From Lama guanicoe (lineage: Eukaryota): a DNA stretch of 64,000 bases. The stretch lies in NCBI GenBank assembly GCA_013239625.1, contig MU053860.1:1-64000 (forward strand). The letters are read 5' to 3'. Below are positions 1 to 64,000 of the stretch, piece after piece. The notes under the pieces were generated by a model. It was given only the letters and a program-made list of their open reading frames with translations. It was not told the DNA's origin and did no database searches. The number at the start of each line of letters is the position of its first letter. Within the stretch, counting starts at the first letter, position 1. The translations under genes were made by a program, and so were the position numbers.

Positions 1-269
1 GGATCATGAGTTAAGTCCATTTTCAGTTTTTAAATGAACCTCCACACTGTCTTCTCTAGAGACAATGCAGCCCATTTTGTGAAAGCAGAGCCATGCTCAG
101 AGAGTAACGGGTATTTCTAGGGGCCAGACATGAAGCACAGTGAGTGTGGCCTGTTCAAGAATCAGAGGGCAGTCTGCCAGGGCTGGAGGAGAGTGACAAG
201 GGAAGTGTGGTACAGGTAGGATTCAGACCACACGTGGAACTGACAGGCTGGATTAAGGAGCCTGGACTT

Positions 270-725
270 CCAGTCATCCTCGGTAACCATGGGGCACTGG
301 TTCCAGGACTCCCCCCAGATATCAACATCCATGGATGCTGATGCATCTTGTATAAAATGACGTAGGACTTGCATGGAACTCATGTACATCCTCCCATGTA
401 CTTTTTTTATATATATACAAACTTTTTTTTTATTGAGTTATAGTCATTTTACATTGTTGTATCCAATTCCAGCATACAGCACAAGTTTTCAGTTATACAT
501 GAATATACACATGTTTGTTGTCACTTTCTCTTTTGCTGTGTCCTCCTGTGTACTTTAAATTATCTCTAGATTACTCATGGTATCTAATACAACATGAATG
601 CTATGTAAGTAGTTGCCAGTGTATGGCAAATTCAAGTTTTGCTTTTCGAAACTTTCTGTTTTTCCCAAATATTTTCAATCAAAAGTTAGTTGAATCTGCT
701 GGATAGGGAGCCCCTAGATGCAGAG
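270..725 (+). mobile_element. MER2/MER2B (TcMar-Tigger) DNA transposon, split by an L1 3' fragment
   Basis: Starts CAGTCATCCTCGGTAACC...GGTTCCAGGACTCCCCC. Continues TACTTTAAATTATCTCTAGATTAC...GCAAATTCAAGTTTTGC...AAATATTTTCAATC...GTTGAATC, matching the recalled MER2/MER2B consensus. Confidence 0.75.
405..540 (-). mobile_element. Short 5'-truncated L1 3' end with target-site duplication
   Basis: Poly-T then TATTGAGTTATAGTCA...TCAGTTATACATGA, similar to the L1 end at ~59140. Flanked by TCCTCCCATGTACTTT (389-404) and TCCTCCTGTGTACTTT (541-556). Confidence 0.75.
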
Positions 726-2784
726 AACCCCCAAGCTCCACCTTCCCACCTCCTAAATTTCCACTGCAAGCACTGAAGGGGTCCAAACATAGAAGAGCAC
801 CATCTACCTGCTGGAAACCCTGAGGAATTCCTTCAGCGTATCTAGCGCAGGAGAGAAGGCTTAGGGCCAACTAGTGGGAAAGGAGGGCCTGCCTGGAGAG
901 GAAGGAGGAAGGACCGCAGTGGAAGTCAGCTCGTACCCTTACTGGAGCTAGCTGATAGCAGTGAGGGAAGCCGAGGAATTGGACACACATCACGTGGGGG
1001 GCAATCCTGGCCCCCATGTGCAGGGTTAGCATAGCTGGGACCCAGTTTGCAAGATCAAAATAACAAGGAGGGAGAGGGGCTGCCTCAGCCCCGGGATCCT
1101 GACAACAGCCACAATGCCGTGACCCCAGCTAATGCGGCTCCCCTAGTAAGCCAGAAAAAGGAAACTCTGAGCCAAGATATTGCAGATTCCACCGCAGCCA
1201 CACGGATAACTAGATCTCTAAGCTGACAAAATGTAACCACCAGAAACAGGAATCTTTCATTTTCTCTTCCTTTGGACCTTTGGACAGAGAGCCACATATC
1301 TTTGACTAGAACCACCTTTAATCCAATAGAGAGCTCACTTTTTCAGGAATAAGCACAGAGAAAAAGAGTGGGGTGATGCTTTAAAGTGGAAGTCAAAGTG
1401 AAAGCCCATCTGAGAAATGGACAGCACCTTAAATTAAGAATTTTTTTTTTTTGGTGATGAAAAACAATACCTTAATTTAAAACAAAGCTTGGGACATCAG
1501 CAACACGCTGAGAGTTGTTGATGAGGAGAACATAAATCTGCATATAGATATGTAACTGTTCCAAGTCCACAGCTCAAAAAAAATTAGTCAATTATGTGTC
1601 CAGTTGATTGGGAAATTCCGATAAGTAAATAACTCAAAAGTGGGAAAGACATGGGATTAAATAGTGGTAGTGAGCAATGAAGTCCAAGATGTTTATACCT
1701 ATATTTTCTTTGTTAATGTAACAAACTTAAAGCAACTGTACAAAAAGTAGTAACTGGAGCACACAAACACACACACACACACAATTTGGAACAGCAGAGA
1801 GGTAAAATATGCTAAATTTATCATTACTGAGGAACAGGATCTAATAGATTATTTCATTTTTGAGACTTTTACAGGAATACTGGTCCAATTGCATATGAAG
1901 TTATGAACTTAGAGATGATATAAAAATTTAGAGAGAATTTTCATTAAAAGGCAATATAGCTTCCATATCACTGAAGAGAATATTAACAATAAAAAATTAA
2001 TCAATCCAGGTAATATGGAGTAACAGAGACCATATTTACCATCCTAAAATAAACCACAAAATGGATAAAATATATGAAGCAATGATTTTTAAGACACGTG
2101 AAAATGATCATCCACCCTTGTCCTGCCACCTCTATACCAAGGCTGCTAGCCCTCCTACTGCCATCACCAAGGATGTCCACCAGGAGGCGACATTTCCTTC
2201 CTCTGCTCCTACTGCAGAGCCAGTGCTGAGCAGTCCTTTTCCAGGTTTTGGCAGGCAGCTCCCAGAAGTGCTCTTGTGGACCTTTGTCCCTTTTAGCCAC
2301 CAACAAAGGGATCAAGGATGAGCAGTGAGCCTCCTTCCTCATCCAAGACCTAGGAACCTATCTGAATTCTGAGCAGCCCTTCACTCTTGTCTGCTCTCTA
2401 GTACTCTCTGCCCGGCTTCCCGAGTCCCCGACTTGGGCAGCCTGCACGCTGGCCACAGCCCATCAGTGTCTGTTCCCCCGCCAAGAGGCCACACTTGATC
2501 GTGAGCAGGGCTCCAGGCCTCTGGAGCAGCATGGCTTGGGCTGTGTCCTGGTCCTGGGCTCGTGAGCTCCATGCCCTTGGTTGAGTCAGTTAACATCTCT
2601 AAGCTACAGTTTCCTCATCAGTAAAATGAAGACATTACCAATATGGAAAAAAAAATCAGAATCTGAGGGGGACTAAGTTTCTGGTGATTGAAGATTATTT
2701 TAATTTTGAATTATACAGCAAAGGACATCACACAATTTTTACTACTTCATAATTCTAAAGGACAGCTGCTACTATTAAAACTAA

Positions 2785-3053
2785 TGCATGCACATACACA
2801 CAAACACATGTGCAGACACATTGGCTCTGCTCCACATACACCCCCACACGCACACACATATGGAGTCATGTACCACACACACACATACTATACACACAAC
2901 CACACACGCCCTCAGGTGCACAAACACACATAACAGACAGAACCACATACATTCCCAGGTGCACGTGCGTGCATGTACACACACACGCACAGTCACAGTC
3001 ATGTACCACACATGTCCCCAGGTGTGAGCATGTGCACACACACATCATACACA
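2785..3053. repeat. Degenerate (CA)n-rich low-complexity tract
   Basis: Interrupted CACA/CATG runs. They explain the His/Thr- and Cys/Val-rich ORFs listed here. Confidence 0.85.
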
Positions 3054-5419
3054 CTTTGGTGTTATTCTAAATCAATTTACAATTGAGAGTCACAGTGTCC
3101 ATTGTTTTATCCACACAGAAGATCCTGACTTTGGAGCGTGAAGCAGGAGCCCCTCCTCTCTGGAGACGGTCTTTACCACTTACAGTCTCAATAGTGCCAA
3201 CATAAATGCTCTGGACCTTTGGAAGCGCAGGGCTGGAGCATACCTGGGAGCTCACATCTTATACATGTAAACATGTTAAGTGCAGTAGGTTCTAAAGTCC
3301 TGCCTTTACAAATATACATTCATTATAAGGGGGAAGGCCAGGTTCATATTTAGAATTCCCAGACACAGGGGAGTCCAGCAAAGGAAGTGAGCATGTGGGG
3401 AGAGCTGATTCCCAGTCTCTGATCACTAGCCTGACCCTTTTCTTCCCAATGCTGTGTCCATCCCTTGCCACAAGGGGCCTTGGATGTGCACAGGGGGACA
3501 CTCAGTCCTCACTTCCAGGCTCTGCTCATACCCTCCATGCAAACAGCTGCCCTTTGGCCTCTCTGTGAGTCCTGGGAATCTGAACTCTGGGGAGAGCTGG
3601 TGCAGGCACTAGAAATGGGTCAGGGTCTTTTGAGGCAGGGCACTTGGGGTCCTGGGTTTCTAGAGCATGGGATGGAGCCAATGACCGTGTCCCTTTGGCC
3701 CTGCTGACTCCACCCCATGGAGGGCATGTCCAGAGGAAGTGTCAGTGCCAGAGGGACACTCTGTAGTGCAGGACCCAGGGCAGTGGGCCCCTTGCCAGGG
3801 TCTAAGGGTAGAAGCCCTAAGGAAAGGTCTGAGGAGGCTGTAAGTTATCTTCATAATCATTAATTAAAAAAAATAAAAGCTTACCACAGGCGTGGGTGGA
3901 AAGGGATTTGTTATAACAAAGGAAGGCACTTGCCAAGGTCTGGCCATAGAGGGCTGGTGGGTTTGCCAGGTTGATGAGGAACCAAGAGGCCATTAGTCTC
4001 CACTGGGTCTTAACACCTCCTGAATTCCTCCGGGTGGCACTGAAATGCAGTGAGACACAGAACCCTCTTAAGTTGTTAAAATCTTCACGGTGAGCCATTC
4101 AACTCTCTCCTCATTCTTGGCTATGAAAGAACGATAAACACAGGCCAGAAACTCATCAGCCTATTGGTTGGTTCACTATCCGTCTGGCGCCCCCTCTTGT
4201 AGGAGCCTTTATCACATCACCAAGGGCTGACCCGGCTCAGGATTATAGCTGATTTTCCACAGATGGCATCACTTGCTTGTGACATGAAGGAGGCATGTTA
4301 GCCACCTCCCAAACACTGAGGTTCCTCCTGGGTGGAGCCTGCAGACCCCCAGTCCAGCCTCTGCACCATGATGCTCCTTAGTGCCACTCCCATCTTGCTG
4401 CCCTGGCCTGTAGCTCTGGCCAGAACCTAGCTGGATTGTCGATACATGTCACGCATACACCACGTCTAAGCTTGGGGTCCAGATGTGACCATTGTTCTTA
4501 TTTTCTTCCTATCGATGGTTTGATCTTTGTGTAATCGTGTCGGCAGGAAGGCCAGTACCACCCTCTTGAGGCCTCCCTGAGCCGCCTCTTTCTATAACTG
4601 TCCTAGAACCCCAGGGGATCGGGTCTGAAGCCTGGCACTCAGACACAATGACAGCTGGAGAGACAGGAATCCACTCTTGCTGTGGCTCCTGCTGAGGCCT
4701 GATGTGGCCATAAAAATGGATCCCACAATCCCTGATGTCACTTGACTTGCTGCAGGGATGCTACCACACTGCCCCGTTACCCCCAGAGACCGAGGGATTT
4801 CTACTTGTTCCCAAAGGCCCCACCCCTGAGGGTGCACTGGGTCCAGTGGAGCAGCCAGCCTGGTTCCCCACCAGCCCTTAGGGCCTTGGGGGAAACTGGA
4901 ACATCAGCAACCCTCCCCTTAGGGGCCCGTTTGTCCTTTCCAGCCAACAGACCTAGGTCATAAGCACTTTAACTCACCTGAGGGTGTTTTCCTCACTTCA
5001 GGGGCAGTGAGGACAGGGCTTCTTCACACTACAAGTGCCCCAGGTCTGGATGCAGACAGCCTGGCTCTCCCCTCAGTCCTGCAGGTCCCGGCCACACCTG
5101 CTGCTGGTCCCTGATTCTGTGCTGTGTTCTCTCCCAGGACAAGAGGTGCACTCTGCCCCCTGCCCCGCCCCAACAGCAGTGGCAGAGGCGGCAGAGAGGC
5201 AGGTGAGCTGGGCCTGAGACCGTGCCCAGAAGTCAGTGCCCCAGAGGCCGCTGGTGACTAGAGGGAGCATGATGCAAAAGCCAGTATGGGATGGGAGGAG
5301 TAGGAAGTTTCAGGATAAGGAGATGAAAGGGGGAACGGATAGCACCGTGAGGACCTCAACAATGAAAGGGAAGAGAAAAGACAGTGACAGCTGGAGCGGT
5401 GTCAGCTTTAAAAACTGCG

Positions 5420-5730
5420 GGCGTTTTTATTTAATTTTATTAATTATCATCATATATAGTGACATATTTTTATTTCATTAAAGATTATGTGCCATGTCAT
5501 ATAACAGGATATAGTATGTTATTATTTATTAAATAATACATAATAGTAGATATACTAGCATATTATGTTCTGTTTATTATCAGATAGTATATAATACATA
5601 TGTGGGTATTTATACACATAATATATAATTCACGCATCTATATAATATATAACACGTAACAATGTAGGATTATGATTAATATATTTTATAATAAGATTAC
5701 ATGACAATAATGATGTAATATTACCCATTG
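5420..5730. repeat. AT-rich low-complexity tract
   Basis: TA/TAA/TAT-rich degenerate sequence. Confidence 0.7.
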
Positions 5731-6229
5731 TGTGTCTTGGTTCATGACACAGTCTCACCTTAGGTGCCTGTCAGAGGCATTTATGTATTAAAATTAATAT
5801 TATAAGAAACAGTTGTGAACCTATCACCCAGCATCAGAACAGGACTACTGACAGTGACATACTGTGTCCTATCCTGCTCTTGGCCTCTTCTCACAGGAAG
5901 TAACCAGCATCCTGAATCCTGTCTTACCCTTGCCTTGTGTTACTTTCACACACACAACATTTAAGATCAGTTAAAACAAATCAACTGCAGGTACATGCAA
6001 CAAAATGGATGAATCATACACTCTATGTTAAATTGAAAAAGTAAGCCCTAGAAGGTAGCCTATAGTGTGCTATGCTTTTAACTGTGTATATATATGTCAA
6101 CTAAACTCACTAAATCAAGAACAACTACAGCTAGACTCCAGGTGGCGGAGGAGCAGATAAAAGGTGAGGTGAGCAGATTTGCTGCAGGTGAGCAAGTTCC
6201 TTTCCAGTAACATGTCATTCTCTCTGAAT

Positions 6230-7250
6230 CAGGAGGCAAGGCCATCTGTTGGGAGTCAGGGAAGAGACAGAGGGAAGCTTAGAGGTTTGCAGAGAGCAGA
6301 GAATGTTGACACCACTGAGTGATAAGTGGGGAAATGTACTCACTAGGGAAATCCTTGAGGATTGCCTGGCAGTGGCAACATGGTGAGCATTGATTTGTAG
6401 TCTTAGAAATCTGTGCTGGGAGAGCCTGCTGCCTGCAGGCTCAGAACAAATCGAGCTGGGTGAACCGAGATGGAAGTCGTCCTGGTGAGGAACTGAAAAG
6501 GTCAAGGGTCAAGGGGGTTTTGTTTGCCATAAAGAGAGTGCTGACTGTGGATGCAGAGCTGGAAGGTGGGGAAGTGGAAGTAAGAGGAACGTGGACAGGC
6601 AGGAAAGTAGAGGAGTCAGTGCATGATGCCTCAGTGAGGGTGATGGAGGGCCAGGGAGGTTGGTGGAGAAGCAGCTGGATGGCTAGAGTTGGGCACTTAA
6701 AGGAGAGAGGCTGGACCTGGGGTGGAGACACGCCCAGGTATGAGCCCGGGGGTAGGGTGAATGGGCGGTGGCTGGCTCAGGCTGAAGGAGAAGACCCTAA
6801 AATGACCATACTGGGGGGTGGAGGGAGAATCAACTTTGACGTCTTGATGGTAGGAGTTGAGGCAATACAGAGCAGGTGGTCCAGGTGCTCCTGACTGAGG
6901 CAGATGAGCAGGGAGGCCAGGGTGGCAGGCACTGCTAGGAATGGATCTGGGTTTTCCAGGTGCTCCCAAGAGATGAGCAGCAATCATCTGAAGGGGGAAA
7001 GTGAGCACAGGGAAGCTAACCCAGGCTCCTGATCAAACAGAGGGTTGTGAGGGGGCAAAGTGTCAACTCCAGAGATGGTTGCCCAGGAAGCAGGGACCAC
7101 GGGTGAAGTGAGGGGACACTCAGAGGAGAGAGAGAGAAGAGTCTTCTGGGTGTAGGGGGAAGAGAGGCCTCAGGGCAAAGGAGCACAGAGGCACAGTGAT
7201 GTGGATGGACTGGCTCTATGGTGACACTGCAGGGATGGCTGGATTTTTGT
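6230..7250 (-). mobile_element. Old L2 LINE fragments (probable)
   Basis: Purine-rich degenerate sequence typical of antisense L2. No recognisable protein in the ORFs. Confidence 0.4.
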
Positions 7251-7589
7251 CCTGAGGGCTTAGGTTGGGGTGCTACTGGCCTCATGAAGATCCCCCTCTC
7301 AGCTGCCTGGACAGACGCTCCCACTCCTGAGAGCTGTATGGCCACCAGTGTTCCCAGAGGGGTTCTGCCTCCATTTTCTATCAGACTTTCCTGCCCAGCC
7401 CCTGACTGCCAGTGAGGGAGCCTGGGCCTCAGAGCTGTTTGCCATGGAGGGACACAGGCTCCTTGGAGAAGCAGGATGATCTTACTTTTCTCTGTAATCC
7501 AGGGACTAGCAAAGTGCAAGCGTATGGGTGGGCCATTAAGAGGCTCAGATACTTACTAAATTAACTCAGAGCAGTAGAATAGCAGAGCT

Positions 7590-7900
7590 GGAGGAAGTGA
7601 CCACTGAGCTCACAGAGTTCACTACCCACACCCCCATTCTACAGATGAGGAAACAGAGACGAAGCAGTGAAGCAGCCTTGGCCAAGGTCACGCTGCTCCT
7701 TAATGCTAGCCTGTGTTGGGCATGACAAATGATGAGCTGCAGTGAAGGGCCTGAGAGGGGGCTCTGAGGCCAGACAGCTTGGGTTCAAGTCCCAGCTCTG
7801 CCATTTACTAGCTGTGTGAATAATGACTGTCTTTCCTGTAAAGTGCCACCTCATTGGGTTGTTATGAACACAGCATTCCTGGAACAGCAGGACAGAGTTC
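7590..7900. mobile_element. Two MIR SINE fragments in opposite orientations
   Basis: CCCATTCTACAGATGAGGAAACAGAGAC...GCCAAGGTCAC, and GGGTTCAAGTCCCAGCTCTGCCATTTACTAGCTGTGTG. Confidence 0.75.
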
Positions 7901-8989
7901 TGTAATGGTTTGCTGTTGCTTTGGTTACTATTATTATCAACAAGTGAATCCTGAAATGAAGAACAAAGACAACAAGAATTTTTATTTTAAAGGATTTTAA
8001 AATCCGATGATGAATGTTTGATTTAATCTATTCAAGTTTGCATTTGACCCTTATTAACAACTACACAATGGATGACTTTTGAGGAAATGTTACTTCATGT
8101 CTTTAATTCTCACTAACTACACAGGCTATTCAACAGGAAGCAATTTTTTTTCCAGGAAGAGGGACAAAAAGTTAACAATATCTCAGTACCTCTCGGTTCC
8201 CAGTGAGTTGGTTGTGACCTGTCAACCCAACTTTGGGGAAGTGCCTGCTCCTCCTGGGCTCGCTGTGCTGCCACGCGGCCTCCAGGGGGTGCTGTACCCC
8301 CACACGAATCCAGTCCCTTGGTTCATATCTTGGCTTCAGATCCCTCAAGGACTGCCCATGCCACAGGGCCCCATCTGCCCTGCCAGCCTCACCTGCTGTA
8401 CTCTGGGACATCATCATGGGTCTCAAACATCCTCTGTTCCTACACCCGCCCCACTACTCTTCATTTTGTCCTTCAAGTGTGGGCTCCTGTGGCTCACCAC
8501 CCAGCAGGGGCCTCCCCGTCCTCCACCTCCGGTAACTGCATCGTCCTGCACGGTGCCTAGCGAACCCGTGTGGAGGCAGGAAGAATACAGAACAACAGGT
8601 GCTCAGAGGGGCTGCCTTTCCCACTGCAGGGGCCCTGTAGAGCTTTCTCCTGGCTGGTTATTCACAGTCGCTGAAGCTGTGGAATCTCAATCTCACCAAT
8701 TTAAAGGGCATCATCACTAATTAAAAAACCAATCATTTTTTCAGTAGCAAAAGGGCACTTTGTGTCCCGCACCTCCAACTTTCTCCCTCCGCCTTCAGAG
8801 GTGATTCTCACTCTCTGGGGAAGGGTAGAAAGCAACACACAGAACATTATTTTTCAATGTTTTTTTCCCACTCTGAAGATTGCTTTCCCAGAACCGATTT
8901 AGGTTTAGGATGGTTTGGCTTCCATGGAATGAGAATTCAGAGGCGCAGGGGGGAGGAAGTGGGGAGATAATTCAGCATTATTGAATCAA

Positions 8990-10593
8990 ACAGAGACATT
9001 AAAAGGTTCTACTCTAAACAGAAAGGAAGCAGGATGCTATAGAAACAGGAAAACCATAGTTGGAAATGCAATAACGAGTTACAAGGGAATAAATATGAAG
9101 ATGTAAAAAAGAAAAAGTACATCAAAATACAAAAAGGTGGGAATGGGAGACAATAGCAAGAAAAGATAGATTTTTCTCTCTTTCTTTTTTTTTCTCATTA
9201 TTCTTAGGATGTATTGGACCCTACGTGATTATCAGTCTAAAGGAAATAAATATAGTAATGGGTTGATATACTTGAAAAATAAGGTAACCACAAATCGGAA
9301 GCACACAATAGAGTCACAAAAAAAAAAACCCAAAAAGAAACAAACTCAAAATGGCTTAGGGACTTAAACATTAGATAAGACTCTATAAACCTCTCAGAAG
9401 AAAACATAGGCAAAACATTGTTTGACATACATCTCAGCAATGTTTTCCTAGGGCAATCCACCCAAGCAACAGAAATATAAGCCAAAATAAACAAATGGGA
9501 CCTAGTTACACCTATCAGCTTTTTCACAGCAATAGAAACCATAAGCAAAACAAAAGACAACCTGTGGAATGGGAGAAAATATTTGGAAAAGATGAGACTG
9601 AACATGGCTTAACTTCTAGACTATATAAGTAGCTCATACAACTTAATAAGAAAAAAAGTAAACAACTCAATCCTAAAATGGGCAGAACAACTAAACAAAC
9701 AATTCTCCAATGAAGATATACAAATGGCCAATAGGCAGATAAAAAAAGGCTCAATATCACTAATTATCAGAGAAATGCAAATCAAAATGACAATAAGTTA
9801 TCACCTCACACTTGTCAGAATGGCCACCATTCAAAAATCCACAAACCATAAATGCTGGAGAGGCTGTGGAGAAAAGGGGACCCTCCTACATTGTTGGTGG
9901 GAATGAAGTTTAGTGCAGCCACTGTGGAAAACAGTATGGAGATTCCTCAAAAGACTACAAAAAGTCTTATCATTTGATCCAACAATCCCACTCCTGGGCA
10001 TATATCCAGAAGGAACCTTAATTCCAAAATATACCTGCACCCCAATGTTCACAGCAGCATTGTTTACAATGGCCAAGACATAGAAGCAACCTAAAAGCCC
10101 ACTGACAGATGACTCAATAAAGATGTAGTATGTAGATATAAAAGAATATTACTCAGTCATAACAAAGAAGGAAATAATGCCATTTACAGCAACATGGATG
10201 GACCTGGAGATTATCACACTAAAGTGAAATAACTCAGACAGAGAAAGACAAGTATCATATGATATCACTTATATGTGGAATTTTTAAAAATGATACAAAT
10301 GAACTTATTTACAAAACAAAAACAGACTCACAGACTTAGAAAACAAACTTAGGAGTTTGGGATTAACCATTACAAACTACTATATGTAAAATAGATAAAC
10401 TACAAGGATTCACTGTAGAACACAGGGGAAAATATTCAGTATCTTGCAATCTATAATGGAAAAGAACCTGAAAAAGTATAGACTATGTATATGTACAACT
10501 GAATCACTATGCTGTATACCTGAAACTAACAAAACAGCTGTATATCTGAAACTAACAAAACATTGTAAATCAACCACATTTCAATTAAAAAAA
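8990..10593 (+). mobile_element. L1 LINE remnant: upstream fragment, ORF2 C-terminus, 3'UTR and A-tail
   Basis: ORF 9724-9906 reads [49 protein letters not shown], the L1 ORF2 C-terminal Cys-rich region. L1 3'UTR follows and ends at TCAATTAAAAAAAA. Confidence 0.95.
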
Positions 10594-11061
10594 AGATAAG
10601 CTCTAAATACCTTTATTCAAAGAAAATCTTCAACTCTTACCACTTACAAAAAGTAAAATGGGAAGCTTGAGCAGGACTAAATTATATTGAATGAGATGTT
10701 ACATACCTTCTCCAGCACGCGGCCCATGCTACACACACATCGTGTTTTCCTTCAGGTAAGAATGGCCCTTACTGCCCAGGGAGCGATTTCTGCTGGGATA
10801 AGGCCTCTGTGGCAGTGGCCACCTTGTCACCACTCCATCTCACCAGGAGGCCAGGGTTTTCAGAGGGGAGGGAACACAGAGCTCATACACTTCAGATCTA
10901 TTTCCTGAGAAAAACTATGGAAAGACCGAATTCACCTGCAGTGTGGGAAACATGAGCAGGGCCCCTAAGCAGATCAACAAGCCCAAAGCAAGATGGCCAG
11001 ATGTTCACATCAGAACCAGAACAACAACCCTCTGGCCCCAGTTAATCGATCACCATCTTAC

Positions 11062-11311
11062 CTGCAATGAACTGTTCGTACACAGTGTCAGGGATGTTTC
11101 TGTTGAGATTTGAGAAATCAAAAAATCAGACCAGGGAATCCGGACCTGGTGGATGTCCAGGCTCTGTCAATGGTAGAAGCGGCCCCAAGGGGGTAGCACC
11201 AGCACCGACTCCTCCATTTTCAGCAGGGTCTTCAGTAGGAAGGTGATGTGGATACAGACACCCCTATGGAGGCTGAAGCCCTCTGGAGGGTTGACATCAC
11301 ACAGAAGGTAC
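11062..11311 (-). pseudogene. POFUT2: POFUT2 (protein O-fucosyltransferase 2) exon 2, unprocessed pseudogene copy
   Basis: Reads [82 protein letters not shown]. Human as recalled: [84 protein letters not shown]. Acceptor ccctgccag and donor gtaaga are intact. W->TGA at 11167-11169 and a 1-bp deletion in a T run at ~11122. Confidence 0.95.
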
Positions 11312-11579
11312 CTGGCAGGGAACAAAGGAGAGCGGGTCTTCAGGGCCAGGCCTCTGCACAGGAATCCTGGCTTAGATAAAACAGATACAACAGGAATCCC
11401 TGCACAGCACATGGCCTAGACTCAAGACACGTTCAGCAGCTTCTGGTTTGTATAGTGGAAGCACTGCCCACCCATCTCCATGTGGTCAATTACTTCGAGT
11501 CCGGGAGCACATGCAGAAGACATCTTGGCATCTGTCTAAAAGTGCTAAGCATCTGACTAGTACCTGAGCACCTGTTCTC

Positions 11580-12047
11580 CAGGGGCTCTCAAGCTTCTTG
11601 GCCTACAGACCCCTCTACACTCTTAATTACTGAGGACTCCAAAAGGCTGCTGTTTATGTGAGTTAAATCTATCAATAGTTCCTGTGTTAGAAGTTAAATA
11701 AGAACTTTAAGAAATGCTTATGGGTTCACTTAAAAATAATAACAACCTACTACATGTTACCATTAATACTCAAGCAAAAAATAAGTATATTTTTCTAAAC
11801 AAAAATCATTTATGAGAAGAATAGCAGTGATTTTAATTTCTGCAAATCTCTTTTGGACTGGTGAGAGCTGAATTCTATCTGCCTCTACATTCCCTGTTTT
11901 GTGATATCACATACCTTGTTTTCCCTGGAAAACCCCACAGGAAACTCGGGAGTGCAAGAGTGTGCAAAAGGCAGGTGACATACCGGCATTTCTACGAAAA
12001 TAGTCTTTCATCTCAGGGGCATCAGACACACTTTGATAACTGCTGCC
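11580..12047. mobile_element. hAT-Charlie (Charlie1a-like) DNA transposon fragment within POFUT2 intron 1
   Basis: CAGGGGCTCTCAAGCTTCTTGGCC...GACCCCTCTACACTCTTAA...TGAGGACTCCAAAAGGCT...TGTTTATGTG, ending CACACTTTGATAACTGCTG. Confidence 0.7.
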
Positions 12048-12499
12048 CTACCCTAGGCGAGACTCTACTACACAAGAGCCAGGCAAGGGTCCTGGCTTCT
12101 TTAATGAGTTACCACAGCCACACGCCTGCCTTCTCAGTGTTAATATTTCCCACAGCCTCCATTACTGCAGATGAGGATGTAATCCTCAACTGGGCCCTCT
12201 AATCCCAGAAGACTGCCAACCTTGAGAGGGAGGGCCCATCTACCATCCCTACACCCCGCACAGTCTATTTTGAGTCAAGCCCTAGATAACTGCTAATCGG
12301 CACCGACCCTTGTGTCTTATTCCTGAGGTTTATCAAAGGAACCAACAACTGGATGGAACTGCAATTTCCCTGCAGATAAGCAAGGCTGATAAACCACCCC
12401 ATTCCAACATCTGATTCTGGGGCTCTTCAAAACCCAGGAAAGGCCCCACTTCATAAAAGATGGGTACTCTGCCTGCCCTTCCTGGGGCGTTCTGGGAGG

Positions 12500-13330
12500 C
12501 TGCAGCCACGCAGGGCTACCCAGACTCCCGGTCCCAGCCCCAGCGCCCGAGGAGGAGGAAAGCCCGTGGCTGTGCCCCCGCCCTGTCCCCGCCCCCGCCC
12601 CCAACCCGCTCCCCGGCACCACAGCCCCTCCCCGACCAGCACACCAACCCGGATCCCACCCCGGTCCATGTCCAATGGCCCCGCCAATGTCGCGGCAGTA
12701 CGTTTACCGTCTGTGGAACGCCACCCCAGATAGGATGTCGGCTGCCGACTGACCAGGCCAGACCTAGTCGCCCGGCTGAGCAAGCCGCCATCCCCAGCAG
12801 CAAGCACTGCCGTGGTCCCGGGCAGCTGCACACTTTTGGAGCCCTCTGCACGTCCCAGAAGCACACGCTGGCCCGTGCGGAGTGGGGCGCCTGTAGCCAT
12901 GGTGACGCCGCGGGGCCCTCCCCTAGCGCTTGCGTCTGAGTCCTCCCGAGGCTAGACGTGAGAGGGCAGAACTTGCGGAGCCAATGGGAGCCAGGGCGTG
13001 GCCAGGACGGGGGCTGGGGGGAGGCTTATGGGACAGCTGGGCGGGGCCGGGGCGGGCGGGGCCGCGCGGAAGTCCTTACCTGCAGGTGGCACCGGCTGGA
13101 GGCTGGGGCGGTGCTGCCACCAGTGAGCGGGGCAGCGGGGCGAGGGCACCCTCACCTGTCCGTGTGCGGTGCTCAGTCTGGGCTCCGCAGCCTCCACTTG
13201 CACTGGACGTGGACCCAGGCTACTAGTGGGCAAGATAGAGGACTGAGCCCAGGCACGCACGGCTGGCCAGGTAGGGCACCTGAAGTGCAGATCCGCCAGG
13301 CCCACTGCTGGCCTTGAATTCGCGCTTCTG
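12500..13330. promoter_or_regulatory. CpG island / bidirectional-type promoter copied with POFUT2
   Basis: High GC and CpG density. RFX X-box-like GTAGCCATGGTGAC (12893-12906), CCAAT (12981), GC boxes (~13039-13062), ETS CGGAAGT (13067-13073). Confidence 0.8.
12708..12813 (-). pseudogene. POFUT2: POFUT2 exon 1 coding part, decayed
   Basis: The 3' half reads VWPGQSAADILSGVAFHRR|gtaaac (human FWPGQSAADILSGAASRRR), and an LLLG signal-peptide remnant lies upstream. The start codon appears as ACG (12811-12813), with deletions and frameshifts. Confidence 0.9.
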
Positions 13331-16300
13331 GGCAGTTTCCAAGAAGACGGGATCTGTCCCATAGGGCAGGGGTGCCAAATGCCGGGTTGGGTGCAGTCTT
13401 AAAGGAGAGCCACGGTGAGAGGGAGCAGAACAGCCCCTGTGTTGGTGGGGCTAGGAATTTGGGGTATGGGGTGGGGATGGTGTGTGCCATGCTCCCCAAG
13501 AACTCTCATCCCCAAGCAGGGGACCCTGCTCCCTCCACCCTTCACTGCATCCCCTGCCTTCCCCAGCACCACCGCCCCTGCCCCTGGAGTGTCCCATGAC
13601 CTCTCCCCACACCAGGCACTGTCCCTGTTACAGGTACTGAGCTCCTGGTGGTTCCAGCCCGAGGGTAGGGGCTGTATCTGACCAGTTAGGATGCCTGGAG
13701 CCTTTGTATGAAACCTCAGACCATAATGCAGCTGTGCACAGAGGCCCCTCAAACAGGATTCCCTGCATGGCCCTCCCCACCACGCACCCACAGTGCAGCT
13801 GCCACACCAAGCCAAGCCTGCCAGAGGACAGCTGGTTCCTCTCCTCCTGTCCCTGGTCAAGAGTGCACCGCCCACACTGCTGGGTATTTAGGGGGCCTTA
13901 GAAGAGCAGCTGGTATTTTCATGGGCAAATATTTGCTCTTTTGGGAAGATTTGGGTGCAAAGACATGTAGGGTATGCTTTTTCTGTTGCCCTGGAACTGG
14001 TGACTAGAATACAAACTTAAGTCAAAGTAGTTTTTAGAGAGATCTGCAAAATATCTAACCCAAAGATAACTGTTCCCCAACAAAGGCAACACCACCTGGC
14101 TGGTGGGGGGCCTGGACCCTCTTTCTGAAGGTTGGGGTTTGCACCTTCCAGCTGTGACAGCCTGAAACAGCTCTGAACATGCTCCAACAGGCTTTGCCAG
14201 CACAAACTGCCTTTATTTTGAATCTGGGTGAAGGAACCAGCTGAGAAATCTGGGTAAATCTTCCTGAGTGTAACCATGCCCATTATGCTGAATGAAAGAA
14301 CGGCTCTCCACATGCTAACATCTTAGAATTGAATGTGTGTCGAAGCCTTCATGCATGTAGCATGTTGGGAACAGTGTTTCATGGTGAGGGGAACTATATA
14401 ACTTACATGTGTATGGGGAAGCACTCGCTCGAACTGGGTATTCCAGTGCATAATGCCTTTATTTTGAAACTGGCTTCTCAGAAGACCTGTGGTCTCCACT
14501 GCAGGTCTGTCTCCAAGCCCAGGGCCAGCATGGTGACTCTGCTCCCCCTGTCTATTCTGGGAGGTCTAGGTGTACTCCATGGCCCTTCCGCCATTGTTTC
14601 TTTTGGAAACACCCTGCAGATGAAATGGACCTGAGAACAAGAGAGCTGGATGCCAGCAGCCACTGCCCAGTGTGTGGTTCCTGGGAGGGGCATCTCCTCT
14701 CCGTGGACTCTGATCTCCCTTCCCCCCACCCCCACCCCTCTCCTCCTGCATTTCCTGATTGATTCCGGGATAATGGTCAATACCAGGAATGACCTGGGAG
14801 AGGTTTTATGAGTCTTTAAGGGAAAAAAAAGAAATCTTTAGACAAATTACTGAAAGTAACTTCCAGCTTTCCCGGGAAAGTCTTTAATCCAGTGTTTAAG
14901 GCTAGTTGACAGGGTGTCAAATTGCCTAACCACTCACATCTGAGCAAGTGCTACTTCTCTCTCCAGTTCTCCAAAGCATCCACGTGTGGCAACTTGGCCA
15001 CAATAGGGCAAGAAAGCTCTTTCCCCAAGTCAGCGCCAGGGTGGCTTTGGAGGCAGTGGAGGCTGAGAGAAAGGGCCCCACCCTGAGGTTTGGGGGTCCG
15101 CCAGCCACAGCCAGAGGAGCGGGGGTTATCAGAGTGGCCCAGCAGGGAAACCAGGCAAGGCCGCCTGGCCCAAGTCTTCCCTCCCCAGAAAGCCCCATGA
15201 ACTGCTCTGGGCCCCACTCCCCAATTGGGCCCCCCTGCAAAAAGGTACCACAGGATCCACACCTGAGAAGGCAGAAGGACTGCCCTTTGGCCTGGGGTCA
15301 AAGCAGGTTTGTCCTGAGAGACCTGTGGCCACATATCTTCCTTGTCTCTCCAGGACACTGAAGGGTCTGTGCTGGGCACCTTGGTGATCAGGGACATGGG
15401 AATAACTCTAAACTCTGAAGAAGGACAGAGAGACTCTTCTGGAAGCAAGGATTCCAGGGAGACGCCTTGCCCAGAACTGGGGGACTGTGTCCTGAGTAGA
15501 CCCCTGGGAGGCAATGTGGGGCTGTGGGGTCCTCTTCAGAGAAGGGAGTGGGTGTGCTTTCTGGGGGTGGGGCCCTGCTTTGTCCAGGCATGTCCTTGTG
15601 TAAGACTCATTTACAAACACCTCCCAGTCCACCTAGAGGTGGCCCCAGGGGTGGGAGTAGAGGAGGAGAGTGAAAGGTGCAGACTTAGGGCCCCCTGACC
15701 CACACAGGGAGCCAGGGGTCAGTGGGAACATCTTGGGAGTCTAGTGCAGGGGTGGAGGAAGAGCACTAAGAACATACCAAATCATGCAATAAAGTGACCT
15801 GTGACCATGAGACACAGGTGGCTGTACACCAAAGGAGGGAGATAGAAATTTAGACCCAGTTTCTGAGAAACTTGAGAGGGGCTGGAGTGTCCCAGGAGCC
15901 CTCAGGGACAGCTCTTCTAGGGGCACAGATATCCCAATACACACATTTCTCATGGATGCTTTTTGGGGTGCAGAGTGAGTTACCAGGATCCTGAACTTAG
16001 TATGGAATCCCACCCCCTTTTTCATCACGCTTCCTGGCAATAAATTGCTGTCATTTGTCCCTGGACATGCACAGGGGAGCTGACTGCTGTGGGGGTCACT
16101 GCAGGACTAGAATCTTCTGCTGTGGGCTCTGTGACCACAGAAACCCAGGGGGATTTCTCAACGGGAGGACCTGGAGACCATGGCTGCAAGGACCACCCTC
16201 ATGGGATGGCCAAGAAGCCTGTGGTACCCAGGTCACCAAGTGACAAATTTGTGAGGTTTCCTGGGGTATCCTGGGGCATGTAGATTTCTGTGGTCAGCAC

Positions 16301-18699
16301 GTGGGCCCAGCACTGTGAGATGGTCTGCACAAAGAGGGGCCTGCCCTCCTGATGATGGCTCCTAACACCTGCAGGGAAACTGCTCCCAGGGCTCCTGGAG
16401 GTCCATATTGAGAGTGTCCTGCCAGCCATGTGGGGTCACCTTCCACTGATGCAGAGGCAGACCTCTCCCCCTTGAGGCCCAGGGGACACCTGGCTCAGGT
16501 CCCACCTGCATGCCCTGGACACGCAGAGCCCCACAGTTCTGGCACAGCCTTGGGTGTGGTCGTGTTGGGGCAGGAAAGGTGCATGGAAGGGGCTCATACA
16601 GGGGCAGAGACCACTCTGCAGGGATGCTGGACCTGGCAGTGATGCACTGCTTCAGAACTCCCCTGGGCTGGGTTTCCAAGCTGTGGGATGGAAGGGCCTC
16701 TCCTTCCTGCGGTGCAGTGGGGGGGACTAGATCCATAGTCAATGTCAGCCCTGAAAATGGAGGCTGCACTACATCCATTCCTGGAAAGAAAAATCAGGCC
16801 CCTCCAGTCCAGGTGACTCAGAAAGTCATTCAGCTATGTTCAGGGTCCCCAGTTTAGGCTTGCAATTAGAACTGAGTGGCTCAGGAGGCCAGCTCCCTGT
16901 CCGTGGCTCCAGGAGTAGGCTTTCTGCTGGAGGACAGGATCCCCACAAACACCTGTGTCTTTGTGGGACACTCCCCTCTGACCAACTGGGAGGCAGGGTG
17001 CAGTTGTGGGAAATCATGTTTCCATGAGCAGAGGACCACCTAGTGGTAGGGGCACAGGAGACTGTGAGAAAGAGTCCCGCAGGCTTTCTGGACTCAAAAA
17101 CCTGGCAAAGGTGAAAAAGTGCATAATTTGTTTTATTGAACAGGCCGCTTATGTACGTTTGGAGGGCCGGGTTCAAGGACTCTGCATCCCTCCAGGACAA
17201 TAGCCTCAAGAGAAGAACAGACAGAGCAGGAGGAGATCTGGGGTTTCTCCCAGGAATGAGGCAGAACAGGGATTTCTGCAGATTTGCAAGGACTCCCCAG
17301 TCACTGAGCTCGGGGTTACAACCCCTCGTGACCCCTGTCGTGTTTGGCTTGGGCTCTGGGTCTGGCCTGATCACGTATTCTTCCAGCTGAGTTCCAGAAA
17401 CTCAGAGGGTGGACTTATAGGGGCTGCGTTTGAAACCTAGTGAGGAGGTGGAGGACCCTTTATATTGAGTCCCTTCAGCCTAATCACCATAACTGAAGCC
17501 CAACACCCCCAGGACCCCAGGGTGGCCGTGGAGGGAGAGCAAGCCTGGCAGGCGACCTAGGGGCCCCAATGTTGTGTCCCTCCCTTGTCTTCTTTCCCTT
17601 TCACCCCAGAAGGTGTGATTGTCTCGTGTCATAGTGGCCACCACAGTGTCCCTCCCAGCAATCTCTCTTCTCCATCAGGTGGGGTTCCCACCCCCGCTCA
17701 GCCTTCTCTCTGCATGGATGCTGAAGGTGCAGGACCACCTGAAATTCTGAGCTTGAGCAGTAAGGTGGAAACAAAGAAACCAATTAAAACAAAGAAGCAA
17801 GTGATTGTGGCAAAGCTCCCCACCACAGAGAAGCTGCCCTGAGTGGAAGGGAGGGTGTGGGCATGCCCATTTGTTTCCTGTCTCCCAGTGCTTTTAGCTT
17901 TCTTATTGCAGACCTGCATGGTTACAACAAAATGATCTGCAAAACTGAAAATATTTACTTTCTCGCTTTTACAGAAAAGGCTGGCCAGCCTCTGGTCCCG
18001 GTACCAGGCAAGTGATTGGAGTTCCTTTCCAGTTTGGAAACATCTGGGCAGACCCAGGTTTGCAAAAGTCTTTAAGAGTAGTTATGGAGTTTTGTTTCTA
18101 AAATGTTTTATGGCTTTATATACTTCTGAGATGCAGTTGTGCTGTGTGATTCTGAGCCGGGATTTTCTCAAACTGTTTCTCACTTCTTATACCAGACATT
18201 CCTAAATTTCAAGAGGAACTGCATATTAAGGAAGCCATGGAATTTAGGAAGAGGATACAGATCTCATTTCCTTTTAAGCATCGATGTACCTCCATCATGG
18301 CAGTATTGGTTATGTGTTACTGATAGGGGAACTAAATAGTAACCAGATTAATAGAAAATAGGGGAATTTAGGTACACAGGTTCATCTTTTCAACATTTTT
18401 TTGTAATGTTTGCAGTTTAAGATCACCATTCCTGAGAAACAGGCAGCTTCTTAGATTGAAATAACATTTCCTCTGAATGATACTTAATTTTTATTTCATA
18501 GACAGCAGGAAGGGTAATCACACATCACACATTTGGGGGTGTCAAAGAGTAAATGTAACTTTCTGGGAGCGAACTCCTCTGTCTCCCCCTGCTCTTTTCA
18601 CTGTCCCATTCTCCCTGGATGGCTCTTTCTTATCTTCTGCTCATTGCTCCAGTAATTGTTTCTTCCCCCTCGTCCCTCAGCTGGTAAGGTTACTTTTCT

Positions 18700-21040
18700 A
18701 CTTTGAACAAGCAAACAAGACAACAGAAGAGAAATTTCACAAGCATCTCCCAGTACATCTGCTCGCTTTCTGATGTCTGTGATCTCACTCTCAGTGTCCC
18801 ACCTCTTATTACAAGTGACATCAAAAGCCAGTTCCTCCAAAAGTCCCCGGGGCACCATCCCTCCCATCTTCTCTGGGTTGTCATTCCCAGAACCATCCTC
18901 TCTTTCACTACCTCATCTATTTTGTTCTCCTGCTAGTTGGCTCCCATCAGTATATAAACGTCCATCCTCTGAAAAGAAACAAACAGCACTCCTTGACCCT
19001 AATTCACCCCCACCAATTGCCACCCTGTGTCTTTACAGCAAATCTTTAAGGAGTTGTTTAAATTCACTGTCTGCACCTTCTCTTGAGCCATCCCCTTTTA
19101 CACACACTCTGGCTTTTCCCCTGATCCCTTGCTCTATGGAAACTGCCCTGTCAAGGCCATCAGTGACCCCACTTTCCTAAATATAGTGGTCAATTTTCAG
19201 TCCTCATCATGCGTGGCCCCTCGGCAGCATTTGACCTAGCTCTTCCATCCCTCTACCCCCGTGTTCCTGCTTCACTCAACCTTCAGCCCATCGCTCTGTC
19301 TGCTTTTTGATTTTGGTCTACTGGCTGATCCTTTGCCAATGTCTCCTCTTTTTTCCAAACATATACTGTGGGTGTGCCCCAGGGTTGGTTCCTCTCCTCT
19401 CTCTCTCTGCTATTCCTTTGGTGGAAGCAACCCAGCCTTGGAAATTGGCATGCCATCAATTTCTCGATTTCTCCAAAACTCCCTGATTTGCCCTTTCCAT
19501 CTGGACCTTTATCCCTGAGACTCACATTCTTTTTCTTTCATTCATCTTGCTTTCACATTCATACATATGTTCTACTATGTAATTACTATTCCAAATTTTG
19601 AATCAGTACATATATATCATGTAAAATGCTCAAATCTGTATTATTTTCACTAAGATGCTTATTCTACCTTAGAACATGTCTGCATTTCTGTATTTATGTG
19701 AATAAAACGAATAGTATTTCTACAAGCCTCATAGTTAAACAGTGTGTTTGTTTGGGGCTATTATGTAACATGAAATAATGATACATCAACATAGTCCTTT
19801 TTCATTTATTTTTATGTAACATCGAGATGAGGTTTTTGCACTGAAGACTGGTTTTATTGAAATTTTACCTATGTTACAAACAGTCAGTTTGTAACATAAT
19901 AAAGCCCTCATTTCTCCCCTTTTCTGATATATTTTCCATTTGGCTATATAAAACATATACCTTGGAATGAAATAAAATTCCCAAATCATTCACATAATAC
20001 AATTAATACATTTAAATTATATTTTTATATGTTAAAAAGAAAAAGAAAACAGACTCCTCTACGTATTAGGCATTTCTGTGGCAATATGTAATACACCCCT
20101 TAAACATGACATTGAAGAACTGAGCTGATACCAGCCCCTTTCCACCTGCTCAGCCCCACCATGTCCCATACCCTGTGGATGGAGAGGACAGCCCTACCAT
20201 TGTCCAGGTCCAGATGTTGAAACCATGTCCTTTCTCTCTCTTTCTCTTACACACACAGACAGCAAATCCAGCTTGTTAGAAAATTCTGAATACTCTGTCT
20301 TCATTAACCACCTGCTCCCCGCCCTCCTAAGAGCCACCTTCAGCCCTTCCTGGACACCAATAGCCTCTTGTTTCCATCTTGGCTTTCCTACAATCTTTCA
20401 TCCACACAGAGTCAGAGGGAGCCTGTAAAAGCATACATTGAAGGGGTGGGTGTAACTCAGTGGTAGGGTGCATGCTTAGCATGCATGAGATCCTGGGTTC
20501 AATCCCCAGCACCTTCATTAAAATAAATAAATTACCTCTCCCAAAAAAACACAAACACAAAAGCATAAGTTGGACTACATCACTCCTCCCCTCAAAACTC
20601 ACTAAACGGGTCACAATTTCATTAGGAGCCAAAGTCGTCCCAAAGGCCTCAGGACCCGGCGTGCTCTGCCTCTCCGCCCACACTCTCCCCCTCACTCTGG
20701 GGGCCTCTGGCTCCGGCTCTTCCTTCTTCCTCCGGATCTATTCTGCTTCAAGTTCATTACTCCGTGAGATCTGCCAGGATTGCCTTATTCCCTCCTGCCT
20801 GCCTCCCACCCCACCGCCATCACCCGAGTTTGCTCATATCACTCTTTTTTTTTAATTTTTCCAAGCTCTTGCTACCCCCAACATGCTGCCTGTTTCCTCT
20901 GCTAAAACTCTGAGCCCCCAGTGATGAGGAGTCATGTCTATTTTGTTGACTGATAAAGCCCGAGAGCCTTGGGAACGAGTCTATTTAGGAGATTCTCATA
21001 CATAGTAGGAGCTTATACAGATTTGCTGAATGAATGTAGA
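18700..21040 (+). mobile_element. Fragmented L2 LINE, interrupted by an AT-rich block at ~19530-20100 and by a SINE
   Basis: CT-rich L2 motifs (GGAAACTGCCCTGTCAAGG, CAATTTTCAGTCCTCATC, GGCAGCATTTGAC) and an L2 3' end ATTTGCTGAATGAATG at ~21020. Confidence 0.7.
20442..20560 (+). mobile_element. tRNA-derived camelid SINE (Vic-1-like)
   Basis: GGGGTGGGTGTAACTCAGTGGTAGGGTGCATGCTTAGCATGCATGAGATCCTGGGTTCAATCCCCAGCACC (Pol III A and B boxes), an A-rich tail, and TSD-like AAAAGCATA on both sides. Confidence 0.85.
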
Positions 21041-24000
21041 TGCCCTGGTCCAATCCGATGGAACACTTCTGTGTCCTGCTCAAAGAATAACTCTCCTTTC
21101 CACCTGAGAGGGGGTGACAACTTCCCTGCTGATTAAAGGCAAGAACTTTTTGCTTTATGCTGTTAACCTTAGGCAGGGAGACTGGGGGCTCTTCATATAT
21201 ATTTTTAAATTTGGTTCACTCTGCAGTTGGTCTTTGGTCTCTGTATAATTTTGAGAAACTCTTTATGAGTGATCATTCTTTCATCAGATTGAACAGGGTC
21301 CAGGGGGAAGGACCAAGCCTGTCCCATTGGCCATTCTTTGTGTCATGCCCTGGGACCCAGTGGATGCTCAGCATGTAAGTGAACAGACAGGAGTGAGCGA
21401 AGAGATGGGAGCATCTCCTTATTGTGGTGGCTGCTCTCTGTCCAATGCCTTGAGATTTGGGGAAGGGTTTACAAGTGCGGAGGGGAGAGGTCAGGTCCTC
21501 TGTGCTCTTCCCAAGTGCCCTGGCCTTACCCAATCCCCAAGCCCCCTCTGGGTAGCCAAGCCCAGGAGCTGGGCCACCGGGGGTTTTGCTGATCAATAAT
21601 CCACCTTCTTCACCCCAAGTCCGGGGGTTAGGTACAACTGGTTGTAGACTCTGGAGTCAGGGCCTTGGAGAAATTCCTCACTGAACTATGTTTTGGACCT
21701 TTTATTTTTCTCTATAACCTCCAGCTGAAGAAGATTGTCTTAGACACATAAAAGGTGAGGACACCTACTATTCCCATGGAGCCCAGGTGGGGCTGGGAGT
21801 TTGCTGTTTGTACAGCCGGTGGGCTTGTGTTGCTTTGGCATCCCTGTGCCTGAATTCCTGTAGTACACTAGTTGGTAAGGATGGGGGTGCCTGGCAGGGA
21901 GGGAAGTGGTCCGGGAGACTGCACAGCTGGGGAGATGTTAACCTGGGGTGAGCAGGAGCCTGCTGATGCATGGCATCTCGGTGCAGGGAACTCTCCACAC
22001 TCAGAGAGGTTCCCACTCCCACAGGGGCCATTTGATCAGGGTGCTGGGCTGTCAGGGGACCACAGGGGTCCCAGTGAGGATTAGGGTGCCTTCAGGCAAT
22101 GGGAAGTGTGGGGTCCAGTGGCAATTGAATTAACTGTGCACCCAAACCCAGCCTCCACCTCTTTCAGCCTGTTTCCTAATCTGCAAAACTGGAATGATAT
22201 TAACCATCCTGCGGGGTTGTTGATGGGCTGGGACAGACTAGACAGTCAGGAGCTGGAATTCCTCTGTCCCCTGATTGTTTTCCTTCTTTCTGACTATTTG
22301 CTCTCACAAGCTCAGTCTCTCTGTCTCTCTCTCTTTCACTTCTAACTTTCTCTCATGCTCTGGTTTCATTTGATTTCCAACTACTGCCCCTCCCCCTCGC
22401 CAATCCCCAGATGAGTGAACTTGATTTCCGTGTATCAGTTCCAAATTCCCAGGAAAGATGCTCTGTCTCCCTCTGGATCTGTTGTCCAACCCACCAGTTG
22501 TGGCCAGAGGAGTGAGTCCTTCTGGGACCAGCGGAGGGTCTCTGCCCAGCCCACCATGCCACCAAGTGGGAGCACATAGCTCTCTGAGGAGGAGGTACTG
22601 GCTGTGACCTTGTGTCAGTCAGTATGAATTTATGTCTCCTCTTGCCCCACCTTCATCCTCCTAAACAAAGATGAAAATTAAACTCTCCCGGGATTTGTGT
22701 CATGTAACACTCAGGGTGGGGGCTAAGGGGGCTGGAATCTCTGCTGCATTTAAGGGGCTACGGTGAACCCCCAAAAAGTGTCTGCAAAGGGAACACCACC
22801 GGCCCCACCCGGCACTTAGGGTGCTGAGTCTGCGTGATGTTGAGCCAGGCTTCTGACCACAGCTCAGGGGTCTGTTCTGACCAGTTAGCCTTTGAAACCA
22901 ACCAGCTTTGGATTCCTCAATCCCTCCCTGAGGTTTTACCTGAACCACCAGCTTCTGTATCTCTGAAGACAGATGATGAGGACCCTTCACGTAAGCCATT
23001 GGCACAGCCCTGTGCAGGCCTTTGTGCTGCACGGTCTGCCTGGCAAGCTGACTGAGGTTGGTATCTTACTGATGTTAGAAATAGTCTGGTTTCCCGATGC
23101 ACTGTTTCACTGAACAAGCAACAGAAGCCACTTCTCCCTGATAAAAGCAAAAAAGGGACTTAATGAAAAGATACTAGGAGGGTGTGTGGAGTGGCCAGGA
23201 CCGGAGCCAACCCAGGAGCTGTAGGTGTTAGGGAGCCCCAGGCACCAGGCCGGGCGGGGTGCTACTGGGTGCCCTGCCACCCCAGGAGGGACACCCCTCC
23301 ACCCGACCCTCCACCTCATTCACTGCAGGTTCATGTCCTGGCAGGGCCAGGTCACACTGAAGCCACCAGCACACACCTCAATGGGGGAGTTGACTCCGTT
23401 TCAGCTGAGGTCGTGCCTGGTTTGGGGAGATGCCCAGTTAGAAGAAGGTGGCTCTCCTACTGTTCCGAGTTAAGGTGAAAGTCAGTGCCCATCACTCAGG
23501 AGAGCCAGACTAGATGGACCTCATTGTGGTGACTAGGCCGTCTGAGTTCACTTATTACTTTCTATGTTTGAAGGCCCTGGAGGGAGAAAAAGTGAAGGTT
23601 CTAGTACTTATTTTGTGTTTCCCATGTACCACGTGCAGTAAGCAAGCCACTTCAGACAAGGCCCAGAACAACTACGTTAATAGGCCATGGAGCAAGTCAT
23701 GCAGTCAGGCCTCTGTGGTCCCGAAACCCGTGTCCCCATCAGCTCCGTAGTTACCAGTGGAAACTGAGGGGATTTATGGGACTGTGTGCTCCTGTTGGGG
23801 CTGGGATGTGTGTGTTTAAATCCACATCTTCAACAACTCCGCTAGAACCACAGCCACTGATTGCACGGAGGCAGAGGAGGGGAGGCTTCCAGCCTCTGGT
23901 CCAGCTCATGTGGAGCTCATAAGTTGCTCCTTCTGTCCTGAAAAGAACACCAGTGCTGAGGGAGCTGCAAACCTACTGCTCTTTTTAGATCCCAGAAAAC

Positions 24001-25439
24001 TGAGGGGCAAAGTTGGTCCCAACCCAGAGAGGCAGCCGGGCAGGCATGGAGAGTCACAGCTCCCAGGGCAGAACCCGCTTTTGTAAGAACCCTGGGGGCA
24101 GGCAGATTTTACAGGTCCCTGAGGCCAGCAGGAGGCTCAGCGTGGGGAAGTCTGAGTGTGACAACTCCAGGGGGCCGGTCAGAGGGGCCCCCTGCTCTTT
24201 TTCATGCATTTTACCTCCAGGACCATGTCCTGTTCTCAGAATGAAGGTCAGAGAAAAACTCCACATGCTTCCTGCCTGGTAAGGAGAAAATAACTCTATT
24301 GAAATACACCCAGAACATTCTGTTTCATTGGGGGAAGTTGTTTTTGGTTTGTTTGTTTTTTTAGTGAGAAATTATTTTACCAGAGCCTAACCATCCTGGG
24401 GGAAGGGAAATCCCTCTGTCTCATCCAAATTGGGCTGGGGGAAAGAGACACAGTTGTGGAGGTCACAGGTCAGGGCATAGGCTCAATGAGAACTAATCAC
24501 AGAACTACAGATGTCCTGCTCTGTTCTACTCCCTCAACACCTTACCTCTATGACAGTAGGGCCTCTGTGTAATAACAGGAATAAAACTAAAAGAAGTAAA
24601 TGTCTCAGGAGTGTCTTGGGAAAACCCAAAGACAGCGGGGAGATGAAAACAAGGACACAAAGGCAGCTTTAGCCTCTCACACCAATAGCTGTAGCAAACT
24701 ACACACAGCCCAGCCCCAGTAGATAAACAGAAAACCTCACAGAAGAAACTATTTATTTTGGTTCTCTTACACAGTGCATTCCATGGTGCATCCTTGCCTA
24801 GAATTGAGTGGAAGCAAGTCCATCTCAGAAGGGGCATAACTGAAGAGGGATGGCTTTCCAGACTCTGACGGGCAGAGAGAGCAGCAGCCTGGGTGAGAGC
24901 ACGGTGAGGGGTGGGTTAGGGGGTGGGCTGCCTTCTTCCCCAAATAAGGAACCTTCCTGAGGCCAGCACAGTGGGAGGGAGGGCCGTGGGGGTGGAAGCA
25001 GCAAGATTTCTTCCTGAGAACTGATGGGATGCCTCCAAGGGACCATTCAGGTGCCCAAACTGGGCCTTGAGGGTGGGAGCCAGTCGGTCTGCCTCAGAGC
25101 CCAGGACTGAATTGGGCACACAGCAGGCAGGTCTTACTTGGCCAGATCCATTTCACTTCCCCAAGCCCTGTGTAAAACATGAAACCTGAATGGCCTGGTG
25201 AGCACAGCTCTGCCCTCAAGACCAGTTGCAATTTCTCTCTTCCCAGAAAACAGCATCTCTGAGCCCATCCTGGGTGACCTCACAGAGATCACCCTAGTGG
25301 CCCAGGCTAGTGACCGGGAACATGTACCTTCCTGTAGCCAACCCCAAACGTCCACTGATGCATCATATACTGGCAAAGATGTGAGTTCCTGTGCATTGGT
25401 CTAACAGCAGAGACTGTGCCACAGGCTGAAGAGTTGGTG

Positions 25440-25625
25440 TGTGGGACATGCAGGGGTGCAGGAGTGTACGCAGTGCAAAGGTGTAAGTGGTGGCAGGGGT
25501 GCAGGGGCTGTGGAGGGTGCAGGCATTTCAGGGGATGCAGGGGGTGCAGGTGTGCAGAGGTGCAGGGAGTGTAGGGGTGCAGGGAGGTGCTCAGGCACAT
25601 GGCCAGGATCAGAAGGCAAGTGCAC
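25440..25625. repeat. Degenerate GGTGCAGGG(G) minisatellite (CAGGG-rich)
   Basis: Repeated GGTGCAGG/GCAGGGG units of ~9-10 bp. Confidence 0.85.
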
Positions 25626-28160
25626 TCGCAGTCAGCCTGACCCCGGGAGGCTAGTGCAATGGTTTGGGGCGGCGGGGGCGGCGGAGGCGGTGTCACGTGG
25701 GAGGCTGCCCGGGCAAGCCGGTCGATTTCTTCTCTTCCCTGCAGCCTGGCCTGGGGGTGCCTTGGCTGCTAGAGATTCACCAGATGTTGGACTCCAGGTA
25801 AGCTTGCTCCTTGGAGGTGGGGCGGTTAGGTCAGCGGGCGGCGGCATAGGCAGGGGGGCAGAGCAAGGCTGCCCCTGGTGAACTGGTGGAATAGCTGCCT
25901 TCTCCTGGCTGCCGGGCCTGGGAGCGGCCTCTGCTGCTCCAGGTCACCAGACGCACCTGTCCCACTCAGCTTGCTGAGTGGGGAGTGGGGGCAGTGCCAT
26001 TAAGGTGCGGGTCCCATGGGGGAAGGGTGGCTGCCACATGGAAGCTGGTCAGTTCGCTCCGTTCTCCCCCGTGGTGGAGCCAGGGGCAGCTTCTGCTGCT
26101 CTATAGAGGCGAGACGTAGGTCTCCAGGTGAGCTTGTTCCTGGGAGGCAGCAGCGGCGCCAGGGGGAGGGGGGCCGTTCCAGGGAGCTTCTCCATTTCTT
26201 CTCTCCCCCTTGGTCTGGCCTGGGGGCGACCTCTGCCGCTGGAGATTTGCCTGAGGTCCGACTCCAGGTGAGCTTGCTCCTGGGAGATGGGTACAGTGCA
26301 GTCAGGGTCTGGTAAGGTGGTGGCTGCAGGGATAGGGAGGCTGCTTCATGGGAGCTTGTGGATTAGCTCCCATGTCTGTGCCACATGGCCTGCAGGTGGC
26401 CTCTGCTGCATCAGGTCCTGGGACACCCCTGTTCCAATTTTCCTTCTGGGGGCGGGAGGCAGGGTAGTCAGTGTGCAGGGGTGGTGGGGGTCGGGGGCCT
26501 GCAGCTGGGAAGTGGGCCCATTTGCTCCCATCTTCCCGGTGGCTTGCCCTGGGGGCAGTCTCTGTTGCCCTGGGTTACGAGACACGTGTATCCTAGTCAG
26601 CCTGACCCCGGGAGGCAGGCGTGGTACGTTGGGGGTAGTGGCAGTAGCGGTAGGTTTTCTCATGGAGGCAGTCAATTTGCTCCCATTTCCCCCCATGGTT
26701 TGCCCTGGGGGCGGTCCCTGTTGTCCCAATTTTGTTAGACGTCCATCTCCAGGTCAGCCTGCTCCCTGGAGGAGGCCACTGTGTGGTCAGGGGGCAGGAG
26801 CATTGGTGTTATGGAAACAACAGGCCAGACAAGAAACAAGCACCACTCGGAGGGTTGGAGTACTCAGATTTATGATGCCGGCGGGCTCAGAGGGGCTTCT
26901 GCTCTGAAGCTCTGAGCACCTCCAAGATGTGCACATGAGGTTTTATAGGGTTAATTACAAGTATGGGGCTATTAGCCAATAAGGCTCAAACAACAAAAAA
27001 CAAGGAATCAGTACACTGGAGCTTATCAATTTGGAACAGATCACGTTACTGACAATTGTTGAGCTGGGATTTACGAGTTAGATTGTTAGCCCAGTAAACT
27101 GACACTAAACTTCAGATTTACAAGTTAGCCCAGCAGAACTTAGATCAGTAAACCGACACTTATCACACTTGGATTTGTGACTTAGCTTGTTAGCCCAGCT
27201 GGGCTTTTCCTTCACAGTGGCTGCTGTGGGGGTAGGGAGCTGCCTTGAGGAGCTGGTGGATTGGCTTCCCTCTCCCCGATGGCCTGGTGTGGGAGTGGCC
27301 TTTCCTGCCCCAGATCACCAGACACACCTGTCCCATTGAGCCTGCTGGTGGAGGGGCGCACTGGGAGGTGTCTTTGAGGTGCAGGGGTGGGGAAGACTCG
27401 GGTAGAGGACCTGCAGCATGGAGCCTTTCAATTTGCTCTCCTCTTCCCCACGGCCAATCCTGGCAGCGTCCTCTGCTGCCCAAGAAGAAGGATGCCCGTC
27501 TCCATGTCAGCTTGCTCCTGGGAAGCGGGCGCGATTCGGTTGGGGGGTAGAGGCAGCTGCGACAGACTGCTGCCCCGCCTAATGGGGTCACTTCTTCTCC
27601 TTTCCCCTGACCTGGACTTGGGACGGCCTCTCCCGCCCAAGATTCGCCTGACACCCCACACCTAGTCAGGTTGCTCCTGGGAGGTGGGCACGGTGAGATC
27701 AGGGGGTGGAGAGGAGAGAGGGCTGTCTCTGGTGAACTGGAGGATGAGCCCCCATCTCTCTGGAGGCCTGATGTGGGGGCAGCCTCTGCTTCCTCTCGTT
27801 CCCAGGTCACCCTTCTCAGGGTCATATTGCCCCAGGGGTGTGGTAGGGTGCGGGGGCGGCAGGGTGTTGGCGGAGGTATGGAGCCTGCTGCTGGGGAGCT
27901 AGTGGTTTAGCTCCCATCTCACCTGCAGCTTGTCCTGGGGCAGCCTCTGTTGCCCCGGGTAGCAAAGCACAGCTTCTCTGACAGATTAGCCACCGGAGGT
28001 GGGCAGGATGTGCTGAGGGGGAGAAGGCAGCCGCCAAAGCAGCGACAGAGGGGCTGTCCCTGGCCAGCTGGTCAATTTGTTCCCATCTCAACCTTTGCTG
28101 CCTCAGTTTCGCAGGACACCATTTTCCAATTTATCCTACTGGGAGGTGGGTGCAGTACAT
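25625..28160. repeat. Diverged GC-rich tandem array, ~14 units of 140-170 bp
   Basis: Recurring anchor (C)AGGT(G/C)AGC(T/C)TGCTCCTGGGAGG at ~25631, 25798, 25965, 26128, 26268, 26436, 26596, 26753, 27336, 27506, 27665, 27821, 27984 and 28128. It is mirrored by recurring VSLLLG and PRSKLTW motifs in the ORF track. Confidence 0.85.
26807..27216 (-). mobile_element. Solo ERV LTR (410 bp) inserted in the tandem array
   Basis: TG...CA termini, 4-bp TSD-like flanks TTGG/GTGG, minus-strand TATA (CCTATAAAA at ~26940-26949), internal TTAGCCCAG repeats, and a sharp drop in GC relative to the array. Confidence 0.8.
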
Positions 28161-28451
28161 GCAGCCCAAGGTCTGCGCTCTCCCCTGGGGAGGGGTACAA
28201 CTCTCTTGTTCTCCTTTGTCTTTATTCTTCAGCGAAGTGGTTACTGGACCCAATTCTTAATTCTGAGAAATTGTAGCCTGTGTTATGGAAGAGCTGCTGC
28301 ACAGTGAGTTTTCTGGGTGGGTTTCACATCAGCTGATGCCCCAGGCAGGCAGGAAAGCTATTACTCAGAGCTTCTTAGTCTGGAGTTGGGAGATGACCCC
28401 ACCATCCTCACCATGCTTGTTAAAAATGTGTTTCTCCCCTCTTTTTCCTAG

Positions 28452-28532
28452 GTGATATTTTAGGACATTGGGTCACAGTTTGCTGGCACACTCATCCCTG
28501 TTCTCAAACATCTTTTAAACTTGGGTTAAGTG
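28452..28532 (+). other. Exon-like 81-bp segment
   Basis: Strong acceptor tttctcccctctttttcctag and donor gtaagt. Open in phase 1-1 (DILGHWVTVCWHTHPCSQTSFKLGLS). Confidence 0.4.
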
Positions 28533-29534
28533 GTAAGTAGGGTAAGATGATTTACTGAAAGGTAAGAATATTTAAACTTGCATTAAAGCTACATTCTGTC
28601 AATCTTTCTCAAGTGATTTTTGTCTGATTCTAAATCCATGACCTAGTGAATGCTGTAGTCCTGTGTAAATCATTGATCTTCACATCACATTTGTTGAGTG
28701 GTCAACGAGGTTTGTTAATTAGATTATTCCTGAAAGGAAAAGCTCAGGCTTTTGAGAATTCCTTGTCTGATGTCACCCAGGCAGTCACAGTAGAAGACAG
28801 AGCTGATTTAAATTTCCCTCAGCTGCCTGAACTGCAAAGTTTCTGGGATTACTGATCCCTGAAATGCAGATGACTCTTGATGATAATGTGGGGGATGGTT
28901 TATATGATCAGATTCTTCCAGTCCTGTAAATGGGTTCCGTGGCCCCAGCCCCGGGAGAACTGGTCATAAGGGCCATATCGTGAGGGGTGGGATGGGAAGG
29001 CAAGGTGTAAGAGCTGGAATCACTGAGATTCCACACTCGCTAAACACAGACTCCAGAGCCTAATTGTTGTCAGGTTGTGTTCTGGATTTGAGAGTGTGTT
29101 CAGACATGATTCTTGCCCTTCAGGAGTCACTGCCTGGGTGGAAGTACCCTTTACATAAATCTGGGGAGGATGGCAATTAAGTAGATGGGCTGTTATTGTT
29201 CTCAGTGTGCCCAGGCTCGCTCTTCCAGGCACTCGTGGGACTAACGAGAGTTAGGTTATTCACTCATTCACTGATTTATTACCCTTGAATTGATCATTTG
29301 TCCCACAGTAAGTGAAACAAGGGATCAGGAACCTGAGTTTTGTCCCTTCTCCTATCACTGATTGTATCTGTCAGTCGGGCGCCCTGAGTATGCATTGTGA
29401 AATGGTGGTATTTCTTGCCCAATGGGGCTGCACTCTCAGCTCTGAGTATCACGGGAGACACGTGGGTAGGAAAGCACCCTGACACACATGGCACCTCCGC
29501 ACCCCATGAGACAGCATTGTCGATGCTCAGATGA

Positions 29535-29720
29535 ACCGATGTAGACCACAGTGCTAAACCTGAGCATGTTTAGTGATTTTGGTGGCTATGAAAATACAGA
29601 CTACCGGTCCCTACATCTGGAGACACTGAGGGTGTGCACCCCAGAATTCTGTATTTTAAGAAGCACTTTAACTAATTCTGATTAAGGTGATCTGAGTGTC
29701 CCACTGATAAACACTGGTGT
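29535..29720. mobile_element. MER5A-like hAT element
   Basis: AATTCTGTATTTTAAGAAGCAC...AATTCTGAT...ATAAACACTGG motifs. Confidence 0.5.
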
Positions 29721-29954
29721 GCGATGCACCAATATTGAGGATTCTCAGGGAGTCTTTTCAGGATGGTCCAAGGGCCCTCACTTGAGACTTTGCCTTGGGT
29801 TTAATTGTATGTGTTCAGAAGTGATGTCTCTCACTTCCAGTGCTTGTCAGCATGATCTGTGCAGGGATTTGCACTCAGTAGATGGCAAAAACTATGATTC
29901 TTCAGGTCACCGAGCTAGACTGTGAGCGATCTTTTATTTTGGTTTTCTTTATTG

Positions 29955-30344
29955 CAATGCAGAGTCTCCTGAAAAAAGATTCAGACTGAACAGCTTTGTG
30001 TCAGACTTTGGAAGACCGCTGGTGCCCAAGGTGTTCTCTGGCAGGGCAATGACAAATCTAGGTCCCTCTTTCACTGCTATGTCAATGAAGTGGACCACTT
30101 GGACAAGGCCAAATCTGATACCCCAACCATAGCCCATGACAGTGATATTCGACTCCAGGAAGCCATCAGATGCAGCATGTGGCCAGTGGAGGAGCCGAAT
30201 AGACTCATGAAATGTGCCATCCCCAACTTCATCAGCATGGACAAGAACTCTTCCTTTGGGGAAGATGATCTCCTGATTTTGGAACCACCGATTGTTCTAG
30301 AAAATAAGCCAGTTGCCCAGACCTCACACAAAGACTTCAGTTGA
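29955..30344 (+). pseudogene. MRAP2: MRAP2 (melanocortin-2 receptor accessory protein 2) last coding exon, unprocessed pseudogene copy
   Basis: Reads NAESPEKRFRLNSFVSDFGRPLVPKVFS/QGNDKSRSLFHCYVNEVDHLDKAK...LQEAIR...IPNFISMDKNSSFGEDDLLILEPPIVLENKPVAQTSHKDFS*. Human as recalled: NAESSEKRFRMNSFVSDFGRPLEPDKVFSRQGNEESRSLFHCYINEVERLDRAK...FGEDDLLISEPPIVLETKPLSQTSHKDLD. The intronic pyrimidine tract is present but the acceptor reads TG. One codon is deleted and there is a 1-bp frameshift at ~30040. The transmembrane exons were not found. Confidence 0.95.
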
Positions 30345-32021
30345 GAAACGTGCTTTGTCAAGTATCTTTCTGAAGATGTGAAGTCTGTCTTTGTATGGCA
30401 TGAAGTCCCCTTTCACAAAATTGTATGTGTTTGTGTCTGAGAGAGAGAAATGGAGACAGACAGAAAGAAGAAGAGACAGAAGACAGCCCCCTCAGAAGAG
30501 AGCTAGTTAAGGTGAGATTTTGTGCCTTTAAAAAACATTTGGGGTTTTGGGGGTACAAAGTATTTACACTGTCTCATTCTCCTCGTTGGAAGCCTTGGCC
30601 CCATACTCTTTGTCAGAGTCCTTGAACAGGGGTTGGGACGGTGCATTTTATCTGGCACTGGCACTTCCACGCTCTGCCTTTAGCACGTTGCTTTGCCTGT
30701 CAGGGCTACCATCCTTTTAACTGTAAGGTGAGGAGTCTGGAATAGATGATCCATCCTAGCTCTGCTGTTTTGCAAATTTCTGATTTCGTATTCAGATAAG
30801 GCTGGGATACACCCAGAACAGTATAAACCAGGCCCTACCTCCTGTCTCTTGCTGGGGCATCCCTCAGATCTGTGCCTTCTACTCAACCCATTACTGAGCC
30901 CAGGTTTTGTCAGAAGCCCAAATGCCTACCGGGATGGCAGGAAACTTGTCTCACGTGGTCACGGTGGCCGACATTTCTATTGGTTGTGCTGAAACAGCTC
31001 TTCTGAGATCCTACAGCCACCTTTGCTCAAACCTGAGGACAGCCCTACCATTCCTTTCCTAGGAGGAGGATCAATCCATGGTGCATTTTATGACAATCCT
31101 GTCCCCAGGAATGCACGGAAGGTTATCAGCTGAGTGAGGGGAGGTGCCTCTTTGTCCCTGTGTCCCTGTATCTCTGTCTGCTCACAGTGCCCTGACACCA
31201 GCTACTGGACAAGAAAAGTGCTATGAACCATGCTTTGTGTTTTGCAGATGTGTAAGTGATGGTCTTGTGGCTCGTGTGTGGGCTTTGAGCTGGGATGGTG
31301 AAGAGCTTAAAAATACCTCATCAACATGTATTTGAGGTGGCCTGGTGCTACACAGACTTGATTCAAGAAGGCATCAAGCGTGCATACTGGTCTGGAAACA
31401 ACTTGGTTTTGATCTGTCACACTGCATGCATGACTCACTGCTAAGCTCTGGGTGGTTTATTCATTTTAGATTTATTCACCCGGTGTCTTGCTTAAACTGA
31501 AAAATACATTTTTTTCACCAGAATATTCTCTGATTCTTTGTTTTCACACATCCATTTTTTTAATTCCTTTAAAAATGATCCTGTGTTTATAATGCCTCCT
31601 AATTTCTATCATCTTTAGGTTCCCAGTGGCCTGAGCCATGCACCAGATTTGATGTAGTAACTGTTCCACCAAAAGAAATCCCTTCACCATAATATCTTTT
31701 GAGGAAAGTATTATTCCTTAAGACTCTAACAGTAAATCATGGAACAAAGCATGGAAAATTTCTTGTAGTTAATACATGTTCATGCAAAAAGAAATATTTT
31801 CATTAAACAATGTTGATTTTAATAACTTTTACTAATGTGAATATTGTTCTTCATAATTTAAGTAACCAAATAAACCACAGTTATTTATTATGAAGATTGA
31901 AAATTATGTTCATGGTTTCTCAATTAGAAGTAGCTTTATTAGAAGACTGAAGGGTATTTTAAAGATGGAAAAATACCCATGATGACACCATCATTTTTAG
32001 TAACTAAATATCAAGAACTGT

Positions 32022-32175
32022 GTGGAGTTAAGATTTAACCCCCTGCAAGCTGCCAAGTTAGCATGAGGTAGTTTGTGGATGCTTCCAGAAGACAGGAGAC
32101 TCCCCCAGAATCAGAGACAAAGGACTTCCTGCCAGCACAGCACACAGCCTGTGGGTCATGTTCATGTTGGTTCCT
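32022..32175. mobile_element. Old ERVL-class LTR fragment
   Basis: GGATGCTTCCAGAAGACAGGAGACTCC...CAGAGACAAAGGACTT resembles old eutherian LTR ends. Family uncertain. Confidence 0.45.
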
Positions 32176-32450
32176 GAGTTCCTTTCCTATTGCTGTTGTA
32201 ACAAAGGACCACAGACTCAGTGGCTTAAAGCAATACACATTCATCGTCTCACTGTTCTAGGGTGCAGAAGTGCAAAGTCAATGTCAATGGGCTAAAACCA
32301 ACGTGTGGCCAAGGCTACGTTCCACACCAAGGCTCTAGGGAGGGATTCATCTTCCCTTTCCTCGCTTGCAGAGGTGCTCACACTCCTTGGCCCAGGGCCC
32401 TGTGTCACTATGACTTCTGCTGCCACTTTACATCTCTGTCTCTAACTATA
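32176..32450 (-). mobile_element. MLT1 (ERVL-MaLR) LTR fragment
   Basis: TTTCCTATTGCTGTTGTAACAAAGGACCACAGACTCAGTGGCTTAAAGCAA is the MLT1 3' end in antisense. Confidence 0.8.
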
Positions 32451-32692
32451 TAGATATAAAGGAAGTGTCTTCTACATCTGGCATGGACCCTTTTTCCTAA
32501 ATGGACATTGTATCCCTATTTATGTGCAGATTAAAACCCCTTCCCTCCAGGGTGTGGTGGTATCAGCTCGCAAGATTACCACTCCGGGCTTTAAGTGTCC
32601 TCTTTGTATTGTCACCTGGGAACTTCTCTCTCCATAGTTAGCTCTGTGTTACTTTGTTGTTGTATTTTACCCGGCATTACTGAAAGTTTTTA

Positions 32693-32752
32693 NNNNNNNN
32701 NNNNNNNNNNNNNNNNNNNNNNNNNNNNNNNNNNNNNNNNNNNNNNNNNNNN
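32693..32752. other. Assembly gap (60 N)
   Basis: Run of N. Confidence 1.
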
Positions 32753-33159
32753 AGCTGAAAGCTTCTAGAGTATCTGTTTGATTTTTCTTAAAAATACATT
32801 CCAGTATATTTCTCTGGTGAGAGTCTTTACCCTGTTATCTATTCTCCCATCGTTTCCTTATTTTCTTGAATATATTAAAAATATTTTATAGCCTTTATTG
32901 GTAACTCTGTTGCCTACATCACCTGGGGGTTTGCATCCTTTGTATAATGTTTCTTATTCTCATATTATCCATCATACAGTCTTGACATGTTGCATGTCTA
33001 GAAATTCTTTATTACATGGCAGAAATTGCAAATGAAAAATCCATATGTTATCTTCCATGAGTGGTTTCCTACCTTCCCATTAGGCAGACAGTGTGAGGGA
33101 CTGATAATGTCACTCCAATCAGGGGCTGAGGTGGATCAGGACTGAAGTGCCTTTTTTCT

Positions 33160-34705
33160 TAAAGCAGCTTTGAGGTATACTTGGCAAAGTAATTTTCACA
33201 TGTTTAAAGTATACAGCTTAATACATTTTGCCATAAGTATAACCCCAAGAAACCATGACCACACTCAAGACAGTGAACATATCCATCATCCACAAAACTT
33301 CTCTCCTGCCTTTTGTTGCCCCTCCCTCCCTCCCCATCTCTTTCCCTGGAAACCATTCATCTGCTTTCTATCACAACACATTGGTTTGCACTTTCAAGAT
33401 CCTTGTATGAATGGATTCATGCAGTATCTACTCTATGTTGTCTGACTTCTTTCATTCAGTGTAATTATTTTGAGAGTCATCTGTGTTGCTGTATTAATAG
33501 CTTATTTGTCTTATAGCAGAGTATTGTTAAGTGCTGAGTTTTTACTGAATAGTTTATTGTGAAAAGTGTTTGGATAGACCATCATTTGTTTCTCCACTTC
33601 TTGATGGATGCATGGGTTATTTACAACTTGAACTATTATAAATAAAATTGCAGTAAATATTAGGTTACAAGTCTTTGTATGGACATATGCTTTTCTTTTC
33701 TAAAGCACCAGATGAGGAATGTCTGTGTTATATGGTAGATAGGTGTTTACCTTTTTAAAGAAACTGTTAAATACTTTTACAAAATGGTTGTACTATTGTA
33801 AATTCCTCGTGGTGTGTATCAGTTCTCGTTGCTCTACTTCCTTGTCAGCACTTTGTAAGGTCGGTCTTTCTAATCGTATTCATTCTAGTATGTACATGTA
33901 CTAGTATCTCACTGTGGTTTTTAAAAGTATTTCGCTAATGACTAATGGCATCTTTAATCAGCATCTTTTCATACACTTATTATCTATCTGGATATCTTTA
34001 CTAAGTGTGTTTTCTGGCCTCATTCATTCATTTAGGTGTTTGCATTATTGAGTTTTGAGACCTCTTTATTCTGGATCAGATACAAAAAGAGACCTTTATC
34101 AGTTATATGATCTGCAAATAGCTTCTGTCTATGGCTTGTCTTTTCATTTGCTTAGCAGTGTTTAGAAGAGCTTTGAATAGTCTTCATTTTGATAAAGTTC
34201 ACTGTATCAGTTTCTTTTTAAAATAGATTATACTTTTGATGTCATAGCAAAGAAATATTTGCCAAACCCAAGGTCATATTGCTTAAGCCTAAGCTTTTCC
34301 TCCTAGCTGTTTTATAGTTTTGGATTTCCTATTAAGATCTATGATCCATTTTGAATTAAGTTTTCTGTATTTTGTGAAGTATGGGTCAAAGTTCATTTTT
34401 CTCTTTTTGCATATGGATATCTAATTGTTCCAGCACGACTTGTTGAAAAGATCCTTTCTCCACTGCATTCCTACTGAGATTCAACTGTCCATCTAAGTGT
34501 TGGTTTAGTCCGGAACATTCTATTCTGTTCCATTTTTCTATTTTCCTGTTTTTCAACAATACCATACTTTCTGATTATTGTAGCTTTGTTTAAAGAAGTC
34601 TGACAGTCAGATAGTGTAAGTCTTCAAAATTTTTCTTGTTTAAAGTTGTTTTGGATATTTGCAATTTTTTGCATTTTTATATGAATTTTAGAATTAGTTT
34701 TTAAA
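33160..34705 (-). mobile_element. Old L1M (L1MB/MC-type) LINE, antisense
   Basis: T-rich L1 3'UTR and ORF2 motifs (GATCTATGATCCATTTTGAATT, GCATATGGATATCTAATTGTTCCAGCAC). The minus-strand ORF ends NSKIHIKMQKIANIQNNFKQEK, which is ORF2-like. Confidence 0.9.
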
Positions 34706-36349
34706 TTCCTTACATCCTGTTCTGCCAAATTTCCACCCCTGTCTTTGACCATCTTCAAAACTCCATTTTCTGAAGAAGTTTCTCTAGATCCCAGGTGAAA
34801 AGATTTTTTCTTCTTCTGTGCTCCATGCACCCTTCATAATATTTGATTGCTTTTATTCATATTTAGCTGTATTTATTTGTCTGATCTTTCCTGCCATATA
34901 GTAAACCTCTCAAGATTAGAAATCTTGACTTGGTTCCCTCTGTCTGCTGAGAAAACTAGTTCTGTGCTTTGCAGGACTGAGCCCTGCAGTAAGAGGTATC
35001 TGCAGGACACATCTAGCTCATCGCTTGCATATTGTCAAGGAATCCTGCAGATTTAGAATTGTTTATTGTTTGTTATCTCCAAGACATCTCAGTGTTTATT
35101 ATTTATATTGCTACTGCTGCATTTTCAAAGAGCAATGGGCTATTTTTCAAATATCAAAACATGCTACAATTGACTTGTGATGTTAATTATATACTGCTGT
35201 GTCTTAACAATCTGCTCAGTGTTCACAGGCTCCTTCACTCATGAAACTTTTGGTAGGATGTCTTTGGCTACTTGAGCAGCACTATCTGAACTGTCTCCTC
35301 CTGTATTTCCAGTGTCCCCTCGATCCCTCCTCCAGCCCTCCCTGTTGTTCTGCCCTCAAAAAGCCTGTTGTTTCTCAGGAAGAGTTTCCTGTGAAATATA
35401 ATCATGTCCCTCTTGTGGGGATATTCAGTCCAGAGATTTGATGACAGGGGAAAATGTTTAGTCTGCTTTTGGTAAAGCCTAAACTGTTTCATAATTATAG
35501 AAGCAAATCCAACGAGGAAACTGTGTTGGCATCTAACAAATGAGCATAAATGTCTGATAAGGAAGATCAGCTTCCCCATCCCACTCAGGCGTCATGTTGA
35601 TGTGACACTCACCTTGGCTAACGTGTTCTACTGTGTGCAACGTAACTTTGAAGATATTATGTATGGCTTTTTGTTTTTCCTCCTTATTCTTTCCACATTC
35701 AGTGTGTCTGGTGAAGTTATATGAATCCTACTTATTTGCAGCCCAGCACTAAACTTTTTTTTTTTTTAAGAATCACCTGTTTAAAAGGCTTGTGGACAAT
35801 TTGTTAGAAGATAGAAGTCCTCTTAGATTTTGGTCCTAAATTCAAATCTTGGTTACTGGTGAATGAAAATTCCCCTTAAAACTTAAAATACAGTCATATA
35901 AAGTTTTAAAAATAGTTAAATTTTAGTTGATTTCATTAAACACTATAACAGTTATTTACATTTAACCTGTTTCTGGGGCAATTTTGCAATGATTCCCTCT
36001 CTTCATTGATTCTCTCTTTATCAGAGTCCTTGAGATGGTCCTGTCATCACTGTCAGTATCATCATCATCATCATGGAACGGATTCCTCTGGAAGATTCCA
36101 GGGAAATAAAGAGATGGATGGGGAGACACGTAGGTGAGTGTGTGTGTGTATACTCAGAACAATTATTAGACGTTAGATGTACAATATCCATTCCATTTAG
36201 AGAAGAATGTGGTCATGAAATCCTGATGTGGTGAATGAAGGAAGCGGTGGGAACAGGATGGTCAGTGGAAAGGAGGAGGAAGAAGTGAACAAAGCTGGGA
36301 GCATAGATCCTCTGTTAGGAGACCAGAACGTTGGTTTGAATGAAGGGAC

Positions 36350-37114
36350 TGTGGTGGCAGAACAATGTATCCCCCACCCCTACAGGGAAGCCACCTGTGA
36401 CATGTTACTGTAGACAGTAAAAGAGATGACAGGGTTTTAGGACAACAGTGTTAAAAAATCTTGGAGGATTTTCCTTCTAAATTGGCTATTAGCCTTTTAA
36501 GCCCATAATACTTTGTTAAAGATTAGTGCCAAGTTACAAATAAACAGGATTTGTATAATCTCACCAGACGTACTGAATGTGGGAAGACTAAGGAAGAAAA
36601 ACAAAAAGCTGTTCACAAATGTCTTGAACCTTTAATTGCTCACGAGAGATGTTACCCAAGGTGAGTGTCACAGCCACATACATAATGCCTGAGTGGGGTG
36701 GGAAAAGGGGATCCTGAGATGCGGTGATTGGGAGAGTAGCCTGGACTTTCCAGAGGGGCCCAGTGTAATCACAGGGGTCTTTACAAGCATAGGACATTTC
36801 CCATCTGAGTTTAGGATCAGAGGGAGATGCAGCCATGGAGCGATGTTCAGAAACGCTGCTGGCCATGAAGATGAAGGAAGTCTTGGAGCAGAAGCTAAGG
36901 AAGGTGGGTGACCGCTGGAAACTGGAAAAAAAAAAACAAGGAAACATTTTCTTCTAGACCCTCTAGAAGAAAGGCACCCTGCTGGTACCTTGAATTTAGC
37001 CCAATGAGAACTGTGTTGGATCTCTGACTTCCACAGCCATAAGGTGATAAATCTGTGCTGGTTTAAGCTGTTAAGCTTATGGAAGTTTGTTACAGTGGTA
37101 ATAGAAAAATAACA
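36350..37114 (+). mobile_element. MLT1D-like LTR split by a ~270-bp foreign insert (~36433-36704)
   Basis: The 5' part TGTGGTGGCAGAACAATG...ACCTGTGACATGTTAC...AAAAGAGA resumes at GGATCCTGAGATG...GGGCCCAGTGTAATCACAGGGGTC and ends TTTGTTACAGTGGTAATAGAAAAATAACA. Confidence 0.8.
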
Positions 37115-37444
37115 AAGTGAGCAGTAGTGTAAGGGATTAAAGTTCTAGGCTGGGATTTGGAGAGGATTCTGACATTTACACCTAAAAAACAACCAGGGGT
37201 GAAGTGGGAAGGTGTTTTAAGGAAGGCCTACCTGGCAGGACTGTTAAGCAGACTGTTTGGAGTGAGGAGAGCATTGGAGTAGAGAAATCAATTAAATCTC
37301 TACCAGAAAAATAAGGAATAAAATGTAACAGGTCTTCAGTGTTAGTGGATGTAGGAATGGAAATGGGCAGAGAGATATAAACATTACTTTGCTACATTAA
37401 TTAGCTACAGGTTTGATGACTACATGTTGGGGAATGTTAGCCAA

Positions 37445-37805
37445 TGTGTGGACTGAATGTTTGCATCCCCTCAAAATCCATATGTCGAAACCCCATCTCC
37501 CAGGGTGATGGTATTGGGAGGCGGGGCCTTTGGGAGGTGATTAGTAAGATAAAATGAGGTCATGAGAGTAGAGCCCTCATGAATTGGATTAGTGCCCTTA
37601 TAAAAGGCCCCAGAGTGCTTGCTTCTCTGTGTTCTCTGGACCATGAATATAGTGGGAAGACAGCCATCTTCAAGCCATGAAGGCAATCCTCTCCCAGATA
37701 CCTTGATCTTGAATGTCTCAGCCTCCAAAACTTGAGGAATATGCTGGTTGTTTAAGCCACCTGACCCATGGTAATTTTTTACAGCATCGCAGACTGACTA
37801 AGACA
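37445..37805 (+). mobile_element. MLT1A/B-like MaLR LTR
   Basis: TGTGTGGACTGAATGTTTGCATCCCCTCAAAATCCATATGTCGAAACC...GGATTAGTGCCCTTATAAAAG...GACTGACTAAGACA. Confidence 0.85.
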
Positions 37806-38819
37806 GTGGAGAATGCCTCTGGGTTTGAAAGATTGCCTGGAGAATGCTGAAACCCAGGGAAGTGGACAGCACAGACGTTAAATCATTAAATCCTGCCAGC
37901 ACAGTAGGAGATAGAGTCTACATATTCCTCACCATTAAAAGGCTAGGAAAAAGAGGCACAAATAAGTAAAATAATAACAACAACAACAATAATAATAATA
38001 AACATTTCACGAAGATTCACACAGAACTCCCCAGAGGCAGAGTGAGAATTTGTACTCAGGCAGGCTGGCCCCGGAGACCCTGCTCATAACTACTAAATAA
38101 AATGGCCTGGCTTATGTGGATCTTTTTTTTTCAACTGTGATATAATGGTACTGTGTCCAGTAACTTATAACTTCAAAATACCTCACCATAAGGGAATCAT
38201 TAGTCACGGGCATTACAAACCACAGAAAGCTAGACATTCAAAAATAACCTGTTAGGGCAAGAAAATCACTAATGTTTCTAAACATGATACGTGCTGAGCC
38301 TTTGCTGTAAAATGTTTATTTATAATTCTGCCTGGCTACAGAATAACTTCATAATACTGCATGTGGCTGGTGGATCACATCTTGGACAGCAAGGGGCTAG
38401 AGAACTTAAATGACTTGCCAAGCCTCACCCAGGAAGCTCATGGTGGAAACAGATCTACAATCTGGGACTTTTCCTTCTTATCCAGCAAGTCCTTCATGGA
38501 GGCTTAGAAGCTTCTCCTTTGGTGCCCAGCTGTCTATCCATGCTTATGACATCTTGTCATGAGTCCCAGCCTGCTCCTGAACATCAGCCAGTACACACTT
38601 CTGGTCTTTTCTGACCATGTAATATCTCTTAGCAATTTTGGTGACATCAGTTCTTATCTGGAAGGGTAGTTGCTAGAGATGTAAATGTGTCCACAAGAGC
38701 AGACTGACAGATTTTTCATAAACATAGTAGGAGTGGTCAAGGAAAGAAAAAGTCAGGAAGAAAGACCAGCAGAAGCAAGTCATTTAATATACCAAATGAA
38801 TATTTTCAATGTTTGGTTG

Positions 38820-39347
38820 TGTTACTGAGTCCAAACTCATTCTGCTCATTGCAGGACAGGTCAATAAATTGGAAGACCACGTTTTGTGGCAAGAAATAGC
38901 GTCTTTAATTGGATAGCCAGCTGACTAAGGAGATGGCATAGTAATTGTCCTGGAGAACCATCTTCCCCAGTCACAATTCAGGCTCCTTTTATATTAAAAA
39001 TGGGAAGGGGGTGTGCTTGGTTGTTGCAAATATCTTGGTGTAGGAATCCTTTGTTATTAGAATCCTTTGTTGTTGCAGCTGTCCACCTGGGTCAGATCCA
39101 TGTAAACCTCCAAAAAAACCAATGTTATTTTCTGTTCTGCAACATGTTATCTTTATAAGAATGGAAAAATGTTAATATCCTTAAAGGTCAAAGCCTTGAG
39201 AATAGGTTCTCCTGTGTATTTCAGGCTCTAGGCAACATTGTTTTATAAAAGGTGCAGAATCAACAAGACTAAGCCTCAGAAACAGCACAGGGTTAAAGTC
39301 AAAGAAAAAGATGTAATATGGAGTCAGATTTGTTCTTTCCTATTACA
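38820..39347 (-). mobile_element. ERV1-class solo LTR, copy A
   Basis: TG...CA termini. Reverse-complement homologue of 39998-40491. Confidence 0.8.
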
Positions 39348-39997
39348 ATAGTGCCATGGAGAAACCACTTTGGAGAGCTTTTTGTTGGGCCCTGGAGGCT
39401 TTCTCTCTCTGCCTCCGGGCATCTCTGTTGAAAACCCTTCCTAGGTGTCTGGCCTGCTGGAAACCCATTCCACCTGGTTTGCCCTGAAGATGTGTTCTCT
39501 TTATAACTCATTTATACTCCTAGGAAAACAGCTCAATAAAATCTCAATTGGTTTTCCACCAGCTCCCCTGGGCAGGGGTCAGTGATAAAGTATGTTATTA
39601 TAAAAAATATACATAATAAATGAAGTCATAAAACAGCACTGGGCACATAGGAGAGAGTCAATAAATGCTTCCTGGCTTAAAGCAAAAGTGACGGCTCAGT
39701 TTTCCATGGCTGCTGTACTTGCTGAGCTAGTTATTCCTTCCCTCCATTGCACTTTTTTTAACTGAAAAAGAAACCCATGCATATGGTAAAAAAAATTCAA
39801 ACAGCACAAAAATACACAAGGGAAAGGTTTCCCTCATCCTTTGTTCTCTCAGCCTTCCCTGGAGATGCCACTGTTTACAATCTTCTGTGAGATTTCCAAA
39901 TATTTTATGCACATTTCAACCTATGTATGTAAATTCCTGTAAAGTTTTACTTATTTTTAACCTAAAAGGATTTAAATCCTCAAGTGGCTTCTGCCTC

Positions 39998-40491
39998 GAT
40001 AATAGCAAAGAACAAATCAGACTCTGTATTAGATCTGTTCCTTTGACTTTAACCCTGTGCTCTGTTTCCTAGGCTTAGTCTTGCTGGTTCTGCACCTTCT
40101 GTAAAGCAATGTTGCCTAGAGCCTGAAATAGACAAGAGAGCCTATTCTGAAGGCTCTGACCTTTAAGAATATTAACATTTTCCCATTCATATAAAGATAA
40201 CAAGTTGCAGAATAGAAAATAACATTTGTTTTGTTGGAGGTTTACATGGATCTGACCCAGGTGGATAGCTGCAAGAACAAAGAATTCTAACAACAAAAAA
40301 TTCGTACACCAAGAAGTTTGCAACAACCAAGCAAGTAGGAAAGGATCCTGAATTCTGACTTGGGGAGATGGTTTTCCAGGACAAATTAGTTTGTAGGTCT
40401 ACAGAAACTTGCTATTCCATGCCCCAACACCTGGTCTCCTGATTTATTGACCTGTCCTGCATTGAGGAGAATGAGTTTGGACTCGAGAACA
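39998..40491 (+). mobile_element. ERV1-class solo LTR, copy B, inverted relative to copy A
   Basis: Shares TTTGACTTTAACCCTGTGCT, AATGTTGCCTAGAGCCTGAAATA, GGAGGTTTACATGGATCTGACCCAGGTGGA and GAATGAGTTTGGACTC with copy A in the opposite orientation. It has internal deletions. Confidence 0.8.
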
Positions 40492-40994
40492 CTCCTATCT
40501 ACATAGCAAGCTAGGCACTGGAACTGAGGACAGCTCTCCCACACTCGGGGACCTACTGTGAGCCCTTTATTGTTCCACTAAGGTGGAAAGTGGTTTACCC
40601 AGAAGAGATGGGGACTATGCACCGACACTCGGGCAGCCTGCTCTGTTTGGGTCTCTGAGCTTGTACCTCCCACTCCCTGCCAGCCCAACACCTGGGACAG
40701 TGCAGCTAAGGCAAAGATCATGCCTGCCTCAGTTTCCCAGCCTGTAAAAGGGGAGTTCATACTCTTCCCAAGGTAGTTCTAGGCGACAACACCTGTGGGC
40801 GTTTGGTTCCGGGAGCAACAGGAAACCCAGCTCCTCTTGGGGGCAACAGGTGTGATCCCTGTAGGGGTTCTGCAGGGCCTTTGCTGGAGGGCTTGAACAG
40901 GGAGGTGAAATTTGAGCTTCTGGCCTTGAGGGGATAGAGAAGGGCATGGAGGCAGGACTGGTGCTTCCTTCAGGGTGCCCTTGAAGGTAAAGCT

Positions 40995-41150
40995 TTTTCT
41001 CTTCATCTCTTCTACTCCCCTCCCCCTTCTCCCTCTAGATCTCTCGCTTCTCCTTGCTCCTCTTCTGTCCATCTCTCCCCCTCCACTTTTTGCTTCCTCT
41101 CCTACTCCTCCCATCTTCTCCCCCTCCCATCTTCTCCATCCCTCTATTCC
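40995..41150. repeat. CT-rich polypyrimidine tract
   Basis: Predominantly C/T for ~150 bp. Confidence 0.8.
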
Positions 41151-41900
41151 CCAGTGTATCTCGCAGAGCCCAGAGCCCAGAGCAGATCGCTGGCCCTCCC
41201 GCGCATGCCCACGGTTAGATGCCAGATGGACCACGGGTCTGAAGCTCCAGTTCCGAGCCAGGAATCAGCCCTAGTGGCTGCTTAGCTCTGTCGCCCGGTA
41301 GGCCTTTGGCTCCTGCCCCGGGTCAAGGCCTCCAGCTGTGTAAGTGGAAGGTTGGGGGCTCTGGGGAATTGGGTCCGGGTGTCACGGCCTGCGAGGGCTT
41401 GAGTCAGCGAGTGTCTAGCTGAGGGGCTCTCGCCAGCCCCCTCTGCATGTGCCACCTGCCCTGGCACCCAGGCCACACCTGTCCAGGGCTGGGTACTCAC
41501 CTGCCAGGGACATGGCCACCCCAGTCCATACCACGGCCCGCACCTGTCACCTCTCGCCCCAGCCAGGCTCCCCTCAGTCTGTGGCTGGTGCCCCCTTCCG
41601 CTCTCCCACCATGAGTCCCCTCCTCCCAGGCTTCCTCTCCTCGACTGCAGACCCCATCCCGCCCCTGGGCCTGTTGTGCCCCAGGCCGGTGGGATCTACG
41701 GAGCCGGGCAGGGGTGGGGACAGTGGCTGGGACTGGCCTCCAAGCGGGGCTGCAGCCCGTGCCCCCCACCACTTTCCCTGCCCCGCCACCCCTAGACTGC
41801 ACTCCTCTCCCTTTCCCTGTCCCCGAGGTCCAGCTCAGTGGCATGGATGCTGTTCCCTGGGGCTGAGATCCTCTGGCTGTAAAGCCCAGCTTCTCCTGGC
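41150..41900. promoter_or_regulatory. GC-rich region, probably a decayed CpG island or first exon
   Basis: High GC with residual CpG. Minus-strand GCCATGTCCCTGGCAG|GTGAGT gives a Kozak-like ATG and a donor at ~41495-41515. Confidence 0.35.
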
Positions 41901-42118
41901 AGAGACTTGGGAAAGAGATCGCCAATGCTGAGCATGCTTCTTTCTCCTCCCTCAGTGTTTCTGCCCCAGGTAAATACCCTTAATACTTTTTCTGTTATTA
42001 GGATGGTGGTGCTTGTTGATGTCACGTGTTTTTACAGTGAGCATGATCACAGTATTGAAAGCAGGGCTTGGTTCACTTAAAAATGAGCTGAGGAGTAGGG
42101 GCAGGGCTATACTTAATA

Positions 42119-42410
42119 TGTTTGAGTTCTTCTGCAGGAGCTAAGGCCCCCACCCAGGTGGAGGATGGTAACTTCATGCTGAGCACAAGATTCCTGGAAC
42201 ACGGCCCTATTACCTACCACCAACTAGTCAGAAGAAAGTCACACACCTGGGAGCCCCCAAGCCTCATTTTGCCTATTAAAAACTTTACCCTAATAAAAAA
42301 AAGAAAATAATTCACCTCAAATACCATCAGAGAGTTCAGGGGTTTTGAGCACGAGCCACTCTTCTCCTTGTTTGGCCCTGCAGTAAAAACTATCTCTACT
42401 CCAAAAACAA
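42119..42410 (+). mobile_element. ERV1-class LTR fragment
   Basis: GAGTTCAGGGGTTTTGAGCACGAGCC...CTCCTTGTTTGGCCCTGCAGTAAAA, an R/polyA-like segment. Confidence 0.55.
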
Positions 42411-43299
42411 AAACAAAAAAAGAGATGAGGGCATGAGGCTGTGATATTCTCCATCCTCCCCTCTCCCAGGATGAAACATGTGACAGTCGATTTTAAAAAG
42501 ATATAGTCCTTAACGAGTCCAGCCCAACTAGTGTGTGTTAACAGGAGCAGCACCATCAGAGGCATTTTGGAGACCCAGGAACATTGTAGTCCTAAAGATC
42601 TCCTGGCAAATTTTTGTTTTGTTTTGTTTTTTTTGTTTTTCTTAAATTGTGGGGCAGACTAGTAATATAGAGGGAAAAATAGTGGTCCAGAAATATTTTT
42701 TCATAGAACAGCTTTATCGTGATATTTTTCACACACTGTGAAGTCCACTCATTTAAATGGTACAATTCAGCGGCTTTTAGTATATACACAGTGGTGCAAC
42801 CATTATTATTCCAGAACGTTTTCATCACTTCAGAAAGAACAGTGGAAATGAATGATCTATCCACCCCTCCCCAGTGGTGGTTCTAAAGAAGTTTCCTGGC
42901 TGTTTCTGACCCTAAATTAACTTGTTACATTCCATAAAAAATGGTAGGAATTCTAATCAGAATTGCATTGAATCTATATGTCAGAACAGGAAGAATTAAT
43001 ATCTTTGTGGCATACACTTTTTCTACCCATGAATGTATCTGGGAACCTATCTTTTCATCTGTCCAGAGCCTGGCCTATGGAAAGTCTTCACTAATTTGTT
43101 GGGTCTGTGAATAATGAGATTATATATATCGTTGGTTGCAACTGTAGCTTTTCACCAAAAAAAAAGTAACCTCAGTGAAGCCAATTGACTCCCTGATGGT
43201 CAGAAAGAGTGACAGCCATTGCTGGGGTGATCAAGTGGACTTGGTGCTTGCAACCAGTGTTCTCCATCACCTAAAGCAAAGGGGATTACAGTGTTCTTT

Positions 43300-43590
43300 T
43301 ACTTATTTATTTATTTTTAAAATTCTTATTTTTTATTAAAGTGTAATCAGTTTAGAATGTTAGTTTCAGGTGTACAGCAGTGATTCAATTATATATATGT
43401 ATATGTACATGTATTTTTTCAGATTGTTTTCTGTACAACTCATACAAGAAATTGAATATAGTTCCCTGTGCTATACAGTAGGTCCTTGTCATTTATTTTA
43501 TATATAGTAATGTGTATCTGATCATACTAAACTCCTAAACTGTCCCTCCCCCTTTCCCACTTGCTAACCACTGTTTGCTATATCCATGAG
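43300..43590 (-). mobile_element. L1 3' end fragment
   Basis: TTAGTTTCAGGTGTACAGCAGTGATTCA...TTGAATATAGTTCCCTGTGCTATACAGTAGGTCCTTG. Confidence 0.85.
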
Positions 43591-45804
43591 TATTTCTAGC
43601 AACATCCTTTTTGCCAGTAATATATGCTGTTTAGCTGCCTTCATTTTCAGTAATTCCATCTTATCTGTGGGCATTTTTCTTCTGGTGGGCCTGCATGTGG
43701 TTTGCACACGTGTTCATAGAGATCTGTATTTGGGAGAACTCCAGGCCTCGTGTAGTGCCTGGCACGGAGCTCCCACTGAGCTTATGCTTGAACTGGGAAA
43801 AACCATATAAAAGTTGGAATTTCCACTTTGGTTGAGACTTCCAGGTTTCTATAAGCTGTTTAGCCCACCTTAATGTTGGCAGCTCCCATACTGGATAATT
43901 TGGTGGGACTGCATGGTATGACAGTGTAGAGAGAGGGCTTGTATACTTCTTCTCTTTCCTTTTTCTAACACTTATTCTCCTGGGCCTCCCACATCCTTCC
44001 CCAGCAGTGCCCAGGGCTGGTTGGTGCTGCGCTGAGGCAAGATTTGTAAATAAGGCCCTTTCCTCATCTCTTCTGAGCCTCCGTTTCCTTCTCTGCACAA
44101 TGAGGGCTTAGACTAGATAAGTGCTTTTTGGTTTCTTTTAAACCTATGTCTCCTTTTGAGAAACAGAGAACTCAAATCTCTGCTCCAACCCTAATTCTTC
44201 AGCTTTTGATACATCCTCCAAGGTGTGACACAGCTGTTTGTGGAAAGTTAATGTGACTGGTTCATTCCAGGTAGCATAGAAAAGACTTAAGAGATTTATT
44301 GCAGGGAGGGGACAGGAGGGCAGTATGTCACACTTTCTAGTGTGAGAACTGGAGCAGGGGCTTGGATTTAAATACAGCCTCTGATGTGGCAGCTTTCTAA
44401 TCTTGCACAATGTGATAAACCTCTCTTTTCCTCTGGTTCTTCATGTGTTAAGTTGGAGTGATATTATTTTAGGTTTTCATGAAACAACATACACATAAGC
44501 CATTTGTGTCTCAGTAGAAACCTGACCTATTAGAGAATCAGGGGTTTCTTTAAAAAAAAAATCTTGTCAATAGCACTCTGTCTATGTGTAATTTGAATTT
44601 CCTGGAGTGTGTTGGTTAAGACTAAATTCCATCATGGGACAGGTTGCCCCTGGGTCTGGGGGCCCCAGTTTCCTCCTCCTCCCCAGTCCTCTTCCTCTCA
44701 GTCAAGGATGAAGTTCCTGCCATTAGAATTACACAGACTTCTTGTGGATATGGCTTTTAATTTTATTGTTTCACTGGGGAGGACTGCTCTCATGGTTTCC
44801 GTGGTCAGGTTTTGGTGACCTGAAGGCTATGCAATTGGGTATTCCTATTTAAGTATAAGAAAAGAAAGTTACAAATACAAAATTAGACCTAGGGTGGAGG
44901 CAGGAGCTCTTGGAAGTGGGAACCATTAGCTTTGTTAGCTTCAGGTGCAGTGGCCTCTGGTCATGAGGACCCATCCTTGTGCTCTGGAGTTGGAAGGACC
45001 AGTGGGCTCAGTGGGAAAGTTTACTATGTATCTCATGGGCTGTGCATTGTCCTATTTGTACTGTGTGTTCCTTATTTAAGACAGTGAGCTCATTTAATCT
45101 CAATAGCCTCTTTAAAAATTAGACTTTTTATTTTAAGATGTAATGAAGATTCCCATGCAGTTGTAAGAGCTGATACGGAGACAATCTATGTACTCTTTGC
45201 CCAATTTTCCTAATGGTTCCATCTTGCAAGTTTGGGGTACAATTCATTATTGACTCACTAACCCTTTGGGGTTTGTGTTATTACCCTCATTTCTATTCGT
45301 GATTAAACTGGGGTTTAGAGAAGCACACAGGCCTTCCCAGGTCACCCACATGGTTAATGTAGTCAGGCGGGACATGGGCTTGGGATTTCCAGACAGTACC
45401 ATTATGATTGTGGCAGGGAGCAGCATTCACTTGCTTGTTTATTCATTCATTCAACAAACATTTATTGGTACTCTCTGTGGATCAGATGCTTTCATACGGT
45501 TATCTAATTCTTCAGCAGTACTGAGAGTCAATTAATGTTTTCTTTTTTCATCTGTGGAAATTAACTCTCAGAGGTCATAAAACCTCCCAAAGGAAATACA
45601 GCTCATAAAGGAGGGATTAGTAAACTTGTACAGTCCCCCCTTTTTATGCAGGTGGTAACCTAGGCATTTTGCATTTGCAAACTGCCTTGATCTAGATATA
45701 TTCTTTTAAGACAAGGTTTGTTTTTTGTTTCACTTTTTTTTTTGTTTTGTTTTGTTTTTAATTGAGGTATAGTCAAGTTTACAATGTTGTGTTAATTGCA
45801 ATGT

Positions 45805-45950
45805 TTTTTCTTTTTAATTTTTAATTAATTTTTATGGGGTAAATAAGTTTATTTTTTGTTTCATTTTTTTATTGGAGATACTTGGGATTGAACTGACGAC
45901 CTCGTGCATGCTAAGTATGTGCTCTACCACTGAACTGTACCCTCCTCCCC
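45805..45950 (-). mobile_element. Vic-1-like SINE
   Basis: GGGATTGAAC...ACCTCGTGCATGCTAAGTATGTGCTCTACCACTGAACTGTACCC, with a T-rich tail. Confidence 0.8.
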
Positions 45951-46366
45951 AGGGCGAGTTTTCTTATCCATTATTTTGCAGCGTAGTAGTTCAAGTAAAT
46001 TGGAGTTGAAATCCAGATCTTTCGATCCCACTGTGGTTCTTTTCATTATATTCTGCTGAGGGGTGGGGAAGCAGTTCCTTTGTTCATTCATTTATTCAAC
46101 ATTTTTGAGCATCAGGGCCTGGCTAGATGTTGGAAACAGAAAACAAGAAATGACCCTTTTCTGCAGGGGCTGGAAGCCTAGACCAAGAGCAGGATAATGT
46201 GATCCTAGCTATGGTAGCTATGTGCAGACTCTGAGGACAGACTGTACCCCCAGGTTTGCTTGGGCTTCCCTTGCCTTCTGGTTGGTACACACAGGTCATC
46301 ACATCCCAGAGGGGCCTGCAGCCCACAGCACAGTGTGTACCTCAGTCTCCTCTCCCCTCTTGGCAG

Positions 46367-46935
46367 GGCCTGCGACATGAGCATTGCTGACTATGTGCAG
46401 TGTGCTGAGGACCACCAGACTCTCCCCATGGTGGTCCATCACATGGGGATTATCTTGGAAGAGAATCTCTTGTGCATCTCTAAACAGATAACCTCAGTGA
46501 GCCAGGTCAGGCTGTGAGGCTTCAAGCAGTCATTCTGTATCTGCTACAGGTACCACTACCCACACAAGAATGAGTAGGGAGTCTTCCAGACCCACTGAAG
46601 GGTCATGGGCCTCATCACCATCACTGACTGCTTGGCCAAGGACTGGCTGCAGGTCGAGGAGCTCCCTGTGCAGAAGAGCTGTGTGGCAACACGCAGGACA
46701 ATTTGTGGCTCTTCATCTTTGTGCTGAAGGGCGAGCTCGCTGAGCAGCTGCACACTGATGTGGCCTTTTACTCCAGCTACGAGGACTGTGGGACAGTGGA
46801 CTTCATTGAGTCGCTCTTCATCGCGTTTGAGTCCGAGCACCTGGACAGGGCCACCAACAATTTTGGGGACAAGATCCCCCTCCTCTGCATCCCATTTTAG
46901 AAGAAGGACTTGGTGGGACTGGACATAGACAGCAG
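46367..46935 (+). pseudogene. TRAPPC9: TRAPPC9 (NIBP) first coding exon, unprocessed pseudogene copy
   Basis: ATG at 46377. Reads [16 protein letters not shown]...EENL...SVSQVRL*...YRYHYP...FQTH*...GLITITDC...[74 protein letters not shown]. Human as recalled: [16 protein letters not shown]...[22 protein letters not shown]. Acceptor ttggcag (10 nt before the ATG) and donor gtaagc are intact. Several stops and frameshifts, and EKRIE is deleted. Confidence 0.96.
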
Positions 46936-47171
46936 GTAAGCCTACGTGGAGTCCCAGCCGCCCTGGCTGTGTGCCTGGGTTGCTTTCCTACATCCAGAAA
47001 GGGATCAGCAAGAAGGAGAGCTGTCTTGCAGCCAAGGGGGCAGGGAGATGCAGCCTGACGGTTTTCAAAGTTTTAAAAATGAATTCATCTTAAGTTCAGA
47101 GAGATCCATTTAGGGTTAGTTTGGATACTTACTCCCCCTTTCCAACCAAGACCCCTGGTGGGACCCCTGGA

Positions 47172-47480
47172 GTTGCTGTCCAATAGGGTAGCCACAGCCA
47201 AAGAGGCTGGGAGTGCTGGGGAGGAGGCTGGCCTAAGCTGAGATGTGTAGAAGGTCAAATGGACATCAGGCACTGAGACTTGTCTAGAAAAAAGAACGTA
47301 AACTATCTGATAATTTCTATACTTATTACAAGTCAAAATGATAGTATAATACACATTACATTAAATTAGATCTGTTCTTAGAATCACTTTAAAGTATTTG
47401 TTTTTCTACTTTTTTAAATATGGCAACTGGAAAACTTTCTTTGTGTGACTCTCATTGCATTCCCATTGTCCTGGGACAGT
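47172..47480. mobile_element. MER33/MER3-like hAT-Charlie element
   Basis: GCTGTCCAATAGGGTAGCCAC...AAAAAAGAACGTAAACTATCT...TTTTTTAAATATGGCAACTGGAAAA...GGACAG. Confidence 0.7.
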
Positions 47481-50400
47481 CTCGTCCATTTGATGTATAG
47501 GTGAGGGGCTGAATCCCAAGACACAGCAGATCTAAGCACTAGCTGAGCTGGGGGTGGAACCCGTGTCTCCTGCCTCCCAGGCTGTTCTTCCTGCCCAACA
47601 GCCACCATGCCAGGTTAGGTCATCAGAAACACCGCCAGGGATTTCCGAAGGAGCTCCTTACGCAGGGGAAGGCGTGTGTGGAAAAGAGTATGGAAATGTA
47701 CGCCCTCACTTTGTCCCTGTGATTAGGTCAGTGACCCCACTTCATCCCAGAATTGCAGACGAGCTCTTCTGGGCCATCTGCCCCCCTCTGCCACCCTCTT
47801 CTCTGCTTCCCTGTGTGGCCATCGTGCTGTCCCTCGGGCAGAAGAGGGCAAGATGCCTTTGCTGAGAGGTGGTCCCCCTATGCTGGGGAGAGTGAGGGAA
47901 GCTGTGTTCCCCGGCCTCGGTCCTCGGGCCCTAAGTCTGCTCTCCCAGAGCTGGAAAGCACGCAAGATGGTCTCATTGGTGACGGTTAGTGGTCCTGGCA
48001 CATGCTACCAGGCCCGCTGTAGAGTCGAGGCTCTATAATTCTTCGACTTATCTAAGATCAGACCATACTTTCTGGGTTTTGGTAAGTTAGAGGAGAAGAC
48101 ACCAGAGAACTGACAAAAAGAAAGTCCCAGCCAGCCCTGCAAGTGAAACGCATAGGGGACCCGAGTCCCAACTGCGTGTGGTGCCTGGCGGGCTCTGGAT
48201 GAATTTTCAGTTCCTCCCCAGATATGCGTCTATGGCTTAAGGCAATGGCGAGACATGTTGTGGCCATGATGTGTACTTGTCCTAGCAGGGCTCTGTGATC
48301 TACACACCTAAGTTCCCTTCTGCTCCTTGCAGATGAGGTGTCACGTTTAGGGTCCTGGGTGCTGCTGAGGGCACAGCTGCCAGCACCAGGCCACTACCAG
48401 GCTGGCTCTGTCCACCTCACCTGTCACCTCCTGCTGAGCCCCCAGGCGTTAGGCGAGAGAGGTACATTGGTGATGCACTAAGATGTGGCTGCACATGCGC
48501 ACAGCACTGCAGCGTCAGCAGGGACCACTTTCTCCCCCTGGACAGACTGGTGAGTGTGTGGAGGAAGCCTGGAGCCCTGCTCCAGCCCCCTGGCCAGTGC
48601 CTCCTCTTTTGTCATAGGAGGTACTGGTGACATTTTTGCTCAGCAATTGCTTGGTTCTGAGTCTGCGGACCCACCGGAGATTGACAGCTTGTTTTTGCCT
48701 TTTTAAGTCTGTCCTCGGGATTTGGTGGAGGAGCTAGTTTCAGGAAAGTGTGCTTAGTGCATAGTGATTGACACTGTCACCATTGTTTACCCAGAACCTC
48801 GTCTATCAGGCACAGCTCTGGGCATCAAAATACAGCAGCGCATTAAACCTCCCTGCTGTTGGATCTGTCTGTTCTGGTACCAGAAATGCCCTGCCAGCAT
48901 CTGAACATCAGTGAGATAACACAGCCAGTGAGCTCTAGTCAAACACGTTCTCCTCCCATCACTTTAACTCCACTGTTTTATTCCATAGTCACCCAACCTT
49001 TAAAACAATGATTTGGTGCAGGAGCAGCCTAATTCGCTCCTGCTACTCTTGGTGGCAGTGAGTAAAACTGTCAAGCCTGAAATGCGACCAAGTGTTGTAG
49101 ATCAAAAGCTGTCTAGGCACATGTAGGTGGAGTTTTGGTTTGGGGCGCTGACGACGTTGGGGTCCCCCCGGCAGTGAAGATCCCCTCAGGCCCCTGGCTT
49201 CCCCAGAGCAGGAGGTGAGGGGGGGTCTCACTCTCCCCACGTCTCTGGCTTCATCACATTCACATAAATTCTTATATTCATGCTGTCAAAATTATTTTGG
49301 TTGTTGTGTATTTCTAACTTTTGCTTGTTCCTCTTTTCCTTTTTCTCTCGTACCACCCTGTGAGCAGGCTTTTGGGTCTGAAAAGGTGGGTTGTGCACAC
49401 CCTGCATTGGAAATACCTACATTTCACTTCGTGCTGCCTCCATCGCTTTAAAAAGCAAAACCTTAACAGCTGCCTTGATGCATTTATTACCCTAATCATC
49501 TTATTATTTTCTAATGTTTTGGAATTTTTGCTTTGTTAACACATCACGCACTGGTGTTTGATACCTGTTAAAATCCTTGCTTGGAGGAGCCTGTTTGATC
49601 CTCCTTATACTGGTGACAAATGAGCCAATATTTATTTTGCTTGTTTGTTTTGAGGAAGTGAGATACGACTTGATTTAGGTGGCTTCTGAGGGAAGTTTTT
49701 CATGGGTATTTTCACTTGGAAAGTCAAAGTCTGCAGTACTTTGCTTGATTCTGGCTTTTACTCTCACACGGTTCCTGGCCGTCACTGTGTAATGAACCTG
49801 ACGGCGCTTCCTGGTCAGCGGTCACTGGGGAGGACATGGCCAGCTGGGGAGGGTGAGCAGCCCACAAGGGGCGCTGTTGGAGAAAGCAGTTTTCTTGTGC
49901 TTTTGCCTTCCCCATGTCATTTACTTTACTTTGCCTTCATAAAGGGACAGAAGTGGGTCCAAAATCCATGTCACTCTATTGTTCCCTTTAAGAAGCTGGT
50001 TTCTCTGAGAATCAGGAAAATGTGGCCTTCTGCTAAGTAGCTGGCTCACTTGGATCTGGTGGACACAGGGACCACTAACAGGGACCATAGCTTCCTCTCT
50101 GTTTCAGCCAGTGGGCATTCAGAGCCGGGTCTGTGGTTTGCCTCAGCAGCCATGCAGGCCTCCCTGCACTAGCCTTTACTTTTAACCCATGTTGGCAGTA
50201 AATAGCTGACTCTGTGTCTGTTGCAGCTGACGTCCACCACTGACGGCCGTGTTGTTAGTTTGCAGTATTGAGACTCCAACACCACAGTCAGCCATGAAGG
50301 GAGATGCTTTCACCGACCTAGGATATTGCATTTTCACCCACACCCAGGTTCATCTCACCTGGGGGAAGGGTTTGGCCACCACCGTCATGCTGGCCATGAG

Positions 50401-53400
50401 GCCTTGTTTCTCCTTTAATGCTTTGGTCCAAATGTGGACACTTCATACTTCACTGACTTGGTATTGCTTGAGACAGGCCAGACTTTCAGAAAGAGTCCAT
50501 CAAATTCTCTGGGGGAACATCACAGAAGTAAGTGTAGCAGGTAGAAGGAGTCTAGGCTGTCTGGGTTGGCAAATGCAGGCTGGGATCTGTGATGACTGGG
50601 CTATGCCCTGGACACAGGCCTTTCCCATGGCTCCCAAGAGCCCAGTGTTTTGAGTGAGAACAGCCTTGCCTGGGTTCCTCCATCCTCATCTGCTCACTGG
50701 CAAGTGTGTCTGCTAATTAGGAGCTCCCCTAGACCTCGGGCCCTTCAAAGTTCAGACCACAGGAGAACATTGAGTCCCTTCTCCTGGGCATCCTGTGTGA
50801 GAATCCAGTGCCTTCTGAGGTGACTCATGCCAGGAGATGCCTCCCCCTCCAGGGAGCACCCTTTGGAAGACTGTGACTGACTGCACCATGCTGTGAGCTT
50901 GTGGAGTTACGGCCATGGTCCCTGCAGAACCAGACTTGAGATGGGCTTAGCGATGGAAATGACAAGACAGATTCCAGGGCAGGGCTAGGGGGAGGGAACA
51001 GGGGAAATTGAATGTGATATCAAATACCTAGGTGGGTGCTGGGGCTGTTAATAAAATGGGGAGCCTGCGAGGTACCTGCCAGAAATGGAATTCCAGAGTA
51101 AATAGTGGACATGAGGCATTTTTAAGATGCCATTTGTCATCCAAGTTAGGACTTCAAAGAGGCATTCGGGTCTATGAGCCTGGGGCTCAGGTGAAGTAGC
51201 CGGACTAGAGATACACGTTGGGAGTCATCATTCTTAGCTGATGTTCACAGCCTTGCATGTGGATTAGCTCATCTCAAGAGGTGCAGGCCAAGGCTGGGGG
51301 GGGAAAGGGCTGTGCTTTGGTTGGAGGGAAGCCCAGACCATACAGCTTTGGTGTGTCAGTGAGTGGCATTTGTGATTTTCAGAGCAATGCCATTTATCCT
51401 TAAGGAGCCACCCAGGAAGAAAACTGAAGGGAGGGTTGTGGCCACATGTGGGCATCTTGGGATGGTGCAGAGGCTGCAGGGTCTGGAAGGGGAGACTCCT
51501 CAGAAGCTAGAGTTGGAGTGGGAAATGGGGAGAAGGTAGTCACACTCACCTGTGAGGGAGGGAGGGAGGCATAGGGAGTCCCCACCCTACCAGACTCACT
51601 TTCCCATGAACAGAAGGAAATCAGAGGATCTGAGGTGAGAAGGGATGGGTGCTGGGAGAGGAGCCAACCTGGAGAATGGTGCTTGGACAGTTGTGGAATA
51701 GCCTCCCTGCAAAATAGAGTTAAGAAAACTGAGACTCTTAAGAACGCTGATAGTGACTGGGGAGGAGACAGTTCTTTTTCTTGCCTCCTAAGGGTAAGTC
51801 ATGTATCCGGGGATACACAGAAGAATCGAGCAGTCTGTTCCAGGGCCTTGATCCTTACCAGGGGGATCAGTGAAAGTTTAAAGGGGGAGAAGGGCAGCGG
51901 AGGGAAACTAGCCAGGCCCGTGTCAGGTACCAGTCGACTGCCCTCCTTGCGTGTTGCATACACATCCATGCCTCCCAGGTGATCGGTGGCAGCCCCCTTT
52001 TGCGGATTGGGAAGCCTTCTCAGAAGGGTTAAGGAATTGGGCCATTTAGCGGCTAACAAATGCTGTAGCAGGATTCAATCAGGGCATTGTCAGACTTCAA
52101 GGGCATGTTCTCTCTACTAATTCTGGTACCTCCCTGTTGTACGTGGAATGGTGAAGAGGGTCAGTTTTAGAGCCTTTCAGAAAAAGTGCGATTTAAGTAC
52201 CTCAGGACTGTTTCACAAAGCTCAGTGTTCTTTGATGGTTCAGAAGCACTGCAATGCTTTATGCCCCACAGAGGTAAGGTCTTACTCCTTTGATGATGAC
52301 GTGGTTGCAAATGACATAGAGGTGCAAAACCAGACTTAGCAGCTTGTGAATGGAAACTCTCCAGTTCTCCCTTGATAGACTTTCTTCCACGGGATGTAAC
52401 TGTGCTGCAGAATAGGCCTGAGCTTTCCATATGGAGTGAGGGTTTGATATCCAAAGTTAGCATAAAACGGTCAGATGGAGAAAATCATTGACAATTTATT
52501 TTTGGGTTTCATTAGACAAGATATACTATCAGTTAATGGCCCATATAGTGAATGAAATTGAGTAAACAACATTGCATTTCTTCCTTTCTATTTAGAGTTC
52601 TCTTACAGAATAAAGTTGCCTGCTTTGGAACATCAGCTCCACCACCAGGGCTCCTGTCAGTGTGTTGGTGTGATTGCATTTACACAGTGAATGTAATCTG
52701 GGCTTCCTCAGTCCCAAACACTCCAGTGCAGAATCACAGGCTGTAGCCATCTCTTAGTCACACAAATACTTCTAAAATTATATGATGCCAGGAAAGAATA
52801 TATACATTTCTTTGCATGTAACCTCAGTTTTGGACTAGAACAACAAGCTCTTGCTGTCCACAAGCCACAAAAATATTAGCCAAATTGCACACGTGTGAAA
52901 TATTTTATTCTTTTTTCTGAGAAAGAATCCTTGAATTTGGGACTTGGGCTGTGATTTTTGCTTTTTGCTTCTCACACCCCTCTTGTAATCTCTCACTCCT
53001 TCCCACCTGGCCCCCAAGAGGTCGTGGTCTCAAAGGAGCAAGCAAACACACAGTTGGTCACCATGCAGTGCTACTGTAGATGGAGACCTGCCAAGACCTA
53101 AAGGACATTATCAGAGAGGACTTCCTGGAAGAAATGGGCTCTACATTCAGTAGTGAGTACAGAGTAAGTGTCAGCCAGGAGAAGGAATCAAGAGGGTGGC
53201 TCTGGTGGCAGGAGCAGCCAGGCAGAGGCCTGGAGGCTTGTTAGTGGGGACTCGATGAGAGTCCCCTGTGCAGTCTAGGGTGGAGGGTGCTCTGCTGGGG
53301 AGGACACTGGAGATGGCCTGGTGTGGAGGGTTTTGGAAGAGCTTGGGTTTTACTAGAACTGACACAGGAGGCAGTGAAGGGTGTCAGTAGGAAGTGACCC

Positions 53401-55071
53401 TCAGGACAGGTACTCCTGGTTTTGCTTCTGTTGTTCTACAGAAAGAAGGGGTCAGGATGGGTGATATCAGCTCTGTCTGTACATTTGAGACCCACCCCTT
53501 CATTAATTTATTCATAACATGCGCACTTCTGAGTGTGTAGGGGAGAGGGATGGACCCACTGTAGTAAGGAAATCGTACTTGCCTCTTGCAAGCTTAGCAG
53601 TTTCAGAAGTTGACCCAGTGTAGATGGTTCTAGGAACATAGCAGGGGCCCCTAACTAAAAGTGCGGGTGTTGGAGGCAGGGAAGGCTTCCTTTAGATATA
53701 GTGAAAATGAGCCTGGAGGAGAGTGGGAAGTAGCAGGTTGTCAGGGGGCCCCTGAGATCACTGGGGACCTGGGTACTGAAGTGAGGCTGGGCAATTAGGG
53801 GCAGGGGTGGGGGTGGGGCTAGAACTCTACTAGGGAACCCCTGAAGGGCTTGAAGTAGGGGAGTGATGTAATCAAATTTGTGTTTTGGGAACACTGCTCT
53901 GGTTGTTTGTTTGTGTGTCTGTGTGCAGTTGGGAACAAGGGGAGGGTGCCACCAAGTGAGAGGGTCATTAGAATACAATTCACAAGCCGGGAGATGACCA
54001 GTGGGAGAGGGGCATCGGGGCTGCCTGGGGACGGCAGGGGCAGTGCAGATGCAGTATCTCCTTATGGGGAAGGCTTGTTAGCAGGGCTGCCCTAGTGGCG
54101 CCTTGTGGCTGGAAGAAAACAGATGGAGGCCTCCAGGTGGACTTTCCTCTTCTTCCCTGCCTTGTATGATGATCTTTGCTCAGCCAACATTTGGAACAGA
54201 AGAGCTAAGTTCCAAGGTAGCCCAGGACTTTGTTGAGCTCGTTTGAGTGAGATCTAATCGGATTTATGTGTGTGATGAGATCTGCACGTTCACTTAGATA
54301 GAAATGCCCCATCTTTTGGATTTCCATAGGTGTTTTAATTCTTGATAAAAATTGCTTTCTTGGTGAGAGGAAATTGAATGCAGCTACTGTTTTTCTCAAA
54401 AAGAAAATCTTATTTTTAAAGAAATTTAATATTCAAAAGAATAGGAATATTTAAAAATGATAAAGTAAGTCTTTGGTGTAATTTCTTTGGTTTCTGAGTT
54501 GATGTGGAGTTAGAGCCTTTGCATTACTTAATAGCACATCCTTGTCAGTATTTAAAGAGCTGTTAGTGAGTGACCCAGGCCCCACCTCTCAAAGCATCAC
54601 TAAAGCTTGCTCTGAAATAGTGAGGTCATAAAGGTATTGTTTGCAAAATCCAAAGAGTTGGTTTATAATATGCAGCATAGCTCTCTTTATAAAATAATAA
54701 AAGGCTCAAAATTAAGAAATTGGAACACAATTGATTTTTTTTTGAAGCTGAAAGATATTCTTGTGCTAATGTTGTGACTGGAAATTTTGGAAAGAAAAAT
54801 CCTACAGTAATATTATGTATGTGAAATACATATAAGCCTTTCATGTTTGAAAAATAACTACGCAGTGTTTTTCTAAGTCAGGACCATTCCAGCTCCGATA
54901 CTGGTAGTGATGGTTGCTGGTTTTCAATAGCAGAGCCTAAATTTACCTTCTTTGATTTTTTTTTTTGTAGTGAGAGGATTGAGTAGAGCTTTGCCAGCAT
55001 GATTTTGGGGCAATTTTGGGGCAGACGTCGTGCACCAGCAATGAGACATTTCTTTGCATTTTACTTTCTGG

Positions 55072-55165
55072 ACATCACCTGGCTGGGATGCTGTAGGACT
55101 CCCTGGTCCATCACCATTTGTCCTGGAGCTGCTCCAGACAGTGAATGACTTTCTGTGGCTTGGAG
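55072..55165 (+). pseudogene. TRAPPC9: TRAPPC9 second coding exon, decayed
   Basis: ACATCAC/CTGGCTGGGATGCTGTAGGACTCCCTGGTCCATCACCAT...GAGCTGCTCCAGACAGTGAATGACTTTCTGTGGCTTGGAG reads AGML*DSLVHHH../[13 protein letters not shown] (human [28 protein letters not shown]). The KKRCQGRMRKHVGDLC segment is deleted, and both splice dinucleotides read GG. Confidence 0.9.
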
Positions 55166-55509
55166 GGAAGGTGATCTGATGCAGATGATCAGATGTGTAG
55201 TTAAAGTGCTGTTACTTGAAATAAGAGGAAACCTAGAAAAATGGCTCTAAAATACTGGATGAGGGAGGAGAATTGTCTGAGTTGCCTGCAGTGGGGAAAC
55301 TTCTCAGGTGACTCCCTCACTGTGTATCCTGTCACACTCCCTCATAGCTCTGAACAGCAGTCCTTCTGAAACAAGCATGCACTTTCTCAGAAATGCGCTG
55401 AATTTCCTTGTGCCTCTGTTTGTTGGCCTTTATTAAAAGCATATCTTGCCCTTTGCTTAAATGCCATCCCTGTTAGTCACCACTGACACATATTGTTCCG
55501 GACCTCATC

Positions 55510-56040
55510 CATATATAGCTGCTAAATTGATGAACAGAATGTAGTATCTCTATGTAGTGGAATATTATTCAGATATAAGAATGAAAAAAATGAAAAAGAA
55601 AAAAAAAGAAGATGAAAATGGCCACCTGCTCTTGAAACTCCACCCTGACTACTCAACCCGCCCTTTTCCCTTTGAATCCCCACCCCTTATACTCCACTCT
55701 ACTCTTTTTGATAGTACTTACCACCTTCTGATAAACTTTAACATTTTCAAAAAGAAAAAAGAAAAAGATGCTGATACCACTTCGTAATGGTCAAGCCTTG
55801 ATAACAGTATCTTAAGCGAAAGGAACCAGACACAAACAGCCACATATTGTTGATTTCAGTAATCTGAAATGCCCAGAATAGGCACATGCAGAGGCAGAGA
55901 GCAGGCGTTGATTGCAAGGGGCTGGGTGGAGGGGGGATGGGGAGTGACTACTAGTGGACAGGGGGTTTCTTTTGGGATGATGGAGTGTTCTGGAAATAGA
56001 TGGTGATGAGGGCTGCACAACCGTGAGTGTACAGAAGACT
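55510..56040 (+). mobile_element. Old L1MB-type 3' end
   Basis: GTGGAATATTATTCAG...AAGGAACCAGACACAAACAGCCACATATTG...GGAGTGTTCTGGAAATAGATGGTGATG. Confidence 0.8.
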
Positions 56041-57129
56041 GCTGAGCGCTGTCTCTGGGAGTGCCTGTTGTTGGGACGGCTTTATTTTATTCTCACCCTG
56101 CAATGTGAAGGGTCATCTTGTGCTGTGGCTGTTCTACTCCTGTGAGTGGTGAGACTCAGAGACTTTGCAGAGTCATGTTTCTTTTTCCCCCTTGCTAAGT
56201 GTAGGCAAAAAAAGATTTAAGCCTGAGAAAGTGCTCCATCTGCAGAAATGTCTTCTAGTTTTGCATGATGTAAAAATCTTGAGAGCTTTTTAATCATTGA
56301 GGACAGCTTGTGGTGGGAAATAGCCCGTGAAGCCTGGGTGAGACCTAGAAGAGCCGCGCTTCCCTCCCTGACACGGGTGGGAATTTCAACCCCATTCAGG
56401 CAGTGAAGGGCCCAGACCCGTGAGCGGAGTTGACAATCGTGAATATTTATATTTATTCGTTGCTTCATCTTGGATATTAATTACAAGCTGAGTCAGTTTG
56501 TGGCGGCAGCCTCATCCTACAACAGGAATTTATAGTATCTGCTCTTTGAGGTGAAGACCAGACAGACTTGATTATTTAACAGTTTCCCTTGAATTGCTAT
56601 CTCAGATTCCTTTGTCAAAAGCAAAACAGCAGAAATACAGACATCCTTTAATAATAATGTGACCTGAAGCAGGTTTAGTCTCTGTGCATCAGTGGCCTTA
56701 TCTTTGGGTAGGGAAGATGATAACAGTGCTTCCCTCAGAGGGGCTGGTGGGGGGGGAGTGAGAAGCACAAATGGAGGACTTACACACGATGCTTATGAAT
56801 GACTGGATTTAATGATCTCAGCCTGATGAGGCTTCAGGGGCAGAGATGTCAGAACAGAGCAGTCCTAGCCAGAGCTTGATCCATGTTGGCAGCTGTGATT
56901 ATGATCAGTATCACCACTGTGGGTTATCAGGTAGTTTTAAGACTTGGTAATATGAATTCATGAATAATGTTAAAAGACTAGACATCTCAGATCCGGTTTA
57001 CATAGTTTTCAAGATTTCCTCTGATAAAAGTGTGTCTTTTTTCCCCAACTTAAATCTGAGTTGTGTCTGCAGAAGAATTCTGTAGTCCTCCACCTTTGTG
57101 CTTTAATTCTCCATTTTTTTCAAAAAACG

Positions 57130-57215
57130 TTTTTAAATGGAATTACTGGGGACTGAACTGAGGACCTCATGCATGCTAAACACGTGCTCTCCCAACTGAG
57201 GTATAATCCCCCCCC
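57130..57215 (-). mobile_element. Vic-1-like SINE
   Basis: TACTGGGGACTGAACTGAGGACCTCATGCATGCTAAACACGTGCTCTCCCAACTGAG. Confidence 0.8.
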
Positions 57216-59120
57216 TATTTTTTTTAACTTTACTTTCTTAGTATTCAGAGGTTAGAGGCCTCTAATTCTTTTTCTTGAGACTTGTTCATGAACCTGAAAT
57301 GGACAATACTTGGCTTATTAAAAAAATCAATAGAACATTCTTCAATCCATCCAAAAGGAAAAGCTCATTGACTTAAAATGTTTCTCCTTTATGGTGATTT
57401 CTACTTTTTTGTCTAGCTTAATTTGTTAACAGCCATCCTAATCATCATAATGACCAAATTCGCCCTGAGTGGGCACCGACCAAGGACTAAAATGCTTTCC
57501 TCATGTTTTACGTCATAGCAGGTGTTTGAGAGTAGGTATCAGTGTCTCCTTTTTAGAGAGATGGGGCAGCTCGTCCCAAATCACACACAGCTGGCGGTGG
57601 CAGGCTCAGGGCTAGAACCCAGGCTGCACAGGATCCATTCTCAGTTGCTCTTCTAATCAGCCTCCTGTTGAGTGGTTTCCCAAACTCCTGTGAGTCCAGA
57701 AATGACTGATTTTAGTGATCTCAGCCTGATGAGGCCTTCAAAGGAGAGACACCAGTGAGAATGTGAGACAGAGTGGCATAAATTAAAATTGTACATTTTC
57801 ACAAATGTTTTATTCTCAGCTGGTGGCTTAAAAAGTTAGTGTTATTTATTCTAGTGTTCTGCAAGCACTAAAAACAAAATATTAAAAATGATTATAATAC
57901 AAAAGAAAAGTGAGCTTTGAAAGTCCAACCACTGCTAATGACTCATTGCTTGTTTTTCTCTAGTGGTGCTTACTGAGAGAAAAATTTACAAAGTCTGAAT
58001 TTGTTTTATGTAGTTTTAGTATGGAAGAAAAAATTGTCAGTGAATATTGAAAGTAAAATCTTGAATCTTTTCTTTCCTGATGATGAATATGTAAGTTGTT
58101 TTTCATGGCTTAAGTACATTTCCTCATTTGTGAAATTTGAGTAATGCTGTTAAACTTGTCTTAACTCTAAGATTTAGATGCCTTGTATACAAAGCACCCA
58201 AGAGGTGTTCAATAAAAAAAGTGCTGTCACAATGACAGTTCAGAAGAATCAGCTCTGAATACTAAAGAGGGTGGCTTATTTCTGATACATATTCAATATG
58301 TATATATATGATATATATAAATATGATTTACAGTAATAAGGATTCAGTTGGTTTTTAGTGCAGTATGAAGTTTTGATGAAATCAATGTCATTCTTGTATG
58401 ATATGGACTAGTTAAATTGCCTTAAGCAGACGATCTTGAAGATTATTTACACAGAATGTGTATTTTTACAACTCAGAATTCATATTGCCGTGTAACCATC
58501 CACTAGAACTTTTAAATTTGTGGGAATATGACCAGAATCATTAATTTAGAAAATTCAACATTAAATATTTTCAGGAAATAAGCTCATCTCATCTGTGATT
58601 GAAGAAAATTTTGATTTTTTTTCTGTACTCTTATAGGTTTTAAAACATCAAAACATTGATTTGACATGTCACTTTTTAAATGGAGAGAATAAAGCTCAAG
58701 CTGTTTTAATACATAAATTAATCTTTTTGCATTTCAACAAAATGATATGATTTCCTGACTCTTTGGGAAGACTATTTTGCAAGACACTTAGATTACCCAC
58801 TGTTGGAAAAATGCAGAAGTGAAATTTATGAATATAGGCCTAGTACAGATCTGTTGGCATTTGACATAGTGCAAGACATGAGGACTAGGAGAGCTTTGCT
58901 GCTGATTGCCAGAAGGACAGATCCCAGGTCTCAGTCTCCCTGCCTGTAAAGTGAAAAGGCTGGACTTTCCTCTTGTAAGATGAATTTCCATATGCCTATG
59001 TCTTTTGTTTATATTCAGGACTATTATCAATTTCAGATTAAATGCTGAATACCGCTCTCTTCCCAGAAGCAGAATTCATTATGTGCTAGATAAGCTTTCA
59101 GTTATCTGATTCTTCTTTCT

Positions 59121-60405
59121 TTCCTTTTTTAAATTTTATTTTATTGAGTTATAGTCAGTTTACAATGTTGTAACAATTTCCAGTATAGAGCACAATTTTT
59201 CAGTTATACATGAGCATGCATATATTCGTTGTCACATTGTTCTTCACTGTGAGCTACCACAAGATCTTGTATATATTTTCATATGCTATACAGTATAATC
59301 TTGTTTATCTATTCTATATGTACCTGTCAGTATCTACAAATTTCAAACTCCCCGTCGGTCCCTTACCACCACCTTCCTCCCTGGCAACCACAAGTTTGTA
59401 TTCTATGTCTATGACTGTTTCTGTTTTGTATTTATGTTCATTTGTCCCTTTCTTTTCTTTTTTGAATTCCACATATGAGTGATCTCATATGATATTTTTC
59501 TTTCTTTTTCTGGCTTACTTCACTTAGAATGACATACTCCAGGGACATCCATGTTGCTGCAAATGGCATTATGTTGTCATTTTATGGCTGAATAGTATTC
59601 CATTGTATAAATATACCACCTCTTCTTTATCCAGTCATCTGTCAATGGATATTTAGACTGTTTCCATGTCTTGGTTATTGTAAATACTGCTGCTATGAAT
59701 ATTGGGGTGCAGGTGTCATTTTGAAGTAGGATTCCCTCTGGATATATGCCCAGGAGTGGGATTCCTGGGTCACAGGAAGTCTATTCCTAGTCTTTTCAGG
59801 AGTTTCAATACTGTTTTCCACAGTGGCTGCACCAAACTGCATTCCCACCACAGTGTAGGAGGTACCCTTTTCTCCACAGCCTCTCCAGCATTTCTCATTT
59901 GTGGACTTTTGAATGATGCTCATCCTGACAGGTGTAAGGTGATACCTCATTGTAGTTTTGATTTGCATTTCTCTGATAATTACTTATACTGAGCATTTTT
60001 TTTTCTATGCTTATTGATCATTCATATGTCTTCATTGGAGAATTGCTTGTTTAGGCCTTCTGCCCATTTTTGGATTGGGTTGTTGTTTTTCTCTTACTAA
60101 GTTATATGAGCTGTTTGTATATTCTGGGGATCAAGCCTTTGTCAATTTCATCTTTTGCAAAAATTTTTTTTCCCATTCTGTAGATTGTCATTTTGTTTAA
60201 CTTAGGTTTCCTTTGTTGTGCAAAGCCTGTAAAATTAATTAGGTCCCATTTGTTTCTTCTTGCTTTTATTTCTATTGCTTGGGTAGACTGTCCTAGGAGA
60301 ACATTTTTGATATGTATGTGAGATAATGTTTTGTCTATGTTTTCTTCTATGAGGTTTATTGTATCTTCTCTTATGTTGAAGTCTTTAATCCATTTTGAGT
60401 TTATT
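59121..60405 (-). mobile_element. 5'-truncated L1 (ORF2 C-terminus and 3'UTR) with TSD
   Basis: ORF 59693-59968 reads [52 protein letters not shown] (59107-59120) / TGATTCTCGTTTCT (60406-60419). Confidence 0.95.
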
Positions 60406-61859
60406 TGATTCTCGTTTCTGATCCTACAGGAAATTTTTGTGTTGCATCTTTCCCGGCAACCTGGAAAGGATTTTTAGCCATAGGTGGCGCTGTTGCACCT
60501 TCTTACAATCTTAATTTTCCTGTTTGTAAAAGAATGCTTAAACAACGTTATTTTATTTTGATTTCTTTCCTTAATGCTTCAGGATAGCACAATGTCCATT
60601 GTGTCTGTCTACCTGGAAAAATTATTCTACTTAGATCTAACTTTTATTCTGTCATCTCACTGTGAACATTTCAGACTTGCTGTGCAAACAATGGCAAAAT
60701 CGGACTTTTCTTCCAGTGTTAGAAACCAGTGAGCCAGGATTTTATTAAACTGCTAGAAGCAGCCTCTGGAGCACCTTAAAGCTGAAAACTGTACTGGGTT
60801 CCCTGAGTATTGACCCTGCCACTGTGTGTTAATTGGTGGGAGGTGATTTGGTATATATAGGAAGGGGTGTAGCTTTGTTTGCATGCACCCACTGCCACTG
60901 AGCCACGAGAACCCGAGTCAGTTCATACTGAGTTTTTCCATTGTCTGTGTGATGGGGACGCTCATATCTGCTTTGTAGAATTGTGAGAATTAGAAATTAT
61001 GTAAAGTATTTAGCACAGTGGGTATCTCAGGAGGGCTCATAAACTTTAGCTCCTGTTTTGTATGAAGCCATCATTTTATAGTCTTTGGCAATTTCTAAGA
61101 AATAGCAAAATAAGAAAGCTGGATTTATGATGAAAGATATTTAAAAAGGTTCCATTGTTCCTATACTCATAATTTAGCATCAGTAGAATCAGGACCATTA
61201 CACAGTCACACTGAACCAACGTTAAGCCACAGAATTTTTTGTTAATTAGTATACGTTGGGGCTTAAGGGGACCCAATACTTATACACATGTTGTCTCCAG
61301 CAGCCAACTGAGAGATGACACAGAAAAATGGGCAAGTGATTAACATCTCCTTTATTACTGAGGAAGCCATGTTTTCCATGAACCTCAGGGCTGTGAGAAA
61401 ATGGGTGTCATGTTACTTTGTCCCAGAACTAGAGACTCACCCTATCCCAGGTAGCTCTGTGCCACAGCAAGCCTTCCCTTGAGAGGATCTGCCCCATCAT
61501 GCACAGGGCTGTCCTGCCATGGAGCTGAGCATCCCGGGTGCTTCCCGAGGGTGGCCAACAAAGGAGAGAAAAGAAGGTTTTCACATGCCCTGCTTGTCTC
61601 CCAGATTCACAGCTCACTCTGTTAGTGTGACAAGGGCTAGCTGTGGGCCAGGGTTCAGGGGTGTGAAGGGAGAAGCACTCTCCATGGCCCAGAGGAGTAG
61701 GGAGGAGACATCCCCTCCCGCAGTTTAAACAGGTGATGGGATGGAAGAGAATGGTGTTCCCCAAGAGTTTATAAAAGGAGAAATAAGGATTTCCTTTGGG
61801 ACTTTGTCGAGCAAGGAAATACTGATGATTGATTAGAAGGAAGATTTGTAAATCACTTT

Positions 61860-62092
61860 AATATTAAGTTAACATTGTTGAGCACCAAAAATATGCTACA
61901 TTCTTTTCTGAGCATTTTATAGAATTGAATCCTTCAATCTTCAAAACAAGCAAGTAAAAAAGGTTTTATTTTTTTCCCAGTTTTACAGTGTGGAAAATGA
62001 GGCACACAGAGGGTAAGTAATTTGGCCAAGGTCACAGAGCTAGTAAGTGGCAGAGCTGGGATTTAAACCCTGGCTGTCTGGTTTCCAGGCTC
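61860..62092 (-). mobile_element. MIR SINE
   Basis: AATGAGGCACACAGAGGGTAAGTAATTTGGCCAAGGTCACAGAGCTAGTAAGTGGCAGAGCTGGGATTTAAACCC. Confidence 0.85.
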
Positions 62093-63494
62093 CCAGAGAT
62101 GGGCTGTGAGTGTTTAGAGGTATCTGTATGTCTGGGTCTCTGTAACTCTGTACATCAGTTACCCCAGAAAAGACAGGGGAAGGAGAGTTACACAGGTGCT
62201 CACAGTTGTGTCTCAGCCACTGTCCAGGAGAGTGCACCATGATTAACAGTGTTTTCCAGACAGCATGTCTGTTCATATAACATTGAGTTAATCTAGAAGC
62301 CCTCCCTGCATTGCTTCTGTCCATGCTTGCCATATGACCAACTGCCCGTGATTGAGCTGTTGAGGAGAAAATGTACTGATGGTTGAACTCTGATATTTCA
62401 GTCTGGTTCATAGTTTCATGTCTCTTGTTACATTAATAAGTTAAACGTCTGGCTTTCTTGCATCAGTTTGGTTAATGTGAGACCAGTCCATTGGAGCCCA
62501 GGGATGCTGATGGTATAATTTCTGAGTACATTTTGGCACTTCTACCCATGCAGACCTGGCTGGAGAATGTCCCCCTTCCCCACTGATTTCTCCTGACAGC
62601 AGCGTCCTCTCCCAGCCCTGCATGTGAGGCTGAGAGCTCTCTGAGTAGGCCAGACAGTCAGAGGTAAACTCTACAAATCAGAAAATTATAAAGTACCTGG
62701 AAGTGGGTTTAATAGACAAAAAGGGCTTCCAGGTAGTCTGATGGACTCTTTGAGGCTGTTTGTTGAAAAGCTGTCCACTGTTTGTGGTTAAGCTGCTTCT
62801 TTGCTGTTGAAAAGTTGGGATTAGATGAAAGGATTTTAAAAAGCAGAAAGGAGTGATTTCAGGTGGTACATCCACACTGGTGAGAAGTGATGGATGACCG
62901 CCTGTGTGAGGCATAGACAGAGTGTTACAAGCTTCATAAAACAGCTTTAAAAGCTCTGCCAACTGAGTTCACTTCATTTGGGGTCTAGTTCATCACTGGT
63001 CGTGCTGAGAGGGCAAGTAACTGATGATGGCAGAAAGGACATGGAGGCATCAAAAAGATCTCAGTCATGTTCCCTGTTTAAAGGATGTGGCACAGTGTAA
63101 TATATTTGAGCTGGTTATTCACTGAACAGTTTTGAGTGTTTTCTGGGACTCCCCAGTGCCCCAAGGTTGCATGCAGCTGGATGTCCCCTCAGTGCAGCTC
63201 TGTCAGCACTTGTCCTGGGCTGACGTGATGTCACGGGGAGCAGGATGGTCAGTGTCCCCGGCTCCTCCGAGCTCCGTCTCCTCATCCGCAGTGACAGGTT
63301 TCTCATCCCTGTCAACTTTTTAGGGTTGCTGAGAATCACACGTGATGGATGTCAGGTATGATTTGTGGTTGTCCCTGTGTTTGGCATAGTCAGTATTTGA
63401 TAGAAACACTGGTTTTTTAAATTATACTTGTGGCTCCTAGATTGCAGTGGTTTTTAGTTTGCATTTTTTTATAATTTTATTCTTATATATAAAT

Positions 63495-63596
63495 AGGCAC
63501 TTATTTTTATTTATTTTTATGGATGTACTGGGGATTGAAGCCAGCACATTGTGCATGCTAAGCAGGTGCTCTACAACTGATTAATACCCACCCTCC
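63495..63596 (-). mobile_element. Vic-1-like SINE
   Basis: GTACTGGGGATTGAAGCCAGC...TGTGCATGCTAAGCAGGTGCTCTACAACTGA. Confidence 0.75.
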
Positions 63597-64000
63597 TTGT
63601 CTGCACTTAAAAATAAACATTGCAATACTCAAAATAGCTCTTAAACAACATCATGGGACCTAGTCTTTGTATAGACAATTGAATAGATATTCTACTTCAA
63701 TAAGAATAAATGTTGGGGCATACCATTCTAAATCTGTTAATGGGCTTAAAAAAGATCATAGCTAGTGATAAACACGAGTTTTGGATCCAGTACTTCTTAG
63801 GGTCTGTTTTGCCATCATGGGAAATTACATTTTACAGATAATGCTAATTGTGTCTCTTTGGTATTTGGATGATTTAGCAGATAATCAATGCTTTCAAAAG
63901 CTGACCTTTTTGTATTTTAAACTAACTACAAAGTTATCTTCTAGAAGTTGGAAGTCCTAAGCTTGTGAAGTGCCCAGTAATTCAGTGTGTATGTGTCTGT

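Follow-up and report, generated by a model that had tools for sequence, protein, structure and literature searches.

A guanaco contig with a probable copy of an old camelid mosaic duplication joining parts of POFUT2, MRAP2 and TRAPPC9

The window, i.e. the whole analysed stretch of 64,000 nucleotides (positions 1 to 64,000 of Lama guanicoe contig MU053860.1), very probably holds one copy, now in neutral decay, of a mosaic segmental duplication that is specific to camelids and spans at least 51 kb, with incidental chimeric transcription. It carries exons 1-2 of POFUT2, the last exon of MRAP2 and coding exons 2-3 of TRAPPC9, each flanked by intron sequence and disrupted (Table 1), while the human POFUT2, MRAP2 and TRAPPC9 genes lie at 21q22, 6q14 and 8q24. 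Since the same mosaic, with shared lesions, is found on many scaffolds of four camelid species, the window would represent one copy of a duplicon that was amplified after its assembly. The first-pass annotation had described three truncated, intron-flanked and disabled DNA-level fragments, a description borne out by the splice sites, stops, frameshifts and absent exons reported below. Its further proposal of a camelid duplication sink fed by several donor loci holds as regards disabled camelid copies of unlinked genes, but the window itself need not be the acceptor.

Table 1. Positions of the gene pieces, repeats and shared segments in the window
Feature	Position	Strand	Remarks
Flank left of POFUT2	4223-7962	-	tblastn: P0048, P0049, P0055, P0057, P0205, P0214, P0215
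Presumed LINE-1-like 3' part	8990-10590	+	at or near edge of POFUT2 piece
POFUT2 exon 2 copy	11062-11311	-	AG acceptor and GT donor intact; 1 stop, 1 frameshift
CpG island, partly decayed	12400-13400	-	GC 68%, CpG observed/expected 0.57; contains POFUT2 exon 1 remnant
Spacer shared with other copies	14181-23362	-	models P0215, P0210, P0054
Degenerate TGCAGGGG tract	25449-25584	+	~16 copies, 136 bp; 7 CAGGG on one strand; heads array
Decayed tandem array	25600-28170	+	GC 60%; ~15 units of ~160 bp; between POFUT2 and MRAP2 pieces
LTR-like insert, TG...CA ends	26807-27216	.	splits array
MRAP2 last-exon copy	about 29955-30344	+	match starts at exon boundary behind intron-type pyrimidine tract
Short linker segment	36025-36132	+	past MRAP2 exon in dromedary model; ahead of TRAPPC9 in Bactrian and dromedary models
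Inverted LTR-like pair	38819-40492	.	81% over 530 nt; just ahead of GC step into TRAPPC9 piece
GC-rich (62%) region	41061-41990	+	exons of other copies' gene models fall here
TRAPPC9 exon 2 copy	46367-46935	+	ATG at 46377; acceptor and donor intact; 4 stops and frameshifts
TRAPPC9 exon 3 copy	about 55025-55165	+	~8.1 kb past exon 2; frameshift, stop, GT donor lost
Presumed LINE-1-like 3' piece	59096-60421	-	near expected place of TRAPPC9 exon 4

The search of the window by tblastn with the three parents, POFUT2, MRAP2 and TRAPPC9, gave 101, 150 and 113 bits, compared to best scores of 27, 25 and 30 bits on 20 locally shuffled windows. Taken alone, the matches of POFUT2 exon 1 (34 bits) and TRAPPC9 exon 3 (29 and 25 bits) are near the shuffled level, and it is from their place, strand and order that they draw support. 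The POFUT2 piece is on the minus strand and the other two are on the plus strand, POFUT2 and MRAP2 pointing away from one another. The POFUT2 exon 2 copy, whose stop reflects a Trp-to-stop change, matches human POFUT2 in PDB entry 4ap5 (E 5.7e-28), and an intron 1 of ~1.4 kb separates it from a remnant of exon 1 with a GT donor at 12708, in which 17 of 22 amino acids are identical to alpaca POFUT2 (E 1.7e-7); no match to exon 3 onward was detected in the window. In other copies, gene models use segment 13077-13366 of the CpG island as an exon lying further upstream. Besides, the SGDE residues of exon 1 are found in the alpaca parent, six copy models and one deer, the other 57 orthologue rows being different, which points to a donor of the camelid lineage.

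In two frames, the MRAP2 copy has an identity of 83% and 74% with the camel parent. It bears a 3-nt and a 1-nt deletion as well as a damaged acceptor, the shifted frame being common to other copies, and poly(A) signals lie ~1.5 kb downstream of it; MRAP2 exons 2-3 were not found in the window. The TRAPPC9 exon 2 copy shares one frameshift and a one-codon deletion with the other aligned copies, and exon 4, absent here since the window contains no match to exon 4 onward, occurs in other copies (model P0044). The 41-kb GC-rich region could correspond to the decayed TRAPPC9 promoter and first exon. In exon 2, the window is identical to the bird protein at 50 of 98 positions, compared to 59-66 of 96 for the main annotated copy subfamily, and to that subfamily at 51-54 of 97. 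The TRAPPC9 copies fall into two deep subfamilies, the window's being the more decayed, and this piece may be older than the rest or have a separate history. Regarding domains and folds, a Pfam scan of 14 targeted translations returned O-FucT as its sole match, a weak one (E 0.0099), and the TRAPPC9 and MRAP2 pieces had no match in the PDB search.

As in unprocessed pseudogenes, introns separate POFUT2 exons 1-2 and TRAPPC9 exons 2-3, and stops, frameshifts and missing exons affect the POFUT2, MRAP2 and TRAPPC9 pieces. Two candidate origins were rejected in this context. The retained introns, with no retrocopy structure, exclude retrocopying, and the presence of the parent genes elsewhere in camelids excludes gene loss in place. 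Intact or full-size parents, which the first-pass annotation had presupposed, were indeed located for the three pieces. POFUT2 is full length in alpaca (XP_072826473, 429 amino acids, on a 124.7-Mb scaffold), and MRAP2 is represented by XP_032340435 and XP_074224767 in camel, with the conventional exon 3-4 isoform in three camel species. TRAPPC9 is known as an annotated dromedary locus of at least 300 kb, which spans at least 38.36-38.67 Mb of chr25, MRAP2 being located near 15.9 Mb of chr8 (PMC13564503, supplement). The donors are therefore unlinked, as in a mosaic duplication, the MRAP2 and TRAPPC9 parents mapping to dromedary chr8 and chr25, and that of POFUT2 to the alpaca scaffold of 124.7 Mb. 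The closest proteins of the pieces all belong, where named, to Camelus or Vicugna.

Between and around the gene pieces, several segments are likewise shared with other copies. The units of the tandem array have a median identity of 55% (13 units aligned), and three of them contain CAG|GTRAG splice donors, two of which alpaca gene models (P0002, P0029) connect with the MRAP2 exon; the TGCAGGGG tract at its head may be due to chance or derived from a donor. Other camelid copies splice POFUT2 exon 2 to segments matching 7708-7962, 6139-6249, 5236-5355, 5001-5174 and 4223-4279, and the left flank is therefore part of the common block. In the same line, 14181-14283, 18805-18965 and 23247-23362 start POFUT2-like models from the wild camel, a MetaClust record and the Bactrian camel, respectively, while the linker segment is matched by P0025 (22 of 36 amino acids, E 1e-6) and by P0045 and P0169 (90%). 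An inverted repeat (35572-35831 and 36455-36705, 71% over 265 nt) surrounds this linker exon. Between the element at 8990-10590 and its inverted counterpart at 59135-60417, both of which are taken here to be LINE-1-like, identity is 75% over 1301 nt, and no convincing target-site duplication was seen at the former, the best match being 6 nt. The position of such LINE- and LTR-like elements near the putative donor edges fits with repeat-mediated joining. Finally, telomere repeats, looked for as two or more in a row, are absent from the 64-kb window, and the Rfam search revealed nothing beyond a tRNA-like SINE head.

All three pieces are multi-copy in the dromedary, the Bactrian camel, the wild camel and the alpaca, with 4-10 scaffolds per record set, these counts being minimum values, as they include only open frames that have been annotated. 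In terms of distinct scaffold lengths, there are at least 10 in the alpaca, 7 in the wild camel and 5 in the Bactrian camel, and at least 6 and 4 in the two dromedary record sets, a few rows having been placed in an assembly without accession check. Residues specific to the copies make it possible to tell them from the orthologues. Among 35 MRAP2 matches, nine carry 8-10 of the 10 copy-specific residues (eight from named camelids, one unnamed), and among the best 120 of 134 POFUT2 matches, 19 carry 6-8 of 8, all from named camelids, whereas 101 carry 0-1. As to TRAPPC9, 9 of 10 matches are camelid models annotated as 'like' or uncharacterised.

In the MRAP2 tree, computed from 27 proteins and the window (11 named orthologue matches, all included in the residue count, were left out), 12 copy rows fall on one side of a branch with a support of 100/99 and a stem of 0.15. 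Out of 100 columns, 13 are derived in the copies (one of them also in whale and sheep), compared to 11 private to the window. This tree does not put the copies as sister of the camel parent, although such a placement is not rejected (p-AU 0.33). The POFUT2 tree comprises 44 proteins and the window, whose row was left blank in the middle, without P0046, P0055, P0061, P0139, most orthologues and the alpaca parent; it groups 23 copy rows (SH-aLRT 100, stem 0.14), and the window is nested in a 10-row subclade rather than basal. That the MRAP2 and the POFUT2 copies each make up a single clade with shared lesions, and that POFUT2 subclades mix alpaca and camel, indicates a single assembly of the block followed by amplification ahead of the species split. 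More precisely, three of the five POFUT2 subclades contain both alpaca and camel rows, so that amplification began before the separation of Old and New World camelids, placed at more than 11 million years (PMC13751797). The similar stems further suggest that the MRAP2 and POFUT2 pieces left their parents at about the same time. Absolute dating was dropped, as an alpaca-camel calibration gave, by hand estimate, ages older than the artiodactyls, probably due to CpG decay and biased sampling.

The copies are about 83-85% identical as protein. When the words of 21-31 kb were compared with public runs, 20 of 24 rows contained part of them and none contained half, the best share being 0.24, and hence none displays this exact copy; from this share and the protein identity, a DNA identity of roughly 92-96% among the copies is suggested, while that of the pieces to their parents is probably below 90%. 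The operational definition of segmental duplications asks for at least 90% DNA identity between copies (PMC2566985).

As regards selection, the mean BLOSUM62 score of variants in the three copy families is -0.30, -0.73 and -0.51, compared to -0.40, -0.70 and -0.25 under a neutral model (P 0.33, 0.59 and 0.86), whereas orthologue means of 0.18 and 1.0 are unlike this model (P < 0.001). Amino-acid changes among the copies thus look neutral-like in all three families, and the positive selection of a core duplicon is not apparent, in what is a weak test and not a dN/dS measure. The window copy itself would make no working protein. MRAP2 is a regulator of energy balance, and it could be imagined, although this is an unlikely scenario, that the array and its outward POFUT2 and MRAP2 arms form a true non-primate core duplicon, i.e. 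a germline-active seed of two-way transcription that, over tens of millions of years, would have driven duplication between camelid chromosomes, recruiting new donors and producing chimeric RNAs, MRAP2 3' ends by the dozen among them, by which the parent genes would be tuned.

Still less probable is a functional core duplicon in which the array would drive selected chimeric transcripts or short proteins, or RNAs regulating the parent genes. Such a role would fit the multi-isoform gene models of other copies, as many models with numerous isoforms are present at NCBI (at least 15 in one Bactrian cluster), the array-unit splice donors joined to MRAP2 at two alpaca loci, and the first ~96 TRAPPC9 codons, which are open in 15 of 15 aligned subfamily models. 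Nevertheless, open frames are expected by ascertainment, because only open models are listed, and the neutral-like changes in all three families, together with the stops, frameshifts and two damaged splice sites of the window copy, argue against it. A further point against it is the lack of any MYB-type motif, searched in what is presumably its usual form and considered also for a piRNA-cluster reading, in the three GC-rich regions (CpG island, array and 41-kb region). Six rows of public RNA runs contain 0.06-0.10 of the words of 21-31 kb, and this was not taken as evidence of expression.

An equally improbable reading is that several real copies were collapsed, or joined into a chimera, when the contig was assembled, in which case the family would be real and the exact three-gene order an artefact. 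A run of 60 N lies inside the mosaic, between the MRAP2 piece and the 36-kb segment, multi-copy DNA is liable to collapse, and both the best public-run share mentioned above and the long private branches would agree with it. However, gene models of other assemblies bridge most junctions with the segments in the same order and strand as in the window, and this agreement involves independent dromedary, Bactrian and alpaca assemblies. P0054 (Bactrian) joins 23.3 kb to POFUT2, and wild camel, dromedary and alpaca models join POFUT2 to 4-8 kb; P0002 (alpaca) runs from 25.3 kb through the array to MRAP2, P0025 (dromedary) from MRAP2 to 36 kb and hence across the N run, and P0045 and P0169 (Bactrian and dromedary) from 36 kb through 41 kb to TRAPPC9 exon 3. 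The interval 23.4-25.3 kb is bridged by no single gene model. On a 912,551-bp dromedary scaffold, KAB1252349/50 (MRAP2, partial) and KAB1252352 (POFUT2, partial) are near-consecutive. Each piece is found on several scaffolds, with co-occurrence outside the window seen for pairs of pieces, among them TRAPPC9 and POFUT2 within 50 kb of one chr14 SNP in a dromedary association study (PMC10357240), and individual copies may hold fewer than three. Judging from these predicted proteins, whose gene models can link exons over wrong distances, the junctions are probably not unique to the guanaco contig. Exons are repeated or out of order in P0040-P0042 and P0187-P0196 (alpaca) and in P0036, P0046 and P0047 (camels), and such models indicate that, elsewhere in the family, TRAPPC9 and POFUT2 pieces are probably arrayed in tandem.

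Least probable of all is that the window is the acceptor sink where the pieces landed independently, other copies deriving from its parts or having a separate origin. In its favour, the GC content steps at roughly 28 kb and 40-41 kb, as separate donors would produce, the window tip branches are long as an old resident copy might show (MRAP2 0.13 compared to a median of 0.065), and divergence is highest in the TRAPPC9 piece. The nested position of the window in the POFUT2 tree and the junction-bridging models on other scaffolds in three species speak against it.

The preferred reading of a pre-assembled and later amplified duplicon can be pictured in three steps. In a stem camelid, POFUT2 from its promoter to intron 2, the last exon and 3' flank of MRAP2, and the 5' part of TRAPPC9 would have been moved by duplicative transposition, which would have set them beside a GC-rich tandem array. 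The joined pieces would then have undergone decay within one lineage, over a period about equal to that of the later amplification. In a second step, seen at the level of predicted proteins, the joined block was copied to many chromosomes, beginning before the split of Old and New World camelids and most likely via non-allelic recombination among repeat-rich regions. Finally, as the data partly indicate, the copies would mutate neutrally, drop or tandemly repeat parts, and yield chimeric spliced RNAs through transcription that starts near the array and runs outward on both sides, a picture drawn from gene models and not from reads.

Among known systems, the primate mosaic duplications with core duplicons such as LCR16a/NPIP (Cantsilieris et al. 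2020, PMC7419210) likewise join intron-bearing parts of unlinked genes, and they resemble the camelid block in their duplicative transposition to several chromosomes, their GC-rich donors and their chimeric transcript models. By contrast, the camelid block is far older and more decayed, as reflected by its protein identity, and displays neither a sign of positive selection nor an intact gene family. The CHEK2 duplicon of the CAGGG-associated pericentromeric duplications of apes (PMC2566985) is likewise a truncated, intron-bearing gene copy present on many chromosomes; it has CAGGG-type repeats nearby, while the camelid array is headed by the TGCAGGGG tract, of 136 bp only. Closer in terms of species, Mendoza-Cerna et al. 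(2026, PMC13751797) reported pseudogene-rich repetitive blocks on alpaca chr11, 17 and 36, which similarly contain fragmented multi-copy gene pieces between GC-rich repeats and reflect segmental duplication followed by decay. The pieces in these blocks come from NEK10, ATF5, FMN2, ACTB, uS3m and ABHD17A; the blocks are local and, as reported, have no counterpart in camels, whereas the POFUT2/MRAP2/TRAPPC9 family is dispersed and common to camels and alpaca. TRAPPC9 does not occur in the main text of that article, nor do the three gene names in its text supplement, and the accessible sections of PMC6598621 and PMC7288448 contain nothing on POFUT2, MRAP2 or TRAPPC9. No published account of this camelid family was found in the literature covered, most subscription journals being beyond that coverage. 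The block would be an old primate-style mosaic duplicon family, of a structural type already known.

This family could matter for camel genetics, as duplicon copies annotated under the names of their parents can mislead gene mapping and annotation. In dromedary association studies, TRAPPC9 and POFUT2 were both reported within 50 kb of one SNP for pin width at chr14:31.08 Mb (PMC10357240), and TRAPPC9 for daily gain at chr14:31.37 Mb (PMC8027435). Since TRAPPC9 proper is located on chr25, the chr14 signal is probably that of a duplicon copy. The candidate genes on chr14 need rechecking, and so perhaps do the SNPs, which might be paralogous variants mapped to the wrong place. Other rows of the PMC10357240 table likewise mix genes of different regions. 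In its Table 2, SUPT20H is given at a distance of 12 kb from the chr14 SNPs of TRAPPC9/POFUT2, and numerous hits fall within 0.3 Mb of the start of chromosomes 6, 7, 16, 17 and 25, a pattern that mis-mapped duplicated DNA might produce. The MRAP2 sweep on chr8 (PMC13564503, 2 of 14 rows), for its part, appears to concern the real gene. More broadly, and unlike the alpaca-only blocks published so far, this mosaic duplicon family is common to all living camelid groups, and it provides a second mammalian lineage for testing if the growth of mosaics is driven by cores, by GC-rich repeats or by acrocentric arms.

Further segments of the window deserve mention. On the plus strand, the AT-rich segment 57950-58100 resembles an exon, with an acceptor-like site and a GT donor, and may stem from another donor gene; the PDB search with the three plus frames of 55.2-59.1 kb gave no match. 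On the minus strand, 3880-4950 is an exon-like segment ending in a GT donor, for which one of the three minus frames was searched and gave three matches, all unnamed, with 70-80% identity to an unnamed Logan protein and 42-54% to an unnamed ENA protein; an Atlas search with the tail of model P0051 gave nothing at or above 0.9. Finally, tRNA-derived SINE copies, presumably of a camelid family, are located at 20446-20560, 45860-45945, 57130-57210 and 63500-63610 and are 63-80% alike, and SINE presence or absence among the copies could give the order of the duplications.

Follow-up and report, generated by a model that had tools for sequence, protein, structure and literature searches.

Does a run of six in-phase segments with splice sites at their edges, found on a Lama guanicoe contig, mark an undescribed protein gene? 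The window, that is, the whole stretch of 64,000 nucleotides analysed here (contig MU053860.1, positions 1 to 64,000), had received a first-pass annotation in which six exons picked by eye were proposed to splice into a stop-free peptide of about 260 residues. They were assigned either to an unannotated gene running head-to-head from a copied POFUT2 promoter or to a fourth duplicon. We compared the region with its paralogues and source loci, with camelid protein models and with RNA reads.

The open frame and its expectation by chance

The six segments could be reproduced on the plus strand of the window copy at 14967..15244 (segment 1), 15354..15510 (segment 2), 17679..17759 (segment 3), 21725..21754 (segment 4), 22889..22990 (segment 5) and 25247..25380 (segment 6), each between an AG acceptor and a GT donor, the donor at 15511 being GC. 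Every segment has exactly one open frame, the phases match, and the spliced total of 782 nt gives 260 codons with zero stops, as had been reported. Three consecutive segments are symmetric and in phase 1, and the spliced peptide is rich in P, S, G and E. The frame closes a few codons past the next exon (25745..25797, plus strand), at the acceptors tested. Upstream, the exon at the copied promoter stays open in the matching frame for about 109 codons and carries no AUG in it; no in-frame Met was found across 12601 to 13275, AUGs at 12668, 12984 and 13028 reach stops, and the first Met of the chain is codon 77.

The first-pass annotation had itself cautioned that the phases might agree by chance, and this caution proved well placed. 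We simulated free exon choice with rough splice matrices, over 45 control regions that may include real genes. With thresholds set at the weakest sites of the proposed chain, 45/45 control regions gave a chain of 260 aa or more, while stricter thresholds (the second-weakest sites) gave one in 9/45 controls, 7 of them with six or more exons, and in 1/13 at matched GC. In the same region of the paralogues, 15 of the 18 copies allowed such a chain in antisense, compared with 4 in sense. The best strict chain of the window is 392 aa long and shares only part of the proposed exon set. Phase agreement is not beyond chance under free exon choice.

A mosaic of unlinked loci in many decaying copies

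Three unlinked sources (G000:C1971, G000:C5173 and G000:C4240), with sharp junctions, account for much of the region, a mosaic duplication. Block A (9465..17863) holds the 5' end of POFUT2 and the DNA upstream of it, and is 75-80% identical to its source on C1971. Block B (17862..21860), which includes segment 4, is a copy of the unrelated locus on C5173, at 81-86% identity. Segments 1-3 derive from DNA upstream of the genuine POFUT2, and segment 4 from a different locus. Further downstream, window 28166-32449 matches C4240, which keeps intact a last coding exon that survives in the window as a decayed copy (29955..30512, plus strand). It is presumably an exon of MRAP2; Pfam, the PDB, the ESM Atlas (scores under 0.9) and a homologue search returned no name for it.

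The genuine POFUT2 lies on C1971, where its exon 2 matches the human POFUT2 structure 4AP5 in the PDB (E 5e-54). This locus follows the window up to 17863 and then continues into other sequence, and segment 1 has there a TG acceptor and stops. Apart from a SINE, nothing in 150 kb at C1971 matches window 17864-28166, and segments 3, 5 and 6 are absent from the 70 kb examined at C5173. The junction at 17862-17863 is sharp. One paralogue, C6476a, follows the source continuation for ~11 kb at 80%, so that the junction at 17863 would be the derived state; the same paralogue nests within the tree, and some conversion or tree noise therefore has to be allowed for. Segments 5 and 6 match neither C1971 nor C5173, and the top 40 DNA hits contained no source for segment 5. 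Four single-mismatch matches to a segment-5 motif on other contigs were considered as its source and set aside as chance. Contig C2563, which aligns with window 23835-29924 at 82%, may represent an old copy and not a source.

The POFUT2 part of the mosaic includes its CpG-island promoter. It shares 12500..13270 with the first exon of the plus-strand transcript, which we placed by its donor joint (13270>17679) and by the CpG island, the 5' boundary being a putative start site. The promoter block has a GC content of 0.70 and a CpG observed/expected ratio of 0.61, vs 0.79 at the source locus. Decayed copies of POFUT2 exons 1-2 lie on the minus strand, the one of exon 2 (11062..11313) with an internal stop, head-to-head with the plus-strand segments. 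The proposed head-to-head layout was thus correct, and RNA splices outward from the copied promoter, as described below.

Several other features accompany the mosaic. A GC-rich array of diverged ~160-bp units, of which the exon at 25745..25797 is the first, occupies window 25670-28170; many of its units end in a splice donor, and they serve as optional exons in Camelus models. Inside the array, an insertion of ~410 bp (26807-27216) is absent from paralogues and 94% like a stretch of C6476 near 42.917 Mb; beginning with TG and ending with CA, it is possibly a solo LTR. An inverted repeat at 38819-40492, whose arms are 82-90% alike and flank a core of 650 bp, looks like the relic of a DNA transposon. 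A decayed copy of a large coding exon stands at 46360-46940 on the plus strand; Pfam gave it no name, and it is presumably TRAPPC9 exon 2. In other copies, alpaca models join segments 1-2 to this stretch and to a CpG island at ~41150-41970. Finally, a tandem duplication of ~290 bp (14182-14475) is the mark of the younger copies, which form a clade; the source and the older copies have a single unit.

Probes were run against the same genome, with at most 40 hits scored per search: segments 1-2 had 35 candidates, segment 5 had 62, segment 6 had 55, the promoter had 78 and the DNA that follows segment 3 had 70. A 19-base motif of segment 5 had 61 matches vs 2 for a control; 4 of the 61 are by chance, which leaves 57 true ones. 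Between copies, colinearity extends for 3-20 kb and takes in the introns, identity being about 80-93%; most copies sit on short contigs or close to the ends of scaffolds. In several, segment 1 translates to a peptide that alpaca RefSeq models also have. Related models occur in alpaca, dromedary, Bactrian and wild camel, and the duplicon family should therefore be older than their split. The fallback of a fourth duplicon is supported, the region belonging to a mosaic duplicon of many copies.

The comparison took in 39 further loci, both paralogues and sources, and in 18 of them all six segments can be read. The chain is stop-free in 0/18 of these complete paralogues, and 0/18 have the full set of splice sites; with the alternative segment-1 donor at 15154, 0/18 are open and 2/18 have all sites. 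Hence the statement that these segments, unlike the neighbouring pseudogenes, show no stops holds for the window copy and fails for its paralogues. The proposed donor of segment 1 is GT or GC in 8/32 loci, and the length of this segment modulo 3 is kept in 6/32. Segment 2 carries frameshifts in most paralogues, as it does in the alpaca models, and keeps its length modulo 3 in 8/31. The donor of segment 5 is GT or GC in 17/31 loci and the acceptor of segment 6 is AG in 14/26. Segments 3-6, whose lengths are mostly kept, are open together in 12 of 23 paralogues, 2 of which retain every splice site. Majority states among the paralogues are stop-free for segments 1 (in its short form), 2 and 3, which is weak evidence, because an open frame chosen in a copy about 4% from the family majority, as the window copy is, predicts it.

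The open frame of the window could in part be an assembly artefact, made by single-base errors in homopolymer runs. The join of segment 1 to segment 2 at 15244 hinges on an extra C, the window having six where close copies have five, and segment 2 of the window is without a C that its tree neighbours carry. The segment-2 state is nonetheless the same as in the older copy C5183, and the chain stays open through all six segments with either donor of segment 1 (15244 or 15154). We regard this reading as unlikely, and, if real, it would not change the main verdict given below.

Protein models, transcripts and substitution rates

The gene had been described as unannotated, which is not so for its relatives, many sister loci being already in RefSeq as uncharacterized LOC genes. 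We retrieved 119 proteins, 118 named camelid models and one unnamed. Segment 1 with the first half of segment 2 was found in 33 of them, segment 4 in 54 and segment 6 in 83. The second half of segment 2, segment 3 and segment 5 were each present in the proposed frame, at 60% coverage or more, in 0/119 models, as were segments 1 and 6 together and the full chain. In one alpaca model (P0054) the frame takes in the final residues of segment 5 and then reads on into the intron. The alpaca models use the acceptor of segment 1 and pair it with the GC donor at 15154. Segments 4 and 6 are read in more than one frame among the models (P0125, P0126), whose starts vary and whose frames switch before and after segment 6. 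Camelus models mostly keep segments 4 and 6 in the proposed frame, segment 6 at 91-98% identity.

A search of 1.84 billion proteins with a profile built from nine camel models gave 15 hits, no named non-camelid protein among them: 12 that are named camelid models or cluster by name with one, P0122, which clusters with a camel model, one repeat protein and one unnamed ORF. The last, of 74 residues, matches segment 4 plus intron, which points to homology of DNA rather than of protein. No named non-camelid homologue was found for segments 1, 4 or 6. Pfam returned a single match, at E 0.1, over 11 queries (segments and models), and a PDB search with segment 5 returned none. A literature search over the main texts of openly accessible papers found no paper on this duplicon.

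Four RNA runs were mapped to 12400-25850 at 85% likeness. Most records are 85-95% alike, so the reads mostly report sister copies; judging by the segment-4 variant, they are probably from camel. A GT-AG joint 13270>17679, which splices the promoter exon to the acceptor of segment 3, occurs in contigs of run X7 and in 4 raw reads of X21. The other joints, among the 15 listed of 43, are 18057>18681, ~18811>21285, 21374>21725, 21874>~22167 or ~24774, ~24900>25247 and 25380>25745. The acceptor of segment 4 is therefore used, with 21374 as its upstream partner; the models run on from this segment to 21874 or ~24774, not to segment 5, which had no junction support among these joints or in the models. 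Both sites of segment 6 are used. None of the five proposed junctions (0/5) was found among the same 15 of 43 joints, the reads being mostly of sister copies. Four of the joints in sister copies (13270>17679, 21374>21725, 21874>24774 and 25380>25745) belong to splicing that crosses the junctions of the duplicon from the copied promoter.

Contig depth in X7 is 19-47 over segments 1-2, vs 480-2850 in bins with used exons. An RNA skip of 13572-16547 corresponds to a genomic deletion of segments 1-2, carried by the subfamily C682, C2810, C1266, C895 and C8022, and it is found in the expressed copies of X7 and X8. Mate orientation in X21, taken from the library type, fits plus-strand transcription. 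Spliced RNA is abundant in runs labelled reproductive system, and intron-less processed copies of the 3' part of the chimeric transcript, with exons joined at splice sites, lie on C8828 (L096) and C8817 (L095), the latter ending in an A-run; they indicate germ-line transcription at some time. For splicing into the last exons, downstream of 25850, the evidence is that of models and processed copies. The copied POFUT2 promoter likely drives a spliced transcript, and for the window copy we infer this from its sisters.

Selection was assessed by parsimony, with changes counted on two trees (32 and 24 sequences), assuming a transition ratio of 4 and ignoring indels. Segments 1, 2 and 3 had a dN/dS of 1.13, 1.08 and 0.97; the value was 1.06 in segments 4-6, and the overall ratio came to 1.09 (248 synonymous and 647 non-synonymous changes, 19 to stops); intron windows read as coding gave 1.18 +/- 0.19 (n=26). 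The branch leading to the window copy gave 0.99 (8 and 19 changes), and the source against the paralogue majority 0.87 (18 and 36). The three codon positions diverge alike, with no third-position excess, and the segments have indel counts that fall in the range of introns. Segment 5 changes more slowly than its flanks (0.65 vs 1.03 changes per site), with 1/93 windows lower, or 2/93 once CpG sites are removed. This slowness has no codon pattern (dN/dS 1.71) and was seen in one of six segments tested. No selection on an encoded protein is seen.

Interpretation and comparison with known systems

The claim of an unannotated protein gene has not withstood the comparison: 0/18 paralogues are intact, dN/dS is about 1, the segments come from separate sources, there is no in-frame AUG before codon 77, and 0/119 models hold the chain. 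We consider it highly probable that the segments are one copy of a camelid mosaic segmental duplication, in which the copied POFUT2 promoter likely drives a drifting, probably non-coding chimeric transcript, and that the 260-codon frame is a chance chain, chosen among the many splice sites on offer. The region is thus likely a real but ordinary feature and not a new protein gene. Its history includes the joining of at least three unlinked loci, the POFUT2 5' end with its upstream DNA, the C5173 block and the C4240 last exon, all of which are seen in the alignments. The block was amplified, as the dozens of copies in both Camelus and Vicugna attest. Transcription runs head-to-head from the copied CpG promoter through strong splice sites in variable combinations, which are observed in sister copies and would extend to the window. 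Stops, frameshifts and splice-site losses accrue in the segments at the rate seen in introns. Annotation pipelines, by picking the longest ORF of each isoform, may have made many 'uncharacterized' proteins in differing frames out of such transcripts. Counting against this explanation are the openness of the window copy through all six segments, the stop-free majority states of segments 1 (short form), 2 and 3, the 12 of 23 paralogues open over segments 3-6, the slow segment 5, the Camelus models that mostly keep segments 4 and 6 in the proposed frame, the 1/13 strict chains at matched GC, the 15 of 43 joints on which the RNA comparison draws, mostly from sister copies, and the source of segments 5-6, which was not found.

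Alternatively, the copies could be a recent protein family confined to camelids, chimeric or de novo in origin, in which some make a disordered protein and most decay; isoforms of Camelus that join segment 4, the exon at ~24774, segment 6 and the exon at 25745 would be examples. The abundant spliced RNA in reproductive-system runs, the germ-line transcription implied by the processed copies and the open majority states are all consistent with such a family, as are the dozens of RefSeq models that share segment 6 in one frame at 89-98% identity. Yet dN/dS is about 1 on every branch tested, the models differ in their starts and switch frame around segment 6, the Camelus frame past segment 4 is closed in the window, near 21860, and Pfam offered nothing beyond its one match. 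We consider this family improbable. A bolder reading would be a protein gene in the course of birth, with a strong germ-line promoter placed before non-coding DNA from several loci and an in-frame chain that arose in the camelid ancestor. Some copies, perhaps the fully open one of the window, would then start at an internal AUG or at a non-AUG codon and make a disordered, lineage-specific protein, 120-390 residues long; this we think very doubtful. It is most improbable that an old mammalian protein gene of six exons was captured by the duplicon and decayed into these segments: the three symmetric phase-1 segments, the mostly kept lengths of segments 3-6 and the slow segment 5 would suit it, but segment 4 and segments 1-3 do not share a source locus, segment 1 at the genuine POFUT2 locus begins after TG instead of an AG acceptor and contains stops, segments 1, 4 and 6 gave no named homologue outside camelids and the indel counts fall in the range of introns.

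Under the preferred reading, that of a transcribed mosaic duplicon, many 'uncharacterized' camelid RefSeq proteins are explained as likely forced ORF calls, and the duplicon is relevant to camelid annotation, read mapping and RNA-seq counts. The source locus and its dozens of drifting copies also form a natural series for studying how a copied bidirectional promoter recruits non-coding exons. Evidence of translation and selection in any one copy would make it much more important.

Divergent lncRNAs occur at bidirectional CpG promoters, and human LINC00205, beside POFUT2, is presumably one of them. Like the window transcript, it would be a head-to-head spliced transcript at the POFUT2 promoter, a likeness of position; unlike it, the window promoter is a many-copy duplicate. 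Also close are the RefSeq LOC models (such as XP_072814027.1, XP_032347900.1 and XP_064334161.1), which represent the same duplicon and share several splice sites with the proposed chain, but have other exons, starts and frames, none of them holding the chain.

In the accessible text of PMC13122177, ANAPC1P2 and HYDIN2 are chimeric pseudogenes made by segmental duplication. As in the window duplicon, pieces of at least two loci were joined there, the 5' promoter of one parent was co-opted and a spliced chimeric RNA is made. Set against that account, the window duplicon differs in being transcribed away from the parent gene, from the antisense side of the promoter, in drawing its exons mostly from former non-coding DNA, in its far higher copy number and in that no purifying selection is seen. 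PMC13751797, whose main text does not name POFUT2, MRAP2 or TRAPPC9, describes there pseudogene-rich repetitive blocks of the alpaca (NEK10-, ATF5-, FMN2- and ABHD17A-like). Like the window duplicon, these are dispersed, multi-copy gene fragments in repeat-rich camelid regions; according to that text they are absent or reduced in camels, whereas the family of the window is expanded in Camelus too.
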